Both the position numbers and the translations under genes were made by a program. The notes below the pieces were generated by a model that saw only the letters and a list, made by a program, of their open reading frames with translations, had not been told where the DNA came from and made no database searches. A DNA stretch of 64,000 nt from a virus (Duplodnaviria > Caudoviricetes). The stretch spans positions 128,001-192,000 of the IMG/VR virus record IMGVR_UViG_3300028805_000041; one strand, given 5' to 3'. Below, piece after piece: positions 1 to 64,000 of the stretch (position 1 is its first letter; each line of letters opens with the position of its first letter).

Positions 1-1
1 A

Positions 2-274
2 ATAGGTGTTACGAGGAAGAAAATTGAGGACAGAATAAAGAAATTACAGACAGGAAATGCGGGAGAGATATATCTTGTTGACTATTATGAGACAGACACG
101 CCGTTTTTTCTCGAAAGGGACCTTCACAAGAGATATAATTACAAGAAGGAGAATGGAGAGTGGTTTAATCTTTCGTTAGATGAGATGAAAAATTTCAAAA
201 AACGCTGTCAAGAAATAGAAGAGATGATAAAAGCGCTGAAAGACAATCCCTTTTTCCCAAAAGATATCAAATAA
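2..274 (+). CDS. T5orf172/MUG113-like GIY-YIG nuclease family protein, 5'-truncated by window edge
   Basis: Manual translation (not in ORF track): IGVTRKKIEDRIKKLQTGNAGEIYLVDYYETDTPFFLERDLHKRYNYKKENGEWFNLS...; carries the IG.T...R..LQTGN, E..LH and GEWF motifs; TAA at 272-274. Confidence 0.8.
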   Translation: MGVTRKKIEDRIKKLQTGNAGEIYLVDYYETDTPFFLERDLHKRYNYKKENGEWFNLSLDEMKNFKKRCQEIEEMIKALKDNPFFPKDIK

Positions 275-317
275 AATAAAAAAGCATTGAAAAAAATAGG
301 GGTATATTAATTATAAA

Positions 318-821
318 ATGACACAACCTGTTAGAAAAAACGTAGTAAAGCCAAAAACCAAGAAGAAAAGGGTGCAAAAGCCAAAAAGAAAACACGAAGA
401 GTACGGTATTTCAAAACTTGAAGACAAATTTGCAAAGGAATTCTTGGATGAGTTGGGTGTCAGATATGTCAGACAGTTCAAGGCAGCATCAATTGGACGT
501 TACTATGATTTCTATCTCCCTGACGACCACCTGTTGATTGAAGTGGACGGTGATTATTACCACAGTTATGGTAAATTATACGAGGATATGTCACCAATGC
601 AAAAACATAACAAGAGAGTTGACAGACAAAAGGACCGTTGGGCACTTATTAACGGAATACCATTGATGAGAATATGGGAGCATGACATAAATAAGAACAA
701 AAGTGAGGTAATGAAGAAACTAAAGGAAAGAATCGTGGTTTCAAAGACAGAAAAAGAAAAAAAAGATAAAAAAAAGAGGAGAAATTGGAATGAAGACAAT
801 AATTTACATCCCCGTTCTTGA
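318..821 (+). CDS. DUF559/Vsr-like PD-(D/E)xK endonuclease
   Basis: YDFYLPDDHLLIEVDGDYYH ... DRQKDRWA..NGIPLMRIWE motif set. Confidence 0.8.
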   Translation: MTQPVRKNVVKPKTKKKRVQKPKRKHEEYGISKLEDKFAKEFLDELGVRYVRQFKAASIGRYYDFYLPDDHLLIEVDGDYYHSYGKLYEDMSPMQKHNKRVDRQKDRWALINGIPLMRIWEHDINKNKSEVMKKLKERIVVSKTEKEKKDKKKRRNWNEDNNLHPRS

Positions 822-1380
822 TACGGTTAGTAAAAATTTCGATTATGATGGGGAACTTAGCGTTTCAGACTACAATGAAATGGTTTTTGACAACTTTAAC
901 AGGACAAATGAGAAAATAGACGCATATGTTAACTCATATGGTATGAATGAATCCGAAAAAACAACAGAAACACGCACAGGCGGTGAGTATGACATAGATA
1001 ACACTGATGGAGAAGGGTACCAATTGAGACCGTGTGAAGCATATGTGACGGATATGGACGGCAAAAGTGCAAATGTTGGATTTTTCGAGACTCACGTTGA
1101 GAAAGGTGATATGTCGATACTGATAGTTGACATCAATCCTGAAAAAATAGACTGGGATACGTGCTCAGAACTGAAGTTTTGGATTAGTGAAAGTGATAGA
1201 ATTCTCTTGGATAAGGAGATTGATGACGATGCAAAGATAAAAATGCTCCCCAAAACCCATTTCCTGATTGATGTTAAAGAAAAGAGACTGAAATTGAATG
1301 GTTGCAAACTGATTGAAAAATATAATGAGAAAAATCACCCGTATAAATTCGGGTTGTTAATCAATAAAATAACTGAATAA
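790..1380 (+). CDS. hypothetical phage protein
   Basis: 196-aa ORF in the operon, overlapping the upstream gene by 32 nt; no recognised motif. Confidence 0.6.
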   Translation: MKTIIYIPVLDTVSKNFDYDGELSVSDYNEMVFDNFNRTNEKIDAYVNSYGMNESEKTTETRTGGEYDIDNTDGEGYQLRPCEAYVTDMDGKSANVGFFETHVEKGDMSILIVDINPEKIDWDTCSELKFWISESDRILLDKEIDDDAKIKMLPKTHFLIDVKEKRLKLNGCKLIEKYNEKNHPYKFGLLINKITE

Positions 1381-1392
1381 AAACATAGACAT

Positions 1393-2901
1393 ATGGCAAA
1401 TATAGAAGAGACTCAAATGTCTGAAAAAGACATCCAAAAACAACTTGCAATTTACAAATCATCATATGAAATGTATGAAAGGTCAAAGGTTGACACCGAA
1501 AAGAGGAGAAAAACAGCAAAGGATAAGAACGGAAACAGAATCTATACTGATGAAAGTCTTGAGGAAACACTGAAACTGATGCAGACTATGCAAGATGATA
1601 TCAAGGAAAAGTACCTGAAACTCGGTGGAAAAGAGGAAGACCTCTACATAAGCCCGAAAAGGGGTAAGGAACGCGGTGTAAAGAGGGATAGGTTAGGCGA
1701 AATCATGCGTAAACAGATCGAGATGGAAATGAACAATGAGATTGACAGTAATGAAACACAGGCAGAAACAATAATGACAACTGCTGTTATAGACGAAAAA
1801 CCAAATACCGATAACACAATGGATGATGTTGACATTATAAGTCTTGTTGACAAGGATGTCCCATTGGAGAATAAGGCAAAGTTTGAAGTAAAGCCTGAAA
1901 TGGGACCAAAGAAGAAGACTAAAAAGGCTGAGGACACAAATGATAACGTTATTGGTCTGTCATCTGCAAACATGGACATCACAAAATCATCCGGAAAGAA
2001 CATTAAATACGATGTAATTCCAATTCCGTCTGGTGGTAAGTGCTATAAACATAAGATAGGCAAAATACCCGTGGCTTATCTCACCGCATATGATGAAAAT
2101 ATGATACTCTCCCCAAATCTTTATCAGGATGGAAGTTTCTTGGACTATCTAATCAAGGAAAAGATAATGACAACACAGATAGACACTGATGAACTGTTAC
2201 CGGGTGATAGAGAGGCAATCCTCATTTGGCTTAGGGCAAGCGGATACGGTCCAATGTATCCGATTACAGCGAAGGATAAGGAGACAGGAAAGGAATTTCA
2301 AACCGAATTTGACCTTTCAAAACTCAAGTATAAAAAGTTTACACTTGTTCCCGATGAAAACGGTCATTTTGATTACACAATGCCAAAGACAGGTGATAAG
2401 ATTAAATTCAAATTCCTTTCTTATAAAGAATTAAAGGATTTGTCAGAACTTACTGTAAAGGAAGATGCTAATCTTAAGAAGGCAAAGATGATAGAAATAT
2501 CAGATAGCATAAGATACTACATTGAAGATGACAATGATATTGATATCGAAACAAAGACAAAACTTGAAAATGCTGCAAACGATATTGAGGAATATGGGAA
2601 GACACTTAACATAGAGGAAGACACATTCTTCAATCACCTTGTCACTAACAGAATGGAAAAGAATATTGTTTCTGTTAATGGTGTTACGGATAGAAAGTAT
2701 ATTTCGGAATATGTTATGTATCTTAATATTTTGGACGCTACATCATTCAGGAAATATGTAAGGGATAATGAGCCTGGTGTTGATATGAATATCACTGTTG
2801 AAAGACCGAAGAGTCTCGGAGGTGGCTCAGTAGACCTGTTTCTCTCAATTGACCAATACCTATTTCTCAACTTACCGTTCTCCGACGGAGAGAATAGTTA
2901 A
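1393..2901 (+). CDS. baseplate hub assembly protein (T4 gp26-like) with long charged N-terminal extension
   Basis: YDVIPIPSGGKCY...VAYLTAYDENMILSPNL, GDREAILIWLRASGYGPMY and FRKYVRDNEPGVDM motifs; lies upstream of the tape measure gene. Confidence 0.65.
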   Translation: MANIEETQMSEKDIQKQLAIYKSSYEMYERSKVDTEKRRKTAKDKNGNRIYTDESLEETLKLMQTMQDDIKEKYLKLGGKEEDLYISPKRGKERGVKRDRLGEIMRKQIEMEMNNEIDSNETQAETIMTTAVIDEKPNTDNTMDDVDIISLVDKDVPLENKAKFEVKPEMGPKKKTKKAEDTNDNVIGLSSANMDITKSSGKNIKYDVIPIPSGGKCYKHKIGKIPVAYLTAYDENMILSPNLYQDGSFLDYLIKEKIMTTQIDTDELLPGDREAILIWLRASGYGPMYPITAKDKETGKEFQTEFDLSKLKYKKFTLVPDENGHFDYTMPKTGDKIKFKFLSYKELKDLSELTVKEDANLKKAKMIEISDSIRYYIEDDNDIDIETKTKLENAANDIEEYGKTLNIEEDTFFNHLVTNRMEKNIVSVNGVTDRKYISEYVMYLNILDATSFRKYVRDNEPGVDMNITVERPKSLGGGSVDLFLSIDQYLFLNLPFSDGENS

Positions 2902-2902
2902 A

Positions 2903-3163
2903 ATGCTATATACAGTAGATGTCGAAGCATTTGAATTGAGTTTTTGGGATGAAATATATGGTTGTGTAAAATATATTGGCATACCATATGATACGGTGAT
3001 GTCAATGCCTGTTCAAGACAGGAAGGTTTGGATACAGAAACACAACATTGAAGCAAAGAAACGCGATACACCACCCGATGTAAATAAAAATGGAAGTGGA
3101 ACAATATCAGGTGAGATGTTGAACGGTTTTGCAAAACAGGAACAGATGACTGAAAAACAATAG
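2903..3163 (+). CDS. small baseplate hub/tail assembly chaperone (gp51-like)
   Basis: FWDEIYGCVKYIGIPYDTVMSMPVQDRKVWI motif; ATG at 2903 directly after the upstream stop; sits between hub and tape measure genes. Confidence 0.55.
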   Translation: MLYTVDVEAFELSFWDEIYGCVKYIGIPYDTVMSMPVQDRKVWIQKHNIEAKKRDTPPDVNKNGSGTISGEMLNGFAKQEQMTEKQ

Positions 3164-3168
3164 AAAAG

Positions 3169-3197
3169 AATACCGCTAAATGGCGGTATTTTTTTTT
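3169..3197 (+). terminator. Rho-independent terminator
   Basis: aataccgc-taaatg-gcggtatt stem-loop followed by a T run. Confidence 0.8.
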
Positions 3198-3215
3198 ATA
3201 AAACTTACAACACGA

Positions 3216-3222
3216 TATTTAT
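3216..3222 (+). promoter_or_regulatory. putative phage late promoter TATTTAT (tape measure operon)
   Basis: Same heptamer recurs about 18-24 nt upstream of seven late-type gene starts. Confidence 0.6.
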
Positions 3223-3246
3223 TATTAAAATATATACATTATTAAT

Positions 3247-6072
3247 ATGGACGTGAACGAACTTGGAAGTTTGGAAGAAATGTCTTCTTCAATCAATAGA
3301 GCAACCGAAAGTTTAAACGGAATGAGTAACGCCGCGAGTGGCGGTGGTAAGAGCATAGGGGAACTTGGAAAAGTCGCGAAGATGGCCAAGAACCCGATAC
3401 TTGGCATGATAGACAGTGCAAGCAGATTTACTGAGCGTCTTACAAGTGTCATTGTTAGTATGACCAATTTTGCCAATCAGATAGACCAATTAGAAACCCA
3501 ACACAAACTGTTTAATCGGGAGTGGGCTAAAAGATTCCAAGAATTTGAGTTTCAGAAGGAAACCGCGAGGTTTAGTACTATACAAGCTGAAATATCACAC
3601 TCTAAGGCAAATCAGATTGTTGATTTTCAAGGACAAAAAATGCCGCTTGAAATTGCTAAGGCACGTTTAAGCATAGAACAATCGAGATTAAATTTAGAAC
3701 AAGCACAAATTGCTGCTGCAAGAGCAGAACTTGATTATACCAACAAACTTTATACCATTGAGAATAATCTCTTAAGTGCAAGGAAGGCAGCAGCCGAGGC
3801 ACCTCAGAACTATGTAAAGGCTCTCGCAAGCATTTATGAACCGTTCATAAAGATTGATCAGGCTGCTTCAACATATACAAAGACTGTCGGTGGTTCAAGA
3901 GAATCAATGAAAGCCTTGAGAAAGGAAACAATTGATCTTGGTAACGAGAGACATTTACAAGCCAAATACAACACATCCGTAGAGGAACTTATAAACCTAC
4001 AGACAAAGTATAATGCAGAACTTGGGCGTTCAGTAAAATTGACAAATGACCAAAAGGAAGGTCTTGCTGCATTAAGACAGGTGTATGGTGATGATAAGGC
4101 GATTGAATTTGCAACGAAGTTAAGTTCGTTCGGTTATGATATGACAAGGGCTTCAGGTCTTGCAGGTAAACTGTTTGCTGAGGCTTCTAAAAGGGGTATA
4201 GCATTAGATAAATACTCTAAGAATCTCCTGACTAATATAAAAATGGCTCAGACTCTTACATTTGAGAAGGGTATAAATGGGCTTAAGGAGATGGCGGCAA
4301 GGGCTACTGAATTGAATTTCAATATGCAGGAAACCGCAAAGGCTTCAGAAAAGTTGTCAACACTTGAAGGTGCACTTGAGGCTTCATCACAACTTGCGGT
4401 TCTTGGCGGTAATTTCTCGCTTTTCTCCAATCCGCTTGCAATGTTCCATGAAGCACTCAGTGATGCTGAAGGTTTACAAGACAGGATAATCAACCAATTT
4501 AGCGGACTTGCAAGTTGGGACTCCAACAGGGGTCAGATATATATGTCGGGATATGACAGAATCCGTATGAGAGAGGCTGCGAAGGCAATGGGTATGGATC
4601 CGTCAGAGGTTTCGAACATGGTATTTGAGAAAGCAAGGCGAGACAAACTTGCTCCTGAGATAAGCAGACTTGGAGTAAGTGATGAAATAGGTAGACTGTT
4701 GTCAAATGTTGCTCAACTTGACGAAAACGGAAACGGTTATATTAATATCAACGGTAATAAGACATCGCTTCAGGAAGCGGCACAAATGAATCCGGAAGAA
4801 TTGTCTAAGATACTAAGGACAGAAAATAATTCAGACAGTGAAAATATTGCCGAAATTGCACAAAGTGTACTTTCAATTAAGGATAATGTTGAGGGTTGGT
4901 CAAAATCACTTGGTGACACGATGGCATCAAGTCTTGAAAAGACCGGAATGGGTGACTCATTTGGTGAAATGATTAAAGAAGAAGCCTCTACGAGTTCGAT
5001 AATGAGCCAATTTGCTAATGACGTACTGAAAACATCAAAAGATAAGGCAGATTTTGATAAAAAAATAGCTGCTTGGAACAAGGAATATGCTGAATCAACT
5101 TATGATTATGAGAAACAAATGGCAAGAATTCAGAAGGAGCAAACAATTTTAGCAGGGGCCTCAGCCGATTATAACTACAAAACCGCATTATACGCCGTCC
5201 AAGAAGCAAAACTTAGCCTTGCACAACTTGACTTGGGCTTGAGACAGGCAAGATTTAGAGAGGAAATAAGTCTACCACTACAAAGGGCACAATTGGAATT
5301 AAATTATCGTCAGGCTAAACGTATGGATGACATTTACGAAATCCAACGCATACAAATTGTTATGCAGATGGTTAAAGAAGCATCAAGTATAATACCAATA
5401 CTTGGTCCGTGGGTTGCAGGTATTTTTACTTCTATTGCTAATATGGGAACAGTAATTGGACATCTGTCTAAAGATTTAAAATCAGATGGTGAATCGCTTG
5501 CCAAAATTGCGGGTATAGACACAAGTGGTTATAAGAAATTTAAAAAGCCGGATATAGAAGGGACATTCAATTATGCCAAAAATTATGATGTCAGAGATTT
5601 AGAAAATAGATTTGACACGGGCGGCAAAGTCAATAATTATGGCGGTTTATTAATCGGTCCTTCTCATTCTGATGGCGGCATAAGAATAGAAGCACAAGGT
5701 GGAGAGTACATAATGCCGAGAGAACAGACGGCGATGTATTATGGCATTTTGGAGGCAATGAGAAGCAAGTCATTCCCGACAGGAAATGGTGGTTTCAATT
5801 CAATGAGTGTTAATAACACGAGCACAAGCATATACAGTGGCGGATATTTGGGTGGAGGCTCCGAAAATAGAACAAATGAACCTTTGAGATTGGATGTTAC
5901 GGGAACAATAACGCTTGACCTTTCAGGCTCTACCGCTAATATTGATGCCGAAGACCTACTGAAGGAGCCACTATTGTCACAATTAGTTGCGGCAATTTCA
6001 AGAAGTCAGAACAACTACAACAACTATGGTGTGGCGTCTGAAAAGAATTTGTTCGGACCGTGGAGAATATAA
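3247..6072 (+). CDS. tail tape measure protein
   Basis: 941 aa, helical and Ala/Leu/Glu/Gln-rich; C-terminal GGLLIGPSHSDGGIRIEAQGGEYIM motif; follows the hub/chaperone pair. Confidence 0.7.
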   Translation: MDVNELGSLEEMSSSINRATESLNGMSNAASGGGKSIGELGKVAKMAKNPILGMIDSASRFTERLTSVIVSMTNFANQIDQLETQHKLFNREWAKRFQEFEFQKETARFSTIQAEISHSKANQIVDFQGQKMPLEIAKARLSIEQSRLNLEQAQIAAARAELDYTNKLYTIENNLLSARKAAAEAPQNYVKALASIYEPFIKIDQAASTYTKTVGGSRESMKALRKETIDLGNERHLQAKYNTSVEELINLQTKYNAELGRSVKLTNDQKEGLAALRQVYGDDKAIEFATKLSSFGYDMTRASGLAGKLFAEASKRGIALDKYSKNLLTNIKMAQTLTFEKGINGLKEMAARATELNFNMQETAKASEKLSTLEGALEASSQLAVLGGNFSLFSNPLAMFHEALSDAEGLQDRIINQFSGLASWDSNRGQIYMSGYDRIRMREAAKAMGMDPSEVSNMVFEKARRDKLAPEISRLGVSDEIGRLLSNVAQLDENGNGYININGNKTSLQEAAQMNPEELSKILRTENNSDSENIAEIAQSVLSIKDNVEGWSKSLGDTMASSLEKTGMGDSFGEMIKEEASTSSIMSQFANDVLKTSKDKADFDKKIAAWNKEYAESTYDYEKQMARIQKEQTILAGASADYNYKTALYAVQEAKLSLAQLDLGLRQARFREEISLPLQRAQLELNYRQAKRMDDIYEIQRIQIVMQMVKEASSIIPILGPWVAGIFTSIANMGTVIGHLSKDLKSDGESLAKIAGIDTSGYKKFKKPDIEGTFNYAKNYDVRDLENRFDTGGKVNNYGGLLIGPSHSDGGIRIEAQGGEYIMPREQTAMYYGILEAMRSKSFPTGNGGFNSMSVNNTSTSIYSGGYLGGGSENRTNEPLRLDVTGTITLDLSGSTANIDAEDLLKEPLLSQLVAAISRSQNNYNNYGVASEKNLFGPWRI

Positions 6073-6121
6073 GTTGATTTTAATGAATAGAAATATTATT
6101 TTTAAATAATCACTATATACA

Positions 6122-9100
6122 ATGCAATACAAGGAAGTAGAAGGCGTGTTGAAATACAACACAAAGACTCGAAATGAGTTATTAGAACGTAATGGTGGTA
6201 AATATTTTATGTTGGATGGTCAACTTGAACATCCGATAGGTGTTGCATATGATATGCGCACAAGGAACATAAAGCATCTTACAAAAGAGATGCCGCTTCA
6301 AAAGTTTACAATTGAAGATTACTCGAATTATAGTGATAAGATAAAGTTCCAATACTTTAATGGTATTAAAGAACTTGAGGTATTCAACACCTCTGGGTTT
6401 ACCGGTGAGGATTTTATAAGGTGGCGTGGCAGATATGATGAATACATAACACTTGACACAGGTGAAAACGGAATTATCAACAAAAATCTCGGTGATGGGA
6501 CAATTATATATCACAAAGGTTTTGACAACACGGTTCAATCCGAATTACAGGACATTGGCAAGGAACTTTACAAGAATTTAGCAAAGGCATATAACAACAC
6601 GAGACCATACATTGCAGACGGAAGAAGCGAAGACGATATGGAAGCCAATCTTCTTGGCGGTGCTTTTGATGGTTTTGACGATAATGGAAAAGTAAGGGAC
6701 CCATTATCATACAAGAGCAGATTAGGAACGCGCGTTTATAATGTATATGGTGAGGGGGATGTACCAACCTCAGTTGGTTATGCCAGGACTATTGAGGACA
6801 GGCTTTCAGTTGGGAGCAAGTTCCAATCGGATTCTAACGGTGATCCGATGGTCGGGCACTATCAGACAAACGAGTTTAGTACATATACACATTCAATAAA
6901 TGGTATAAACAACTTATTGAAGAAAACGGATGAATTGTATAACAGCCACAAGATAAGAACATTGTTCGGGCGTTTCCATACATCAAATGATGATGATTAT
7001 AACACATATTTTGAGTCATTTGACAGTGCAAAGATACCAAATTTAGGAAACCCAAGAGGTAGGGGATTGTTAAAACTTGGTGTCACTGCCGGAAGAATGT
7101 ATCAAACAAACGGTTATGATGACCCGTATTGCAGGGCTTGGACATACCATCATCAGTACAGTAGGGTAAAGGATATGATAAGACCATTGCCCGAAATAAA
7201 TGAAGAAGGCAAGAGCATCTACGAGGCTAATGTAAAATACCGTTCAAGAATAAACAATTTGGAACAGGGTGGAAGGTATCTTCATGAGAATACTGTATTG
7301 CAGGATACGGGTTTTGTGAGGATAACACCAAGTTCATCCGAATTGTCAGGCAAGATGTACACAGCTGGCGGTGATTACAAATTCAATAACCCAAAAGAGT
7401 TCTCAAAATTAAAGAAATATATGTTCTCAATAGAGAACCTTGCGTGGGGTGACGGTACATCTAATAATACGAGAAACCTTTCTTCTGAACAGTTAGGACC
7501 GAACAATGGTAGGATAATGTGGTTTCCCCCATATAATCTTGACTTTAAGGAAAATGTGAATGTAAAGTGGAATTCGCAGGAGTTTATTGGTAGAGGTGAG
7601 AACATATATACGTACTCGAACACTACAAGAAAGGCAACATTGTCTTTTACCATACTTATAGACCACCCAGCACTATTGAATTCAATGGCAAGTGGAAAAT
7701 ATGATGGTGAAGAGCCTGATAAAGACCCAGAGAACGATATTCTTAGATTCTTTGCGGGTTGTCAGACACCTGACCCTGACAAGGATGTCCCTGAGACCGC
7801 ACCGCCTGACATAAGGAACGCTGAAAAGGCAGAACATAGGATTGGAGGTCCAAAACCGATAGAAGAACCAAATGTTGAAGAGAAACCGACAGTGGAAGAA
7901 AACCCAGAATCGATTGTATTCTACGTATTCTTCCCAAATAACTATTCAGGAATGTGGAACCTTGGAAATAATTTGGATAGTGCCGACAAAACAACAAGTC
8001 GTGAGAAAGAATTTATGGAGGGTGGATATGTTGACAAGGATTGGTATGAATATCTAATAAAAGGAAGCAACGCAGGAAGCCGTGGTGTAACAGAGGGTAA
8101 CGGTTATGAAATGTATATAGAACCGGATGAAAATCCAAGTGAATATAATTGGAAAGGACTGACAACAAACGAGCCTATTACAGATACTACAGATTATATT
8201 GAATCACTTAGTATAGATGAAAATGCCGACTATCTCGTTGAGCGTAAACGTGTTAAGAATCCAGAAACAAACAAAGAAAAATGGTTCAGATACAGGGTTG
8301 ATTATGATTTAAGACAGTCCGGACTTAAAACCGCATCTATTTTTGCTGAAGATAAAAAAAGTGACAGTTCATATGAAGATAGAACATCATTTGGTTTGAA
8401 TAACAGTCTTGAAGTCTTGGAAAAAGTAGGAAAAGGTGATGCAAATTATACTTTCTATGATGTTTTCTCAGCACTTTTTGATGTAAAATATTCAGGAAAC
8501 ACAAATGATACGGAAACAGGAACAGGCGATGAAACGGAAAGCAGAATAGCAAAATTGAAAAAAATATTCAGTAAGGATAGTGGTAATATAATAAACACTA
8601 TTACATTTATTGGCGGTGCCACAAGAAATGATGAAAAGAACGCACAAACTTTAGCAATAAGAAGGGGTAAAACAGTTGTTGATACAGTTAAGAGGAGACT
8701 TGAGGAAATAGGTCTCAGTGTTGGTGAACCTAAGGGATATTTTTCTGAAACGACAAATACTGCCGGCAATACCTCTACGGATGTCGGACGAGCACCATAT
8801 ACAACAATTAATTCAAGAGATGCAAAAGCCGAGAGATATGCGAGAATAGAGATAAAATACAATGCTGCCAAAATAACCAATGCAGCAAACACGGACATTG
8901 ACCCGTCAAAACTTTCGGACAGGAAAAGTGATGAGGAATACTTAGTCAGACGAGCAGGATTTGACAAGGTTGAAATAGATGACGAGATTGCGGGTATCTT
9001 GTTGGATTATTATGGTGGAGATTACGAAAAGGTTGAGGAACATCTTAAAGATGAAAATATCATTACATATGCCAAGATGAAAAGAGAATTAAAAAATCTT

Positions 9101-9871
9101 GCTGCTGAAAATGATATGGCTAAAACGTATACGCAATTCTTAGAAGATGAAAAATATAAAGATGAAATACTTGGTGACCAATCATTACCCTATAAAATTG
9201 ATTTATTAAAAAATGAAATAACAAAACTAAGAACCGTGCGTAGAACAGTCACATCAATAGATGAAATAGCGGCGGCCAATACCAACATAAGAAGATATGA
9301 TGACGAATATCGTTTCTTCAGACGTTTGGAGAAGGAGAGTCCATTGATATTCAAGAAGATAGTTGATAAGGTCAAGTATTTCAATCCTGCATTTCACTCA
9401 CTATCTCCTGAAGGTTTCAATGCGCGTCTCACATTCCTTCAACAATGTACGAGACAAGGACATACGGTTTCAGCAAGCGAAAACACAAATCTTGGTTTAA
9501 CACCAACTGCGGGTAATCTGTCATTCGGTAAAATGCCTGTATGTGTGTTGAGGATTGGTGACTTTATCAACACAAGAATAGTGATAGAATCGATGTCGAT
9601 TGATTATAAGAACGGTGATATTATGCAATGGGATTTGAATCCTGAAGGTGCCGGTGTGCAGCCGATGCTTGCAAATATAACGTTGAATGTCGTACTTCTT
9701 GGCGGTCAGTCTCTTGACGGTCCTATTAACAGATTGCAGAATGCCGTTACGTTCAATTACTATGCAAATGCGCCTGTTTATGATGATAGAGCGGACAGGA
9801 TAGTTAACAATTATGATGGCACAATAACATATAAACACTTATTTACACCATTTAAGGAAGGAGAATTTTAA
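6122..9871 (+). CDS. baseplate/tail-tube-initiator-like protein with internal OmpA-C-like segment
   Basis: GRIMWFPPY...WNSQEFIGRGENIYTYSNTTRKATLSFTILIDHP and PVCVLRIGDFINTRIVIESMSIDY tube-fold motifs; NAQTLAIRRGKTV...AERYARIEI resembles OmpA-C. Confidence 0.55.
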   Translation: MQYKEVEGVLKYNTKTRNELLERNGGKYFMLDGQLEHPIGVAYDMRTRNIKHLTKEMPLQKFTIEDYSNYSDKIKFQYFNGIKELEVFNTSGFTGEDFIRWRGRYDEYITLDTGENGIINKNLGDGTIIYHKGFDNTVQSELQDIGKELYKNLAKAYNNTRPYIADGRSEDDMEANLLGGAFDGFDDNGKVRDPLSYKSRLGTRVYNVYGEGDVPTSVGYARTIEDRLSVGSKFQSDSNGDPMVGHYQTNEFSTYTHSINGINNLLKKTDELYNSHKIRTLFGRFHTSNDDDYNTYFESFDSAKIPNLGNPRGRGLLKLGVTAGRMYQTNGYDDPYCRAWTYHHQYSRVKDMIRPLPEINEEGKSIYEANVKYRSRINNLEQGGRYLHENTVLQDTGFVRITPSSSELSGKMYTAGGDYKFNNPKEFSKLKKYMFSIENLAWGDGTSNNTRNLSSEQLGPNNGRIMWFPPYNLDFKENVNVKWNSQEFIGRGENIYTYSNTTRKATLSFTILIDHPALLNSMASGKYDGEEPDKDPENDILRFFAGCQTPDPDKDVPETAPPDIRNAEKAEHRIGGPKPIEEPNVEEKPTVEENPESIVFYVFFPNNYSGMWNLGNNLDSADKTTSREKEFMEGGYVDKDWYEYLIKGSNAGSRGVTEGNGYEMYIEPDENPSEYNWKGLTTNEPITDTTDYIESLSIDENADYLVERKRVKNPETNKEKWFRYRVDYDLRQSGLKTASIFAEDKKSDSSYEDRTSFGLNNSLEVLEKVGKGDANYTFYDVFSALFDVKYSGNTNDTETGTGDETESRIAKLKKIFSKDSGNIINTITFIGGATRNDEKNAQTLAIRRGKTVVDTVKRRLEEIGLSVGEPKGYFSETTNTAGNTSTDVGRAPYTTINSRDAKAERYARIEIKYNAAKITNAANTDIDPSKLSDRKSDEEYLVRRAGFDKVEIDDEIAGILLDYYGGDYEKVEEHLKDENIITYAKMKRELKNLAAENDMAKTYTQFLEDEKYKDEILGDQSLPYKIDLLKNEITKLRTVRRTVTSIDEIAAANTNIRRYDDEYRFFRRLEKESPLIFKKIVDKVKYFNPAFHSLSPEGFNARLTFLQQCTRQGHTVSASENTNLGLTPTAGNLSFGKMPVCVLRIGDFINTRIVIESMSIDYKNGDIMQWDLNPEGAGVQPMLANITLNVVLLGGQSLDGPINRLQNAVTFNYYANAPVYDDRADRIVNNYDGTITYKHLFTPFKEGEF

Positions 9872-10188
9872 TGGCAACTAACAGATACAGCAAAATGGTA
9901 ACTGACGGAAAAATAGTACGTTTACCGTTAGTCTCTTTAGGTAAGAGAGAGACCGATTATTTCGAGGTATATCGAAAGAACAAGTCTTCTTTGGATAATA
10001 TTTCATATAAATATTATGATGACCCTAACTATGTGTGGATTATAATGTTAGCCAATCAGGATTATGGCTCATTGGAATACGAAATACCGGATGGTGCGAT
10101 TTTAAGGATACCTTTTCCGTTGGAGTCCGCGATTAATGAATACAATACAAAATTAGACAGAATGATGTCTATGTATGGTTTTAAATAA
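9871..10188 (+). CDS. baseplate wedge protein (gp53/LysM-like, tail X family)
   Basis: LDNISYKYYDDPNYVWIIMLAN...IPDGAILRIP motif. Confidence 0.7.
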   Translation: MATNRYSKMVTDGKIVRLPLVSLGKRETDYFEVYRKNKSSLDNISYKYYDDPNYVWIIMLANQDYGSLEYEIPDGAILRIPFPLESAINEYNTKLDRMMSMYGFK

Positions 10189-10210
10189 ATTTTGATATTT
10201 TTGTTTTTTG

Positions 10211-13200
10211 ATGGCAAGTGCGAGAATAAATCATACTGATCCTACGGAACAACAGGGGGTCACGAATGGAAGAATTGTTTACTTTGAACCTAATGAAATA
10301 TTTGGTCTCAAGGAGGTTAGCGGTGTTGAATATGACCGTAATACTGCATATGTAAGGGATGCGGTTGGTGATAACGTAACCCTTAGGAATGAGGACCTTA
10401 CAATGAGTGTGGACCTTCAGGTGATTATACCTGATAGGACAAAGGTTTACCATAGTGGTATGGATTCAATTGTGAGTGATTCACAAACAAACAAATGGGC
10501 TTCCATAATGGGTGGAAGTCCTATAAAGGTAGAGAGAAACGGACAGACATACTATGAGTTGACCACCAATTATACTGAGGCTACATATTCTGAAGTTCGT
10601 ATGGATGGGTACAGTCAAAGAGAGATGCTAAACATAAGAAGCATCTCAATTGGTTTTGGTGCTTATTTTTATCCTGAGGTGACAATGACGATGGTTGATG
10701 TCAGGGGTTTTGCGTTAATGATGCCGTCAGAGGATTTGTTTAGACATAATATTTTAGAGGAGGTAGGAATGAAGGATACGGACGCAAAAGGTAGTTTTTT
10801 CCGCTCGTTATTCCACCTGCCGTATCCGAGATTTCTTTTAACGATAAAGGGATATTATGGCAAACCGGTAACATTTAATCTTTCAGTGTCAACATTCAAT
10901 ACATCATTTGACTCAAAGACGGGGGATTTCATTGTGACGATAAAGTTCATCGGTCATATGCTTGGTGTGTACAGTGACTTACCGTTCAATCTGTTATTGA
11001 TTGCCCCATACATTGGTTTGGACCCAAGGAACGTTGAAGTAACAAAAGAGGGAAAGGCTAACACGGGCAGATATTGGAATAGGGAGAAATTCAGATATGT
11101 TGATGGCACATATTTAAGTGGTGATGGCACTATAATGACATTTGTCGAATTCTTCCAAAGAATGACAAGCATTACCGGACAGACATCTATTGGATCTTCT
11201 GAGATTAGACACGATGAAAATGACATCGACATGTTGAATTCGTATAAGGGTTCCTTGTCATTACTTAAGAGTACTATATCTGAATTCATCGCTAATTTTG
11301 ATAAAGGAAAAAGGCGTGCTTTAACAGAATATGCAAAAAACGGTATCGTTGTATTTTACAATAATTTGTTATATAAGAATGGTTCATGCGAATTACAAAT
11401 TAATGGTGATGCAATTGATAAGTTAGATTCCGGCATTAAACTTTTCCTTAAAAACACAGGTGAGTATGCTGATAGAATAAACAGACTAATGGAGCCGCCA
11501 AAAATCGAAAGTACCGAACAAATGTTAAAAGATATGTTCTTTTGCCATAATATTTCGAAAAGAAAGGATGGTGAAAAAGATGTCTATGTGTTGATAATGA
11601 ACGACCCGCTTCATTTTTCGAATGGAGGAAATGACGTTGGAAGAAATATATTCGGTGATGATGAAACATATGACAAAATCTTAGAAATGTTTAAAGAAAA
11701 TGGCAGCAAGATAAGTAATACAATGCCATATGCATTTATAGAAGATTGGGTTAAATATTTGCTTAAAACTGAAGAAATTGTCCAAAATATTATAGATAAA
11801 AACAAGGAAGAAACAGAAAGAAATAAAAATCTTTTAACGGTGACAACATTAGGTTTCTTACCGACTGTAAGAAACATGTTCAGGATGATGTTTGCACACG
11901 TAAATGCATTTACGGAATCATTCTACGCCCTATTGGACGGTATTGAAAGAGATACTGCTGACGGAAAGAGGAGGATGTCCAACTGCGGACTCTCGATTAA
12001 CGAAACGGATATGGTGAATGGAAGCGGAAATGACGATAGTCTCGCACCGTTCCCAATGGTCTATAAACCATCTGCCGACAATAATGGTATGGAGGTATAC
12101 TATCCCGGATATTCAGACAATGAAACATTGAGAAATATACGTGAGGTAAAATATGTTGACGATTTGATTAAAACAATATTCGGCGTAAAGAGTAGTATTG
12201 ATGATATTATAAAGGAAACCGCGGATAATTCTGAAGAACTTAAGAATATGATTAGGGATCTTGAGAATAGGCTCAGTGAACACGAAAATGACCTGTATGC
12301 ACATGGTTATAATGGTGATATGGGTGGTTATAATTACTCGGATGCTAGTATAAGTCAGGGACTAAGTAAAGAACTAAAGACAAATGAGATTATTTTCTTA
12401 ATTGATCAAATAGATAGTAGTAATCCATATAGTGCGGCGGTAAATAGGTCAATGCAAATAAGTGACAGTGTCGGTTTACCGGATAAAATTTTCCCAATAT
12501 TATATATTGGTGCATTAAGGTTCTGTCTTGCCTTAATGTATTGTCGAGATGTTGATTATTTCCAAAAAACACTGAAAAGAGAGACTGAGCAATGCACAAT
12601 TCACATTAAAAATGTGACTAATGGTAAACAATATAAATCATTTAAAAAGGAAGAATTATTTAATAGTTTTAAAAGTCGTATCGTAACAACTACAAAAGGA
12701 AATAATATAGTTAGTAAAGCCGATACAAGCCTTGCTGGCTACAGTCTTGTTGCTCGTCTGTTCTCCAAACCAAAAGACCTTTTCAGTAATAATGGAAAAA
12801 CAATGAATGACAAGATAAAATTGATTAAGGAATATCCGGTTAAGATTAACAAGTTTGATTCAACAAGTAGCAGTAAAAGTCCAAATTTAATTGTAACTGA
12901 CAATTCAATAATGCGTTTTGCACATAGGAATGATTCTGTAAATGAAAAACTTAAAAACGGAAACCGCTCTAAATTTAAAAATTATAGGGGTGCTGTGGAT
13001 GAAAGAACATATTTTGGTTTGGCATATTGGAATCATTTTGACAAGATATTATATGGACCAAAGTATATATGCCAATATATGTCTGTATCAAAAAAGATAA
13101 ACGTATATACCGATGGTGGTATTATAAAAAATGGATTTGCACCGTGTGATGATACCTACAATATAACGTTTAAAACTGATAAACGATTTAATCCTTGGCT

Positions 13201-14230
13201 TGTGTGTGCAAAGGTCGGTTTAATAAAGTCTGCAAAGTTAGCACGTTATGCTAATGGTTCAGAGGAATACAAAACAATACATGGTGTGTCAAAAGATAAA
13301 GTGTATTGTTGGCCGACTATAGGTAATCATCATGTTGGGTGGTTCATTGAAGAAACCGAAACCACTGCTATGGTTGCAAACGAAAATGGCGGTGCTGATA
13401 AAAAGAAAATTAAACTCTGCACACCGGTAACAGGAGATGAAAAAAGATATAGTTTAGCCAAAAATTATTATAAAAAATGTTGTGACAATTATAATAAAAA
13501 CCCAAATGACTATTGTAAAAGCCGTTTTATGAGCACGGCCAATTTTGAGTTAGATAGAACAAAGGATAAATGGGATGTTTTATATGAACTTACTCAGGCT
13601 TTTGGTTTTTTTGACCATATAGAACAAATCGGTAACTTTAAATATAGTCCGGATAGTTGTTCCGTTTTTGAAATGGATGGCGCATCAATGGTGACATATT
13701 CATTACCGGAATTGATTGCAATATACAAATATTATCAAAAAAAATCCAACAAAACGGCAATTGAAAAAGTAAAAAATTTCTTAGACAATTGGGGAACATC
13801 TACTTATTTGAGTGACGGAAAAGTAAATAATTTGGATTTTGTTATTGAGTCTTATTTTAACGATGAAGAAGGTTCTGAATGGACAAAGGCAAATAGTTGG
13901 ACCACATTACCGGAGGATATTGTAAAAAACAAAAATACAAATACAAAGTGCATATACGTTGGGAATGGCTTTGACAATGGTGCACTTGAAGAAATTGTTA
14001 AATATTGCATTAAATCAAAAAAGAATGCCGCAAGAATTGCGTTTTTCCTTGAACGTTTTGACTTTGTGACAATAATGCCTTATTGTAATATGAAAGAATC
14101 TAAGGTACAAGTAACAAACACAAGTCCAACCGTTGGGGTAGCAAACACAAGTAAAATTACATTGACAATGACAGAAGACAAAGTAATAAATTACCTAAGA
14201 CAATTTTTCAATGGTATCTCACTTGGTTAA
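10211..14230 (+). CDS. large baseplate hub-like virion protein (N-terminal part)
   Basis: About 1339 aa; PEVTMTMVDVRG, FFRSLFHLPYPRFLLTIKGYYGKPV and PTVRNMFRMMFAH motifs; ATG at 10211 preferred over TTG at 10208. Confidence 0.55.
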   Translation: MASARINHTDPTEQQGVTNGRIVYFEPNEIFGLKEVSGVEYDRNTAYVRDAVGDNVTLRNEDLTMSVDLQVIIPDRTKVYHSGMDSIVSDSQTNKWASIMGGSPIKVERNGQTYYELTTNYTEATYSEVRMDGYSQREMLNIRSISIGFGAYFYPEVTMTMVDVRGFALMMPSEDLFRHNILEEVGMKDTDAKGSFFRSLFHLPYPRFLLTIKGYYGKPVTFNLSVSTFNTSFDSKTGDFIVTIKFIGHMLGVYSDLPFNLLLIAPYIGLDPRNVEVTKEGKANTGRYWNREKFRYVDGTYLSGDGTIMTFVEFFQRMTSITGQTSIGSSEIRHDENDIDMLNSYKGSLSLLKSTISEFIANFDKGKRRALTEYAKNGIVVFYNNLLYKNGSCELQINGDAIDKLDSGIKLFLKNTGEYADRINRLMEPPKIESTEQMLKDMFFCHNISKRKDGEKDVYVLIMNDPLHFSNGGNDVGRNIFGDDETYDKILEMFKENGSKISNTMPYAFIEDWVKYLLKTEEIVQNIIDKNKEETERNKNLLTVTTLGFLPTVRNMFRMMFAHVNAFTESFYALLDGIERDTADGKRRMSNCGLSINETDMVNGSGNDDSLAPFPMVYKPSADNNGMEVYYPGYSDNETLRNIREVKYVDDLIKTIFGVKSSIDDIIKETADNSEELKNMIRDLENRLSEHENDLYAHGYNGDMGGYNYSDASISQGLSKELKTNEIIFLIDQIDSSNPYSAAVNRSMQISDSVGLPDKIFPILYIGALRFCLALMYCRDVDYFQKTLKRETEQCTIHIKNVTNGKQYKSFKKEELFNSFKSRIVTTTKGNNIVSKADTSLAGYSLVARLFSKPKDLFSNNGKTMNDKIKLIKEYPVKINKFDSTSSSKSPNLIVTDNSIMRFAHRNDSVNEKLKNGNRSKFKNYRGAVDERTYFGLAYWNHFDKILYGPKYICQYMSVSKKINVYTDGGIIKNGFAPCDDTYNITFKTDKRFNPWLVCAKVGLIKSAKLARYANGSEEYKTIHGVSKDKVYCWPTIGNHHVGWFIEETETTAMVANENGGADKKKIKLCTPVTGDEKRYSLAKNYYKKCCDNYNKNPNDYCKSRFMSTANFELDRTKDKWDVLYELTQAFGFFDHIEQIGNFKYSPDSCSVFEMDGASMVTYSLPELIAIYKYYQKKSNKTAIEKVKNFLDNWGTSTYLSDGKVNNLDFVIESYFNDEEGSEWTKANSWTTLPEDIVKNKNTNTKCIYVGNGFDNGALEEIVKYCIKSKKNAARIAFFLERFDFVTIMPYCNMKESKVQVTNTSPTVGVANTSKITLTMTEDKVINYLRQFFNGISLG

Positions 14231-14262
14231 AATAACAGTGGAATGTTTTTTAGTATATAGAA

Positions 14263-16599
14263 ATGGCAGGCAATGTAGAAGACATAATTAAGTTGAATGG
14301 TTATGACAATGACAATGAAACTAATGGAATGAGAGCATTAAGGCTTTCGCTGTATATGACTCTTAAGAATCTCCATGACAAATGGTTAACGTCATACAAT
14401 AGAGACAGATTCACTGTAAATGACCCTTACGAAGAAAGGAGACAGACCAAGGACAAACTATTGTTTGGTGACCCGCCAAAGAGTGAATTCAGTAATTTCA
14501 TATATGTTGACTCATTCTATAACGACATAGGTGACAGATTACTGATGAATCCCCAAACAATGTACAATTATATCAAAGACCATAGAGACTATAAAGATGG
14601 CGCAAATCTGTCCACATATCAAATAATGGCAAGATTGTGTGAGGATAATAAACTGATATTCATAACACTTCCGATTTTCAACAATTACAATGACCCGAAT
14701 TTCATTGTGAATATGTTTAGACCGACAAGTGATATGACAATGAAGGTTGGTGATATGTCCACATATCTCGTAATGTATACACACAACATTTCGCACGTAC
14801 TTCCAAATAGAGACGAAGATAAATTCAGAAATGACGGTTTTGATATTGCTGATGTTACGGGAGAAATAAGCCCTGATGCAATAACACTGTTCAAGGAAGA
14901 GGATACGGAAGAAGGAAGGGCACAAGGAAGGGATAAACTAAATGTAAAGATTCCCGCATTCGGTGTGACATTTGCGAGACAGAATCAAAGTATATTCAAA
15001 AACATTACCGTTAATATGGAATCCCCGAAATTGACGGACTATTCAATCTCAAATATGTTTAAAATTGCAAGAATGACAGGTGCGGGCGGTGCATATGAGA
15101 AGACAACACAGATGAAAACCATTGCACAGGACGCATATTCCGTGTTTGCAAATCAATCGTATACATGTACGGTTGAAATGCTTGGGTGTATGAATATAAT
15201 GCCGATGATGTATTTCCAATTGAATAATGTCCCAATGTTTCGTGGCGCGTATATGATAATAAGCGTCAAACACGACATCAAAGCGGGAAATATGACAACG
15301 AAATTCACGGGTGTCAGGGTTTCTAAGATAAGGAAAGAGTTTGTTAACAATACATTCCTCTTATCTCCGTTTGTTCAAAAACTTATTGGTAATGATGCTG
15401 AGGAAATTAAACGGGCCATCCTAAAAGAATATGGTGTAATGACAACAAGACGAAATCAAAGACTGTACAGTGAATCAGAACTCAATTCGAATATATGGTC
15501 TGCACCAAAAGATATGACAACATGGATGATACCTGAAGATTGTAAGGAGATTGATAGTGTTCGAAGTGTCTTGTCGAAAAATGTAATATGGGAAAGGGGC
15601 AAAATATATAAAGTAGGAAAGGAAGATGCTGTCGGTTTTTCTATGTATGCAGTTATATATTGGATATGTAAGGGATTCAAATCGCCATATGATGAATACA
15701 TTACTTTCTGTAGATTTGCCAATTTGAAAAACCCATTAAACGATGGTAAAGTTATGGAGAACTATTTAGGGTTTCCATTATTTAATGACTTCGATACCAT
15801 TGATGATTTGAAAGAATTCACATTTTCCGTCGGTGATGTCCTGTCTTTGAGATTGTTACATGAAGGACAAACGGTTTATTGGTATGCAATGTATGATGGT
15901 AAAAAGTTTGTTAGTGACATAATACATGATGAAAACATATTACCAAACGGATATTCAATTGAGGAAGAAGATTTTAGCAAACCAATAAAACTCTACCGTT
16001 ACAGTAGTGTGGCGTTTACACATGGTGAAATGTACAAGCAAGTATACAATGATAAGGTCAATAATATACCACCACCAATTAAAGATAACGAAATAAGTAG
16101 ACGCTTTACACTTGAGCAACTGATAGTAACAACCCATAAAAATGTCAACAACAACCCAAATAATGAGGAACGCGCACATCTTAAAGAACTGTGTGAGAAT
16201 ATATTAGACCCATTGTATGAGGCTACAAAAGCCAAATTTGGTGGAATTGAAATAACAAGTGCATTCAGAAGCAAGGCGTTAAATAAGGTTGTTAATGGTT
16301 CCGGTACTTCAGCACACCTTGAAGGATATGCGGCCGATATAAAACCCGCCAAAAAGGGAAGTGTTAACGAATTATATGACTTTATGAAACGATGGCTTGA
16401 GGACCGTGATTTTGACCAATTATTAAATGAATACAGAAGTGAAACAAGGGAACCCGGAAGACTAATTGGCAAAGTCAATCAGCATTGGGTTCATATCGGT
16501 TATAAGAATAAAGAAGGTAGACAAAAAAGGGAGGCTGCAATCTTTTATAATGATACTTATGCAAAAGGTGAGCAAACAGAAACAATTCCAAGAAAATAA
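14263..16599 (+). CDS. baseplate hub C-terminal protein fused to Peptidase M15 (tail-associated lysin)
   Basis: SYTCTVEMLG...GAYMIISVKHDI...MTTKFTGVR hub motif; C-terminal ITSAFRS...SAHLEGYAADI...FDQLL.E...WVHIGY M15 Zn-peptidase signature. Confidence 0.75.
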   Translation: MAGNVEDIIKLNGYDNDNETNGMRALRLSLYMTLKNLHDKWLTSYNRDRFTVNDPYEERRQTKDKLLFGDPPKSEFSNFIYVDSFYNDIGDRLLMNPQTMYNYIKDHRDYKDGANLSTYQIMARLCEDNKLIFITLPIFNNYNDPNFIVNMFRPTSDMTMKVGDMSTYLVMYTHNISHVLPNRDEDKFRNDGFDIADVTGEISPDAITLFKEEDTEEGRAQGRDKLNVKIPAFGVTFARQNQSIFKNITVNMESPKLTDYSISNMFKIARMTGAGGAYEKTTQMKTIAQDAYSVFANQSYTCTVEMLGCMNIMPMMYFQLNNVPMFRGAYMIISVKHDIKAGNMTTKFTGVRVSKIRKEFVNNTFLLSPFVQKLIGNDAEEIKRAILKEYGVMTTRRNQRLYSESELNSNIWSAPKDMTTWMIPEDCKEIDSVRSVLSKNVIWERGKIYKVGKEDAVGFSMYAVIYWICKGFKSPYDEYITFCRFANLKNPLNDGKVMENYLGFPLFNDFDTIDDLKEFTFSVGDVLSLRLLHEGQTVYWYAMYDGKKFVSDIIHDENILPNGYSIEEEDFSKPIKLYRYSSVAFTHGEMYKQVYNDKVNNIPPPIKDNEISRRFTLEQLIVTTHKNVNNNPNNEERAHLKELCENILDPLYEATKAKFGGIEITSAFRSKALNKVVNGSGTSAHLEGYAADIKPAKKGSVNELYDFMKRWLEDRDFDQLLNEYRSETREPGRLIGKVNQHWVHIGYKNKEGRQKREAAIFYNDTYAKGEQTETIPRK

Positions 16600-16610
16600 T
16601 TTTTTTTTGA

Positions 16611-16618
16611 TATATTTG
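16611..16618 (+). promoter_or_regulatory. Bacteroidota-type -7 promoter element (TAnnTTTG)
   Basis: TATATTTG ending 4 nt before ATG 16623. Confidence 0.45.
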
Positions 16619-16622
16619 GAAC

Positions 16623-17243
16623 ATGCACATAGGAGTTATTGTTTCAGATGATCAAAAGATAGTTGGTTCTGTCTTTATTAAAGTTGTAAGCCCGAAAGAC
16701 TATAAGGATGACGGCTCGTATACCTTGTTTGTTGGGAAGAACACAGTCAGTGAAATTCTTCCTGACTACAATATACGATATTTAGATAAACAGATTGACG
16801 ACAGGCACTTTTGGACATTCTCAAGATACGAAAAGAGAAATATCTTCGAGGAAGATATAGACAGTTTCAAACGTTATGTATTCGAAAAGGTGTTCAAACA
16901 GGTTAAATACAAACCAATTGAAGTGTTACAAAATGACTTGTCGGATACAAAGGCACTAATTTTGTCTCTTTCAGATGAGAATAAAAAATACGCATATGTT
17001 GATGACAGGGCCATTTATGTGTATTACAATGGAACAATATACGGTTTGTCGTTTGATGAAATGGAGTATATTGGCTTCAGTAGGGAGAGAACAATACTAT
17101 TCCTGAAAAAGTATAAAAATATGACATTCATTTTCAATGACGGCTTCATAACAAACGGTGAAAAAACAATCTTAGGTTCTGAATGCAAATATATTCCATA
17201 TCTATATTTCATAACTAATTCAAGACATTTTCAGATTAAATAA
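16623..17243 (+). CDS. hypothetical phage protein
   Basis: 206-aa ORF; no recognised domain. Confidence 0.6.
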   Translation: MHIGVIVSDDQKIVGSVFIKVVSPKDYKDDGSYTLFVGKNTVSEILPDYNIRYLDKQIDDRHFWTFSRYEKRNIFEEDIDSFKRYVFEKVFKQVKYKPIEVLQNDLSDTKALILSLSDENKKYAYVDDRAIYVYYNGTIYGLSFDEMEYIGFSRERTILFLKKYKNMTFIFNDGFITNGEKTILGSECKYIPYLYFITNSRHFQIK

Positions 17244-17244
17244 C

Positions 17245-17251
17245 TATTTAT
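17245..17251 (+). promoter_or_regulatory. putative late promoter TATTTAT
   Basis: 21 nt upstream of ATG 17273. Confidence 0.55.
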
Positions 17252-17272
17252 AGTATAATAAGGAGTAATTAT

Positions 17273-17491
17273 ATGTTCATATTCAAGAGAGGCAACAGCC
17301 TAAAGAATGTACAATATAGTACAAAGAAAAAGAAACCGAAAAGTCTTGAACCTTTAAAAATTGCACAAAAAAAGAAAAAGGCTCAAGTGAAAATGCCAAT
17401 CAACAATGAGGTGATGGCAATCGAGGAAACGGTAGCAACGAAAAAGAACAACAAGAAAATAGAGAAAAATAAGGAAGAAGAAAATATATAA
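17273..17491 (+). CDS. small Lys-rich hypothetical protein
   Basis: 72 aa, very basic; AAGGAG upstream. Confidence 0.6.
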   Translation: MFIFKRGNSLKNVQYSTKKKKPKSLEPLKIAQKKKKAQVKMPINNEVMAIEETVATKKNNKKIEKNKEEENI

Positions 17492-17495
17492 TGTT

Positions 17496-17666
17496 ATGGC
17501 AGTTTTAAATTCTAATAAGATAAATGAAGCCGAACAGATAATTAATGGATTAACAGACAACAAGGTTGTTAAAAAAGTGAAGAAAGACCGCGGTCTCATG
17601 GAACGTTCGGAAGTTGAACAGAAAATAATCCTCGAAGAGGACAATAGACAGGTTATTTTTGGATAA
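17496..17666 (+). CDS. small hypothetical protein (56 aa, missed by ORF track)
   Basis: Manual translation MAVLNSNKINEAEQIINGLTDNKVVKKVKKDRGLMERSEVEQKIILEEDNRQVIFG*; fills the gap between neighbours with 4-nt spacers. Confidence 0.65.
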   Translation: MAVLNSNKINEAEQIINGLTDNKVVKKVKKDRGLMERSEVEQKIILEEDNRQVIFG

Positions 17667-17670
17667 AGAA

Positions 17671-18519
17671 ATGGTAAAGAAAGCAAACATTACAGAACAG
17701 TATAAGGAAAGATTCCGCCAAATATGTGAAATGACATCATATGCCGTCGATGGCGGTATCGAGGAAGCCGATGATCAAGCCGAAAACCAACCGGCAGACG
17801 GTGGTGGTATGCCCCCTATGGACGGAGGTGACTCTAATGGTGGTGGTATGCCTCCTATGGGTAGTGGTGATCCCAATGGCGGAGGTATGCCCCCTATGGG
17901 TGGCGGAGACCCTAACGGTGGTGATATGCCTCCTATGGGTGGCGTAGACCCTAATGGTGGCGGTGCCCAATCAGGACCTGACGGATTTGATCCTCAAGTA
18001 CAGGACCCGAATATGATGGGTGGTGATCCAAATGGTGGTATGCCTCCTATGGATGGTGGTATGCCTGAAGGACCCGCACCTGAAGATGATGTGGTTGATA
18101 TTTCTCAATTAACTGATGCTCAGGAAGAAACAAAAGACGAAGTTGAGAGTCTCGACAATAAGTTCTCCGAAATAATGAAGCACATTGGAGCATTTGAGGA
18201 ACTTCTCAGAAGAAATGATGAAAAAATTGAGGACCTTAAGGCTGAATTTGAAAAGAGAAACCCGACACAGATAGAGAAACTTGGTTTACAGACAACCAAG
18301 TCATATCCATTTAATGTGACTCCCGCAGATTTTTGGAAGGAAAAGGAAGCAACAACAAATTACAGTACCGAACCCGACAATAATGGTGTGGGACAAGGAC
18401 AGTATGTCATTACTAAGGATGACGTGAACGGTGCAGTTGATTGGAAATCCATATCTGACTCTATGGATGATGATGATTTCATCTATAATCAGACACTTGA
18501 CGGAGTATTGAAGATATAA
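17671..18519 (+). CDS. acidic protein with GGMPPM low-complexity repeats and coiled coil; possible scaffold/internal head protein
   Basis: ATG at 17671; Gly/Pro/Met repeats followed by a heptad-like LDNKFSEIMKHIGAFEELL segment; in a TATTTAT-led operon. Confidence 0.55.
   Translation: MVKKANITEQYKERFRQICEMTSYAVDGGIEEADDQAENQPADGGGMPPMDGGDSNGGGMPPMGSGDPNGGGMPPMGGGDPNGGDMPPMGGVDPNGGGAQSGPDGFDPQVQDPNMMGGDPNGGMPPMDGGMPEGPAPEDDVVDISQLTDAQEETKDEVESLDNKFSEIMKHIGAFEELLRRNDEKIEDLKAEFEKRNPTQIEKLGLQTTKSYPFNVTPADFWKEKEATTNYSTEPDNNGVGQGQYVITKDDVNGAVDWKSISDSMDDDDFIYNQTLDGVLKI
17800..17955 (+). repeat. 4 x 39-nt coding tandem repeat (GGGMPPMxGGDPN)
   Basis: ggtggtggtatgccccctatg... units with 39-nt period; a further partial copy lies near 18020-18060. 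Confidence 0.85.
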
Positions 18520-18556
18520 AGGTAAAGGGGCTTTATATATTTTTGTTATTTGTTTG

Positions 18557-18594
18557 GTGGGAATGGTATGGGTGGTATCATTTCCACTTTTTTT
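18557..18594 (+). terminator. Rho-independent terminator
   Basis: gtgggaatggtat / gtatcatttccac stem (with G-U pairs) plus T run. Confidence 0.65.
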
Positions 18595-18604
18595 GTATAT
18601 TTGT
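18593..18604 (+). promoter_or_regulatory. Bacteroidota-type promoter TTGTATATTTGT (SSB-RecA operon)
   Basis: Matches the TAnnTTTG -7 box; identical 12-mer at 21873, 23106 and on the minus strand at 54802-54813. Confidence 0.65.
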
Positions 18605-18646
18605 ATTATAAATAATAAACATAATTTAGTTAAAATTTAAGAAAAA

Positions 18647-19657
18647 ATGGAAGATTTGAAAAAGAAAAACATTACCATCGACGCGATGGAGGACTTTGAC
18701 AACAACAATGCTAAACCGGTTGTTAAGAACACGACATTTGATGCTAAGAACTATCTTAACGTTCGTCTTGACACTAAAAAGGGTGAATTGGAAAAGGAGA
18801 TGAAGATTCGTTTACTTCCAATTCTTGATGGTGGAAAGTATGTACCGTTCAAGGTAATCAAGATGCACAGCATTAAGGTTCCTGAAGAAATTTCCGAAAG
18901 CGGCTTCAAGAGTTACGTATGTCTTGAAAAGGTTGATGACATTGATCATGAAAAGTACGGAAACAAGTGCCCGTTCTGTGAAATGAACAGGGAGGCGTAC
19001 AAGAAGTTCACTGAAGCCGACAATAACGTAGAAAGGGAACTTTACAAGAAAATCTCTCTTGCAAATAAAGCAATTGATGTTGGTATAATCCGTTGTATTG
19101 AACGTGGTCATGAGGAAGATGGTCCAAAGTTTTGGAAATTTAATATCAGACAAGACGAGAAGGATCCGATGCATCAGATAAATAACATCTACAAGACACG
19201 TATGAGGGAGAGCATTGAGGAAGGAGACGGTGAGTTTAATGTGCTTGATCTTTATGAGGGAAAGGATTTGAAGGTCACAATAACCGCAGTGCTTGACAAG
19301 AACACGAACAAGCCAACAAACAAGACAAGTGTAAGTATCGTTGACTATGGAAAGATTAAGCCCATCTCTGAAGACGATGAACTTATAGAGAAGTGGGTTG
19401 ATGACCCAAAGGTTTGGTCTGATGTATTTGTACCAAAGACATACGATTACCTCTCTATCCTTAATGAAGGCGGTATTCCTTGGTTTGACAGGAATGCAAA
19501 CAAGTGGGTGCCAAAGAGTGTTGTAGATGAAGAGGTACAGAAACAAAAGGAAGAGACAAAGGTCAAAGCAGACGAAATGGACAAGGAAATTGAAAAAGCA
19601 AAACAGTCAGTTACTACTGTTATTGTAGAAAATAATGAAGAAGAATTACCTTTTTAA
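18647..19657 (+). CDS. single-stranded DNA-binding protein (T4 gp32-like)
   Basis: IRLLP, YVCL...CPFCE Zn-type motif, DLYEGKDLKVT, acidic C-terminal tail EEELPF. Confidence 0.75.
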   Translation: MEDLKKKNITIDAMEDFDNNNAKPVVKNTTFDAKNYLNVRLDTKKGELEKEMKIRLLPILDGGKYVPFKVIKMHSIKVPEEISESGFKSYVCLEKVDDIDHEKYGNKCPFCEMNREAYKKFTEADNNVERELYKKISLANKAIDVGIIRCIERGHEEDGPKFWKFNIRQDEKDPMHQINNIYKTRMRESIEEGDGEFNVLDLYEGKDLKVTITAVLDKNTNKPTNKTSVSIVDYGKIKPISEDDELIEKWVDDPKVWSDVFVPKTYDYLSILNEGGIPWFDRNANKWVPKSVVDEEVQKQKEETKVKADEMDKEIEKAKQSVTTVIVENNEEELPF

Positions 19658-19660
19658 AAA

Positions 19661-20842
19661 ATGCCAAAACAACCATTAAAAAAGAAAGAAGTAGGGAAGA
19701 CTTCAATCAGTGCATTTAAGTCAAGTCTCGGACTCGGAGGTAAAGACTCCGGTAATGCAGACAAGAAACTCGAGTGGCTCATAATGCCAAAGGGTTTTCA
19801 GGACGCTTTAAAGATTCCCGGATTACCGCTCGGTTATGTTACCACAATTGTCGGGCACTCAAACGTTGGTAAATCAACACTTGTAAATCATGCGGTCGTT
19901 GCTGCACAAAGGCGTGGTGATATTCCTGTAATTTATGACACGGAGAATAATTTCGACTTCACATATGCAATCAATATGGGTCTTGAAGCAGAACCTGTAT
20001 ATGGTGATATTGAAGTTGAGGTATTCAATCAGGAAACCAATGAATTTGAGACGAAAATTGAGCGCAGAATAGTAAGTTATGAAGGTGACTTCATCTATTT
20101 TAACAATGCACTACTCGCTGAACGTTACGGTAAGATGGATTATTCAACCGGTAAGGAAACAAAGGCAGCAAGAAAGACAGCCGTAATTGAAGATATTGCT
20201 GCAAGTATGAAGGAATTGCTTGATGCACAAGACAGGGGCGAAATAGACAGAGGCTTTATGTTTGTATGGGATTCAGTCGGATCAATTGGCTCATTTAAGT
20301 CATACAAATCTGCTGTAGGTAACAATATGTTTGATGCCGGTGCAATCAGTCAGGCATTTCAGGGTATTGTGAATGACAGAATTCCGCGTTCAAGAAAGGT
20401 GACTTCAGAATGCACCAATACACTCATTCTTGTCAACAAGGTATGGCTTGATTCAATGACCGCACCAATGGCACAACCATCACTTTCTTTGAAGGGTGGC
20501 AATTCAATGTATTACGCTTCGAGACTTATCATTCTTCTTGGTGGTACATTGAAGGCTGCAACAAAGAAACTTGTAGCATCATCAAAGGGTGTTAATTACA
20601 ACTATGGTATTGACACAAAAATCAAGGTACTCAAGAATCAACTTCCTGCACCTTATACGGTGACATATGAGGGAAATGTCTTGTGTACGGCTCATGGAAT
20701 GCTTGCACCGGATGAGGCTGATGATTACAAGAAGAACTACATTGGTGACATTTTGAAACAGTTGGAGGAAATTTCCAATGGTGAAGTGTCAATTAGTGAG
20801 GATGACATTGTATTCTCAACAGAGGAAAGTGAAGAAGCGTAA
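19661..20842 (+). CDS. recA: RecA/UvsX-like recombinase
   Basis: Walker A GHSNVGKST, YDTE, Walker B FVWDSVGS, LVNK, KGGNSMYY, IKVLKN. Confidence 0.85.
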   Translation: MPKQPLKKKEVGKTSISAFKSSLGLGGKDSGNADKKLEWLIMPKGFQDALKIPGLPLGYVTTIVGHSNVGKSTLVNHAVVAAQRRGDIPVIYDTENNFDFTYAINMGLEAEPVYGDIEVEVFNQETNEFETKIERRIVSYEGDFIYFNNALLAERYGKMDYSTGKETKAARKTAVIEDIAASMKELLDAQDRGEIDRGFMFVWDSVGSIGSFKSYKSAVGNNMFDAGAISQAFQGIVNDRIPRSRKVTSECTNTLILVNKVWLDSMTAPMAQPSLSLKGGNSMYYASRLIILLGGTLKAATKKLVASSKGVNYNYGIDTKIKVLKNQLPAPYTVTYEGNVLCTAHGMLAPDEADDYKKNYIGDILKQLEEISNGEVSISEDDIVFSTEESEEA

Positions 20843-20864
20843 CTTAAAATTTCTTTCATTGTGG

Positions 20865-20901
20865 ATAAATGCAGTCAGAAATGGCTGCATTTATTGTTTT
20901 T
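20865..20901 (+). terminator. Rho-independent terminator
   Basis: ataaatgcagtca-gaaa-tggctgcatttat hairpin with GAAA loop followed by a T-rich tract. Confidence 0.75.
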
Positions 20902-20906
20902 GGAAG

Positions 20907-20913
20907 TATTTAT
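20907..20913 (+). promoter_or_regulatory. putative late promoter TATTTAT
   Basis: 21 nt upstream of ATG 20935. Confidence 0.55.
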
Positions 20914-20934
20914 CTAAAAATATACTTTTGATTT

Positions 20935-21831
20935 ATGAAAAGGGTCACACAATCTGAGTTGTCACAAATGATATATGAGGCTATAGGTGAAAGTTTTTTT
21001 AATGGAGGTAATGACACCCAAAATGATGTTGTGAGTGTTAAAAATACGGAGATGTTCATCAATTACATTAAAGAAATTAATCAAGAACTATATGAATTGT
21101 ATAATTGGTTGAATGAGATTAAAAAAACAAAGAATTATGAGAAACCCCATGCATGGGGTAATAAACAAGGGGTCAACGAAAGTATAGTTAAAGAGTGTGT
21201 AAGAAGGAGTATTAGAAGATTTTTGAATGAAAGCGGCGAGATACAACTTGATCCGAATGCCATTGCTAATATGGAGACCATAATAAACAATGCCAAAAGA
21301 AATGGTGGTCAAATTAGTCAGAAAGAACAGGAAAATTTGATGAGAGACCTTCAAATAAATCAGAATTTTAATGATAGGAGCTTTAATTACCAAGAAAACT
21401 ATAAAAAAAGTCAAATAGAAAACAGAATTGGCAAATTGTTGCAGAGTATGGCATCAAAGTATGTCGAAATATATAAAGAATTAAAGAAGTATTCATCTTT
21501 AAATGAAAATTTCCTTAAAAATCTATTTAAGAATGCTTTTAATAATAGTGAATTTGGACGAAATTATAATGCATGGCAGGAAGAAAAAGCAACTAAAGAT
21601 CTTAGGGATTTAAAGAACCCCAAAGAAATTATGACACTTCTTAAAAATACGTATGAAAGGGTTTTCAGACCATTATATAATAGTGTGGTAAACGGGGCTT
21701 ATGATAATGCAATTGCTTTATCAGAGAAATTGAATAACTGCAACGAACAGATTTTAGAAAAGTTAGGAAAAATTCAAGAAACCGGAAATGAACAGACCCA
21801 ACAGCAACAAAATGGCAATCAACAACAATAA
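20935..21831 (+). CDS. hypothetical protein, possible internal head protein
   Basis: N/Q/K-rich and helical, with repeated hydrophobic-x-E segments (IYEAIGES, VNESIVKE, FLNES, LNEN); has its own TATTTAT promoter. Confidence 0.55.
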   Translation: MKRVTQSELSQMIYEAIGESFFNGGNDTQNDVVSVKNTEMFINYIKEINQELYELYNWLNEIKKTKNYEKPHAWGNKQGVNESIVKECVRRSIRRFLNESGEIQLDPNAIANMETIINNAKRNGGQISQKEQENLMRDLQINQNFNDRSFNYQENYKKSQIENRIGKLLQSMASKYVEIYKELKKYSSLNENFLKNLFKNAFNNSEFGRNYNAWQEEKATKDLRDLKNPKEIMTLLKNTYERVFRPLYNSVVNGAYDNAIALSEKLNNCNEQILEKLGKIQETGNEQTQQQQNGNQQQ

Positions 21832-21872
21832 TTGTTAATTCCTATTGTTGTCAGTCATTGTTTTTGATTTAT

Positions 21873-21884
21873 TTGTATATTTGT
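21873..21884 (+). promoter_or_regulatory. Bacteroidota-type promoter TTGTATATTTGT
   Basis: TAnnTTTG box upstream of ATG 21905. Confidence 0.65.
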
Positions 21885-21904
21885 AATATACATTTTTTAA
21901 AACG

Positions 21905-23098
21905 ATGTCACAACCCGTAAGAAAACAAATTCAAGAAACATATTCTGATATCATAAAGGAAAAACCAATATACACATTATTGGTTGACGGAAACAGCCTT
22001 CTTTTCTCATGCTTTGCTGATGATAAGATCAACAGTGAGGGTGTCCATTATGGAGGTGTGTATCAGTTCCTTCTTCAGCTGAGAATGCTTATGCAGAAGA
22101 AGGATTTCGATTATATATATGTATTTTTTGACAATGAGTATTCCGGGTGGTTAAGATGGGACATCTATAAACCATACAAGCAGAATCGAGACAAGAATTA
22201 CGAGGATTATGCCCTTTCCGAATATATGAAGGCTTGTAATGCAAAGATAAGATCAATGCAAGACTACTTCTTCAACAAGAACAAGAAGAAAGAAACCCCA
22301 AATAAGAAAACAAACAAATGGGAAGAGTTCATTGATGCCAATTTTGACAGGGAAAGGGACATTCTTTGTAGATACTTCAACGAATTGTTCATAAGATGGT
22401 ATATTGACGAAATAGTTGAGGGTGATGACCTGATATCCTATTATTGTCTGAATAAAAAACCGGAGGAAAAGATAGTGATAGTGTCATCTGATATGGATCT
22501 TTCACAACTATTGTCTGATGACATATGCATCTACAACCAAAAAAAGAAAAAATTCATTACAGATAAGAACTTTAGTGAATACTTTGGATACTATTATGAA
22601 AATACTTTGATCAAGAAGATATTTTGTGGTGATGTAAGTGACAACATTGGAAATATAAAGGGTTTGTCAGAGGAAGGTTTTGCAAAAATGATGCCCGAAT
22701 ACACCACAAAGAAGATAACAGTTGAAGATGTTAAGGAAAGAGCAAAGAAACTGATTGACGAACGTGTTTCATCAAAGAAAAAACCATTACAAGTTCACGA
22801 AAATATAGTTAATGGCGTTTCAAACAAGAAATATGATGGGGATTTTTATGACATTAACAAAAAAATCATAGATTTGAAACACCCCCTATTGACCGATGAT
22901 GCAAAGAATGAGATGGATGCGATGATGTATGCACCACAGGACCCCGATGGCAGATCATTTGAGAATTTATATGAAATGATAAACGAGGACGGTATTATCG
23001 AACTTATTGGGGCAACAAAATTCGCAAGTTTCTTCAATTTATACAAGCGCCTAACCGAAAAAGAAATTAAAAGATACAACGAAGAATACGGAAAATAA
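21905..23098 (+). CDS. 5'-3' exonuclease / T4 RNase H-like flap nuclease
   Basis: LLVDGNSL, YKQNR, VEGDDLI, SSDMDLSQL and GDVSDNIGNIKG motifs. Confidence 0.85.
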   Translation: MSQPVRKQIQETYSDIIKEKPIYTLLVDGNSLLFSCFADDKINSEGVHYGGVYQFLLQLRMLMQKKDFDYIYVFFDNEYSGWLRWDIYKPYKQNRDKNYEDYALSEYMKACNAKIRSMQDYFFNKNKKKETPNKKTNKWEEFIDANFDRERDILCRYFNELFIRWYIDEIVEGDDLISYYCLNKKPEEKIVIVSSDMDLSQLLSDDICIYNQKKKKFITDKNFSEYFGYYYENTLIKKIFCGDVSDNIGNIKGLSEEGFAKMMPEYTTKKITVEDVKERAKKLIDERVSSKKKPLQVHENIVNGVSNKKYDGDFYDINKKIIDLKHPLLTDDAKNEMDAMMYAPQDPDGRSFENLYEMINEDGIIELIGATKFASFFNLYKRLTEKEIKRYNEEYGK

Positions 23099-23105
23099 AA
23101 AAATG

Positions 23106-23117
23106 TTGTATATTTGT
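23106..23117 (+). promoter_or_regulatory. Bacteroidota-type promoter TTGTATATTTGT
   Basis: TAnnTTTG box upstream of ATG 23156. Confidence 0.65.
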
Positions 23118-23155
23118 ATTGAATTTATTGTTTAACCTTTTAAAAATATTTTTTT

Positions 23156-23980
23156 ATGACTGAAAAAACAGTTAATGAACTTCAGAGCGCAGCAAAAAAG
23201 GAGCGTTTTGAATTTGTACTTACAATTAACGGCAATATCGTTTGCCAACGTTATTTTAGGATTAATGGTTTCAATAACGAATCACTTCGTTCATTTGAAC
23301 TTGTTGAAACCATTGACAAATGTGTGTCCTTGATTGACCGAGACCTTAAGGCTAAGTCGCACATTTATCACGAATGTGCCGCACCACAGGTATTTGACAC
23401 TATTGACAGTATGAACAGGTGGGTTGAAAACCCAAGAGAGAGAAAGTTCACTATCAAGGTACCTTCGTTTGTTGTTACGAGAGATAGTGACGACACGTTT
23501 GTTTGGAATGGTGTTGGAATGGAGAAGTATGACAAGTACTTTAATAAGGCTGATTTCCTCCAACCAAGTGATGGTGAGTGTGTTTTAAAGTTCGCATTCC
23601 TTGACAGTGGTCATGAGGTCTGCTCAAAGGTATGGGACGGAGCCGTTTATCCGCGTTTTGTGAGGACTAACATCGATTTGTCCAACTCTAAGAACAAGTA
23701 TGAGGGTGGCGACCTCTTCGCACCATTTGAATCCGGTCTTATTAAGATGTTCAACGAGAGCCAAACCGACTTGATTCCTATTATTGTGAAGGAAATCTGC
23801 AACTGTTGTAGTAGTAAGGACGAATATGTCACAAGTGACACATACAACACCGTTGTTGACGGCAAGGTTACAGGAACAAAGAAGTACAACTTCGACATTT
23901 GGCTTCAAAACTATAAATTCTACAAGAAACTCGAAAGGGTATACAAACAGAAAACTGACAAGTACTTTGGTAGGGGTTAA
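23156..23980 (+). CDS. hypothetical protein upstream of helicase
   Basis: 274 aa; FEFVLTINGNIVCQRYF and WDGAVYPRFVRTNIDL segments; function unknown. Confidence 0.65.
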   Translation: MTEKTVNELQSAAKKERFEFVLTINGNIVCQRYFRINGFNNESLRSFELVETIDKCVSLIDRDLKAKSHIYHECAAPQVFDTIDSMNRWVENPRERKFTIKVPSFVVTRDSDDTFVWNGVGMEKYDKYFNKADFLQPSDGECVLKFAFLDSGHEVCSKVWDGAVYPRFVRTNIDLSNSKNKYEGGDLFAPFESGLIKMFNESQTDLIPIIVKEICNCCSSKDEYVTSDTYNTVVDGKVTGTKKYNFDIWLQNYKFYKKLERVYKQKTDKYFGRG

Positions 23981-23992
23981 TTCTTAAAAATT

Positions 23993-25438
23993 ATGACAAA
24001 AGCAGTAAAGAAAACACTTGGTTATCTTGGTGTAGACTTTCAGTATCGTCTTGTCAATGCATTTTTTGAACGACCCAAGTTCTTCAAGGATTTGTATTCG
24101 ATAATTGACCAAAATATGTTCACTGAAACATATTTGAAGACAATTGTCGGTATAATGAAGGAATATTATGCCAAATATGAGTCGGTTCCGTCATATGATA
24201 TGCTAAAGATCAAGATAAATGAAATAGCATTCAATGATGATGACGCTCAATTCTATAACGAAACCCTCGAAAAACTCAAGGATACCACAACTGAAGGTAT
24301 TGATGAGGTCGAAGATATGGCTGAAAAGTTTTTCAAACAACAGAATTGGGTTAGGGTCGCTAACGAGATAATTAAAATCGCAGGTTACGGCGACATGTCC
24401 AAATATGATGATTGTCAAAAACTTATGGAAGATGCAATGTCAGTTGGACGCCACAATGACGATGATATGACATCACCGCTCGATTCTGTAGAGGACGACC
24501 TTTCTGAAGAATCACATGTCTCTATACCAACAGGTATATCCAAATTGGATGAAACGCTTGGTGGCGGTCTTGATAAAGGCAAACTCGGACTTATAATCGG
24601 TCCAAGTGGTTTCGGAAAGACATCAATGACAACGGGACTTGCAGCATATGCAGCCACATACGCTTGTGAACAGAATGACTTTAAGGGGTATAAGGTACTT
24701 CAGATTGTCTTTGAGGATACGCAGAGGGATATCCATAGAAAATATTTCTCAAGACTGACACAAATCGAAACCTGTAGAATCAATGAGACCCCCGAGACCA
24801 CCGCAATGGTTAGGGCAATTCTTGATACACACCCAGACAGGGATAAAATCAAGAACAATATCAGGATTATGCGTCTTAAATCAGGTGTATTTTCGGCAAG
24901 CGATATACGTGGAAAGATTAAAAAACTCATAAATGAGGGTTTCAAGCCTGATATGGTAATCATTGACTACTTTGAATGTGTCGATGCGGAAAGAGGCACC
25001 AAGACACTTACAAAGTGGGAACAGGAGGCGAAGACAATGCGTTGTTTTGAGAATGATGCGGCAGAATTGGATATTGCACTGTGGATTCCTGTACAAGGAA
25101 ACAGAGATAGTATTTCAGCAGAACTTGTGACTATGGATAAAGCCGGTGGCGCAATCCAAAAAGTACAAATTGCACAGGTCATACTCAGTATCACAAGAAG
25201 TGTTGAGGACACCAAGAATCAGAAAGCAACCCTGTCCGTTTTGAAGAATAGAAGCGGTGCTGCGGGTATAGTGCTGAATGGCATTAAGTTCAACAACGGA
25301 ACCTGTACTATCAGTTGCGACGAGGTAATTGAATTTGATGATGCCCTATCTTATGACAATTATGTGGAAGACTTTGAAAATAAGGCAGTTAATGCCGCAA
25401 AGAAGTCAATTATCGCAACAATTAACGGGTCAAAATAA
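23993..25438 (+). CDS. dnaB: replicative DNA helicase (DnaB/T4 gp41-like)
   Basis: IPTGISKLDETLGGG, Walker A GPSGFGKT, FED, VIIDY, QGNR, VLKNRSG. Confidence 0.9.
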   Translation: MTKAVKKTLGYLGVDFQYRLVNAFFERPKFFKDLYSIIDQNMFTETYLKTIVGIMKEYYAKYESVPSYDMLKIKINEIAFNDDDAQFYNETLEKLKDTTTEGIDEVEDMAEKFFKQQNWVRVANEIIKIAGYGDMSKYDDCQKLMEDAMSVGRHNDDDMTSPLDSVEDDLSEESHVSIPTGISKLDETLGGGLDKGKLGLIIGPSGFGKTSMTTGLAAYAATYACEQNDFKGYKVLQIVFEDTQRDIHRKYFSRLTQIETCRINETPETTAMVRAILDTHPDRDKIKNNIRIMRLKSGVFSASDIRGKIKKLINEGFKPDMVIIDYFECVDAERGTKTLTKWEQEAKTMRCFENDAAELDIALWIPVQGNRDSISAELVTMDKAGGAIQKVQIAQVILSITRSVEDTKNQKATLSVLKNRSGAAGIVLNGIKFNNGTCTISCDEVIEFDDALSYDNYVEDFENKAVNAAKKSIIATINGSK

Positions 25439-25447
25439 TGTAAGTAT

Positions 25448-25497
25448 AAAGGTATCAGTTTGTTATCTAAAAAGGTAAAAATTTGATGCCTTTTTTA
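25448..25497 (+). terminator. probable terminator
   Basis: aaaggtatca...tgatgccttt stem plus T run after the helicase gene. Confidence 0.5.
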
Positions 25498-25551
25498 TTG
25501 AAAATATAAGCTTAGTTAGGTATATATTATTATATAAAAATAATAGAATGT

Positions 25552-27756
25552 ATGATAGTAATTAAGAGAGACAATTCCGAGGAATTATTTCAGGTTGAGA
25601 AAATTGAGAGGGTAGTAAAGAAGGCGTTTGAATCGTGTGGTCTCAGAATGGAATACAGCGTAATTGACTGTATCATTTCGGATTACGACATTGACTCCGA
25701 CACCTATGTTAAGGCGCAGGAACTACAGGATAGGATAGAGAAGTGTCTTATGGATGTAAACAAGGATGCAGCAAGAGCCTACATTGCAAATCACGAACAA
25801 CAGTACGGTAAGACAAAGGTACTGAAAAAGGACAATGATTTCATCAATGACTACATAAACGCATCCAACGCATCAACGGGGTCAAAATATGATGCAAATG
25901 CAAATGTGGAGAATAAGAATATCGTCACTCTCGGACAGGAACTTCACAAGGGGAAGAATATTCAGCAGAATAGATATATGATGCAGAATAAATTGAGACA
26001 ACTGTATTCAAAAAAACTCGCAAATCAGTATGTGAAGGACCTTGAAAGCCATATACTGTACAAACACGATGAATCAGGTACACCTGGTTATCCATATTGT
26101 GTGGCAATCACTATGTATCCGTTCCTTATCGATGGTCTAAAGGAACTTGGTGGGCAATCAACCGCACCAACTGATTTAAAGTCGTTTTGTGGTGAATTCA
26201 TTAACTTAGTTTACTCTGTTTCTTCACAGTTTATGGGTGCTGTAGCAACCCCGGAGTTCCTTATGTATATGGATTATTTCATTAGAAAGGATTATGGTGA
26301 AGACTATTTAAACAAACTTAATGCGGTTGTTGAAATAAATAGAAAGAACAGGACACTTGAAGAGGTAATTGAAAATTGTTTTCAACAAGTCGTACATTCT
26401 ATGAATATGCCGGCAGGTAATCGTGGTTATCAGACCGTCTTTTGGAATATCGGCTATTTTGATGTGAATTATTTCAATGGCGTATTTGGTGAATTCAAGT
26501 TCCCTGACGGTACAAAGCCAAAGTGGGAGACATTGTCTTGGTTACAGAAAAAGTTTATGAAGTGGTTCAATCAGGAGAGGACAAAATACATCCTAACATT
26601 CCCTGTAGAGACTATGGCTATGCTTACAGACGGTCATGACGTTGTCGATAAGGAATATGCTGATTTCACCGCCGAAATGTGGGCTGAAGGTCACTCATTC
26701 TTCTGTTATCTCAGTGATTCGCCCGATAGTCTCTCCAGCTGTTGCCGGTTACGCAACTCATTGAAAGACAGTCAGGATGATGAACACAACCAAACAACAC
26801 ACCAATTCTCTATGGGTACCGCATCAGTTGCAACCGGTTCCAAGTCAGTAATGACAATCAACTTAAACAGGCTTGTACAGGATGCAACAAGAAAGTACTA
26901 TCACGATGTAGAAGGAAGGGATTTGGAACCTGAGAAGCAAGTTGATGTCGCTTCCGTAAAGGACAAGGTTGAACTTTATAGTATGATTGCTACAGAGTTG
27001 GTTAGTGTTGTGGAAAGGGTGCATAAGTACCAAAAGGCTTTCAATTCCATTATTAAGGACTTCTTCAATGCAAATATGCTTGATGTTTACAGGGCGGGAT
27101 TCATTGATCTCAAGAAACAATATCTTACTATTGGTGTTAACGGTTTGACTGATGCTGCTGAGTTCCTTTCTATCGAACCAAATCTCAATAAGGATTATGA
27201 AGAGTTTGTCAATCTAATTCTCGAAACAATCAATAAGTCGAATAAGAAGGACAGGACAAGGGATTGTATGTTCAACACTGAATTTGTACCCGGTGAGAAT
27301 TTGAGTAATAAAAACTATAAGTGGGACAAATTGGACGGATATTATGTTTCTCCAAAGCATATTATGTACAGTAGTTACTTCTTTAACCCTGAGGATGATA
27401 GTCTGTCAATAATCGACAAGATGAAACTGCACGGAAACAATTTTGTCAAGTACCTTGACGGTGGACAGGCTGCACATCTGAATATCAATGAGCACCTTTC
27501 ATTTGCCCAATATAGGCAACTCTTAAAGGTTGCAGCAGAGAATGGGTGTAGTTATTATACATTCAACTGCAAGAACACCGTATGTAATGATTGTGGCTAT
27601 ATAAGTAAGGACACATTGGATACCTGTCCGAAGTGTGGAAGTCAGAATCTCGATTACCTGACAAGAATAATTGGGTATCTCAAGAGAGTTTCTTCATTTG
27701 CTGAACCAAGACAGATTGAGGAAGGTATGAGATACTATTCAAAAAGCGAAGAATAA
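25552..27756 (+). CDS. nrdD: anaerobic (class III) ribonucleoside-triphosphate reductase with ATP cone
   Basis: N-terminal VIKRD ATP cone, YKHD...PYC, SCCRL, CNDC...CPKC Zn site and glycyl-radical TRIIGYL. Confidence 0.95.
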   Translation: MIVIKRDNSEELFQVEKIERVVKKAFESCGLRMEYSVIDCIISDYDIDSDTYVKAQELQDRIEKCLMDVNKDAARAYIANHEQQYGKTKVLKKDNDFINDYINASNASTGSKYDANANVENKNIVTLGQELHKGKNIQQNRYMMQNKLRQLYSKKLANQYVKDLESHILYKHDESGTPGYPYCVAITMYPFLIDGLKELGGQSTAPTDLKSFCGEFINLVYSVSSQFMGAVATPEFLMYMDYFIRKDYGEDYLNKLNAVVEINRKNRTLEEVIENCFQQVVHSMNMPAGNRGYQTVFWNIGYFDVNYFNGVFGEFKFPDGTKPKWETLSWLQKKFMKWFNQERTKYILTFPVETMAMLTDGHDVVDKEYADFTAEMWAEGHSFFCYLSDSPDSLSSCCRLRNSLKDSQDDEHNQTTHQFSMGTASVATGSKSVMTINLNRLVQDATRKYYHDVEGRDLEPEKQVDVASVKDKVELYSMIATELVSVVERVHKYQKAFNSIIKDFFNANMLDVYRAGFIDLKKQYLTIGVNGLTDAAEFLSIEPNLNKDYEEFVNLILETINKSNKKDRTRDCMFNTEFVPGENLSNKNYKWDKLDGYYVSPKHIMYSSYFFNPEDDSLSIIDKMKLHGNNFVKYLDGGQAAHLNINEHLSFAQYRQLLKVAAENGCSYYTFNCKNTVCNDCGYISKDTLDTCPKCGSQNLDYLTRIIGYLKRVSSFAEPRQIEEGMRYYSKSEE

Positions 27757-27759
27757 AAA

Positions 27760-28020
27760 ATGAAATTATTAAAATTTTCCGCCCCTTGGTGTGGGCAGTG
27801 TAAGGTTCTCTCAAAGAATATGAAGGGCTTTGATGCCTGTGAGGTTGTTGAATGTGATGTTGAGGATGATGCTAATGAGAGTATTGTTGGCAAATATTCA
27901 ATTAAAAGTCTACCAACATTGGTCCTCGTTAATGATGACGGTTCAGAAATAAAGAGATGGAACGGTATTGTTAATGTTAATGACCTTAAGATTGAAATAG
28001 AGGGACTTAAAAATGACTAA
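27760..28020 (+). CDS. thioredoxin
   Basis: FSAPWCGQCK active site and IKSLPTLV. Confidence 0.9.
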   Translation: MKLLKFSAPWCGQCKVLSKNMKGFDACEVVECDVEDDANESIVGKYSIKSLPTLVLVNDDGSEIKRWNGIVNVNDLKIEIEGLKND

Positions 28021-28471
28021 GTACTACAATGCAATGGTGGTTTTTGAGGAGATTCCCGACGAAATCACCCTTGCTATCAATATTACAAACTGTCCTTGCA
28101 GATGTCCCGGCTGTCATTCAAAGTTTTTATGGGGTGACATCGGTGATGAATTGACAAATGAGGAATGTTCTAAACTTGTGGAGAAAAACAAGGGAGTAAC
28201 GTGTGTTTGTTTTATGGGTGGCGATGCTAATCCTGAGGAAATAAATGATTTGGCGGTGTATGTCAAGAACAATTTAGGTCTTAAACCTGCGTGGTATAGT
28301 GGGATGGACGAAATGAGTGAAAAGATAGATGTCAATAATTTTTCATACATCAAAATCGGGCGATATGATGAAAAATACGGACCGCTTAACGTTAAAACGA
28401 CAAATCAGAAGTTGTATAAGGTTTCTAATGGAGAATTGAATGACATAACGGAAAGGTTTTGGAAAAGATAG
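28013..28471 (+). CDS. nrdG: anaerobic RNR activase (radical SAM)
   Basis: CPCRCPGCHS CxxxCxxC motif, FMGGD, IKIGRY...TTNQ; adjacent to nrdD. Confidence 0.9.
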   Translation: MTKYYNAMVVFEEIPDEITLAINITNCPCRCPGCHSKFLWGDIGDELTNEECSKLVEKNKGVTCVCFMGGDANPEEINDLAVYVKNNLGLKPAWYSGMDEMSEKIDVNNFSYIKIGRYDEKYGPLNVKTTNQKLYKVSNGELNDITERFWKR

Positions 28472-28473
28472 GG

Positions 28474-28502
28474 AAAGAGGTGCAAAAAACACCTCTTTTT
28501 TT
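28474..28502 (+). terminator. Rho-independent terminator
   Basis: aaagaggtg-caaaaaa-cacctcttt followed by a T run. Confidence 0.8.
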
Positions 28503-28514
28503 GTGTTTATAGGA

Positions 28515-28521
28515 TATTTAT
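28515..28521 (+). promoter_or_regulatory. putative late promoter TATTTAT
   Basis: 22 nt upstream of ATG 28544. Confidence 0.55.
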
Positions 28522-28543
28522 ATATGATATAACTCAAATTAGA

Positions 28544-28921
28544 ATGTTTGATTACAAACCATATATAAAATCATTGACAAATTTTATGTACAAGAACGGA
28601 TATACAAAGAAACCGTTCCCAAAGGTGTGCTTAATCACAAAGAAACAGGATGAAAAAGTGTTCATAAGAACAGCAAATTACAATCCTGACGAACATATTG
28701 TGAATTTATATATAGCGGATAGACACCCAAAGGATGTTTTGAGGTCATTTGCACATGAGATGATACATCACAAGCAGAATATTGAAGGGAGGCTTGGAGA
28801 AGGGAGTTATGAAGGTGAAAGAATCGTCGATGATGACAAACTGATGGGTCTTGAGAAGGAAGCGTATTTATATGGCAACATTTCCTTCAGAAAATGGACC
28901 GAAACAGTACATAAGGATTGA
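28544..28921 (+). CDS. small HExxH zincin-like metallopeptidase
   Basis: LRSFAHEMIHHKQ plus downstream EKEAY third-ligand motif. Confidence 0.7.
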   Translation: MFDYKPYIKSLTNFMYKNGYTKKPFPKVCLITKKQDEKVFIRTANYNPDEHIVNLYIADRHPKDVLRSFAHEMIHHKQNIEGRLGEGSYEGERIVDDDKLMGLEKEAYLYGNISFRKWTETVHKD

Positions 28922-28976
28922 AAACAAGTTTATTTGCTTGTTTTTCATAAAAGCAAGTGTTATCGCTTGCTTTTTT
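28921..28976 (+). terminator. tandem hairpin terminators
   Basis: aaaacaag...cttgtttt followed by aaaagcaagtg-ttat-cgcttgctttttt. Confidence 0.65.
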
Positions 28977-29023
28977 CTGTTTATAGTGTTATATTTTACA
29001 TAAGTAAAATAATTGATTTCCGG

Positions 29024-29030
29024 TATTTAT
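29024..29030 (+). promoter_or_regulatory. putative late promoter TATTTAT (baseplate operon)
   Basis: 18 nt upstream of ATG 29049. Confidence 0.55.
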
Positions 29031-29048
29031 TGTTATATAAATAGCATT

Positions 29049-29441
29049 ATGGCAGAAACAACTCAATATTATGGTATAAAGTTCCCCTTTACCGACAATA
29101 ATAACAAGGGGTTCTTTATTGATTTGAACGGCAATCCTGAAGACAAGATTGCAAGTGAAATACTCCACACAATCCTGACAACAAAGGGTACGAGGATACG
29201 TAGACCTGATTTTGGCACGAGATTAATAGATTTTATCTTTGAACCAAGTGACGAACTTACATGGGATAAGGTCGAGGCTGAGGTCAAAAGTGCCGTTCAG
29301 AGATTTGTTCCAAAGACGGTGTTAAACAACATAGAAATTTATGTTGATGAAAATAATGACAGTGCAATCTTTCTTGACCTGGATTATAGCGTAACGAGAG
29401 GTTTGCATATCGTAAATAACAGAATGGTAGTTAAGTTATAA
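29049..29441 (+). CDS. baseplate wedge protein, gp25/GPW family
   Basis: YGIKFPF...ILTTKGTRIRRPDFGTRLIDFIFEP; ATG at 29049. Confidence 0.85.
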   Translation: MAETTQYYGIKFPFTDNNNKGFFIDLNGNPEDKIASEILHTILTTKGTRIRRPDFGTRLIDFIFEPSDELTWDKVEAEVKSAVQRFVPKTVLNNIEIYVDENNDSAIFLDLDYSVTRGLHIVNNRMVVKL

Positions 29442-29446
29442 TTTTT

Positions 29447-31450
29447 ATGGCAGAAAAGAAGATTTCCTATTTGAATCGCACATTTGAGGATTACAGAGAT
29501 TCACTGAAAACACTTATAGCAACTTATTATCCGGATATTGCAAACGATTTCGATGATGCATCGATCGGTTCTTGGCTAATTGACCTTGTTGCTGCAATTG
29601 GTGATAACCTTAGTTATCACATCGACAGTATGTATACTGAGACAAATTTGGACACTGCACGTCAATTGAATTCATTGAAGGCAATTGCAAGGACAAATGG
29701 TTTGAAGATACCCGGTCCTAAGGGTGCAATGGCAGAACTTAGACTTTCTGTTATTTTACCCGTATCGGGAAACTACAGCAACGGCTCACAGTATCCGATG
29801 CCAAACTATTTCTTTGCACCGATTATTAAAAAGGGCACGAGATTCAGAGCAAAGAGCGGTGAATATTTTGAGTTGATGGATGATGTTGATTTCAATAGTC
29901 AATTTAACAATGATGGTGTGTCTGATAGAATTGTTGAGCCATATACAGACTCGAACAGCATTATACAGTCATATCGTGTCACAAAGACAAATGTGGTTGT
30001 GATTGCTGGACAAAGCCAAATTTATCGCGAAGTCATAAAGGGTGAAAACACATTAAAACCATTTATGGAGTACGTAATTCCCGAAACAAATGTAATGAAT
30101 GTTGAGAGCATAATATTCAAGACGGGTGGAAATTTCAGTTCTGATCCTTCTATAAGTGAGTTTATGACAAATAGGGAATACAATTCCATAAATAACGGGG
30201 AAAACGTTGATATTGAATATTATAGGTATTTCGAGGTTGACAATTTGACAGAACAGTACAGATGGGGCGACGATAATACACATCAGAATGGAAATCAGGA
30301 CGTACCACCAACTGTAAGTTATATGTACAGTTATTATTCTGACGGAAAATACATTCCAACAACAATGATAACAAAGGGAATGTGGATACCCCTTACGCAA
30401 AAGTTCATTACTGAATATACCGACAACGGACATTTGAAGATTACATTCGGAAGTGGAGTTCAGCCTAATCATAATATGTCATTAATCAAGAATTGCGATG
30501 ACTATTCAAAAAATGCAATTTCAAAGATGATAATGAACAATTCTCTTGGCAAAACACCTATACCGAATTCGACAATGTACATCCTATACCGTATTGGTGG
30601 CGGCTATGGTTCCAATGTACCTGCTAACACCATAACAAGCATAAGTTATTTGAATTATGAATGGGCACATTGTCCAAGCACCCAAGAGGAAATGGGTGTT
30701 GCACAGGGTGTTATCGGAAGTTTGTCTGTTACAAATCCAGAACCTTCGATATCCGGTAAGGATGGTCCGAATGCAGACGAATTGAGGTATATGATAAAGT
30801 ACAATAATATGGAGCAGAACCGTTGTGTTACGGTAAAGGACTATGAAAGCAGGGTTATGAAGATGCCACCAAGATATGGGTGTCCATTCAGGGTAAGTGC
30901 GACTGAGGAAAACAACAAGATAATGCTGTACCTGCTGAATATAGATAACAATGGGTACTTGACTGATGTCATACCTGCCGCAATGTCAAACAACATCCAA
31001 AAATACCTTACACGTTTCAGGACAATAACTGACTTTGTTGAAATAAAGGCGGGAAGAATAATAAATCTGTCTTTTGAAATTGACATTATCATTGATAAGG
31101 CATATAATACGAATGATGTTATAAGGATGGTTTTGGATAAGGTCAAGGATTATATGGACGTTAACAAGCATTTCCTTGGTGAAGACATTTTTGTTGGTGA
31201 TATTGAAAAGGAAGTAAGTAAGATTGACGGTGTATTGAACCTAATTGATCTTAGGGTATATAACAACTACGACGGAGCATATTCATCAACAATTACAAGC
31301 CAACTGTCCTATGGCGAACCAACTGTTGGTGAAACAAGAAACAGGATTGACCTTGACGCAAGCGATTATGTGCTGTATAGTGAGGCGGATGAGATGTTTG
31401 AGGTGAAATATCCTGAAAGTGACATAAAGGTAAGAGCAAAAACAAGATAA
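29447..31450 (+). CDS. baseplate wedge subunit (T4 gp6 / baseplate J-like)
   Basis: YLNRTFEDYR...DLVAAIGDNLSYHID, YRIGGG.GSNV and QNRCVTVKDY motifs. Confidence 0.85.
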   Translation: MAEKKISYLNRTFEDYRDSLKTLIATYYPDIANDFDDASIGSWLIDLVAAIGDNLSYHIDSMYTETNLDTARQLNSLKAIARTNGLKIPGPKGAMAELRLSVILPVSGNYSNGSQYPMPNYFFAPIIKKGTRFRAKSGEYFELMDDVDFNSQFNNDGVSDRIVEPYTDSNSIIQSYRVTKTNVVVIAGQSQIYREVIKGENTLKPFMEYVIPETNVMNVESIIFKTGGNFSSDPSISEFMTNREYNSINNGENVDIEYYRYFEVDNLTEQYRWGDDNTHQNGNQDVPPTVSYMYSYYSDGKYIPTTMITKGMWIPLTQKFITEYTDNGHLKITFGSGVQPNHNMSLIKNCDDYSKNAISKMIMNNSLGKTPIPNSTMYILYRIGGGYGSNVPANTITSISYLNYEWAHCPSTQEEMGVAQGVIGSLSVTNPEPSISGKDGPNADELRYMIKYNNMEQNRCVTVKDYESRVMKMPPRYGCPFRVSATEENNKIMLYLLNIDNNGYLTDVIPAAMSNNIQKYLTRFRTITDFVEIKAGRIINLSFEIDIIIDKAYNTNDVIRMVLDKVKDYMDVNKHFLGEDIFVGDIEKEVSKIDGVLNLIDLRVYNNYDGAYSSTITSQLSYGEPTVGETRNRIDLDASDYVLYSEADEMFEVKYPESDIKVRAKTR

Positions 31451-31451
31451 T

Positions 31452-31703
31452 ATGGCATGTAATTGTGCAACAAACGAACAGTTAAACGAAATATACAAAA
31501 AATTTGGAACGAAGATAAGGGTGTCTAAAAGCGACAGCCTCGCATTTAGGGTAAAGGCGTTTATGATGAACACATTTGCACTGACAACGCTTATTACTAC
31601 AGCACCCATTTTAATGTTTTACATTACATTTAACTATGCGCGTGGAAACAACAAAATAAGTCTCGCCGATTTTTTCGGTTTAAGAAGGGAAACAATAGTT
31701 TAA
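31452..31703 (+). CDS. small membrane protein with N-terminal CxC
   Basis: MACNC start; one hydrophobic stretch FALTTLITTAPILMFYITF. Confidence 0.6.
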   Translation: MACNCATNEQLNEIYKKFGTKIRVSKSDSLAFRVKAFMMNTFALTTLITTAPILMFYITFNYARGNNKISLADFFGLRRETIV

Positions 31704-31706
31704 ACA

Positions 31707-34700
31707 ATGTCAGACAACAATCGCAATTTAAGGGTTAGGGCAAATATCAATGGCAACGAGAACAACGTATCGCTTAAACTTGACCAAGATATAGACAACA
31801 TAGATATCCTCTCATTGAGTATATCAACCGGTAATTTCTACAAATACCATACTTCTGATTATGGTTGTCTTGTCGGTAGGGTAATAGCAAATGGCGGTAT
31901 TGGCGTTCCCAATGCAAGAATTTCATTATTTGTACAGGCAGATAACAATTGGTTGGATGAGAACATTCTCTCTGATTTATATCCATACACGTCAGTTGTG
32001 ACAAAGAACAGTGATGGAATCAGGTATAATGTGCTGCCCGAAGAGGTGGTGTCGAAATGCCACACACCGGTTGGCACAATGCCAAGTAAACGAATGTTGC
32101 TTGATGACAGTAACATATTGGAAATATATGAGAATTTCTATAAATTCACCACTGTTACAAACAATGCCGGAGACTATATGCTGTTTGGAATACCTACTGG
32201 TGACCAAATAATACATATGGACCTTGACCTTTCAGATTGTGGTTATTTATCACAAAGACCGAGGGATATGATGTATAAGGGTTATAACATCGATATGTTT
32301 GAAAATGCGAACAAGTTTAAGAAAAGTGATAATATCGATGGTCTCCCACAAATCATATCTCAAAACAATAGTATTTACATTTACCCGTTTTGGAGTAATG
32401 ATGGTGAAAGTGAAGCCAAGATTACAAGAAATGACATAAGCGTAAACTATCAGTTTATTCCAACCTGTGTATTCATTGGTTCAATTGTATCTGATGAAGA
32501 AAGCAGTTCACTGTCCGAGAAATGCATACCGGCGGAAAGAATGGGTCAAATGAACCGTCTTATGACGGGAAGCGGAAGAATTGAAATGATCCGTAAAAAT
32601 GCAAACGGTGCTGTTGAGGAATTTCAGGTTCAGGGAACGGAACTAATCGACGGTAATGGAACGTGGTGTTATCAAATACCGATGAATCTTGACTATGTTA
32701 AGACTGACGAATATGGTAACCTTGTTCCTTCCGAGGATCCGAATGTTGGTATAGCAACAAGAACGAGAGTTCGTTTTAGAGTGTCTTTGAGCGATTACGA
32801 GAGTGACTATGGTGCAACACATATTGTCAAGATGCTTGTTCCGAATAATCCCAAGACATATGAGGATTATGAAGACACATTCCATTTTGGAAGTAAGACA
32901 AGTGATAACGAAGAGGGCACAAAATCATTTAGGGACCTGTTTTGGAACAATGTGTATACAGTAAAGTCATACATACCTAGAATACAGAAGGGCAATAGAA
33001 ATCGAAACAGGAAGTTTTCCGGTTTCAAGATGGTTAATATAGCCGAAGGAAAGAACCAAATACCATATAATAATCTCAGAGTAAGACTAACATTTATGTT
33101 TGTCCTCCAATGTGCAATCTTGAAGTTTATGATATGGGTTATGGGTGTGTTCAATAAACGCCTGTTGGTTGTTGCATATAAACTTGCGCGTCCAAAAAAG
33201 AAAAAGGAGTTAAAATGTGCAACACTTGGTGACGGTGTTTGTCCCGATCTTGATGGATGGTATTTTGCACCCAAGTGTACACACGGGAGTCTGTTTTCAC
33301 AGACGTTCCAATATCTTGATGATGAAAAGATTACAGATCCAAAATCAATCGATGCTATAAACAAGGACACCAGTGAACCCATATGTCTTACAAATGAGAT
33401 AGACTACCTCCTTCAATGTGTCGAAATAAATTTGGCTCAGGAGTATGAAGTAATAAAATTCGATTTCTACAATGATTGGATAAATGGACTCATCTATATT
33501 CCTCGTTGGACGGCAAAATATAGAAAGAAGAAGACACTTTTCTTTGGACTCATAAAGAGAAAGGCAAAAACTTTGGGGTGTTTTGACTATTCTTCAGAAT
33601 CACCATTTAGAAATTCAAGAAGACAAACACAACAATGCTCACTTGAATATAGAGAAAAGACAAATGGTGATGGTTATTATACTGAGATAACAAATTATGC
33701 CGGATGTCATAAAAGCAAAGAAAAATGTCATAAGACTCCTGGCAGAAATTATACAAGGGTCTTCAACGGAAACTTAAAAGCCGGTGGTGGACTTTGTCAT
33801 ATTGAGGAGACAATTAAGGGCGAAAAGGCATATTATTTCAAACCATGTGAATTTCATAAGAGTTATGATGGAACTTATGAAAACAGGATAATTATGTTTG
33901 CAACTGATTTGGTCCTTTTAGGCAGTCTTAACGAATGTGATGAAAATGGTATACCGATAGCATTCAAGGAATTACCATCAACGTCTTATAAAATGCCCGG
34001 TAATTTAGCCGGAACAAATATGGACAATGAAGGGTATATGTATTCCTATGGACAAACTAGACAATCAATATGTAAGAATAAGAAAATTGAAGAACCACTT
34101 CTTCCACTAACCGGTAGTTCACAAACATTAGGAAATTTTGTAAATTGGTCGAAAACCATTGAAGAATATGAAAAAGTACCAGATGACATAACAGAATATG
34201 CAGTGACCGAATCAGCCGGAATTGATTGGGGATGGACAGGACCAAATCAAGGTGAGTCCAATTCAAGTATACCATATTATCCCGGTGGACATTTCTTGGG
34301 TATTTCTTGTTTTAATGCACAGACAAACATCAAATCCTGCGTCAATCTATCAAGAGTTTGTGAGGTTGGTGCTGAAATATCATCAAGAAACTACGTTTTA
34401 TTGAAAAATAAGGACGATGTTGAGTTTGCATACACACAGCCAACCGGTTTTATTTCAAAAGATGAATTGTCTGACAGTCAGTTTAGAACCATGTTTGCTA
34501 CAATGAACATCAATGGTCTTAAGACTGTTATTGATAAGGACACAAATTATAGGAAATACGAGTTTATATCAAATGTCCCAACAAATTTTGGTGGGGAATT
34601 TGAAAAATACACCAATAATGAATATTACAACAAACTTAACAGTAGATCAGATAGGGGTGGTGACGTATCATCAACCGACGCATACTTGTTTACGAGGACA

Positions 34701-37700
34701 TTTGAATACAGGAGCAACGACTATTATAAGTTTAGATTTGGCTTAATAGATGAACCTGACAGCAAGGATATGCGAAAACACTATGCACTAAAAAATGGTA
34801 GTATAGTGGCAATGCCAATGTATGAGAACTCATTCTATTTCTATTTTGGACTTGTTAACGGAAGTACCTCATTAGAGCGCTTATTCAGAGATTACTTTTC
34901 TAATTGTGAGTCTAATGATGAAGATGCGTCTTTCTTTACTTATAGTACAGGTGATGCTGATTTATGTAAAACAGATACGGGAACGTTTACCGTCGGATTC
35001 AATAATATTGCATCACCATATATGGTTAGTATAAGTGACTCTGACGGAAACTCACTTTATTTCTACGAGATGAAGAGTGGGGATGGTAGTAAGAGCATAT
35101 ATGTGGACGCAACAACAACATATTATTATTACATATACAAGAAAAACGACGGTGATAGCGATGACATATTTGAAGAATATGGCACAAGTGTACCGTATGG
35201 TGATTCTCAAAAGGAGATACTATATAGTACTGTTGCAACCGCATATACAACAAATTTAAAGGAAATAACAATAAATGGTTTAGTTGGTTCAAAAAATGGA
35301 AAAGGGTACTCTGTAAAATTATCCTCAACTGACGGACAATACAAGGTGGTAGAAATCAGTGTTGGCTTGGCTACTCCGGATATATTTAAACTCATAACCT
35401 GTATTGGTAGTGATTATAAAAAGGATGTTCAGAAGACAAACAGCCTAAAATGGAAAACGATAACTTATTATGTGGACCAATACGCAATATCCGGGGATAT
35501 AACCTGCATAGACGCTCTTGAAGACTATGGTTATGTCCAGATATTTAGTGAAAACGGTGCGGCTAATTTTGTAAAACCAGCCGGTAGTGAGGGTATAATC
35601 GGTTATGTAATCGCCACAGATTCGATGTTTACTGCCGTACAAGACAGTGATTTGCCCGATAATTTTGTTAGGGATGAATATTGCCGTGTTGAACTTGACC
35701 CAAATAGAATATCCTTATCTTACCGTAAATATGCAAGTAATTTTATTTTTAATGATGATGATATAAACAATAAAATATATCTGTGGGATGATAATGACAC
35801 GTACAACGTGTATGCTGCCTATACTTGTAATAAACCATCAAAGGATGATACCGGTACTATTGGTGAAACAAGATTTGTATTAATTGGCGAAATTACGCTA
35901 AAGATACAAAAAACATTAGACATATACATTACCGATGAAGATTTGTTATATAATGAAACAATAAAGCCACTGATAGATGCCGGAATTTGTACAAGGACGA
36001 ATTGGTGGGGTTATATGATGGTAGAATTTAGCGGTATAACAAACACCGTATATGTTAAGAGAAACGGTGAAATAATAAACAACGAAGATGCGTTCAGTGA
36101 TGAAATTATTACCGAGATAACACCAAAACAAATATGGAATATTAAAAGAGCGTTTTACTTTCAAAAATCAGGACATGATGTAACATCAAGTGAATCGGCT
36201 AGCATACTTGTAGGACCAACCGGTGGTGTTCCGCCATATAAAGAAATATTGTTTGGCGCAGTGGAGCGCGTTATTGACTATGATGATGGCGATGAGGATA
36301 CGGAACCATACTCTATTGTTGAAACAAGTGTAGCAAGTAAGGCGTTTATAAACGACCAAAATATAGTCAAGGAAATAAATTCTGAAATAGGTGGTACACC
36401 GGCGGTATATGTTGGAAACGTTGACTCATCAGCATCATTGTCGTTTGGTCTCCGTGAATTTATATTCCCGACATTAGGCGCCGACTTTGCTGTAGGAAAT
36501 TATAATGATGATTATGGTTATGGGGTAAACGAAAAGGGTATAAATGACTATGTTCATTATGGTGTACTTACTTTTAAAGGAAATACCCCAAGTCTTGATT
36601 GTGACTCATTCTATCAATTATCTGCGCTTGGTTCTAAATGTTTCTACTCGAGACAACTTGTTAGCAGATATGGTAAACCAGGATGGGGGAGTGGTGACGA
36701 AAAGAAAGAATATTATCAAAGTGGATACGGTGGACTGTATATTACACCCGAAACGAGAATGTATAACGGCAATTTAAAAAGAATAACCGAGGATAACTCA
36801 AAAAGGATGCATCTTGGTTTCTTGAAAGGTAATTTATCTCCAAAATGGGGTCCTAAAATACATTATGGTGTGCGTTACGAGGATTCACTGTATTGCGAAA
36901 TCGAATATGCTAATTCCGCTGACACAAATGGCACCTTAGTTTACGGAACAGGAGAGGTCCCAATAAAAAATGGTAATAAAAAGGGTTGTGGTGGTGGAAC
37001 ATATAAAAATAATGAAGAATTTATTGGCGGTACGTATTGGGATGCTTATGATAAATCCAGTAAACCAAATACGTGGCATAATCCGGATGAACGTTTCTTC
37101 TTGACGCTGCCGTCAATCTATGCCCCATTCTTTTTCAATACGGTATTCATTATTGAAGGACCGGTTGATGTTGTTTCTGATGATGCGGAATATCATGACA
37201 AAGTAACACCGATAGAAGAGGTTGTCCAAATCGATTTTGGGCTACAGAGTGGGATATTGTGGTCCAAATATTGTGTTGGTGCAATAAATGTTCAGGATTG
37301 TGGTACATCTTTTGCGTGGGCTGAAACTGAAACAAGGGAATCATTTGATGATGAGTCATTTGTAACAAAACCACATAGATATGGGAATGATCCGGAATAT
37401 ACAAGATACTGTGGAGATAGTAGTCACGGCTTAAGTGGATTTACTGATGATGTATTGGTACTTTATCCATCTGACGACGCCGCATCAGAAAACTATGGTG
37501 CTAAAATTGTTTATGATGAAACTGATACTGCACGAACAGAAGGAACATTTGTTTATGGGTGGAGAACTCCAACTATAGAAGAGTTTGAAGAACTTTTTAA
37601 TAGTGAGAATACGGAAATGAGTGCTACTACCATTAATGAACAGACAGGTATCCTGATAAGGGGTCGTGGCGATTACAGTAATAATAGTATTTTCCTCCCT

Positions 37701-39551
37701 AACGGCACATATTGGACTTCTGAAATTGAATATACCACGGGTGGTACAAATACTAATCCGACTTGTGTAATCATTAACGCGACTTCAGGTGGTACAATTA
37801 ACATAAATTACGAAAGTGTCGATAGAAACAATGGCTATTACGTTCGCCCAATATATGTTGCTGGTGAAGAAGAGACAAGTGAAACAACAACAACAGATAT
37901 TATAAAAGGTCCAAGTATTAGATGTAAATTCAGAATTACCGGTGGTATTACATATCCTGAAGTGGAAGACGGAACAACCAAGTTTAAATTTGACAGAATT
38001 TCAGCAAAAATTTCCGGTTCTGAGGGCACTGTAAATATAATACTTGATGAGAAAAACAATGACGATAGCCATGAATATGATGACTTCTACAGAACTGATG
38101 GTGACTTTCCAAATAAGAAATCAACTGTTTTAAATATGTTACAAAAAGGAGATGATGGAAAATTTGGGTTCTATAGTGAGGATATATGTTATTTTAAAGG
38201 TAAGATAGAAAACCCGGAAAACGGCGAATTTAGCAACAGTTCTGATTTACCGGCATACAAAAATGTTAAAGTATATAATGGGACTAATGCAAGGAATGAG
38301 AGAAAACTTGATATGGATATGTACTATACATTTCCGTTTGATCTTGGGGATTGTATGTATGATGCAATGCCAATGATTGGATGGCGTTGGGATAAGGGTG
38401 ATGATGATGATAACGGTGGTAATGTTGGCGGTAGTTTTGGACCGTTTGACTCGTTTAATGACTCGTATACATCCGGAGAAAGTATGACGTGGGCGTGGGG
38501 TTCAGAAGACGCTGAAAGCGGTAGTACAATTTATAGGACAAACGGAACATTGGCTGATCTGGTAAATGGTGGAAGTGTTACACTGTCGTTCGAGGTTGCT
38601 GATGCTGTTCCACCAAATAGCGATGGTGCACCATTTAAAGAAATAGAAAGCAGCACCACTGTTAAGTTTTTTAATATGGCTGATGGTGGTGATAGCGGAA
38701 ACATAAGGTATTTCTTCTTAGGTTATCAACAATTGTATGGCAAAGGCTCGGAACAACGTACTCCGTTTTACGAGAATGTACATAGGTCATTTACATATTA
38801 CGGGTATGTCTATAATAGTTTTGTAAGGTGGGATGAACTACGTAGAGGCGGTAAAGACAGATTAGCACTTAGTATATATCATGATCCTGAATCTTATAGT
38901 ACGGACTACGGATGGTTCAGACCGGATAAAAGTTATGTCTATTATTCTAATGATCGTGATCCAAACTCAACTGCAACCAAGCCGTTATTCTCGGGTATAT
39001 ACAGTAGTACCTTCCTTGACTCAAGCGATGCATATGGTAATACCATTCACGTACTAGACGATTTTGACCAGGAATTCAATCGTAGCAGAAATAGTGGTCT
39101 TAGATTGGCGGACTTTGATTATGCGGTAAATAAATTGTATGAAGATAAACAGAAAGCGATTGAAGATAGAGTTGCAACATTGACTAGACTTCAAAAAATG
39201 CATGAAATGTTCCCCTATATGCCCGTGTACCCTGATGTATCAAAAGCGTTAGAAGCGGCTAAGGAAATGGTTGTGGAAATATCAATATATGACATTTTTA
39301 AAGCCATTGGATTGGACCACATAACACCAAATAGTGTAGGAAATTATAGCGGGGCAACATGGATTGGAATAAATGACCCGTTTATGGATAACAACGGAAA
39401 TCCTAAAGCCGGATGGGATAATTGGACAATGTGGGATTCATTACCTAAAGACACAAATATGGTTTCTGCGGTTAGGGTATATGATTTCAATGACTTTATG
39501 AAACTATTAATTATGAGATATGAGACAAAGGAATATCCTAAGGATCAATAG
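31707..39551 (+). CDS. giant virion protein (2614 aa): carboxypeptidase-regulatory-like N-domain, hydrophobic helix, Cys-rich region, inserted Fib_succ_major/DUF1566-like domain
   Basis: GRVIANGGIGVPNARISLF...TNNAGDYMLFGIPTG; FMFVLQCAILKFMIWVMGVF; IDFGLQSGILWS...WRTPTIEEFEEL...IFLP...YW...GYYVRPI. Confidence 0.65.
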   Translation: MSDNNRNLRVRANINGNENNVSLKLDQDIDNIDILSLSISTGNFYKYHTSDYGCLVGRVIANGGIGVPNARISLFVQADNNWLDENILSDLYPYTSVVTKNSDGIRYNVLPEEVVSKCHTPVGTMPSKRMLLDDSNILEIYENFYKFTTVTNNAGDYMLFGIPTGDQIIHMDLDLSDCGYLSQRPRDMMYKGYNIDMFENANKFKKSDNIDGLPQIISQNNSIYIYPFWSNDGESEAKITRNDISVNYQFIPTCVFIGSIVSDEESSSLSEKCIPAERMGQMNRLMTGSGRIEMIRKNANGAVEEFQVQGTELIDGNGTWCYQIPMNLDYVKTDEYGNLVPSEDPNVGIATRTRVRFRVSLSDYESDYGATHIVKMLVPNNPKTYEDYEDTFHFGSKTSDNEEGTKSFRDLFWNNVYTVKSYIPRIQKGNRNRNRKFSGFKMVNIAEGKNQIPYNNLRVRLTFMFVLQCAILKFMIWVMGVFNKRLLVVAYKLARPKKKKELKCATLGDGVCPDLDGWYFAPKCTHGSLFSQTFQYLDDEKITDPKSIDAINKDTSEPICLTNEIDYLLQCVEINLAQEYEVIKFDFYNDWINGLIYIPRWTAKYRKKKTLFFGLIKRKAKTLGCFDYSSESPFRNSRRQTQQCSLEYREKTNGDGYYTEITNYAGCHKSKEKCHKTPGRNYTRVFNGNLKAGGGLCHIEETIKGEKAYYFKPCEFHKSYDGTYENRIIMFATDLVLLGSLNECDENGIPIAFKELPSTSYKMPGNLAGTNMDNEGYMYSYGQTRQSICKNKKIEEPLLPLTGSSQTLGNFVNWSKTIEEYEKVPDDITEYAVTESAGIDWGWTGPNQGESNSSIPYYPGGHFLGISCFNAQTNIKSCVNLSRVCEVGAEISSRNYVLLKNKDDVEFAYTQPTGFISKDELSDSQFRTMFATMNINGLKTVIDKDTNYRKYEFISNVPTNFGGEFEKYTNNEYYNKLNSRSDRGGDVSSTDAYLFTRTFEYRSNDYYKFRFGLIDEPDSKDMRKHYALKNGSIVAMPMYENSFYFYFGLVNGSTSLERLFRDYFSNCESNDEDASFFTYSTGDADLCKTDTGTFTVGFNNIASPYMVSISDSDGNSLYFYEMKSGDGSKSIYVDATTTYYYYIYKKNDGDSDDIFEEYGTSVPYGDSQKEILYSTVATAYTTNLKEITINGLVGSKNGKGYSVKLSSTDGQYKVVEISVGLATPDIFKLITCIGSDYKKDVQKTNSLKWKTITYYVDQYAISGDITCIDALEDYGYVQIFSENGAANFVKPAGSEGIIGYVIATDSMFTAVQDSDLPDNFVRDEYCRVELDPNRISLSYRKYASNFIFNDDDINNKIYLWDDNDTYNVYAAYTCNKPSKDDTGTIGETRFVLIGEITLKIQKTLDIYITDEDLLYNETIKPLIDAGICTRTNWWGYMMVEFSGITNTVYVKRNGEIINNEDAFSDEIITEITPKQIWNIKRAFYFQKSGHDVTSSESASILVGPTGGVPPYKEILFGAVERVIDYDDGDEDTEPYSIVETSVASKAFINDQNIVKEINSEIGGTPAVYVGNVDSSASLSFGLREFIFPTLGADFAVGNYNDDYGYGVNEKGINDYVHYGVLTFKGNTPSLDCDSFYQLSALGSKCFYSRQLVSRYGKPGWGSGDEKKEYYQSGYGGLYITPETRMYNGNLKRITEDNSKRMHLGFLKGNLSPKWGPKIHYGVRYEDSLYCEIEYANSADTNGTLVYGTGEVPIKNGNKKGCGGGTYKNNEEFIGGTYWDAYDKSSKPNTWHNPDERFFLTLPSIYAPFFFNTVFIIEGPVDVVSDDAEYHDKVTPIEEVVQIDFGLQSGILWSKYCVGAINVQDCGTSFAWAETETRESFDDESFVTKPHRYGNDPEYTRYCGDSSHGLSGFTDDVLVLYPSDDAASENYGAKIVYDETDTARTEGTFVYGWRTPTIEEFEELFNSENTEMSATTINEQTGILIRGRGDYSNNSIFLPNGTYWTSEIEYTTGGTNTNPTCVIINATSGGTININYESVDRNNGYYVRPIYVAGEEETSETTTTDIIKGPSIRCKFRITGGITYPEVEDGTTKFKFDRISAKISGSEGTVNIILDEKNNDDSHEYDDFYRTDGDFPNKKSTVLNMLQKGDDGKFGFYSEDICYFKGKIENPENGEFSNSSDLPAYKNVKVYNGTNARNERKLDMDMYYTFPFDLGDCMYDAMPMIGWRWDKGDDDDNGGNVGGSFGPFDSFNDSYTSGESMTWAWGSEDAESGSTIYRTNGTLADLVNGGSVTLSFEVADAVPPNSDGAPFKEIESSTTVKFFNMADGGDSGNIRYFFLGYQQLYGKGSEQRTPFYENVHRSFTYYGYVYNSFVRWDELRRGGKDRLALSIYHDPESYSTDYGWFRPDKSYVYYSNDRDPNSTATKPLFSGIYSSTFLDSSDAYGNTIHVLDDFDQEFNRSRNSGLRLADFDYAVNKLYEDKQKAIEDRVATLTRLQKMHEMFPYMPVYPDVSKALEAAKEMVVEISIYDIFKAIGLDHITPNSVGNYSGATWIGINDPFMDNNGNPKAGWDNWTMWDSLPKDTNMVSAVRVYDFNDFMKLLIMRYETKEYPKDQ

Positions 39552-39601
39552 ATTCGGAAAAACTAATAACATCTCCGTTTGGGGTAAAAAATAAGACAAA
39601 T

Positions 39602-42600
39602 ATGGACAAACAATATACGATAATACTTGGTGAAAACAGGTCTAAGACAAGTACGAACAGTGATACAAACTTGACATTTGATATCGCTGACAATCGACGT
39701 GTATTACCCGAAGACACCATTGTGGGTAAAGTTGATGAATACGAGCAGTACATAAAGGAAAAGGACGCTTGTACTAAATTCAACATGATATTCACAATGA
39801 ATGTTGTTGCGTCAAATGTCTTATTTAACAGGGTGAGCGAGATTGTTTATCACGAGGGTTCTGATGATTGTATATTCTTTGGTCGGAACGGAGCATCAAC
39901 AAAAAACCTACCAGACAATATCAATGTTTATAATACCTATAAGACAAACGACAATGGTGAATATTTAGAGGAGGTCGGAAGGCGTGGAAAAAACATACTT
40001 GCATCTATGACATATTTGCCGATTAGTCTCAATCAAGGTGCTTCGTATAGCGACACTATATATTTTGCGGCTGACAGTTCCGTAACAATTATTGATGTTT
40101 ATACCGAGGAAACTAAATCTATAGAGATTACAGACGTTTTTGGAAAGTATTTCAACTATAAGGTAAAATATCAAGATAATGTTAATTACCCAAAGATTGG
40201 GAGTATTTTGATATGTGGTTTGAAGGGTACGGCATTCCAATATCAGGCTATTACATTTTTTATAAATTTTAGAACAGCCCAAGAAACACGAGGTTATATA
40301 ACGTTTAAAGACACAAATGGATATAAAACGGCAGTATATGTTGTTTCGGATGATGACACCACAGGAGGAACAATAGACGGAAATATAGAATTTAATAGGT
40401 TGCACAATGGAATTAATGTAGCGGGAGAAATATCCGCCAGTTTTAAGGAACTATATGTTAATGAATCAGGAAAAACAAATTCAAGAAGTGCTGCTTGGGC
40501 TACCGGAGATACTGTAGATAGTGATAGTAGTACATTTACTTATCATATAAGTAAAAACAAGGCAGATGATAATAATACCGGAAAACAAAGAGAAGGCTAT
40601 TTTGTATTCAAAAACAATAACCAAGAAGTTGGGCGTTTATATGTGTTTCAGGAAGCGGATAAAGATATAAGAGTATCCAGTGAATTAATGATGCGATATA
40701 ATCTCCTAAGGGACACCGCATATTCCCACAAGGATATTGGCGGGGTTGTATATCATTGCGGATATGATATATTCGGTAATCATATGTTAAGAAAGGGCGT
40801 ATTCAACGTTATTAATAAATTAGGTGAAAAAGAAACACCCGATAAAAAGATAAATTTCAACACCCTGTCTGATTACAATCGTGATTATAACGGGAATATA
40901 ATAAAAGATAATATTGCAACTATAATACATGGCAGAAATGGTGCAGCCGGTAGTGGAAATAGAAGTAACTTAAGGGTAAACAGGGAAACGAATAATACAC
41001 ACCAGTACCTTTACGACTCTGTATTGTCAATGAACGACACAATACGTGAGAGACTTGTTGAGAAGAACGGGTGGTTTGGTTTCATAAATCCGTCAGGAAT
41101 GGATATTAAGAATTATGGCGATATTTCCATAAACAAGTGTATGAACAACAACAAGGCTTGTGAACAGATAGATATGTATCCTGACAGGTCATTGTTCTAT
41201 GTGGTTCCAAAGTATAACAAATACAGACACAGGGTTGAAAACAATTGGGAATATTGTATAACATTCCCATATAAGAGCCTATACGACCACGAATTGGTAA
41301 CATCAAATAGGATAATAGTCGGTGAAAAATATGTGAACGGTTTGAAATGTGAACTGGTAACACGTTCTGCAACCATTCTATTCTCTTTGACAGATGAAAG
41401 ATATGAAGAGAGTGCGCTTGAATACAAGGACAATGTTGAAATAATGTTTTCATCCGATGTCAGTCATAATCTTTCCGTTGGGGACATAATTATTATGTGG
41501 GTGAAGTATAGCGGAGAGACTTATGAAATAACCACAGATATTGTAAGTGTCGGTGTTGGTGGAGACTATCCAAATAACTTTTTCACCATTAACAGCAGCG
41601 AATTCGCTAACATATTTTCAGAAATCACAAATGGGGTTGCTAACCCGAAAAAAGGCGTAATTGACTATGGCGATTATGACGAGGAATATGAATATGGTTT
41701 CATTAAATGGAATAACGAAGAAGATGAAATACGTATAGCAAAGGTTGTTAGGGGTAAACCGTGTGAGTACTACATAAGATTGTTCAAGAAACTCCCAAAT
41801 TTCAAAAACACGGATGCATATGCCGATGGCATTATCAGTGACGATGAGATACAGAAATACTCATCAAATGACTTCAATTCTTCATTGAACAATCTCGCAT
41901 TTTCAAACAACATATATGGCGACCCTATTGGGCAGATTGTTTTCAATGATGATATAGACATCAATGGTTTGAAGGACAATCTTGGGCGGGATGTGAGTGA
42001 ATTGTATCTCACCATCATAAAAACCAACAAGGGTTACAGGGAATGGTACGATGAAAAAGATTACGGCTCGGAAAATGTCGAATTTTCACATTGTTTTGGA
42101 AAAATTACCGCAGGATTTGACTTCTTACCTTATTCGGATGATTACAACATACATAAATTACATAATGTAAACCTTGATAGTTTTTCAGGTGAAAGTTTTA
42201 ATGAAATAAACAAGGAAACCGTCGATGGTAAAGAAATTCAATACGATAGTTCTTCAATTGAATCTTATTATAAGGAAATGACAAATTATGTGGATAGTCC
42301 GAAAAGTCTTGAGGGACCGTTTGATAGTGAAAATGAAGTAACCACATCGGGTGACACTTTTTTTGGCGAGAATAACCTGTTTTTTGGAGACGTTGCCGAG
42401 TTTTCATTGTATGATGTAAATGAGACCATCCTTGAAAATGTCAATTTCAGATTTAACACGGTACAGAGGGAATATACCAAAGACGCTGAGTTCTATGATT
42501 TTGTGTATGAGGATATAATAGAGGATGACTATAAATTGTTTGATTTGGGAAAGAAGGAAAGCAATTTTTCACCGTTCAAGACGAGTGCAGTCACATATAA

Positions 42601-43591
42601 TGTATTCAGAACAAATAAAAATCTGATTTATACACGAAAAAATAACGCTGATGTCAAAAAATATCTGTATAATCCAAGGTATCCGTTTAATATTGCCCCT
42701 GAGGGATATTATTATTCCCCGCATATAAGAATACCCGTAAGGGAATACTCCGAAGATATAAAACAAGGCACACATACAGAAATCAAGTTCGAACCGGCAA
42801 ACATAATATACAACGATTGTGACGGTATAGAAAGATGGGTGACAATGAATTGGAATAGTGCAATAAGTAATGATTGGAGTGGCGGAACCGTATTTAATAT
42901 AATCACTGCAAAGAACTATTATATGAATGTTGGTGATAGAGTATTTCTATATGAAATCGGCTCCGACGGCAAAAAGACAATATGGGGTCGTGTTATCGAA
43001 GTGTCCGGTAGAATGTACAACCACCTGACAATTAGATTTGATGAAAGTGTTGAATTATACATTGAGGATGGCGACATCAGAAAGTTCAAGTACAAACTGT
43101 TCAAGTATAATGTTGCCAAACCATCGAATGCAATCGAAATGAATGACGGAACAGGTAATTATCTATGGAGACCGTTCTTAAGCGAATCTGAGATGATGCG
43201 TGGAAATGAACTGTATGACAGACCATTTACCAACGGTAAAATATATGTACACAAGTTCGTTGACGTATTTCTTAGAAGACAGGACCCATATAATGAATAC
43301 GGCTTGAATTGTGACGATTGTTCAACAAAGATAAGCGATTTGACAATATATGGGGAATACAAGGATGTTTCTATGTATGAAAGCGAGGAAGCAACACAAA
43401 GTAAGATATGTGCGTCAGTTGTTGGTGATATGTTCTCAGATGTGGCTTCCCAACTTGAGACAAGGGCGAAGAACAAGGTATCTAACTTCAACATTGACAA
43501 GGTTATAAACACCTACAGAGAGAAGAGAAAGAAAGCTAAGGAAGAAGCAAAGGCGGCGGCTGAATCAAACGCACAACAAGGACAAGGGTAA
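39602..43591 (+). CDS. large virion structural protein with BACON-like insert
   Basis: 1329 aa in the structural operon; NNTGKQREGYFVFKN...LYVFQ resembles a BACON C-terminal motif. Confidence 0.55.
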   Translation: MDKQYTIILGENRSKTSTNSDTNLTFDIADNRRVLPEDTIVGKVDEYEQYIKEKDACTKFNMIFTMNVVASNVLFNRVSEIVYHEGSDDCIFFGRNGASTKNLPDNINVYNTYKTNDNGEYLEEVGRRGKNILASMTYLPISLNQGASYSDTIYFAADSSVTIIDVYTEETKSIEITDVFGKYFNYKVKYQDNVNYPKIGSILICGLKGTAFQYQAITFFINFRTAQETRGYITFKDTNGYKTAVYVVSDDDTTGGTIDGNIEFNRLHNGINVAGEISASFKELYVNESGKTNSRSAAWATGDTVDSDSSTFTYHISKNKADDNNTGKQREGYFVFKNNNQEVGRLYVFQEADKDIRVSSELMMRYNLLRDTAYSHKDIGGVVYHCGYDIFGNHMLRKGVFNVINKLGEKETPDKKINFNTLSDYNRDYNGNIIKDNIATIIHGRNGAAGSGNRSNLRVNRETNNTHQYLYDSVLSMNDTIRERLVEKNGWFGFINPSGMDIKNYGDISINKCMNNNKACEQIDMYPDRSLFYVVPKYNKYRHRVENNWEYCITFPYKSLYDHELVTSNRIIVGEKYVNGLKCELVTRSATILFSLTDERYEESALEYKDNVEIMFSSDVSHNLSVGDIIIMWVKYSGETYEITTDIVSVGVGGDYPNNFFTINSSEFANIFSEITNGVANPKKGVIDYGDYDEEYEYGFIKWNNEEDEIRIAKVVRGKPCEYYIRLFKKLPNFKNTDAYADGIISDDEIQKYSSNDFNSSLNNLAFSNNIYGDPIGQIVFNDDIDINGLKDNLGRDVSELYLTIIKTNKGYREWYDEKDYGSENVEFSHCFGKITAGFDFLPYSDDYNIHKLHNVNLDSFSGESFNEINKETVDGKEIQYDSSSIESYYKEMTNYVDSPKSLEGPFDSENEVTTSGDTFFGENNLFFGDVAEFSLYDVNETILENVNFRFNTVQREYTKDAEFYDFVYEDIIEDDYKLFDLGKKESNFSPFKTSAVTYNVFRTNKNLIYTRKNNADVKKYLYNPRYPFNIAPEGYYYSPHIRIPVREYSEDIKQGTHTEIKFEPANIIYNDCDGIERWVTMNWNSAISNDWSGGTVFNIITAKNYYMNVGDRVFLYEIGSDGKKTIWGRVIEVSGRMYNHLTIRFDESVELYIEDGDIRKFKYKLFKYNVAKPSNAIEMNDGTGNYLWRPFLSESEMMRGNELYDRPFTNGKIYVHKFVDVFLRRQDPYNEYGLNCDDCSTKISDLTIYGEYKDVSMYESEEATQSKICASVVGDMFSDVASQLETRAKNKVSNFNIDKVINTYREKRKKAKEEAKAAAESNAQQGQG

Positions 43592-43603
43592 AAAACAGAA
43601 AAG

Positions 43604-45886
43604 ATGATCAGGGCGACGATAAACAATAGCGGCATACATAACGAGGAAAGAAAACTCGATATAAAGAGAATGTATTACGGCGATTCAACTGATAGCATCG
43701 TAGTTGAGTCACACAGTCATGCACTAAAGCCGGATGATGTCATAACATTTAACGAGAATGACGAAGACCAGAGATACTTTACCGAAACAAGAACAGTCCT
43801 TTCAGTAATTGATGAGGACCATTTTACTATTGACTCATTTCCGGACAGGCGAATATATCCCGTCTCCGCATCCACTGCGGAAACAACCTGTAATGTACAG
43901 ATGAGTGAGGATAATAAGCCGATAATAACAACCATAAATTATGTAAAGTTAACTTTCTCGAATATTTTCCCGCATAATTTCACCAAATGCCGAAATGAAT
44001 ATAATGTAGTTGACAATATAGACAACTTGTATTATTATGGGAAACTTGATAAATACAAGAGAATGTGTGTCGGCGACTACATACTATGTGACAGGTTTCT
44101 GTACAAATCTAATGGGATGGCTGAGAATCACAAACTCACCATTCCAAGTGATGTAAACGAGATTTTGAACATAAAGGACAAGTATATATACTATGTCGGA
44201 GATTACAGTGAAAGGGTATATCTTGGTGGAGAGGATTTGTTTACCGTATGCAGTGGTGATACCTGTGTTGCCGTTCCATCTTTAAGCGGCGATACGGAAA
44301 AGATAACCGAAAACATAAATGGTGTTCTAATTACTCCGTTAAACTATTATGGACGTGATGACATTTATGAACTCTTTTGGGTTTTTGACAAGGAGAATGA
44401 TGAACACAACGAAATTGTCAAATATCTTTTGGACAATTTTGCAACTACGGAGTTCTTTTGTAAGGACGAACGTTTTTTTACCGAAAAATATGGGTGGATA
44501 GGTGCAAATGACATCTTTGTTGACAGGAACAATCTCTATGAGAAAGATATAACAGGGGCCACAATAGAGGAAATAAATGAAAATTACCCCGTAAAATGGT
44601 ATAACAGGGGAAAACAGTTCAGAGTTAACGACCCTTGCACAGACATATGTATTTGCGATTGTGTTGAACTTGTATTGAATGAGAAGGAAACTTGTGAGGG
44701 CATAGTTCCAACGACAAACGTAACAAGAAATTATGGATTTTTTGACCTGATGCTGCCAATTTCAGATGATTTTGGAATTGACACTTACAGGAATGAATTA
44801 CTTAATGATATGCTTGTCAATCAAGAGGCGGGGAACTCAATAAATGACATAATAGACTACGAACGCGCACAATTTGTTCCAATGTTTGCGGAATATGATG
44901 AAAATAACAATGTCGTCTTCAAACCATTGTCGAAAATCATTTTCAAACTGCATTTCAGGGCGCGACCATATGAATATGAAGAGGGTATAGGGAGAGATTA
45001 TGGCGAATTCGAGACAAGTGACTCGTATTATTGGAATACGGCAACTATGATACAAGATGGTTCTGACTTTGTTTTCACTGCGGATTCGTTTGATTCGGAC
45101 TTACTTGGAGATATAGGGTTTACAGACGATGATGTGTATTATCAGAAGAAAAAACTGAAGAACACATTTATAAGAATATCCTGTTATGACACAAGGTACA
45201 GATCAACACAAAGTCTTTTAGAATACAGTACAATCTTTTTGGACTCAGGAAAATACTACAAGAAATATACTACGGCGTTGGCAAATGACGAAAACATTGA
45301 AGAGGGTACAATCGTATATACCGACAATATAGAAGATTACAGACTTGGTACTGAATTCGAATGTACGAGCAAGTATGACAGGGAGATGTCAAGTGATGGT
45401 TTCTATATTTATACGTATCCGACAATTGTTAATGGCACAGAGCCGAGAACTGCGTATTTAAAGGTTGAATTCAACCATGCGAAATATGGTAAAACAATAC
45501 CAATGTCATATCCGACATATAGCGAGGGGTCAGATGAACATATATCAGGTGATCCGATTTTAAGGGGCAACGGTGGACTTCCAAACGAGTTTCCGATAAA
45601 CTACAGAAAATACGGTGATGCTATAAGTGGAATAACCGGGGATACAAGTCAGATAATTGACATTGATACAAAAAAGGTATTTGAGAATTCCTATATTAAA
45701 ATACAACTAAAATATGACGATGTCGCCAACCAATATATTTGGTATGTGGTAAACAATGAGGGCGTGACCCCAAGTAGCATCATAAACGGAACTGAGATGA
45801 CCATAATTATGTGGGAACCGAGATTGAATGGTATTCTTCAGGAGGAGAACAGGATATCAAATAACAACAGCGATGATAACGGCTAA
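43604..45886 (+). CDS. virion structural protein
   Basis: 760 aa, acidic and beta-rich; co-oriented in the baseplate operon. Confidence 0.55.
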   Translation: MIRATINNSGIHNEERKLDIKRMYYGDSTDSIVVESHSHALKPDDVITFNENDEDQRYFTETRTVLSVIDEDHFTIDSFPDRRIYPVSASTAETTCNVQMSEDNKPIITTINYVKLTFSNIFPHNFTKCRNEYNVVDNIDNLYYYGKLDKYKRMCVGDYILCDRFLYKSNGMAENHKLTIPSDVNEILNIKDKYIYYVGDYSERVYLGGEDLFTVCSGDTCVAVPSLSGDTEKITENINGVLITPLNYYGRDDIYELFWVFDKENDEHNEIVKYLLDNFATTEFFCKDERFFTEKYGWIGANDIFVDRNNLYEKDITGATIEEINENYPVKWYNRGKQFRVNDPCTDICICDCVELVLNEKETCEGIVPTTNVTRNYGFFDLMLPISDDFGIDTYRNELLNDMLVNQEAGNSINDIIDYERAQFVPMFAEYDENNNVVFKPLSKIIFKLHFRARPYEYEEGIGRDYGEFETSDSYYWNTATMIQDGSDFVFTADSFDSDLLGDIGFTDDDVYYQKKKLKNTFIRISCYDTRYRSTQSLLEYSTIFLDSGKYYKKYTTALANDENIEEGTIVYTDNIEDYRLGTEFECTSKYDREMSSDGFYIYTYPTIVNGTEPRTAYLKVEFNHAKYGKTIPMSYPTYSEGSDEHISGDPILRGNGGLPNEFPINYRKYGDAISGITGDTSQIIDIDTKKVFENSYIKIQLKYDDVANQYIWYVVNNEGVTPSSIINGTEMTIIMWEPRLNGILQEENRISNNNSDDNG

Positions 45887-45888
45887 AA

Positions 45889-48684
45889 ATGGAAACAATA
45901 AGTAAGAAAATATGTCTTGAATCTTTCAGAAGCAGATTTGACGGAAAATTACCGACATTGGGGACAATAAACTTTGGTAATGTTACCGGTGATACCGAAC
46001 CGTATTTCGAATATGACGATTATACGGATTACGGTGGTATTCCATATGACATAAAGTTTAAAGAAACGGATTTGGCGGACAGTAAACTTGCGGATTTGAT
46101 AAACGACCTCCTACCGATAGCAAAGAATTTTCCGTGTACTCAAAGTGGTAACACGCAAGACAAAACCGATACCGGATATACGGAAACGGATATCTTGAGG
46201 TATAAGACCATTATCGAGAATCGGAATCTCATTTATAGGATTGCAAAAGGTCTCTCTTATGATGCGGCAGAGGGGCAACCTTATAAGGACACAAGATACT
46301 ACTATCTTTGCAAGAGGGATGGTGAGGAATACGAATGGCTTGACTTTACCGAAGAAATGTGGAGAGACAGATTTTCATATTTTGGAAATGGTGATGATGT
46401 GAGCGGAGAAACCGATTGTTATTATTACGACAGCAACCTTCCAACGTCACTGAAGAAGTTCTTCTTCCACAAATGTATGTACTTGGATAAGGAATTGCCG
46501 AATGTCTATTTATATTACTATATTACAGATACCGGTGATGTTGGTGTTACTTTTGAAAAGGACAGAGTACCAACATATTATTCATATACAAATGAAAATG
46601 GTGAAACAGAGTATGTCGATAACCTCGAATATGTTCCAACATATTATCAATATATCGATAAAAACGGAAATACAAGATATGCGCGTTTTGCAACGGATAT
46701 TGAAAGGGGCGTTAACACGTATAACATATATCACCCAACAGTAAAAAGGGTGACAGCCGAGATTAAATCTGTTAAACAACTCTTTAAGGAGGGTGATGTG
46801 ATATGTATAAATCCGAAAATGGATGTTTTCATTAAAAAATTCAGGGATAAATTCGAATTAATGGAAACGTGGCTCGGATATGGAAGCAAGGCGGTGGAAA
46901 GCGGTTTCACACCAACCGTAGAAGATTACAGGAATGGTGATATAGTCATTTTTAATGACGATACGGGGGAAACCACCTATTACAGGATAATACCAAGCGC
47001 ATGTGTTGAAAACCGTTTCGAAATAAAATTCATTGAAATGGTCAATTATCTTTTTGAAAACAAATTGACAAGAGAGGAAATAGACAATTTCGTATCGGAA
47101 CCATATACTGACATACCAATCTACATAGAGGAAGAATATCACGATATGGGACTTATGTCCGCATATTATGACGAATGGGTTCCAAACAAGAAATACTATA
47201 TAGGTGATGCTGTTAGGTATGGAAACAGATGTTATGTGCTTGTAAATCCGGGTGTTGATGAAACAGGTGGGACACTCTATGATGAATGTGAAGTGTCTGT
47301 GGATTTTTATGAGGAAAATAAAGACAATGAGAATATTGAAATTGTCGAAAGAGATGGAAAATACTACACTAAATTACCATATTACAAGGGTTATTTTGAC
47401 AAGTCGAAGATAACAAGGTTTGATGAGAAGGATGCAAACGGAAACCTGTTACATTGGAAATTGGCACATACAACAGAAGAGGATTTCGATGAATTTTTTG
47501 ATGATGAAGACGAGATTGTTCAGACAGTAACCTCAGGTAAGTTGAATACACTTCAGAGGTACAAGAAGTCCACAGATGACGAAAAAGGTGAGGAATTACC
47601 ATTTGTTTTCAAAAACAGCATCACATCTTACAGTGGTGATACGGGTGAAACAAGTGAGTTGGTGTGTGCACACACTGAATTGAAATATACCGTTGGCGTA
47701 CAGAACATAACACAGTATCAGGATAGAATATATTGTGATATTTTGAATTCCATCACTATAAGAAAAGACGATGACGAAGACAGTGAGATATACTTTGTCG
47801 GAAGAGGCAGTGATTTTCCAATAGAAAATACGGAAAGGACCATAGAGTGTGCTGTAATTGACACTGAAATGCTATCATCAGGACATTCAGACTACAATAC
47901 AATTATTTTCAATTATGGACTCCGTTACCTTGTCAACGATGAGATTGACATTGCGGATACCGGTGCAACCTTGATAAACTATGATTCAGGAATAAGGTAT
48001 GAAGAGGAATACACATATAGTCTTAAAGAAATGTGGATTGAATGTGAAAACTATGATACCGAAAGTGATGATGCTGAAGTTAGATATATGTGGGTTGAAT
48101 ATAACCCGTCAAACATTCGCGGTGTTGTTGATACACAGGAAGAATATGATGACGCGGATGATTTTGAATACATTGACAGAAACATTTACCCAACCATATA
48201 TGATGATGAAATGCCATTCTATGAAGGTGACGAAGCAGAAAGAAAAGTGAAAGAACACTACTTATTAAGGTGGATGGGTGAATCATATACCGATGAAGTG
48301 AGTGGAACAACCGTATCGTTCAGACAGGGTGGCGTATACAGATTTACAAGACTTTGCAAATTCATATATTTCGAATTGGGCAAGCCAAAAATGTACAGTG
48401 ATGAAATTGAGATGGAAGATGGCGGAGTACAAGCCTTAGTCAGTTTCAAGAGAAGTCTTATGTCAAATGACATATTCCAAACGCTTGATGTTTATCGGGA
48501 CGAGGCACTTCTCGGAATACATGACATTAACGTCGATGCAAGTGTGTTCATAGACAGGGGTGAGGGTGTTTCCGTGTTAGAACGTCATTCAGTCTTGTCA
48601 GAAGTAGCGACGCTCGAAGACCTTGAGCACTACAGAAATGACTTTTTCGGAATAAGTTCAGCAATAACAACAACGATAGCGTAA
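45889..48684 (+). CDS. virion structural protein with CBM5/12-like module
   Basis: 931 aa; WVPNKKYYIGDAVRYGNRCY; C-terminal VFIDRG...ERH.VLSEV.TLEDLEHY segment. Confidence 0.55.
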   Translation: METISKKICLESFRSRFDGKLPTLGTINFGNVTGDTEPYFEYDDYTDYGGIPYDIKFKETDLADSKLADLINDLLPIAKNFPCTQSGNTQDKTDTGYTETDILRYKTIIENRNLIYRIAKGLSYDAAEGQPYKDTRYYYLCKRDGEEYEWLDFTEEMWRDRFSYFGNGDDVSGETDCYYYDSNLPTSLKKFFFHKCMYLDKELPNVYLYYYITDTGDVGVTFEKDRVPTYYSYTNENGETEYVDNLEYVPTYYQYIDKNGNTRYARFATDIERGVNTYNIYHPTVKRVTAEIKSVKQLFKEGDVICINPKMDVFIKKFRDKFELMETWLGYGSKAVESGFTPTVEDYRNGDIVIFNDDTGETTYYRIIPSACVENRFEIKFIEMVNYLFENKLTREEIDNFVSEPYTDIPIYIEEEYHDMGLMSAYYDEWVPNKKYYIGDAVRYGNRCYVLVNPGVDETGGTLYDECEVSVDFYEENKDNENIEIVERDGKYYTKLPYYKGYFDKSKITRFDEKDANGNLLHWKLAHTTEEDFDEFFDDEDEIVQTVTSGKLNTLQRYKKSTDDEKGEELPFVFKNSITSYSGDTGETSELVCAHTELKYTVGVQNITQYQDRIYCDILNSITIRKDDDEDSEIYFVGRGSDFPIENTERTIECAVIDTEMLSSGHSDYNTIIFNYGLRYLVNDEIDIADTGATLINYDSGIRYEEEYTYSLKEMWIECENYDTESDDAEVRYMWVEYNPSNIRGVVDTQEEYDDADDFEYIDRNIYPTIYDDEMPFYEGDEAERKVKEHYLLRWMGESYTDEVSGTTVSFRQGGVYRFTRLCKFIYFELGKPKMYSDEIEMEDGGVQALVSFKRSLMSNDIFQTLDVYRDEALLGIHDINVDASVFIDRGEGVSVLERHSVLSEVATLEDLEHYRNDFFGISSAITTTIA

Positions 48685-48733
48685 AGGTCTAAAAATGTAC
48701 CTTTCTTATGTACTTAAAATAAGCAAAATATTA

Positions 48734-48740
48734 TATTTAT
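48734..48740 (+). promoter_or_regulatory. putative late promoter TATTTAT
   Basis: 22 nt upstream of ATG 48763. Confidence 0.55.
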
Positions 48741-48762
48741 ATATAAATAATTTACACTTTAT

Positions 48763-49692
48763 ATGGCAAATTCGAACGGAACATACGGAACGAGAAGAGC
48801 GGCTGATATTTCAACATCTGACGTAGAGATATTCTACCACTATCGTCCTGACAGAAGCAGGGATTCTGAAGACTTCCCGTCGTTTAAAAAATTGGATAGT
48901 TCATACCTGACACAGTTTGAACGGGAAGGGGAAACAACCGGTGCAGGGGCAAATGTTTTACCAAACTTACCCGGAATGTACAATTTAAGGCTTCCACTTA
49001 CTGAATTCAGCAATACAGGCATATATACAATATACATCAGGCCAAAGGAAATATATGGGAAAATATTTGATGTGAGCAATCTGACACTTTACCCGAACAT
49101 AAAGGGTATTGTGTTGGATATAACACAGTTCGGCGGAAATGACAGGTCAATATTTGAAAATGGTGCGCTTGTAGGATATAGGGTTGAATATTTTGACTCT
49201 TCAGGAAACAGAGAAAAATACTACAGGATAATAACATCAAATTACAAGTGTGAACCGGTTGCACAGAACCTGATAGATTCATCCCAAACAGGCGTAAGTT
49301 ACCGTCATAACAACTCGAGCAATCTTGTTTTCTGCACCCTCACACCAAGCACGGCATTGTCATTTAAACCGACAGATAAACCGAATATTGGAAGTCCGAT
49401 GCAGACAGTGGCACTGATTAACACAAAATTCAACCCGGTAATGTTGGAGGTTGAAATGGTTAATCACGATATTGAGAGTGTTTCCACAATGCTTGAAGGT
49501 AAGCAAATACGTAATTTGGACAATGCACTTATAACAACGTTCAACTCAGAAGACGGCATATATCATCAGGCTATGTACGGTAATATAGTAAATCCGAACA
49601 CAGGAATAAATCACGACTTCAAGATACCTATGACTGACATCATTGATTTCAATGAATCTGACAGACTTAGAGAAATAGAGGAAAACATTTAA
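48763..49692 (+). CDS. virion structural protein
   Basis: 309 aa; GTYGTRRAAD and GMYNLRLP...GIYTIYIRP; has a late-type promoter. Confidence 0.55.
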   Translation: MANSNGTYGTRRAADISTSDVEIFYHYRPDRSRDSEDFPSFKKLDSSYLTQFEREGETTGAGANVLPNLPGMYNLRLPLTEFSNTGIYTIYIRPKEIYGKIFDVSNLTLYPNIKGIVLDITQFGGNDRSIFENGALVGYRVEYFDSSGNREKYYRIITSNYKCEPVAQNLIDSSQTGVSYRHNNSSNLVFCTLTPSTALSFKPTDKPNIGSPMQTVALINTKFNPVMLEVEMVNHDIESVSTMLEGKQIRNLDNALITTFNSEDGIYHQAMYGNIVNPNTGINHDFKIPMTDIIDFNESDRLREIEENI

Positions 49693-49701
49693 AAAAAAGA
49701 C

Positions 49702-52700
49702 ATGGCAAATTCAGGCGGATATATAGTAAGAAGAAGCAACTACACATTACTCCAGCACCATAAGTCTCTTTCATCGGGAACGATTTATGTAAGGGACTAC
49801 ATGACCACAAACGGAACAAATTGGGCTGCATCAGACACGCTTCCATATGGTGAATCGAATTTCAGGATAATCAGGACAAGACAAACACCGACAAGCCGTG
49901 AACACGGAAAGAACAATTGGGTATTGTGGTGTGATGGAAGCGAGGAGTCACCTGACGTTGAGTGTGATGTTTGGACTTATAATACAATTTCGGATGATAA
50001 GAGCACAGAGAGTGAAATAAAGATAAAGCCCGATTATTCGACATTACGTGACTTTGTATATTATGGAAGTTGTGTTGAGACAATAAAAAACGCAATTAAA
50101 CATATTATTACAACGTTCCCTGGTGAACTGTATGTAACTGACATTAAATATGGAAGTTTTAGAGACCTTGACAATATACACGACCCAAGTGGTGACACAA
50201 AAAACGAAGAGGAATTTGTAGTCGTTTCAAATCCGTTTAACATAAACATATCAAGTTTAAGGGTTCCATCACACATACCGAATCTTAACAGGATGAGATT
50301 TTTCTGTAATTATTTCGGAGATGTAAGTGCATATACCCATGAGATGTACAATCTTATAACATTTGTTGACAGGGGTGATGTGATAGAAGAGGTTATCGAA
50401 AATTTGGATTGGAATGTTGAAAGATTCTCCCCTAAATGCGGTAACGGACAATATATGGACGGACAACTTGTGGCAAAGGTAACAATAAAAACCGAGCCAA
50501 AGGCTTCCAGTGGCGACACAGAAGATGACAAATCGGGTGATTTTGTGATATATCAATTCTATAAGGACAGGGAATTCATACTCTTAACAGAACCGGTCAA
50601 TAAAAACAAGAGGATCAGACCGAATGAAGAATACATCACAGATTTCTTTAATAACCTGATTGGTGTAGAACAACTATTGCTCAATCCAAACAGTAATCCA
50701 AAATATACAACAAGGATAGAATATCCGTTTGAAAGTGAGTATGGCATCCTGACAAGACACGATGACATAACATGGCATACGGATAATGGCGGTTGGAATA
50801 TCATAGTCGATGCCAATATGGATTTATTCAGAAATTTTGTCAACAAACTGTTGGGTGTCGCGGAAGCGTATGATGAATACTACACAAACAATTTGTGGAA
50901 GAATATGGTTCATCCTTCAATTAAGAATATGGACCTTACATATGTTAACGAGAAGACACAGGAAGACAGTACAGACTTCAATATTGGTCTGACAAAGATG
51001 GAAAAACTGATGTATTCCTATGGCATTTTCTTTGACATTATTAAAAGACACATTGATAATATCAAGACCGTAAACAAGATTTCATATAACGGATATAACA
51101 ACAATCCGGACTATTTCCTGTCAGATATGGTTGATATGTCAGGATGGGAGGTATATAGCGCGGTGAACGGGCTTAACAGAAATGCCGTGACCGATGAAGA
51201 TATTTTTCCCGGACTTATTCAGCAGTTTACAACAAATGACGCAAATGTACACTTCCTCAGAAACCTTAAGATAAATTCAAAGAATATATTGTTGAACAAG
51301 GGAACAAGGGAAGGACTTGAAGAAATATTCGCACTATTTGGTTTAACCTCTTATGACTTTGCGGAAAGTCTTGCAAAAGTAAATGGGTTACCAACAGACA
51401 CAGGCTTAACCTATGACTATAAGATAGATGAGTTTATTTGTGTGGCAAAACCGAGAACTGGGTGTACCGGCATATACAGTGGCACAAGTGAACTTGATTG
51501 GACATTCGATGTTGATGATGATGCAAATGTAGAAGTGTTCAATACTTTTAAGAACACATACAATCCTGAGGGTGGAAAACTCGAAGGTTTGCCATTGGCA
51601 ACCGTTTATTGCACAAAAACAAATGACAGTGGTGACACATATACAATAAAATACTTCGTGCCTTGGTTCAATAACGGAACAAAATATGACGGTGATTTGT
51701 ATTATCAGATGAATGGCGGTTGGGGTAGTACAGACAAGATTATTCTCAATTCGAATACGCCAAGTCACAAATTGACTGCAATAACAGCAGATGACGAATA
51801 TAAACTGTATGATGAAACAGTAAGAAACCTTATTGTTGTTAGCAATGTGCACGACCTGACACTGATACCGCTTGCATTCTTGAGAGACGGTATGATAGTG
51901 AAATACGAACCAAACGATTACAGTTTGGATTTAGACCGTGTTGCAAGAGATATTGAATATGAGTTTGGTGTTACAGGAATAACAGATGAATGTTCGAATT
52001 ATTTCATATTGAGAAACAAAGACTATTCCAACTATTACTCAGACTATGGAATTGAAACAGATGAAGTTGACGATGGGGTTGACAGACGCGGGTGGGAAAA
52101 TATACCACAATCTGAGTTGGAAATGGAAGGAAGCGGAATGACGACAGATGCCAAGAAAGTCCTTTATGTGGAGAATATAATAGAGGACAAGAAGGCAAAC
52201 AACCCACATGATGGTTATTGGAAATACGATAGCGGTAAGGAATACATAGAGTATTTCGATAAAATCTTCAAATACTCCATAGAGAACAATAATTTCAATA
52301 GTAATGCATATTATTGTAACTCAGACCGTACAGCCGAATACGAAGATGAAAATCCGTGTAACCAATGCAATAATCTGTTGGACGAGATATCGTGTATAGG
52401 ATTTGACAACCTTATTGACAAGAATGGAAATGTCAACTATCTGTTGGATAATATGAAGTGTTGGTTTTTCTCGGACGGAACAAAAAATATTGATGCCGAA
52501 ACAGAAGGTGTTCCTGTTTACACTAAGTATAATGATGAAATGGAAACCATTAGTGGTATAACCGAAATACACAGAACGGTTGAATGTGCTGCCAGTGGAA
52601 ATACGGACCTCATCAATCACGTTGGCGAAATACCAATTGATGAAATGTACGATGATGTTGATTGCGCGATGCCATATAATGCTACGGGATATACTGAAAC

Positions 52701-52953
52701 AACCCGTCTTGATTCCGAATTCACACCATTTGACTTCGAGAGTGATGATAACGAGGGAAGAAATAACGAATCCGCCGCAAATTCAATCATCAATACAAAG
52801 GGTGTAAGAATTACATTCAATCTATGCGGTGATGAGGAAACCATCGAAGAAAGAGTGCATTTGTATCAGAGTATACTGAAATATGCAAAACAAGTAATAC
52901 CATCAGGTGCAATACTTGAAACAGTTTTTAACATAAAAAAAATAAAAAAATGA
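49702..52953 (+). CDS. baseplate wedge-like protein (tail protein I / gp7-like segment)
   Basis: 1083 aa; FFDIIKRHID...LSDMVDMSGW...ILLNKGTREGLEEIFALFG motif. Confidence 0.55.
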   Translation: MANSGGYIVRRSNYTLLQHHKSLSSGTIYVRDYMTTNGTNWAASDTLPYGESNFRIIRTRQTPTSREHGKNNWVLWCDGSEESPDVECDVWTYNTISDDKSTESEIKIKPDYSTLRDFVYYGSCVETIKNAIKHIITTFPGELYVTDIKYGSFRDLDNIHDPSGDTKNEEEFVVVSNPFNINISSLRVPSHIPNLNRMRFFCNYFGDVSAYTHEMYNLITFVDRGDVIEEVIENLDWNVERFSPKCGNGQYMDGQLVAKVTIKTEPKASSGDTEDDKSGDFVIYQFYKDREFILLTEPVNKNKRIRPNEEYITDFFNNLIGVEQLLLNPNSNPKYTTRIEYPFESEYGILTRHDDITWHTDNGGWNIIVDANMDLFRNFVNKLLGVAEAYDEYYTNNLWKNMVHPSIKNMDLTYVNEKTQEDSTDFNIGLTKMEKLMYSYGIFFDIIKRHIDNIKTVNKISYNGYNNNPDYFLSDMVDMSGWEVYSAVNGLNRNAVTDEDIFPGLIQQFTTNDANVHFLRNLKINSKNILLNKGTREGLEEIFALFGLTSYDFAESLAKVNGLPTDTGLTYDYKIDEFICVAKPRTGCTGIYSGTSELDWTFDVDDDANVEVFNTFKNTYNPEGGKLEGLPLATVYCTKTNDSGDTYTIKYFVPWFNNGTKYDGDLYYQMNGGWGSTDKIILNSNTPSHKLTAITADDEYKLYDETVRNLIVVSNVHDLTLIPLAFLRDGMIVKYEPNDYSLDLDRVARDIEYEFGVTGITDECSNYFILRNKDYSNYYSDYGIETDEVDDGVDRRGWENIPQSELEMEGSGMTTDAKKVLYVENIIEDKKANNPHDGYWKYDSGKEYIEYFDKIFKYSIENNNFNSNAYYCNSDRTAEYEDENPCNQCNNLLDEISCIGFDNLIDKNGNVNYLLDNMKCWFFSDGTKNIDAETEGVPVYTKYNDEMETISGITEIHRTVECAASGNTDLINHVGEIPIDEMYDDVDCAMPYNATGYTETTRLDSEFTPFDFESDDNEGRNNESAANSIINTKGVRITFNLCGDEETIEERVHLYQSILKYAKQVIPSGAILETVFNIKKIKK

Positions 52954-52960
52954 GCGAATC

Positions 52961-53788
52961 TTATAAGTTTAAGATTCGCTCCTCGTCTTTATCAATATCC
53001 TCTATATCATTTATGGAGAAGGTATAATAACCGTAATTGTCATTCGGTATATCGTGTACCTCATATGTTCTATTTTCAACATCCCACACAACAAAACCGT
53101 GACCGCTTATGTTTTCTCCGTGATCCTGTTGTATAAGACTGCCACAATACACCAAAGGTACGCCATCTGCCTTTATCTCCTGTCTTTTGTGTATGTGTCC
53201 TAAGATACCGAAATCCAAATCATCAAAATAGGAAGCCTCGATTCCGTTCTCCGACTGATAACCCGCATCTGTCTTTGCGCTCTTGATATCTCCGTGAAAA
53301 AGTCCGACAAATGTACTGTTTGGATGACTGATTCTGTATTCCTTTATGTTTGGCTTTGCAAATTTGTCAAATGTTGAATAGAGACACCACATTATGTTTT
53401 CATCTTCAAGACAATCGGATTCACGGTTCATTTCTTTGTCCAAATAAAACACACGGTTAAACTTAACCATCGAAAAAATTGCACTCAACGGATCAATCCT
53501 AGTCAGATTTCCCATATTCATATCATGATTTCCTGCGATAACAATAGTACTTGCAATTTCATCCAATTGTTTTAAAAACCATGATGCAAGTATATAACCC
53601 TCGCTACTAATGTCAAGTTTATTATGAAGAAGGTCTCCCGCTATAACAATTCTTGTGTTCTCGGCACCGTTTTCTTCCGTTATTCTTTTACACTCTTCTA
53701 TAAATTTTGTCAGGCATTCCAAATATTCATTCTGTCTTTTAAAATTCCTAATGTGAATGTCTGCACATGCAATAATTTTTGTAATCAT
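52961..53788 (-). CDS. metallophosphoesterase nuclease (Mre11/SbcD/T4 gp47-like)
   Basis: ADIH, AGDLLH, AGNHD, FHG, LGHIH and YCGSLIQQ motifs. Confidence 0.85.
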   Translation of the reverse strand: MITKIIACADIHIRNFKRQNEYLECLTKFIEECKRITEENGAENTRIVIAGDLLHNKLDISSEGYILASWFLKQLDEIASTIVIAGNHDMNMGNLTRIDPLSAIFSMVKFNRVFYLDKEMNRESDCLEDENIMWCLYSTFDKFAKPNIKEYRISHPNSTFVGLFHGDIKSAKTDAGYQSENGIEASYFDDLDFGILGHIHKRQEIKADGVPLVYCGSLIQQDHGENISGHGFVVWDVENRTYEVHDIPNDNYGYYTFSINDIEDIDKDEERILNL

Positions 53789-54786
53789 TAAAAAACTAAT
53801 TCGTATTCTTTAAATTGTAATTTATTTTTAATGGTGTTTATGACACCTTTTTTCCCTTCGTTCTCATAAACCTCTCCGATATCCTTGTATTTTTCCATTC
53901 TGACATACCATATCTTATTCTTCAATCTCCCGAAATTCAAAAGACCGTATATTCTCTTAGTCTCTGTTATATCCGTATCGGAATCCAATACGATTATTAT
54001 GTTTCCATTTGCCCTCTTGGTCAGACTCCCAAACAATGCAGTGTCCTTAGTCAGTTTCTTTCCTAACATCGATATGGCATTCACAGGATAAAGACAGTCA
54101 ATTGCCCCTTCGCACAATATGATGTCAAAATCCCAATTTATATGCGATTCCTGAAAGATTATCTTCTTTTTATCTGAATCGCAGTTCTTGTATTTTATTT
54201 TCTGCGTACCTGTGAAATCTCTCCCAACCCAATAGTTCAAATCACCATATTCATCATACGATGGTATTATAATACGGTTTCTCATCATCCTCTCATATTC
54301 GTTCCAAGATGTGTAACCGATGTTGAATTTGTCAATTATGTTCTGATCAATTTTTCTCTTTTCAAGATATTTCCTTAAAGTGTCAGGACAATTTGAAAGG
54401 TCTATTTTTGAAAATGTTCTCGGTAATGTTATGAATGTTTCATTCTCCTCTTCCTTTTTGGCGGAAAAAAGATTGATGTCATACATCTTGCTCTTAATAA
54501 GAAATGTTATTTCATCCTTATATCTCTTATATAAGAGCGGGGTACCGTATTTCTTTACAAGATATCTTATGTTTCCCTTTGTTCCGTCAGTATCGCCGCA
54601 TTTCCAACAATTGTACTTTCCAAGTTTTAAATTAACCTCCAAATTATATTTGTTATCGGGTTTTCCACCATTTTCCTCAGCACAACACGGACAATTGAAT
54701 TGATATTGATCAGTGTCCTTATTGTAATCACCCTGCCTGCTTGCGCCCAATATTTCCTCTAAAATCCGATAAATTTTCTCAAACAT
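53788..54786 (-). CDS. DNA primase (Zn finger plus TOPRIM)
   Basis: CPCC...CWKC Zn finger, YLEKRKI, RIIIP, GRDF, KYKN, LCEGAID, VLDSD, KDIGE; true start probably ATG 54786 because the longer track start overlaps the promoter. Confidence 0.85.
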   Translation of the reverse strand: MFEKIYRILEEILGASRQGDYNKDTDQYQFNCPCCAEENGGKPDNKYNLEVNLKLGKYNCWKCGDTDGTKGNIRYLVKKYGTPLLYKRYKDEITFLIKSKMYDINLFSAKKEEENETFITLPRTFSKIDLSNCPDTLRKYLEKRKIDQNIIDKFNIGYTSWNEYERMMRNRIIIPSYDEYGDLNYWVGRDFTGTQKIKYKNCDSDKKKIIFQESHINWDFDIILCEGAIDCLYPVNAISMLGKKLTKDTALFGSLTKRANGNIIIVLDSDTDITETKRIYGLLNFGRLKNKIWYVRMEKYKDIGEVYENEGKKGVINTIKNKLQFKEYELVF

Positions 54787-54801
54787 AAAATTAACTTTTG
54801 A

Positions 54802-54813
54802 ACAAATATACAA
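54802..54813 (-). promoter_or_regulatory. Bacteroidota-type promoter TTGTATATTTGT (primase-nuclease operon)
   Basis: Reverse complement of acaaatatacaa; same 12-mer as the three plus-strand copies. Confidence 0.65.
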
Positions 54814-54849
54814 AAAAAAATGGGCAATTCAAATTGAATCACCCATTTA
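54812..54849 (-). terminator. terminator of the fibre operon
   Basis: aaatggg...cccattt stem with an A run on its left, giving a U tail on the minus strand. Confidence 0.65.
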
Positions 54850-54870
54850 TCTTAGTTTAATAGTAAAAAA

Positions 54871-56553
54871 CTATTCAACATCATCGCCACCGTAGTAGAG
54901 CATACCGTAGAGAGCGCCACTTTCATTCTTTGCAATCTCAATGTGACCTGCATCAACAGTTGAAGCGGTACCCGTTTCGAGGTTAACCTCAACATTGTTG
55001 CCTGTAGCACCTGTGGTTACAGTGATTGTCTGACCGGTTGACTCAATCTTAGAAGCGTTGCTTGCAGCATCAATCTTCTGATAAACATCATCGAATGATT
55101 GAGTGATTGAACTTGTTGCGGGAAGAATTGTGGTAGCACCACTTGTTACAGCCTGACCAAGTTGGATTTCAGTTGCATCGATGGTTATTGCGGTACCTGT
55201 ATTGTTGTTGACACTCTGTACAGCAGTACCGGCAGCGGTAACGGCATCAGTAAGAGCCTGAGTAGCAGAAACGGTTACGGCGTGGTCTGTTGCGCTTGCA
55301 CTAACCAATGTATCACCTGTAGCAGTTACGTCAGGATATGAACCGTAAGTAACACTTATCTTACCATCGGTTTCGGTAACATCGGCAACAAATGAGTTTT
55401 CTGTTGGCTTTGTGTTTGTGGTGCTTCCATCCAAGCCTGCAATTGCTGTAGCAATCTTATTGTCAACAGAACCTGCGGTTGTGCTATCAGCCTTCAAGGT
55501 GTTGACATCACTTTCAATGGCCTGAGTTGTTGCACTAAGTTGACTGACGCCAGTGTTAACACCTTCAATTGCGGCAGCAATCTTTTGGTCAACAGAACCC
55601 GTAGTAGCACTGTTAGCATTCAGAGTTGTGATAGCCTGTGTGTTGGCACTTGTAAGACCACTGAGAGCCACAATGTCTTGAGAAACACCACTTGTGATTG
55701 CTGTGGCAGCAAAACCTTCAGTCGTCAAACCGGAGGCATCCTTAAGAACAACGTTACCGTTGTCGAGCATTACATCTACAATGTCAGTACGCATTAATGT
55801 TTCAATGTCGTCCGCATTTGCTTTGCTCTTGTCATAGAGGTCTTGAAGAGCGGCCTGTACTTTAGTTGTTGCAGCAACTTCGGTATCACCTGTGATGGCT
55901 GTGCCAATCTCGATGTCATTTGCATCAATGGTAACTGTATTACCGGTTTCACCATTTACGCTCTGAACGGCGCTGTTAGCATTTGCGACAGCAGAAGTAA
56001 GGTCCTGAGTAGCAGAAACAGTTACGCTGTGTCCTGTTGCAGTTGCACTAACCAATGTATCACCTGTAGCGGTTACTTGAGACTCAGTTGGGAGAGTACC
56101 ATAAGTTACGGTTACGATACCATCGGTTTCGGTTACGTCAGCAACGTATGCATTTTCTGCTGGCTTTGTGCCTTCGACAGCACCATCCAAACCTGCAATT
56201 GCTGTAGCAATCTTTTGGTCAACAGAACCTGAAACACCACTGTTAGCATTCAGGGTTTCAACATCAACTGCAATACCTGAAGTAGTTGCGCTGAGAGTGG
56301 CAAGGTCTTGAGTGATAGCGGTAGTAGCACCTGAGATAGAGTCAACGAATGCTCTCCAAGTAGCAAAACCTTCAGGAAGACTTCCAAGAAGAGTCTTTAT
56401 CTCTTCGGCTGTACCGTACTTCTTACCGTTAAGTTGGAGATAACCATCAGTCTTACCTGTGTTAGTTCTCACGAAATAGAGCACATCACTGTCAAATGTA
56501 CCAGTGGTGGCGCTTGTTAAAATAATACCTTTTAAAAGATGTTTGTTTTCCAT
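54871..56553 (-). CDS. Thr/Ala-rich fibre-like virion protein with internal duplication
   Basis: 560 aa; GSVDQKIATAIAGLD repeats, VQSVNG motif, C-terminus GGDDVE. Confidence 0.65.
   Translation of the reverse strand: MENKHLLKGIILTSATTGTFDSDVLYFVRTNTGKTDGYLQLNGKKYGTAEEIKTLLGSLPEGFATWRAFVDSISGATTAITQDLATLSATTSGIAVDVETLNANSGVSGSVDQKIATAIAGLDGAVEGTKPAENAYVADVTETDGIVTVTYGTLPTESQVTATGDTLVSATATGHSVTVSATQDLTSAVANANSAVQSVNGETGNTVTIDANDIEIGTAITGDTEVAATTKVQAALQDLYDKSKANADDIETLMRTDIVDVMLDNGNVVLKDASGLTTEGFAATAITSGVSQDIVALSGLTSANTQAITTLNANSATTGSVDQKIAAAIEGVNTGVSQLSATTQAIESDVNTLKADSTTAGSVDNKIATAIAGLDGSTTNTKPTENSFVADVTETDGKISVTYGSYPDVTATGDTLVSASATDHAVTVSATQALTDAVTAAGTAVQSVNNNTGTAITIDATEIQLGQAVTSGATTILPATSSITQSFDDVYQKIDAASNASKIESTGQTITVTTGATGNNVEVNLETGTASTVDAGHIEIAKNESGALYGMLYYGGDDVE
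55145..56296 (-). repeat. approximately 135-aa internal duplication in fibre gene
   Basis: LSATT...GSVD.KIATAIAGLDG...VADVTETDG...TATGDTLVSA...AVQSVN...TIDA occurs twice (about 55890-56296 and 55145-55540). Confidence 0.8.
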
Positions 56554-56580
56554 TCTGTTATAATTAATTAATTATCTTTA

Positions 56581-57180
56581 TTATGCGTTTGTTTCGAAAT
56601 CATCTCCTGCGAGAGATATTGCGGTCTCGGTTGAGGAGACGCGGACATCCAATGCCGCCACGTCGCTCTCAATGTCGCCAGAGGCCGACGATTGTGCGAT
56701 TTTTTGTAGTGAGTTGCCTGTAACAACGTATAATCCCGGATCGTATGTCGTATAGTCTTCGCCTTCGGGTTCTGTTGTTGTGTAAATTGTTTCACCGCTT
56801 TCTTCATATGAATATGTTCTTGTTTTCACATACACCATGCGTCCTGCGTTTTCAGGTGAAGCATATTCAAGGGCGTCGGAGTAGTCGTTTACCACCACAG
56901 TAGAGAGTGGCGAACCGACCTCCTTAAGACCCTTAACTCCATCTTCACCCTCAGTGATGACGTACACAGTAACATTACCGTTTTCGTATACGGTAAGAAC
57001 CTGTCCGACGAATGACGTACCGCCCAAACCCCTACTATCGCTACCATCACCTTTGGCGTAGGCAGTTGCATCAGCCAATGAACTGAACAAGTCTGTTCTG
57101 TCCAAAGGTACTGGTGCCGTTCTTTGGAGAACGTTTGCCCAGTTCAATTTACTTTTAAAAATTTCAATATAACTTGCCAT
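56581..57180 (-). CDS. fibre/decoration-family virion protein
   Basis: 199 aa; PVPLDRT...FVGQVLTV N-domain; C-module shared with 58747..59901; ends AGDDFETNA. Confidence 0.6.
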   Translation of the reverse strand: MASYIEIFKSKLNWANVLQRTAPVPLDRTDLFSSLADATAYAKGDGSDSRGLGGTSFVGQVLTVYENGNVTVYVITEGEDGVKGLKEVGSPLSTVVVNDYSDALEYASPENAGRMVYVKTRTYSYEESGETIYTTTEPEGEDYTTYDPGLYVVTGNSLQKIAQSSASGDIESDVAALDVRVSSTETAISLAGDDFETNA

Positions 57181-57192
57181 TTATTCTTTTAT

Positions 57193-58662
57193 TTATGATA
57201 ACGTTATTGTGTAGGTGTTAGCGTCAAGGTCAGTGGATGGTGTCCAAGACCAAACGTCATACGCTACTGAATCATAGTCGTTGGCCGAAAATACATTTAC
57301 ACTACCCTGTTTCTCGAAGTTACCCGTTATAGCGGCCTCAGATGCATTCCTGTCCGTAACCTTGACCAATGTCTTGTTTGCAGATGATGGGAAAGCAAAT
57401 AGGACTTGTTTCGTACCGTTTGCGGTTACGAGCGAGAGTGAATTGGAACTTGTCCATCCACTGTACTGTAAACCTCTTACTGTTGAACTTGTTATTTGGG
57501 CAACAGGAGAAGAGAGATAGCCGTAGAAGTATTTTCTTGCACCTGTTATTGTTTTTGATGCACTGTTTGTAGCGACAAGTGTCTTTCCGTTTGTCCAATC
57601 AGACGGTGTCGTGATTGTGAGCACATTATCCGTTTCCTTATCGTTCTGATAATAGTTGCCTAAGTTTGTGGCAATGTAGATATTGTCGTTAGACACAGTG
57701 TTGCTTGCAGTGTAAGTTTTACCTGATTGCGATACTGTCACCTTATTAGTGCCCTGCGTTACCGTCAATGCTTCACCATTGAGGTTTTCATTTGTTACCG
57801 TGCGTCCTGTTGCGCCGTTGAAACCTGTGTATGCAACGGTAAGTGAAACGTCCTCATTGCTGACAGTTGGTGTCAATGTTTGAGTATATTTTGTGTTTGA
57901 GTATTTGGTTTCGCCTATCTTGTAGCCGTAATCAAACGTTGATGCTGAAATATACTGAGATGCAGATGATGTCTTCGGTGAAACACTGCTCAAGGTAACA
58001 GTTGAACCGACCTCTTGTGTGGCTGCTGTGTTTGAAAGGGTGATTGTAGGTGCAGCAACAGACACACCGAAGTGATTGTACTGTTGTACACTTGCTGCCC
58101 ATTTCTCGACACAGAGCATACTTACGAGGAAATCCTGAATGGATGTTCCTGAAGGAATCTTACCATTCGAATATGCCTCCATTGCAAGGTCAGCCAAAGG
58201 TCCACCTGCGATTGTTATATCCGATGATGTGACAGTTGCGTCAGTATCAACTCCGTTAACTTCCAACTCATTGTTTGAATTGAGTTTCAGGAAGTTTTTG
58301 TTTGTGTCCACATCATCAACCGCATTTTCAGTTTCATCAGCAACGTTAACCGAAATGGCACCGTCATAAATGGTAATTGCAGAACCCTCTACAAGTTGTG
58401 CATCGGCAATCATTGATGCGATATCCACAGTATTACCTGTTTCGTCAATAATACCGGCGTCTGACAAAATCTGATAGATGTCATTAACAGACTCCATTGA
58501 TTCGTCATATACACCATAGCATCTATTACCGAAATAGATTTTACCATAGGTATCTTGTGCATTCTCACGAACTAACCACAAAAATGCTTTTCTATCCTCA
58601 ACAGAAGCGCTGTCATACGTAGATTGGTATGCTTGCTTTATACCTTTGAAGATTATTTCCAT
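57193..58662 (-). CDS. fibre/decoration-family virion protein with beta-rich C-terminal domain
   Basis: 489 aa; N-domain FKGIKQ...LWLVR...KIYFGNR shared with 58747..59901. Confidence 0.6.
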   Translation of the reverse strand: MEIIFKGIKQAYQSTYDSASVEDRKAFLWLVRENAQDTYGKIYFGNRCYGVYDESMESVNDIYQILSDAGIIDETGNTVDIASMIADAQLVEGSAITIYDGAISVNVADETENAVDDVDTNKNFLKLNSNNELEVNGVDTDATVTSSDITIAGGPLADLAMEAYSNGKIPSGTSIQDFLVSMLCVEKWAASVQQYNHFGVSVAAPTITLSNTAATQEVGSTVTLSSVSPKTSSASQYISASTFDYGYKIGETKYSNTKYTQTLTPTVSNEDVSLTVAYTGFNGATGRTVTNENLNGEALTVTQGTNKVTVSQSGKTYTASNTVSNDNIYIATNLGNYYQNDKETDNVLTITTPSDWTNGKTLVATNSASKTITGARKYFYGYLSSPVAQITSSTVRGLQYSGWTSSNSLSLVTANGTKQVLFAFPSSANKTLVKVTDRNASEAAITGNFEKQGSVNVFSANDYDSVAYDVWSWTPSTDLDANTYTITLS

Positions 58663-58700
58663 TTATATTGTGTTTGTTTCTTTTTTTGTTAGCTTATTTA

Positions 58701-58728
58701 GTTGGGGTAGGAATGTTCCCACCCCAAC
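58701..58728. other. GC-rich intergenic hairpin without U tail
   Basis: gttggggt-a-ggaa-tg-ttcc-c-accccaac. Confidence 0.6.
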
Positions 58729-58746
58729 ATGTGTGTTTGTGTTAAA

Positions 58747-59901
58747 TTACACCTCAACGTCGTCGCCTGTAATGGTGCTGTGCTTGTCAGCCTCCAAAAC
58801 AGTAACTCTCTGTTCGAGGTTAGCAACGGCTTGATCGATGTCGCCGCTTGCGGAAGTTGTACCAAGTTTTTGGACTGTGCCTTCACCTGTTACAACATAT
58901 GCACCCTCCGTATAACCTGTGTCACCATATTGGTTGGTGATATAGATTATCTGACCAAGATTGTCCTCTGAAGCGAGTTCCTCTGCTTCTGAGAGAGTTG
59001 CTGCGGTTGTTGTTGCCTTTTCTTCCAAGTCATTAACTGCACTGCTGATTTCGTTAATGTCTGAAGAAATGCCTGAAAGAGCCTCATTTACGTTTTCAAC
59101 TACTTCGTCAATGGCGTCTTCAACGTCTTGCTTTGTAGCATAGTTTGAGAGGTCAAGATTGAAACCGAGTTCAACCCATTCTGTTCCATTCCAAGCATAT
59201 TCCTTTTCTCCAACCTGATAAACGTCACCATTTTCTGCGTCGTTTGGAAGTTCTTCAATTGATTCAACTTCACCCTTGAAGTGCCATACACCCGCAATCT
59301 TACCATCAATTTCGTCCTTTGTGTAGACATTTTCGAGGTCGGCTGTAAGTCCTGAAATTACTTCGTTGATATCAGCAACATCAGACTTCAGGTCAGCAAC
59401 TTCGTCTTGGAGGTTTGAAACATCACCTTGAAGGTCAATGACGTCTTCCTTGATGTCAGCAACATCACCCTGTACTGCTTCAATGTCAGCAACAGCGGCT
59501 TGGAAATCAGCAACGTCCACCGTCTCAGTGAGAGCGGACTGTGCTTCTACGATTGCGCTTTCGAGGTTCTTGAGAATGTCGAGAACATCATCGGCGTTTT
59601 GAGAGAGAATTGGATGGTCTGCTGCGGTGTCTTCTCCGCCAAATGGGAAACCGACGAATTCGCCGTTTTCGTCTAAAAGACCACCAAATGCGGTTTTAAG
59701 GTTGTCAGCAAGAGTTGCAGCAGAACCGTCGTTTGTCTCAGCATAGAGACGATTACCAAAGTAAATCTTTGAACTTACAACGTCGCTACCGTCTAAATCT
59801 CTAACAACCCACAAATAGCCTTTCTTTTCTTCGGCTGTGTAGTCATTCAGATAACTGTTAAGAGTCACCTGTTTAATACCTAAAAATTTAGCATCTGCCA
59901 T
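58747..59901 (-). CDS. coiled-coil fibre protein
   Basis: 384 aa; heptads DVADIKE-DVIDLQG-DVSNLQD-EVADLKS; FKGEV...GDVYQV...YAWNGTEWVELG module; ends TGDDVEV. Confidence 0.7.
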   Translation of the reverse strand: MADAKFLGIKQVTLNSYLNDYTAEEKKGYLWVVRDLDGSDVVSSKIYFGNRLYAETNDGSAATLADNLKTAFGGLLDENGEFVGFPFGGEDTAADHPILSQNADDVLDILKNLESAIVEAQSALTETVDVADFQAAVADIEAVQGDVADIKEDVIDLQGDVSNLQDEVADLKSDVADINEVISGLTADLENVYTKDEIDGKIAGVWHFKGEVESIEELPNDAENGDVYQVGEKEYAWNGTEWVELGFNLDLSNYATKQDVEDAIDEVVENVNEALSGISSDINEISSAVNDLEEKATTTAATLSEAEELASEDNLGQIIYITNQYGDTGYTEGAYVVTGEGTVQKLGTTSASGDIDQAVANLEQRVTVLEADKHSTITGDDVEV

Positions 59902-59944
59902 AGTTTTTATAAACGTTTATATTTTAATTATTTATTATTATTTG

Positions 59945-60241
59945 TTAAATACCACTTGTTTCGACATCATTACCTGAAACAACGTCAAGGTTGGCTCTAC
60001 AGCCTTTTTTCTCCCATGATGTGTTTGACACACCACTCTTAAGCCAATATTCGGTTGGCTCTCCGTTTTCTCCGTTTAATACGGTTACTGTAAGACCAAT
60101 AAAACGTTGTGCTCTCGGAATGTCGTTAAGGTCAGCGAATTCAGGTACGGGCTGCATCTTTGCATCGAGATAGCCCTTTCCGCTCCATCTTCTTTGTTCA
60201 TCCAGTTCTACTGAATCTGTATAAGAAATTGTTCTTGCCAT
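59945..60241 (-). CDS. small fibre/decoration-family protein
   Basis: 98 aa; YLDAK...RFIGLTVTV...EYW domain; ends SGNDVETSGI. Confidence 0.6.
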   Translation of the reverse strand: MARTISYTDSVELDEQRRWSGKGYLDAKMQPVPEFADLNDIPRAQRFIGLTVTVLNGENGEPTEYWLKSGVSNTSWEKKGCRANLDVVSGNDVETSGI

Positions 60242-60243
60242 AT

Positions 60244-63201
60244 TTATAAAACTAATTTTTTACTCTTATCTGTTATTCCGACACTTGCAACACTCATCTT
60301 GTTCTTAATTACGAAACATTCTGTTCCGTCAATCATGACACCGGTCTCTGCAACAACATATTTTCTTGGGTTGGTGTTGTTTGATACCTCAGCACCGTCC
60401 TCTAAGATAGAATAGGTTGTAATGACCGAAGGAATTGCAATGACATAACCGTAATAATTATCAACTTCCCATTGTTCCCATTCTTCATCCGGAGCATCAT
60501 CAGCAGGCTCAGGAGTTGGTTCAGGTGAGAACATTGTCAGGTCATACGTATTGCCTGTTTCAACTTCAATACTATTCAATGTTGAATAATCAGTCAAATT
60601 GTCAATATCCGTATTCATAAGACAAGCATAGTATACCTTGTTTTTAATCTCTGTATATGTACCACTAATTGTCAGGTCCTGTGCCGGCATTGTTGTCGGT
60701 TCACTGTCCCAACTGAATACATATCCTTCACGTTCTGCCACTGTTGGGTAGACGATTGTTGAACCGTACTCAACACTTCCACTTGATACGAAATTACCAT
60801 CAACAATAAATGTCAGGATAAATGACTGAACCGCGTATTCACCATTTATGGTAACATCGTGCGCGGGCATATTTGTTATATTGCTGTCCCAAGCAAAATC
60901 ATACCCTTCACGTTCTGTGTGCGACGGATAAGTGATTACCGAGTTGTAATCCACACTTCCGCTTGATACGAAATTACCTTCGATTGTAAATGTCAGAACG
61001 TATTGGTTAATCGTGAACGTACCGTTGACCGTCATATCTTGTGCGGGCATTGTTTCCGGTAGTTCCTCATCCCAAGCGAAACTATAACCTTCCTTAGTCG
61101 GGTCACTTATTACAATCTCAGTTCCATAGTCTTGAGTAATGCTCGAATAAGGTTCATTGTCAATAGTGAGTGTCAGTGTGTATTGGTTAACTGTGAATAC
61201 ACCATTGATTGTCTGGTCATATGCGGGCATTGTAGCGGGAATTGGTTTCTCCCAAGCGAAACTATAGCCTTCTCTTGTCGGTTCGTCTACAATAATCTCT
61301 GTACCATAATTCAATGTGAGGCTCGTATAAACAGTACCATCTATTGAAAGATACAATGTGTACTGATTGATTGTAAATTCACCATTGATTGTCAAGTCTT
61401 GTGCGGGCATTGTTTCTGGCAGTTCCTCGTCCCAAGCAAAACTGTAGCCTTCCTTAGTTGGTTCCGCAACTGATATCACACTTCCATAATCCTGAGTGAT
61501 GCTTGAATATGCTTCACCACCAACTGTCAGTGTCAGTGTGTATTGGTTAACTGTGAATACACCATTGATTGTAGTGTCGCTACTTGGCATAGTTGCGGGA
61601 ATTGGAGTACTCCAAGCGAAACTGTAGCCCTCTTTAGTGGGATCAGTTACAGAGATTGCCGTTCCGAAGTCCTGTGTGAAACTTGTATAAGGTTCACCAT
61701 CGACTGTAAGTGTCAGTGTGTACTGATTGATGGTGAATGCACCATCGATAGTCACGTCGCTACTTGGCATTGTGGTCGGTAATGGAGAATCCCAAGCGAA
61801 ACTGTACCCTTCACGGGTTGGTGTTTCAACTGAAATTACGGTTCCAAAGTCCTGAGTGATGCTTGTGTAAGGTTCACCTTCTACCGTCAATGTCAGTGTG
61901 TATTGGTTAACCGTGAATATGCCATTGATCGTGATGTCGCTACTTGGCATAGTTGCGGGAATTGGAGTACTCCAAGCGAAACTGTAGCCCTCCTTAGTCG
62001 GGTCAGTTACAGATATTGCAGTGCCAAAGTCCTGAGTGAAACTTGTATAAGGTTTCCCATCAACTGTAAGTGTCAGTGTATACTGATTAATGACGTGATC
62101 TACTGTTATTGTAATAACGTCAACGTCCGGAACAGTTGTTGGGTGCTCACCCCATACGATACGATAGCCTTCTTGTTCGTCGATTGTCGGGAGGACTATT
62201 GTATCTCCGTATGAATATGTTTGTGTCAAGTCATCTCTTTCGATGCCGTCCACAACATATTTAACTGTATATACTTTCGCGGTTGTTGTGCCTTGTATTT
62301 CTACATCATTATATGGCATAGTTTGTGGCACTTCGGTACTCCAACCATTGAATATATAACCCGTTGCGGGTGTATATGTGTATTCAGTTACGGTGGATTT
62401 GTATGCAAAACTGTCCGTATGTACAAGATTACCATCTACATAGTATTTGATATGATATGTATTTGGTGTTGTACGTCCATTGATTGTGATGTCCTCTGCT
62501 GGCATTGTGGAAGGTACGTTTTCCCAACCGTTGAATGTATAGCCCGTTTCGGGTGTCACATCAGGAGCAACTATCGTTTCACCGAACGCATAGTTTTTCT
62601 TAGTATATTCAACGCAGTCAAGGATGAATGTTATTACAAATCCATCCGCAACAATCTTTGTTGAATAATCGTACTTCTTGTCATCATACTTCAGAGTTGG
62701 GTCGATTGAACTCTCCTTAGAAATAAGGATATCTCCGGCAGAGTAATCACTTTCTTTGGGAGTAGCATAAATACCAACGTTGTATTTGCCCTTTGTCTTT
62801 GAAGGGACAGTGACCTTATAGGTTCCGCCACCTTCACTGACAACACCGCTTGATGGGTCTATATCAACAACGAACTTATCCTCGTTAAGGATAATTGTCA
62901 TTTCGACACTTGATTCCGTCTGATATTCAGGAGAAATGTTCATTTGATATCTTCCTGAAGTCTCAGTAAACGAGATATACAGTGTATTAGCCGTTGTTTC
63001 TGTGTCGCCGCTTGTGTCACCGCTCGTATCTCCGCTTGGCACGACAGGAACTCTGTTTTGCCAGTTCATTGCGTCCTCTGCGGACATTCCACACAGATCG
63101 ATATATGAGCCAAACGTATAGTATTTATCTTCGGTCAAGCAGTTGTCAAATGCATTATCCCACTCATAACCGTATAAAAAACTCGGTATTAATTTGCTCA
63201 T
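60244..63201 (-). CDS. InlB B-repeat (Listeria-Bacteroides repeat) surface/virion protein
   Basis: 985 aa; eleven roughly 60-aa units of type YTLT..VDG......YG......P..EGY.F.W...P.TMP..D.TI.G. Confidence 0.8.
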   Translation of the reverse strand: MSKLIPSFLYGYEWDNAFDNCLTEDKYYTFGSYIDLCGMSAEDAMNWQNRVPVVPSGDTSGDTSGDTETTANTLYISFTETSGRYQMNISPEYQTESSVEMTIILNEDKFVVDIDPSSGVVSEGGGTYKVTVPSKTKGKYNVGIYATPKESDYSAGDILISKESSIDPTLKYDDKKYDYSTKIVADGFVITFILDCVEYTKKNYAFGETIVAPDVTPETGYTFNGWENVPSTMPAEDITINGRTTPNTYHIKYYVDGNLVHTDSFAYKSTVTEYTYTPATGYIFNGWSTEVPQTMPYNDVEIQGTTTAKVYTVKYVVDGIERDDLTQTYSYGDTIVLPTIDEQEGYRIVWGEHPTTVPDVDVITITVDHVINQYTLTLTVDGKPYTSFTQDFGTAISVTDPTKEGYSFAWSTPIPATMPSSDITINGIFTVNQYTLTLTVEGEPYTSITQDFGTVISVETPTREGYSFAWDSPLPTTMPSSDVTIDGAFTINQYTLTLTVDGEPYTSFTQDFGTAISVTDPTKEGYSFAWSTPIPATMPSSDTTINGVFTVNQYTLTLTVGGEAYSSITQDYGSVISVAEPTKEGYSFAWDEELPETMPAQDLTINGEFTINQYTLYLSIDGTVYTSLTLNYGTEIIVDEPTREGYSFAWEKPIPATMPAYDQTINGVFTVNQYTLTLTIDNEPYSSITQDYGTEIVISDPTKEGYSFAWDEELPETMPAQDMTVNGTFTINQYVLTFTIEGNFVSSGSVDYNSVITYPSHTEREGYDFAWDSNITNMPAHDVTINGEYAVQSFILTFIVDGNFVSSGSVEYGSTIVYPTVAEREGYVFSWDSEPTTMPAQDLTISGTYTEIKNKVYYACLMNTDIDNLTDYSTLNSIEVETGNTYDLTMFSPEPTPEPADDAPDEEWEQWEVDNYYGYVIAIPSVITTYSILEDGAEVSNNTNPRKYVVAETGVMIDGTECFVIKNKMSVASVGITDKSKKLVL
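60650..62640 (-). repeat. 11 x approximately 180-nt coding tandem repeat
   Basis: 180-nt periodicity visible directly, e.g. cccaagcgaa/actgtagcc blocks at 61071, 61251, 61431, 61611, 61791 and 61971. Confidence 0.9.
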
Positions 63202-63225
63202 AATTATTTATGGTTTTACTATAAT

Positions 63226-63232
63226 ATAAATA
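63226..63232 (-). promoter_or_regulatory. putative late promoter TATTTAT (fibre operon)
   Basis: ataaata on the plus strand, 24 nt upstream of the minus-strand ATG at 63201. Confidence 0.55.
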
Positions 63233-63263
63233 GTAAATGAAGTTGTTTTGTGCTATGTGGAAT

Positions 63264-63301
63264 AAAAAAAAATGGAGCAATGTTTAATATTGCCCCATTT
63301 T
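63264..63301 (-). terminator. Rho-independent terminator
   Basis: aaaatggagcaat...attgccccatttt stem with an A run on its left, giving a U tail on the minus strand. Confidence 0.65.
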
Positions 63302-63319
63302 GTTGTGGATGTATGTTTT

Positions 63320-64000
63320 TTATTTGTTGATAACAATTTTCTTACTGTACAATTTATCCCATATTCTCGTTGTGTATGCAATGGTTGTCTCCTTTTCGTT
63401 TTCTTCTATTGAACAATCGACAATTTCAGCCTTTATTTCCCCATATCTTTTTTTGTTTATATGGGCAAGCGAACATACAAGTGAGTCACAGGCATCATAA
63501 TTTTGCTTCTTTAGTTCCCCCTTCTTGTCATATGTCCATTTTATATATGGATATTTTTCATTAACGACATTCATCATAACATTTTTCTTGTCACAATCGA
63601 ATGGATAGGAGCCGAACAGGACAAGATGATTCTCCCTCAATGCTTTTTTAAAGTGTGATAACGTGTATATTTCACCCTTTTTGTTGAATTTTCTTACAGA
63701 CAGTAACTCCGGGAATGACAGCATTCTTGCATCGTGGGATGAAAGATAATTTGGAACAATTCCCAATATCCTGTAGACGGATTCGGACAGAAGTCCGTTG
63801 AACTGAAGCAATTGAGATACTGTTTGTGCGTTTGAATTTCCTGATGCATATTTCAACGGGGATTCTATTACGCATTCAACAATACCCTTATCCTTTATTC
63901 TTAATAGATATTCCTTTTCAAAAATATCCTTCCTGAGTATCAATGCCTCAATACCTTTCTTATTCTTTGGTATTTTTGGTGATATGTGTGTGATTTCCAT
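63320..64000 (-). CDS. RuvC-like Holliday junction resolvase, probably 5'-truncated by window edge
   Basis: VIESPL, LLQFNG, DKK and YDACDSL acidic motifs; the first catalytic Asp strand appears to lie beyond the window. Confidence 0.6.
   Translation of the reverse strand: MEITHISPKIPKNKKGIEALILRKDIFEKEYLLRIKDKGIVECVIESPLKYASGNSNAQTVSQLLQFNGLLSESVYRILGIVPNYLSSHDARMLSFPELLSVRKFNKKGEIYTLSHFKKALRENHLVLFGSYPFDCDKKNVMMNVVNEKYPYIKWTYDKKGELKKQNYDACDSLVCSLAHINKKRYGEIKAEIVDCSIEENEKETTIAYTTRIWDKLYSKKIVINK

Follow-up and report, generated by a model that had tools for sequence, protein, structure and literature searches.

The 64,000-nucleotide stretch of DNA analyzed here (the window; positions 128,001 to 192,000 of the IMG/VR record IMGVR_UViG_3300028805_000041, a member of the Caudoviricetes) encodes several large proteins in which the four-residue word [ST]GxT recurs. 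The original prediction, made from the letters of this DNA, held that the word saturates putative outer virion proteins, is absent from enzymes, and marks sites that are decorated by a phage-encoded enzyme or dock a small decoration protein or ligand. This raises the question whether the word is under selection on the virion surface and, if so, what might act on it.

[ST]GxT is enriched far above chance

Across the 221 greedy ORFs of the 211-kb record (genome G000), [ST]GxT occurs 107 times, compared with 33.5 +/- 7.4 expected occurrences. The excess over shuffled sequences that had been predicted thus holds, and the enrichment is real and far above chance. When all words of the form a-b-x-c were ranked without preselection, SGxT came first (60 vs 16.2 expected, Poisson 5e-17) and TGxT third. 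The same genome contains 38 copies of the reversed motif T.G[ST] (35 expected), 30 of [ST]GxS (31 expected), 31 of [ST]GT (35 expected) and 5 of AGxT (12.5 expected), while N-x-S/T and SGxG showed no enrichment. Among the neighbouring variants, SGxV reached 1.2x (17 vs 14.4), SGxI 1.1x (20 vs 18), TGxV 1.1x and TGxI 0.6x. Ser or Thr is needed at position 0, Gly (or Ala) at position 1, and Thr at position 3; the best form, derived from six genomes, is [ST]-[GA]-x-T and therefore wider than the motif first described.

Enrichment in relatives, also anticipated, is present. After masking of G/S/T-rich windows, the ratio of observed to expected motifs was 2.43 in G000, 1.96 in G001, 2.39 in G002, 1.81 in G005, 2.17 in G006 and 1.66 in G007, the six genomes referred to below as the family genomes, and the reversed motif gave 0.94-1.12. 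The MCP has at least 595 relatives; over 80 MCP loci, we counted 533 motifs (221.6 expected) and 217 reversed ones. LR756501, an independent 735-kb phage that has only 16 proteins in common with G000, contains 363 motifs where 157.2 are expected (2.31x; reversed motif 1.11).

Could such an excess be a by-product of composition, low complexity, repeats or a DNA-level signal? The 560-, 489- and 985-aa carrier proteins are Thr-rich, and large G/S/T-rich tracts in G007 and LR756501 inflate the raw counts, but the controls bring this explanation close to refutation. The reversed motif, identical in composition, is flat in every genome, and 1.66-2.43x remains after masking, which rules out local composition. 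The coding frame contains 107 sites and the other five frames 10-27, and the codons used at the sites vary; a DNA-level signal is thereby ruled out. Flanking sequences are unrelated (similar in only 3 of 5546 site pairs) and the main carrier proteins are not paralogues of one another, so that paralogy or repeated modules hold only for LRR_5, Flg_new and three internal repeats and are ruled out for most sites. The in-frame restriction, varied codons and unrelated flanks support the earlier view that selection acts on the peptide and does not reflect a DNA repeat.

Carrier proteins in the window

Every per-protein count given in the original prediction was reproduced when we compared each protein with 2000 shuffles of its own sequence (Table 1). 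For the 1329-, 760-, 931-, 1083- and 560-aa proteins, none of the 2000 shuffles reached the observed count. The 931-aa protein is the densest case, since 11 of its 15 [ST]G dipeptides belong to a site, exactly as claimed. The 2614-aa protein, probably a peripheral baseplate protein, carries all of its sites within the C-terminal half. One site pair of the 560-aa protein lies inside its internal repeat, and the 384-aa protein has coiled-coil-type Pfam matches that fall below their cut-offs. In the 985-aa protein, SGDT occurs three times near the N-terminus and another site (TGYT-FNGW) sits inside the Flg_new repeat consensus. The reported absences were confirmed as well: UvsX-like, DnaB-like, NrdD, NrdG, primase, SbcD-like and exonuclease ORFs contain 0 sites each, and the values for the gp6-like and tape-measure-like ORFs agree with those claimed.

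Table 1. Motif carriers and two comparison ORFs (window coordinates, expected values from shuffles of each protein), followed by glycosyltransferase (GT)-like genes (coordinates of the 211-kb record)
Feature	Position	Strand	[ST]GxT sites	Remarks
Tape-measure-like ORF	window 3247-6072		1	
gp6-like ORF	window 29447-31450		0	
2614-aa protein	window 31707..39551	+	6 vs 2.18	directly after gp6-like wedge gene; shuffle P 0.019
1329-aa fibre-block protein	window 39602..43591	+	6 vs 0.70	no known family
760-aa fibre-block protein	window 43604..45886	+	5 vs 0.47	
931-aa fibre-block protein	window 45889..48684	+	11 vs 0.61	
1083-aa fibre-block protein	window 49702..52953	+	10 vs 0.72	
560-aa Thr-rich fibre-like protein	window 54871..56553	-	11 vs 2.09	internal repeat
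199-aa protein	window 56581..57180	-	1 vs 0.33	not significant
489-aa S/T-rich protein	window 57193..58662	-	4 vs 0.98	shuffle P 0.016
384-aa coiled-coil-like fibre protein	window 58747..59901	-	2 vs 0.26	
985-aa protein with Listeria-Bacteroides repeats	window 60244..63201	-	5 vs 2.07	Flg_new, PF09479
GT-like gene	genome 59332-60855			PHROGs/Pfam match
GT-like gene	genome 60857-61522			PHROGs/Pfam match
GT-like gene	genome 80067-80852			PHROGs/Pfam match
412-aa GT-B, family core	genome 92685-93923			PHROGs/Pfam match; outside window
GT-like gene	genome 108812-110713			PHROGs/Pfam match
GT-like gene	genome 204414-205112			PHROGs/Pfam match

Sites accumulate on candidate outer virion proteins

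When the proteins of G000 were grouped into classes, enzymes contained 2 sites (5.0 expected), inner virion proteins 4 (3.6 expected) and outer virion proteins 92 (15.6 expected), the outer class being a candidate set that was drawn partly with knowledge of the motif. Using [ST][GA]xT in the six family genomes, we found 207 sites in outer proteins (49.5 expected), 16 in inner proteins (20.2 expected) and 19 in enzymes (34.7 expected, 0.55x), with 39 reversed motifs in the enzymes. Among the 28 genes conserved in all six genomes, repeated motifs are restricted to the MCP, the sheath and a 712-aa protein, and the tail tube orthologues of all six are free of sites. As sequence statistics, these counts show that a four-residue motif is positively selected on predicted outer virion proteins and avoided in enzymes.

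Within conserved virion proteins the sites lie in variable, outward-facing parts, in favour of the exposed position that had been expected. All sites of the 71 aligned MCP orthologues (143 sites, counted over 73 orthologues) fall into the insertion region, reference residues 115-386 of 650, where they are spread over 42 columns; the gp23 core has none of them. In the sheath, five of six sites precede the conserved domains on the N-terminal side.

Rapid turnover of sites and a possible role in beta-turns

In seven orthologue families, only 7 of 41 G000 sites share an alignment column with a site of an orthologue, and the orthologues carry another 25 at other columns, frequently within indels. 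The orthologues of the 2614-aa protein carry two (G001) and three (G002) sites at other columns. Those of the 1329-aa protein in G001 and G002 have none, and four of the six G000 sites stand opposite gaps in them. Two sites at different columns are found in the G001 orthologue of the 760-aa protein. For the 1083-aa protein, G001 has five sites, all at other columns and within an insertion of its own, and G002 has one. Most of the 11 sites of the 931-aa protein are located in lineage-specific insertions; a homologue with 52% identity has 4 sites and one with 44% identity has 0. Relatives of this protein were absent from the 'phages' and viral_contigs collections and numbered only three in the protein collection, and the structure model built from a 3-sequence alignment was unusable (pLDDT 31.8). 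Judged from these alignments, each lineage gains its own sites independently, and such rapid turnover argues against an inherited structural turn.

This bears directly on the possibility that the sites are ordinary beta-turns, in which [ST]-G would close a tight beta-hairpin and x-T would open the next strand of fast-evolving, beta-rich domains, with nothing attached. The MCP model provides one example: S173-G-I-T176 forms a two-residue beta-hairpin turn in which S173-G174 connects the strands 164-172 and 175-183 (pLDDT about 77-83). A second modelled MCP site is in coil and not in a strand-turn-strand arrangement. A structural role would also suit the preference across genomes for V/I/F/L at -1 and Thr at +5, the near absence of Pro at x, the slightly raised hydrophobicity of the flanks, and the enrichment of another turn dipeptide, NG (457 vs 278), and some sites are indeed determined by the fold, as parts of a BspA-type LRR consensus, the Flg_new repeat or internal repeats. 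However, a strand start should accept Val, Ile and Ser at +3, and these are not enriched; that they cannot stand in for Thr is more in keeping with recognition of a hydroxyl-bearing acceptor than with the beginning of just any strand. Against a structural block also stand the lack of column conservation among orthologues of the same fold and the 44%-identity homologue without any of the 11 sites, as well as the beta-rich outer proteins of T4, immuto, Mel-JY01, LR756508 and muut, which are not enriched. Finally, a neutral preference for turns does not predict the depletion in family enzymes. Turn formation applies to one modelled site, and as a general explanation we regard it as unlikely.

The original prediction had further placed many sites in acidic, linker-like stretches. 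This was not borne out, since the flanks contain 2.57 acidic residues per 16 and the rest of the same proteins 2.51. Relative to the remainder of these proteins, K/R are scarcer in the flanks and hydrophobicity is slightly higher.

Glycosyltransferase genes and their co-occurrence with the motif

The suggestion that sugar-related genes might be found elsewhere in the genome proved correct. Outside the window, G000 encodes at least six soluble GT-like proteins (Table 1) together with sugar-nucleotide-type enzymes, namely UDP-glucose dehydrogenase, RmlC and a TupA-like ATP-grasp protein. Besides the 412-aa GT-B, which belongs to the family core, there are lineage-variable GTs: two TOD1/MUCI70-like, one GT11-like, one GT2/GT92-like and one GT6-like. 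TM-like segments are missing from all of the GT-like proteins (KD19 at most 1.41). A PDB sequence search with three of the GTs returned no usable match, and NCBIfam gave only sub-threshold matches for the GT set. Since the genomes of relatives measure 273-412 kb, the record of 211 kb probably lacks part of the genome, and the list of enzymes is therefore partial.

The 412-aa GT-B was found in nine of nine related records searched, and LR756501 carries a homologue (E 5.5e-51). Four myoviruses, LR756508, phage immuto, Mel-JY01 and T4, have no homologue, and in them the ratios of observed to expected motifs are 1.13, 1.34, 1.28 and 1.06, respectively. Hence the motif is enriched in seven of seven genomes with a full-length GT-B homologue and in none of four without, although only two independent lineages have the GT. 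The anticipated co-occurrence is seen in these genomes for this one conserved GT. E. coli phage muut, whose homologues of the GT are remote (E 5e-11, 23% identity across 77% of the query), has four GT genes next to each other and the full dTDP-rhamnose pathway, but its motif count is not raised (51, with 44.6 expected). We know of no cultured relative of this jumbo-phage family, and muut was dropped as a cultured stand-in for lack of motif enrichment. Acceptance of Thr at position 0, which separates G000, G002, G006 and G007 from G001 and G005, was compared with the GTs, and none of them fits this pattern.

Our preferred reading of these observations, for which we see about equal reason for belief and doubt, is that soluble phage GTs O-glycosylate virion proteins in the cytoplasm, with [ST]-[GA]-x-T as the short acceptor sequon. 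Late in infection, the 412-aa GT-B or another phage GT would add the first sugar to the Thr (or Ser/Thr) of motifs that lie exposed on turns or loops. Its targets would be the insertion domain of the capsid, outer domains of the sheath, the conserved 712-aa protein and the baseplate and fibre proteins. Lineage-variable GTs might then lengthen the glycan with the help of UDP-glucose dehydrogenase, RmlC and the TupA-like ATP-grasp protein, which would result in a sugar coat restricted to outward surfaces. All computational checks that the original prediction had called for were favourable to the proposed decoration of [ST]GxT by a phage enzyme, which thus has partial support; the motif is broader than first described, and the acidic context was not confirmed. 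The phage GTs could alternatively modify DNA or host polysaccharide; hydroxymethylase/TET-type enzymes, which would point to DNA glycosylation, were not seen in the 211 kb of this probably incomplete record. More tentatively, and with doubt prevailing, we suggest that the large clade of uncultured jumbo phages and the unrelated 735-kb phage share a universal S/T-G/A-x-T O-glycosylation sequon, read by the core GT-B and extended by variable enzymes, so that fast gain and loss of sequons would yield a strain-specific coat.

A sequon would leave the same selection signature (specific, surface-biased, with fast turnover and enzyme avoidance) as some other surface function, either a different modification such as phosphorylation or the docking of a decoration protein, chaperone or ligand, for example through an anion- or phosphate-binding loop. 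In flavodoxins, T-G-X-T is a phosphate-binding loop. The string 'T-G-X-T' is named in a flavodoxin review (PMC7084853). The depletion of K/R around the sites would be compatible with such a function, but no kinase, other candidate modifier or small decoration protein stands out among the annotations of the 211-kb record, compared with many GT and sugar-nucleotide genes of which one co-occurs with the motif. For docking, hundreds of copies scattered over unrelated folds of each particle would also be an unusual arrangement. We consider an alternative surface function of this kind improbable.

Should the motif prove to be a sequon, the first short one for the glycosylation of phage particles, it would provide the first sequence rule for the placement of sugars on them and would explain the targets of the many GT and sugar-nucleotide genes ('sugar islands') of jumbo phages. 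Glycosylated surfaces would then be predictable from sequence in thousands of uncultured phages, and the motif could serve as a compact tag for cytoplasmic glycoengineering. Even with nothing attached, a selected, enzyme-avoided and lineage-renewed word is an unusual and testable signature of surface function.

Comparison with known glycosylation systems

A search of the literature brought up no description of [ST]GxT or SGXT/TGXT as a glycosylation motif. The general O-glycosylation system of Bacteroidota uses the motif D-(S/T)-(A/I/L/V/M/T) and is extracytoplasmic. It resembles the situation proposed here in that a short sequon occurs on many unrelated surface proteins. It differs in that the Bacteroidota motif is depleted in the outer proteins of G000 (44 vs 63.7 +/- 7.1), the GT-like proteins are without TM segments, and no flippase, polymerase or oligosaccharyltransferase matched among the annotations of the 211-kb record.

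In Clostridioides difficile, the soluble GT SgtA attaches beta-O-GlcNAc to Thr of the exosporium protein BclA3 (PMC7157674). What the two cases have in common is a surface protein whose Thr follows Gly-x. BclA3, however, presents collagen-like GPT triplets, whereas Pro occupies x in 0 of 107 sites here and the carriers are not collagen-like. An acceptor of the GPT-triplet type was ruled out: in outer proteins, plain G-x-T ([^ST]GxT) occurs 68 times with 78 expected, which is no enrichment, and the flanks are not repeats.

In mycobacteriophages, phage GTs are thought to decorate structural proteins and thereby to form a surface glycan coat (PMC12619734, citing Freeman et al. 2023), and this source places the glycans at the C-termini of capsid and tail-tube subunits. 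Predicted phage-encoded GTs are present here too. In the same source, we saw no short sequon described. Compared with the C-terminal positions given there, the phage studied here carries an internal four-residue motif that extends over the capsid insertion domain, sheath and fibres, with 0 sites in the tube.

Selection on the peptide word [ST]GxT

The window covers bases 128001-192000 of a single virus contig of 211,223 bp, a record that is probably incomplete. The phage is a jumbo myovirus resembling T4. By PHROGs and Pfam, the window contains baseplate hub, gp25- and gp6-like wedge, tape-measure-like, UvsX, DnaB, NrdD/NrdG, primase and SbcD genes, and the rest of the genome encodes a gp23-type capsid protein, portal, terminase, sheath, tube and DNA polymerase. 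No close cultured relative is known. The best capsid matches among deposited phages, all below 40% identity, are to an uncultured 484-kb phage, Flavobacterium phage immuto and Microcystis phage Mel-JY01. In IMG/VR the capsid protein has at least 595 relatives. ORFs were called crudely as the longest non-overlapping frames of at least 60 aa, expected counts derive from per-protein composition or shuffles, and Poisson values take orthologues as unrelated.

The original prediction held that [ST]GxT (x, any residue) crowds outer virion proteins, and its per-protein counts were reproduced exactly: 11 sites in the 931-aa, 10 in the 1083-aa, 11 in the 560-aa, 6 in the 1329-aa, 5 in the 760-aa and 5 in the 985-aa protein, where shuffling predicts 0.5-2.1. 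As also claimed, no site occurs in the replication and repair enzymes or in the gp6-like protein, and there is a single one in the tape-measure-like protein. Genome-wide, 221 greedy ORFs contain 107 sites (33.5 +/- 7.4 expected), and in an unbiased ranking of all 8000 a-b-x-c words SGxT led (60 vs 16.2), with TGxT in third place (47 vs 17.9). Control words were at or below expectation, namely the reversed motif T.G[ST] (38 vs 35), [ST]GxS (30 vs 31), AGxT (5 vs 12.5), [ST]GT, [ST]GxxT, SGxV and SGxI. The signal is confined to the coding frame (107 sites vs 10-27 in each of the other five), and every Gly and Thr codon is used, with some AGY preference at Ser. The main carriers are not paralogous and flanks are alike in only 3 of 5546 site pairs, which bears out the earlier view of unrelated proteins and a peptide-level signal. 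Flat controls, frame specificity and unrelated flanks therefore exclude composition, repeats and DNA-level signals as the cause; an artefact is very unlikely, and the [ST]GxT excess is selection on the peptide word.

Other words are over-represented as well. N-G (457 vs 278) and T-I-x-G (50 vs 18) are in excess in this genome, the latter, we take it, stemming from BspA-type leucine-rich repeats (sites [ST]-I-G-x-x-A-F). In the relatives G001, G002 and G005, C-P-x-C tops the list of over-represented a-b-x-c words (29-31 vs 1.1-1.5) and C-P-x-H is also high, which points to a family of small Cys-rich proteins that has expanded there and is missing from the 211 kb of the present genome.

Enrichment, definition and turnover of the motif in relatives

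With G/S/T-rich windows masked, the motif is enriched in all six family genomes, at 2.43 times expectation in the window's own genome (G000) and 1.96, 2.39, 1.81, 2.17 and 1.66 times in G001, G002, G005, G006 and G007, and the reversed motif lies at 0.94-1.12. Across 80 capsid loci we counted 533 sites (221.6 expected; reversed 217). T4 (1.06), immuto (1.34), Mel-JY01 (1.28) and LR756508, the nearest capsid outgroup (1.13), are not enriched.

In every family genome SGxT (1.6-3.7x) and SAxT (2.1-3.3x) exceed expectation, whereas TGxT does so in four (1.8-2.6x) and not in the other two (0.8, 1.0). Ser-ending variants stay near 1x, bar one low-complexity case, so the motif reads [ST]-[GA]-x-T, with S-[GA]-x-T as its core. 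Pro is almost never found at x, and K/R are depleted around the site; the relatives prefer V/I/F/L at -1 and Thr at +5. The acidic linker context originally described was not recovered: compared with the rest of the same proteins, flanks have fewer basic residues and slightly higher hydrophobicity, but their acidity is not raised (2.57 vs 2.51).

In seven orthologue families, only 7 of 41 G000 sites share a column with any orthologue, and the orthologues have 25 sites of their own elsewhere, often within lineage-specific insertions. Homologues of the 931-aa protein with its 11 sites have 4 (52% identity) and 0 (44% identity). Each lineage thus keeps gaining the motif on the same protein classes, contrary to what would be expected of a structural turn passed down by descent. 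The 2614-aa ORF matches no family except a sub-threshold Lcl_C, and its conservation in G001 (2025 aa) and G002 (1910 aa) is limited to the N-terminal ~1150 residues.

Location of the sites on virion proteins

Among the G000 proteins, those annotated as enzymes total 2 sites (5.0 expected) and those inside or buried in the virion (portal, tube, hub, tape measure, gp6-/gp25-like and others) 4 (3.6 expected); candidate outer proteins, a class partly drawn with the motif in mind, account for 92 (15.6 expected). Pooling all six genomes gives a deficit in enzymes (19 vs 34.7; reversed 39) and an excess in outer proteins (207 vs 49.5; reversed 48). A less biased set comprises the 28 genes common to all six genomes, among which only the capsid protein (2, 4, 1, 0, 4 and 5 sites per genome), the sheath (6, 2, 8, 6, 5 and 5) and a 712-aa protein with no assigned role (6, 7, 5, 3, 13 and 4) are repeated carriers. 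Protease, scaffold-like protein, terminase, portal, tube, hub, polymerase, helicases and the 412-aa glycosyltransferase (GT) have 0-1 sites.

A set of 73 capsid orthologues carries 143 sites (37.9 expected). Every site in the 71 that were aligned falls within reference residues 115-386, a variable insertion, over 42 alignment columns, and the conserved gp23 core has none. In the sheath protein, five of six sites precede the conserved domains on the N-terminal side; in the T4 sheath, the corresponding region forms protruding domains.

The capsid model (pLDDT 62.7) matches T4 gp23/gp24. In it, S173-G forms the two-residue turn of a hairpin and T311-G-E-T is in coil. The hairpin position would also fit a purely structural turn, a reading we consider unlikely given the strict Thr requirement, the turnover between orthologues, the depletion in enzymes and the flat counts in other myoviruses.

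Candidate glycosylation genes and their co-occurrence with the motif

The best-supported explanation, with about an even chance of being right, is that the motif acts as a sequon by which the outward surfaces of the virion would be O-glycosylated in the cytoplasm. The search of the remaining genome, proposed with the original prediction, yielded several GT-like and sugar-nucleotide genes (see table). None of their products has a TM-like segment, and no flippase, polymerase or oligosaccharyltransferase was seen in the genome; on this basis the candidate system looks cytoplasmic and sequential.

Positions of genome features and glycan-related genes
Feature	Coordinates	Strand	Remarks
HNH/homing-endonuclease-like ORF	window 318-821	+	just upstream of baseplate hub gene
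2614-aa ORF	window 31707-39551	+	after gp6-like wedge gene
985-aa protein	window 60244-63201	-	~six tandem 180-bp (60-aa) Listeria-Bacteroides repeats
Lon-like ATP-dependent protease, 847 aa	genome 38538-41081		outside window; family core gene
Soluble glycan-related gene run	genome 52.6-62.4 kb		outside window; directly upstream of prohead protease and capsid genes; nucleotidyltransferase-like, TupA-like ATP-grasp, two TOD1/MUCI70-like GTs, SAM-synthetase N-terminal-domain-only protein
412-aa GT-B protein	genome 92685-93923		outside window
1322-aa BspA-type leucine-rich-repeat (LRR) protein	genome 114953-118921		outside window; gene adjoins sheath gene
Two TOD1/MUCI70-like GTs			outside window, beside head genes; the two GTs of the gene run above
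GT11-like gene			outside window, after portal gene
GT2/GT92-like protein; GT6-like protein			outside window
UDP-glucose dehydrogenase; dTDP-4-dehydrorhamnose 3,5-epimerase; TupA-like ATP-grasp enzyme of the gene run above			outside window

The 412-aa GT belongs to the 28-gene core and is present in all 9 related records searched, among them G001, G002, G005 and G006-G010. A homologue (E 5.5e-51) occurs in LR756501, a 735-kb phage with only 16 proteins in common with G000, which is enriched too (363 vs 157.2; reversed 174); none was found in LR756508, T4, immuto or Mel-JY01. As to the proposed co-occurrence, 7/7 genomes with this GT are thus enriched and 0/4 without it, the former representing two independent lineages only. 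E. coli phage muut, which carries four GTs, a rhamnose pathway and a distant homologue of this GT (23% identity), is not enriched (51 vs 44.6) and speaks against the sequon reading. That the motif serves another modification or a docking function is less likely than the sequon, and about as likely as the purely structural turn. The TOD1 GT and ATP-grasp genes are common to G000, G001 and G002 and were not found in G005, G006 and G007.

We found no published description of an [ST]GxT glycosylation motif. The nearest known system is mycobacteriophage virion glycosylation, in which, according to PMC12619734, glycans sit at the C-termini of capsid and tube subunits; here, in contrast, capsid sites lie in the insertion and the tube has none. 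SgtA glycosylates Thr of GPT collagen triplets in BclA3 (PMC7157674), whereas the phage sites exclude Pro at x and GxT by itself is not in excess. The Bacteroidota O-glycosylation motif is depleted in the outer proteins of the phage, in line with the earlier statement that it differs.

LR756501 also has an extreme S-G-x-S excess (1792 vs 250), and G/S/T-rich tracts make up at least half of several of its proteins, which are 1200-3500 aa long; the Lon-like protease is the best-conserved protein it has in common with G000 (E 2e-124). The 1322-aa BspA-type protein has the repeats of the 985-aa protein at 43-60% identity; they are probably modules for host adhesion that the two virion proteins have exchanged.
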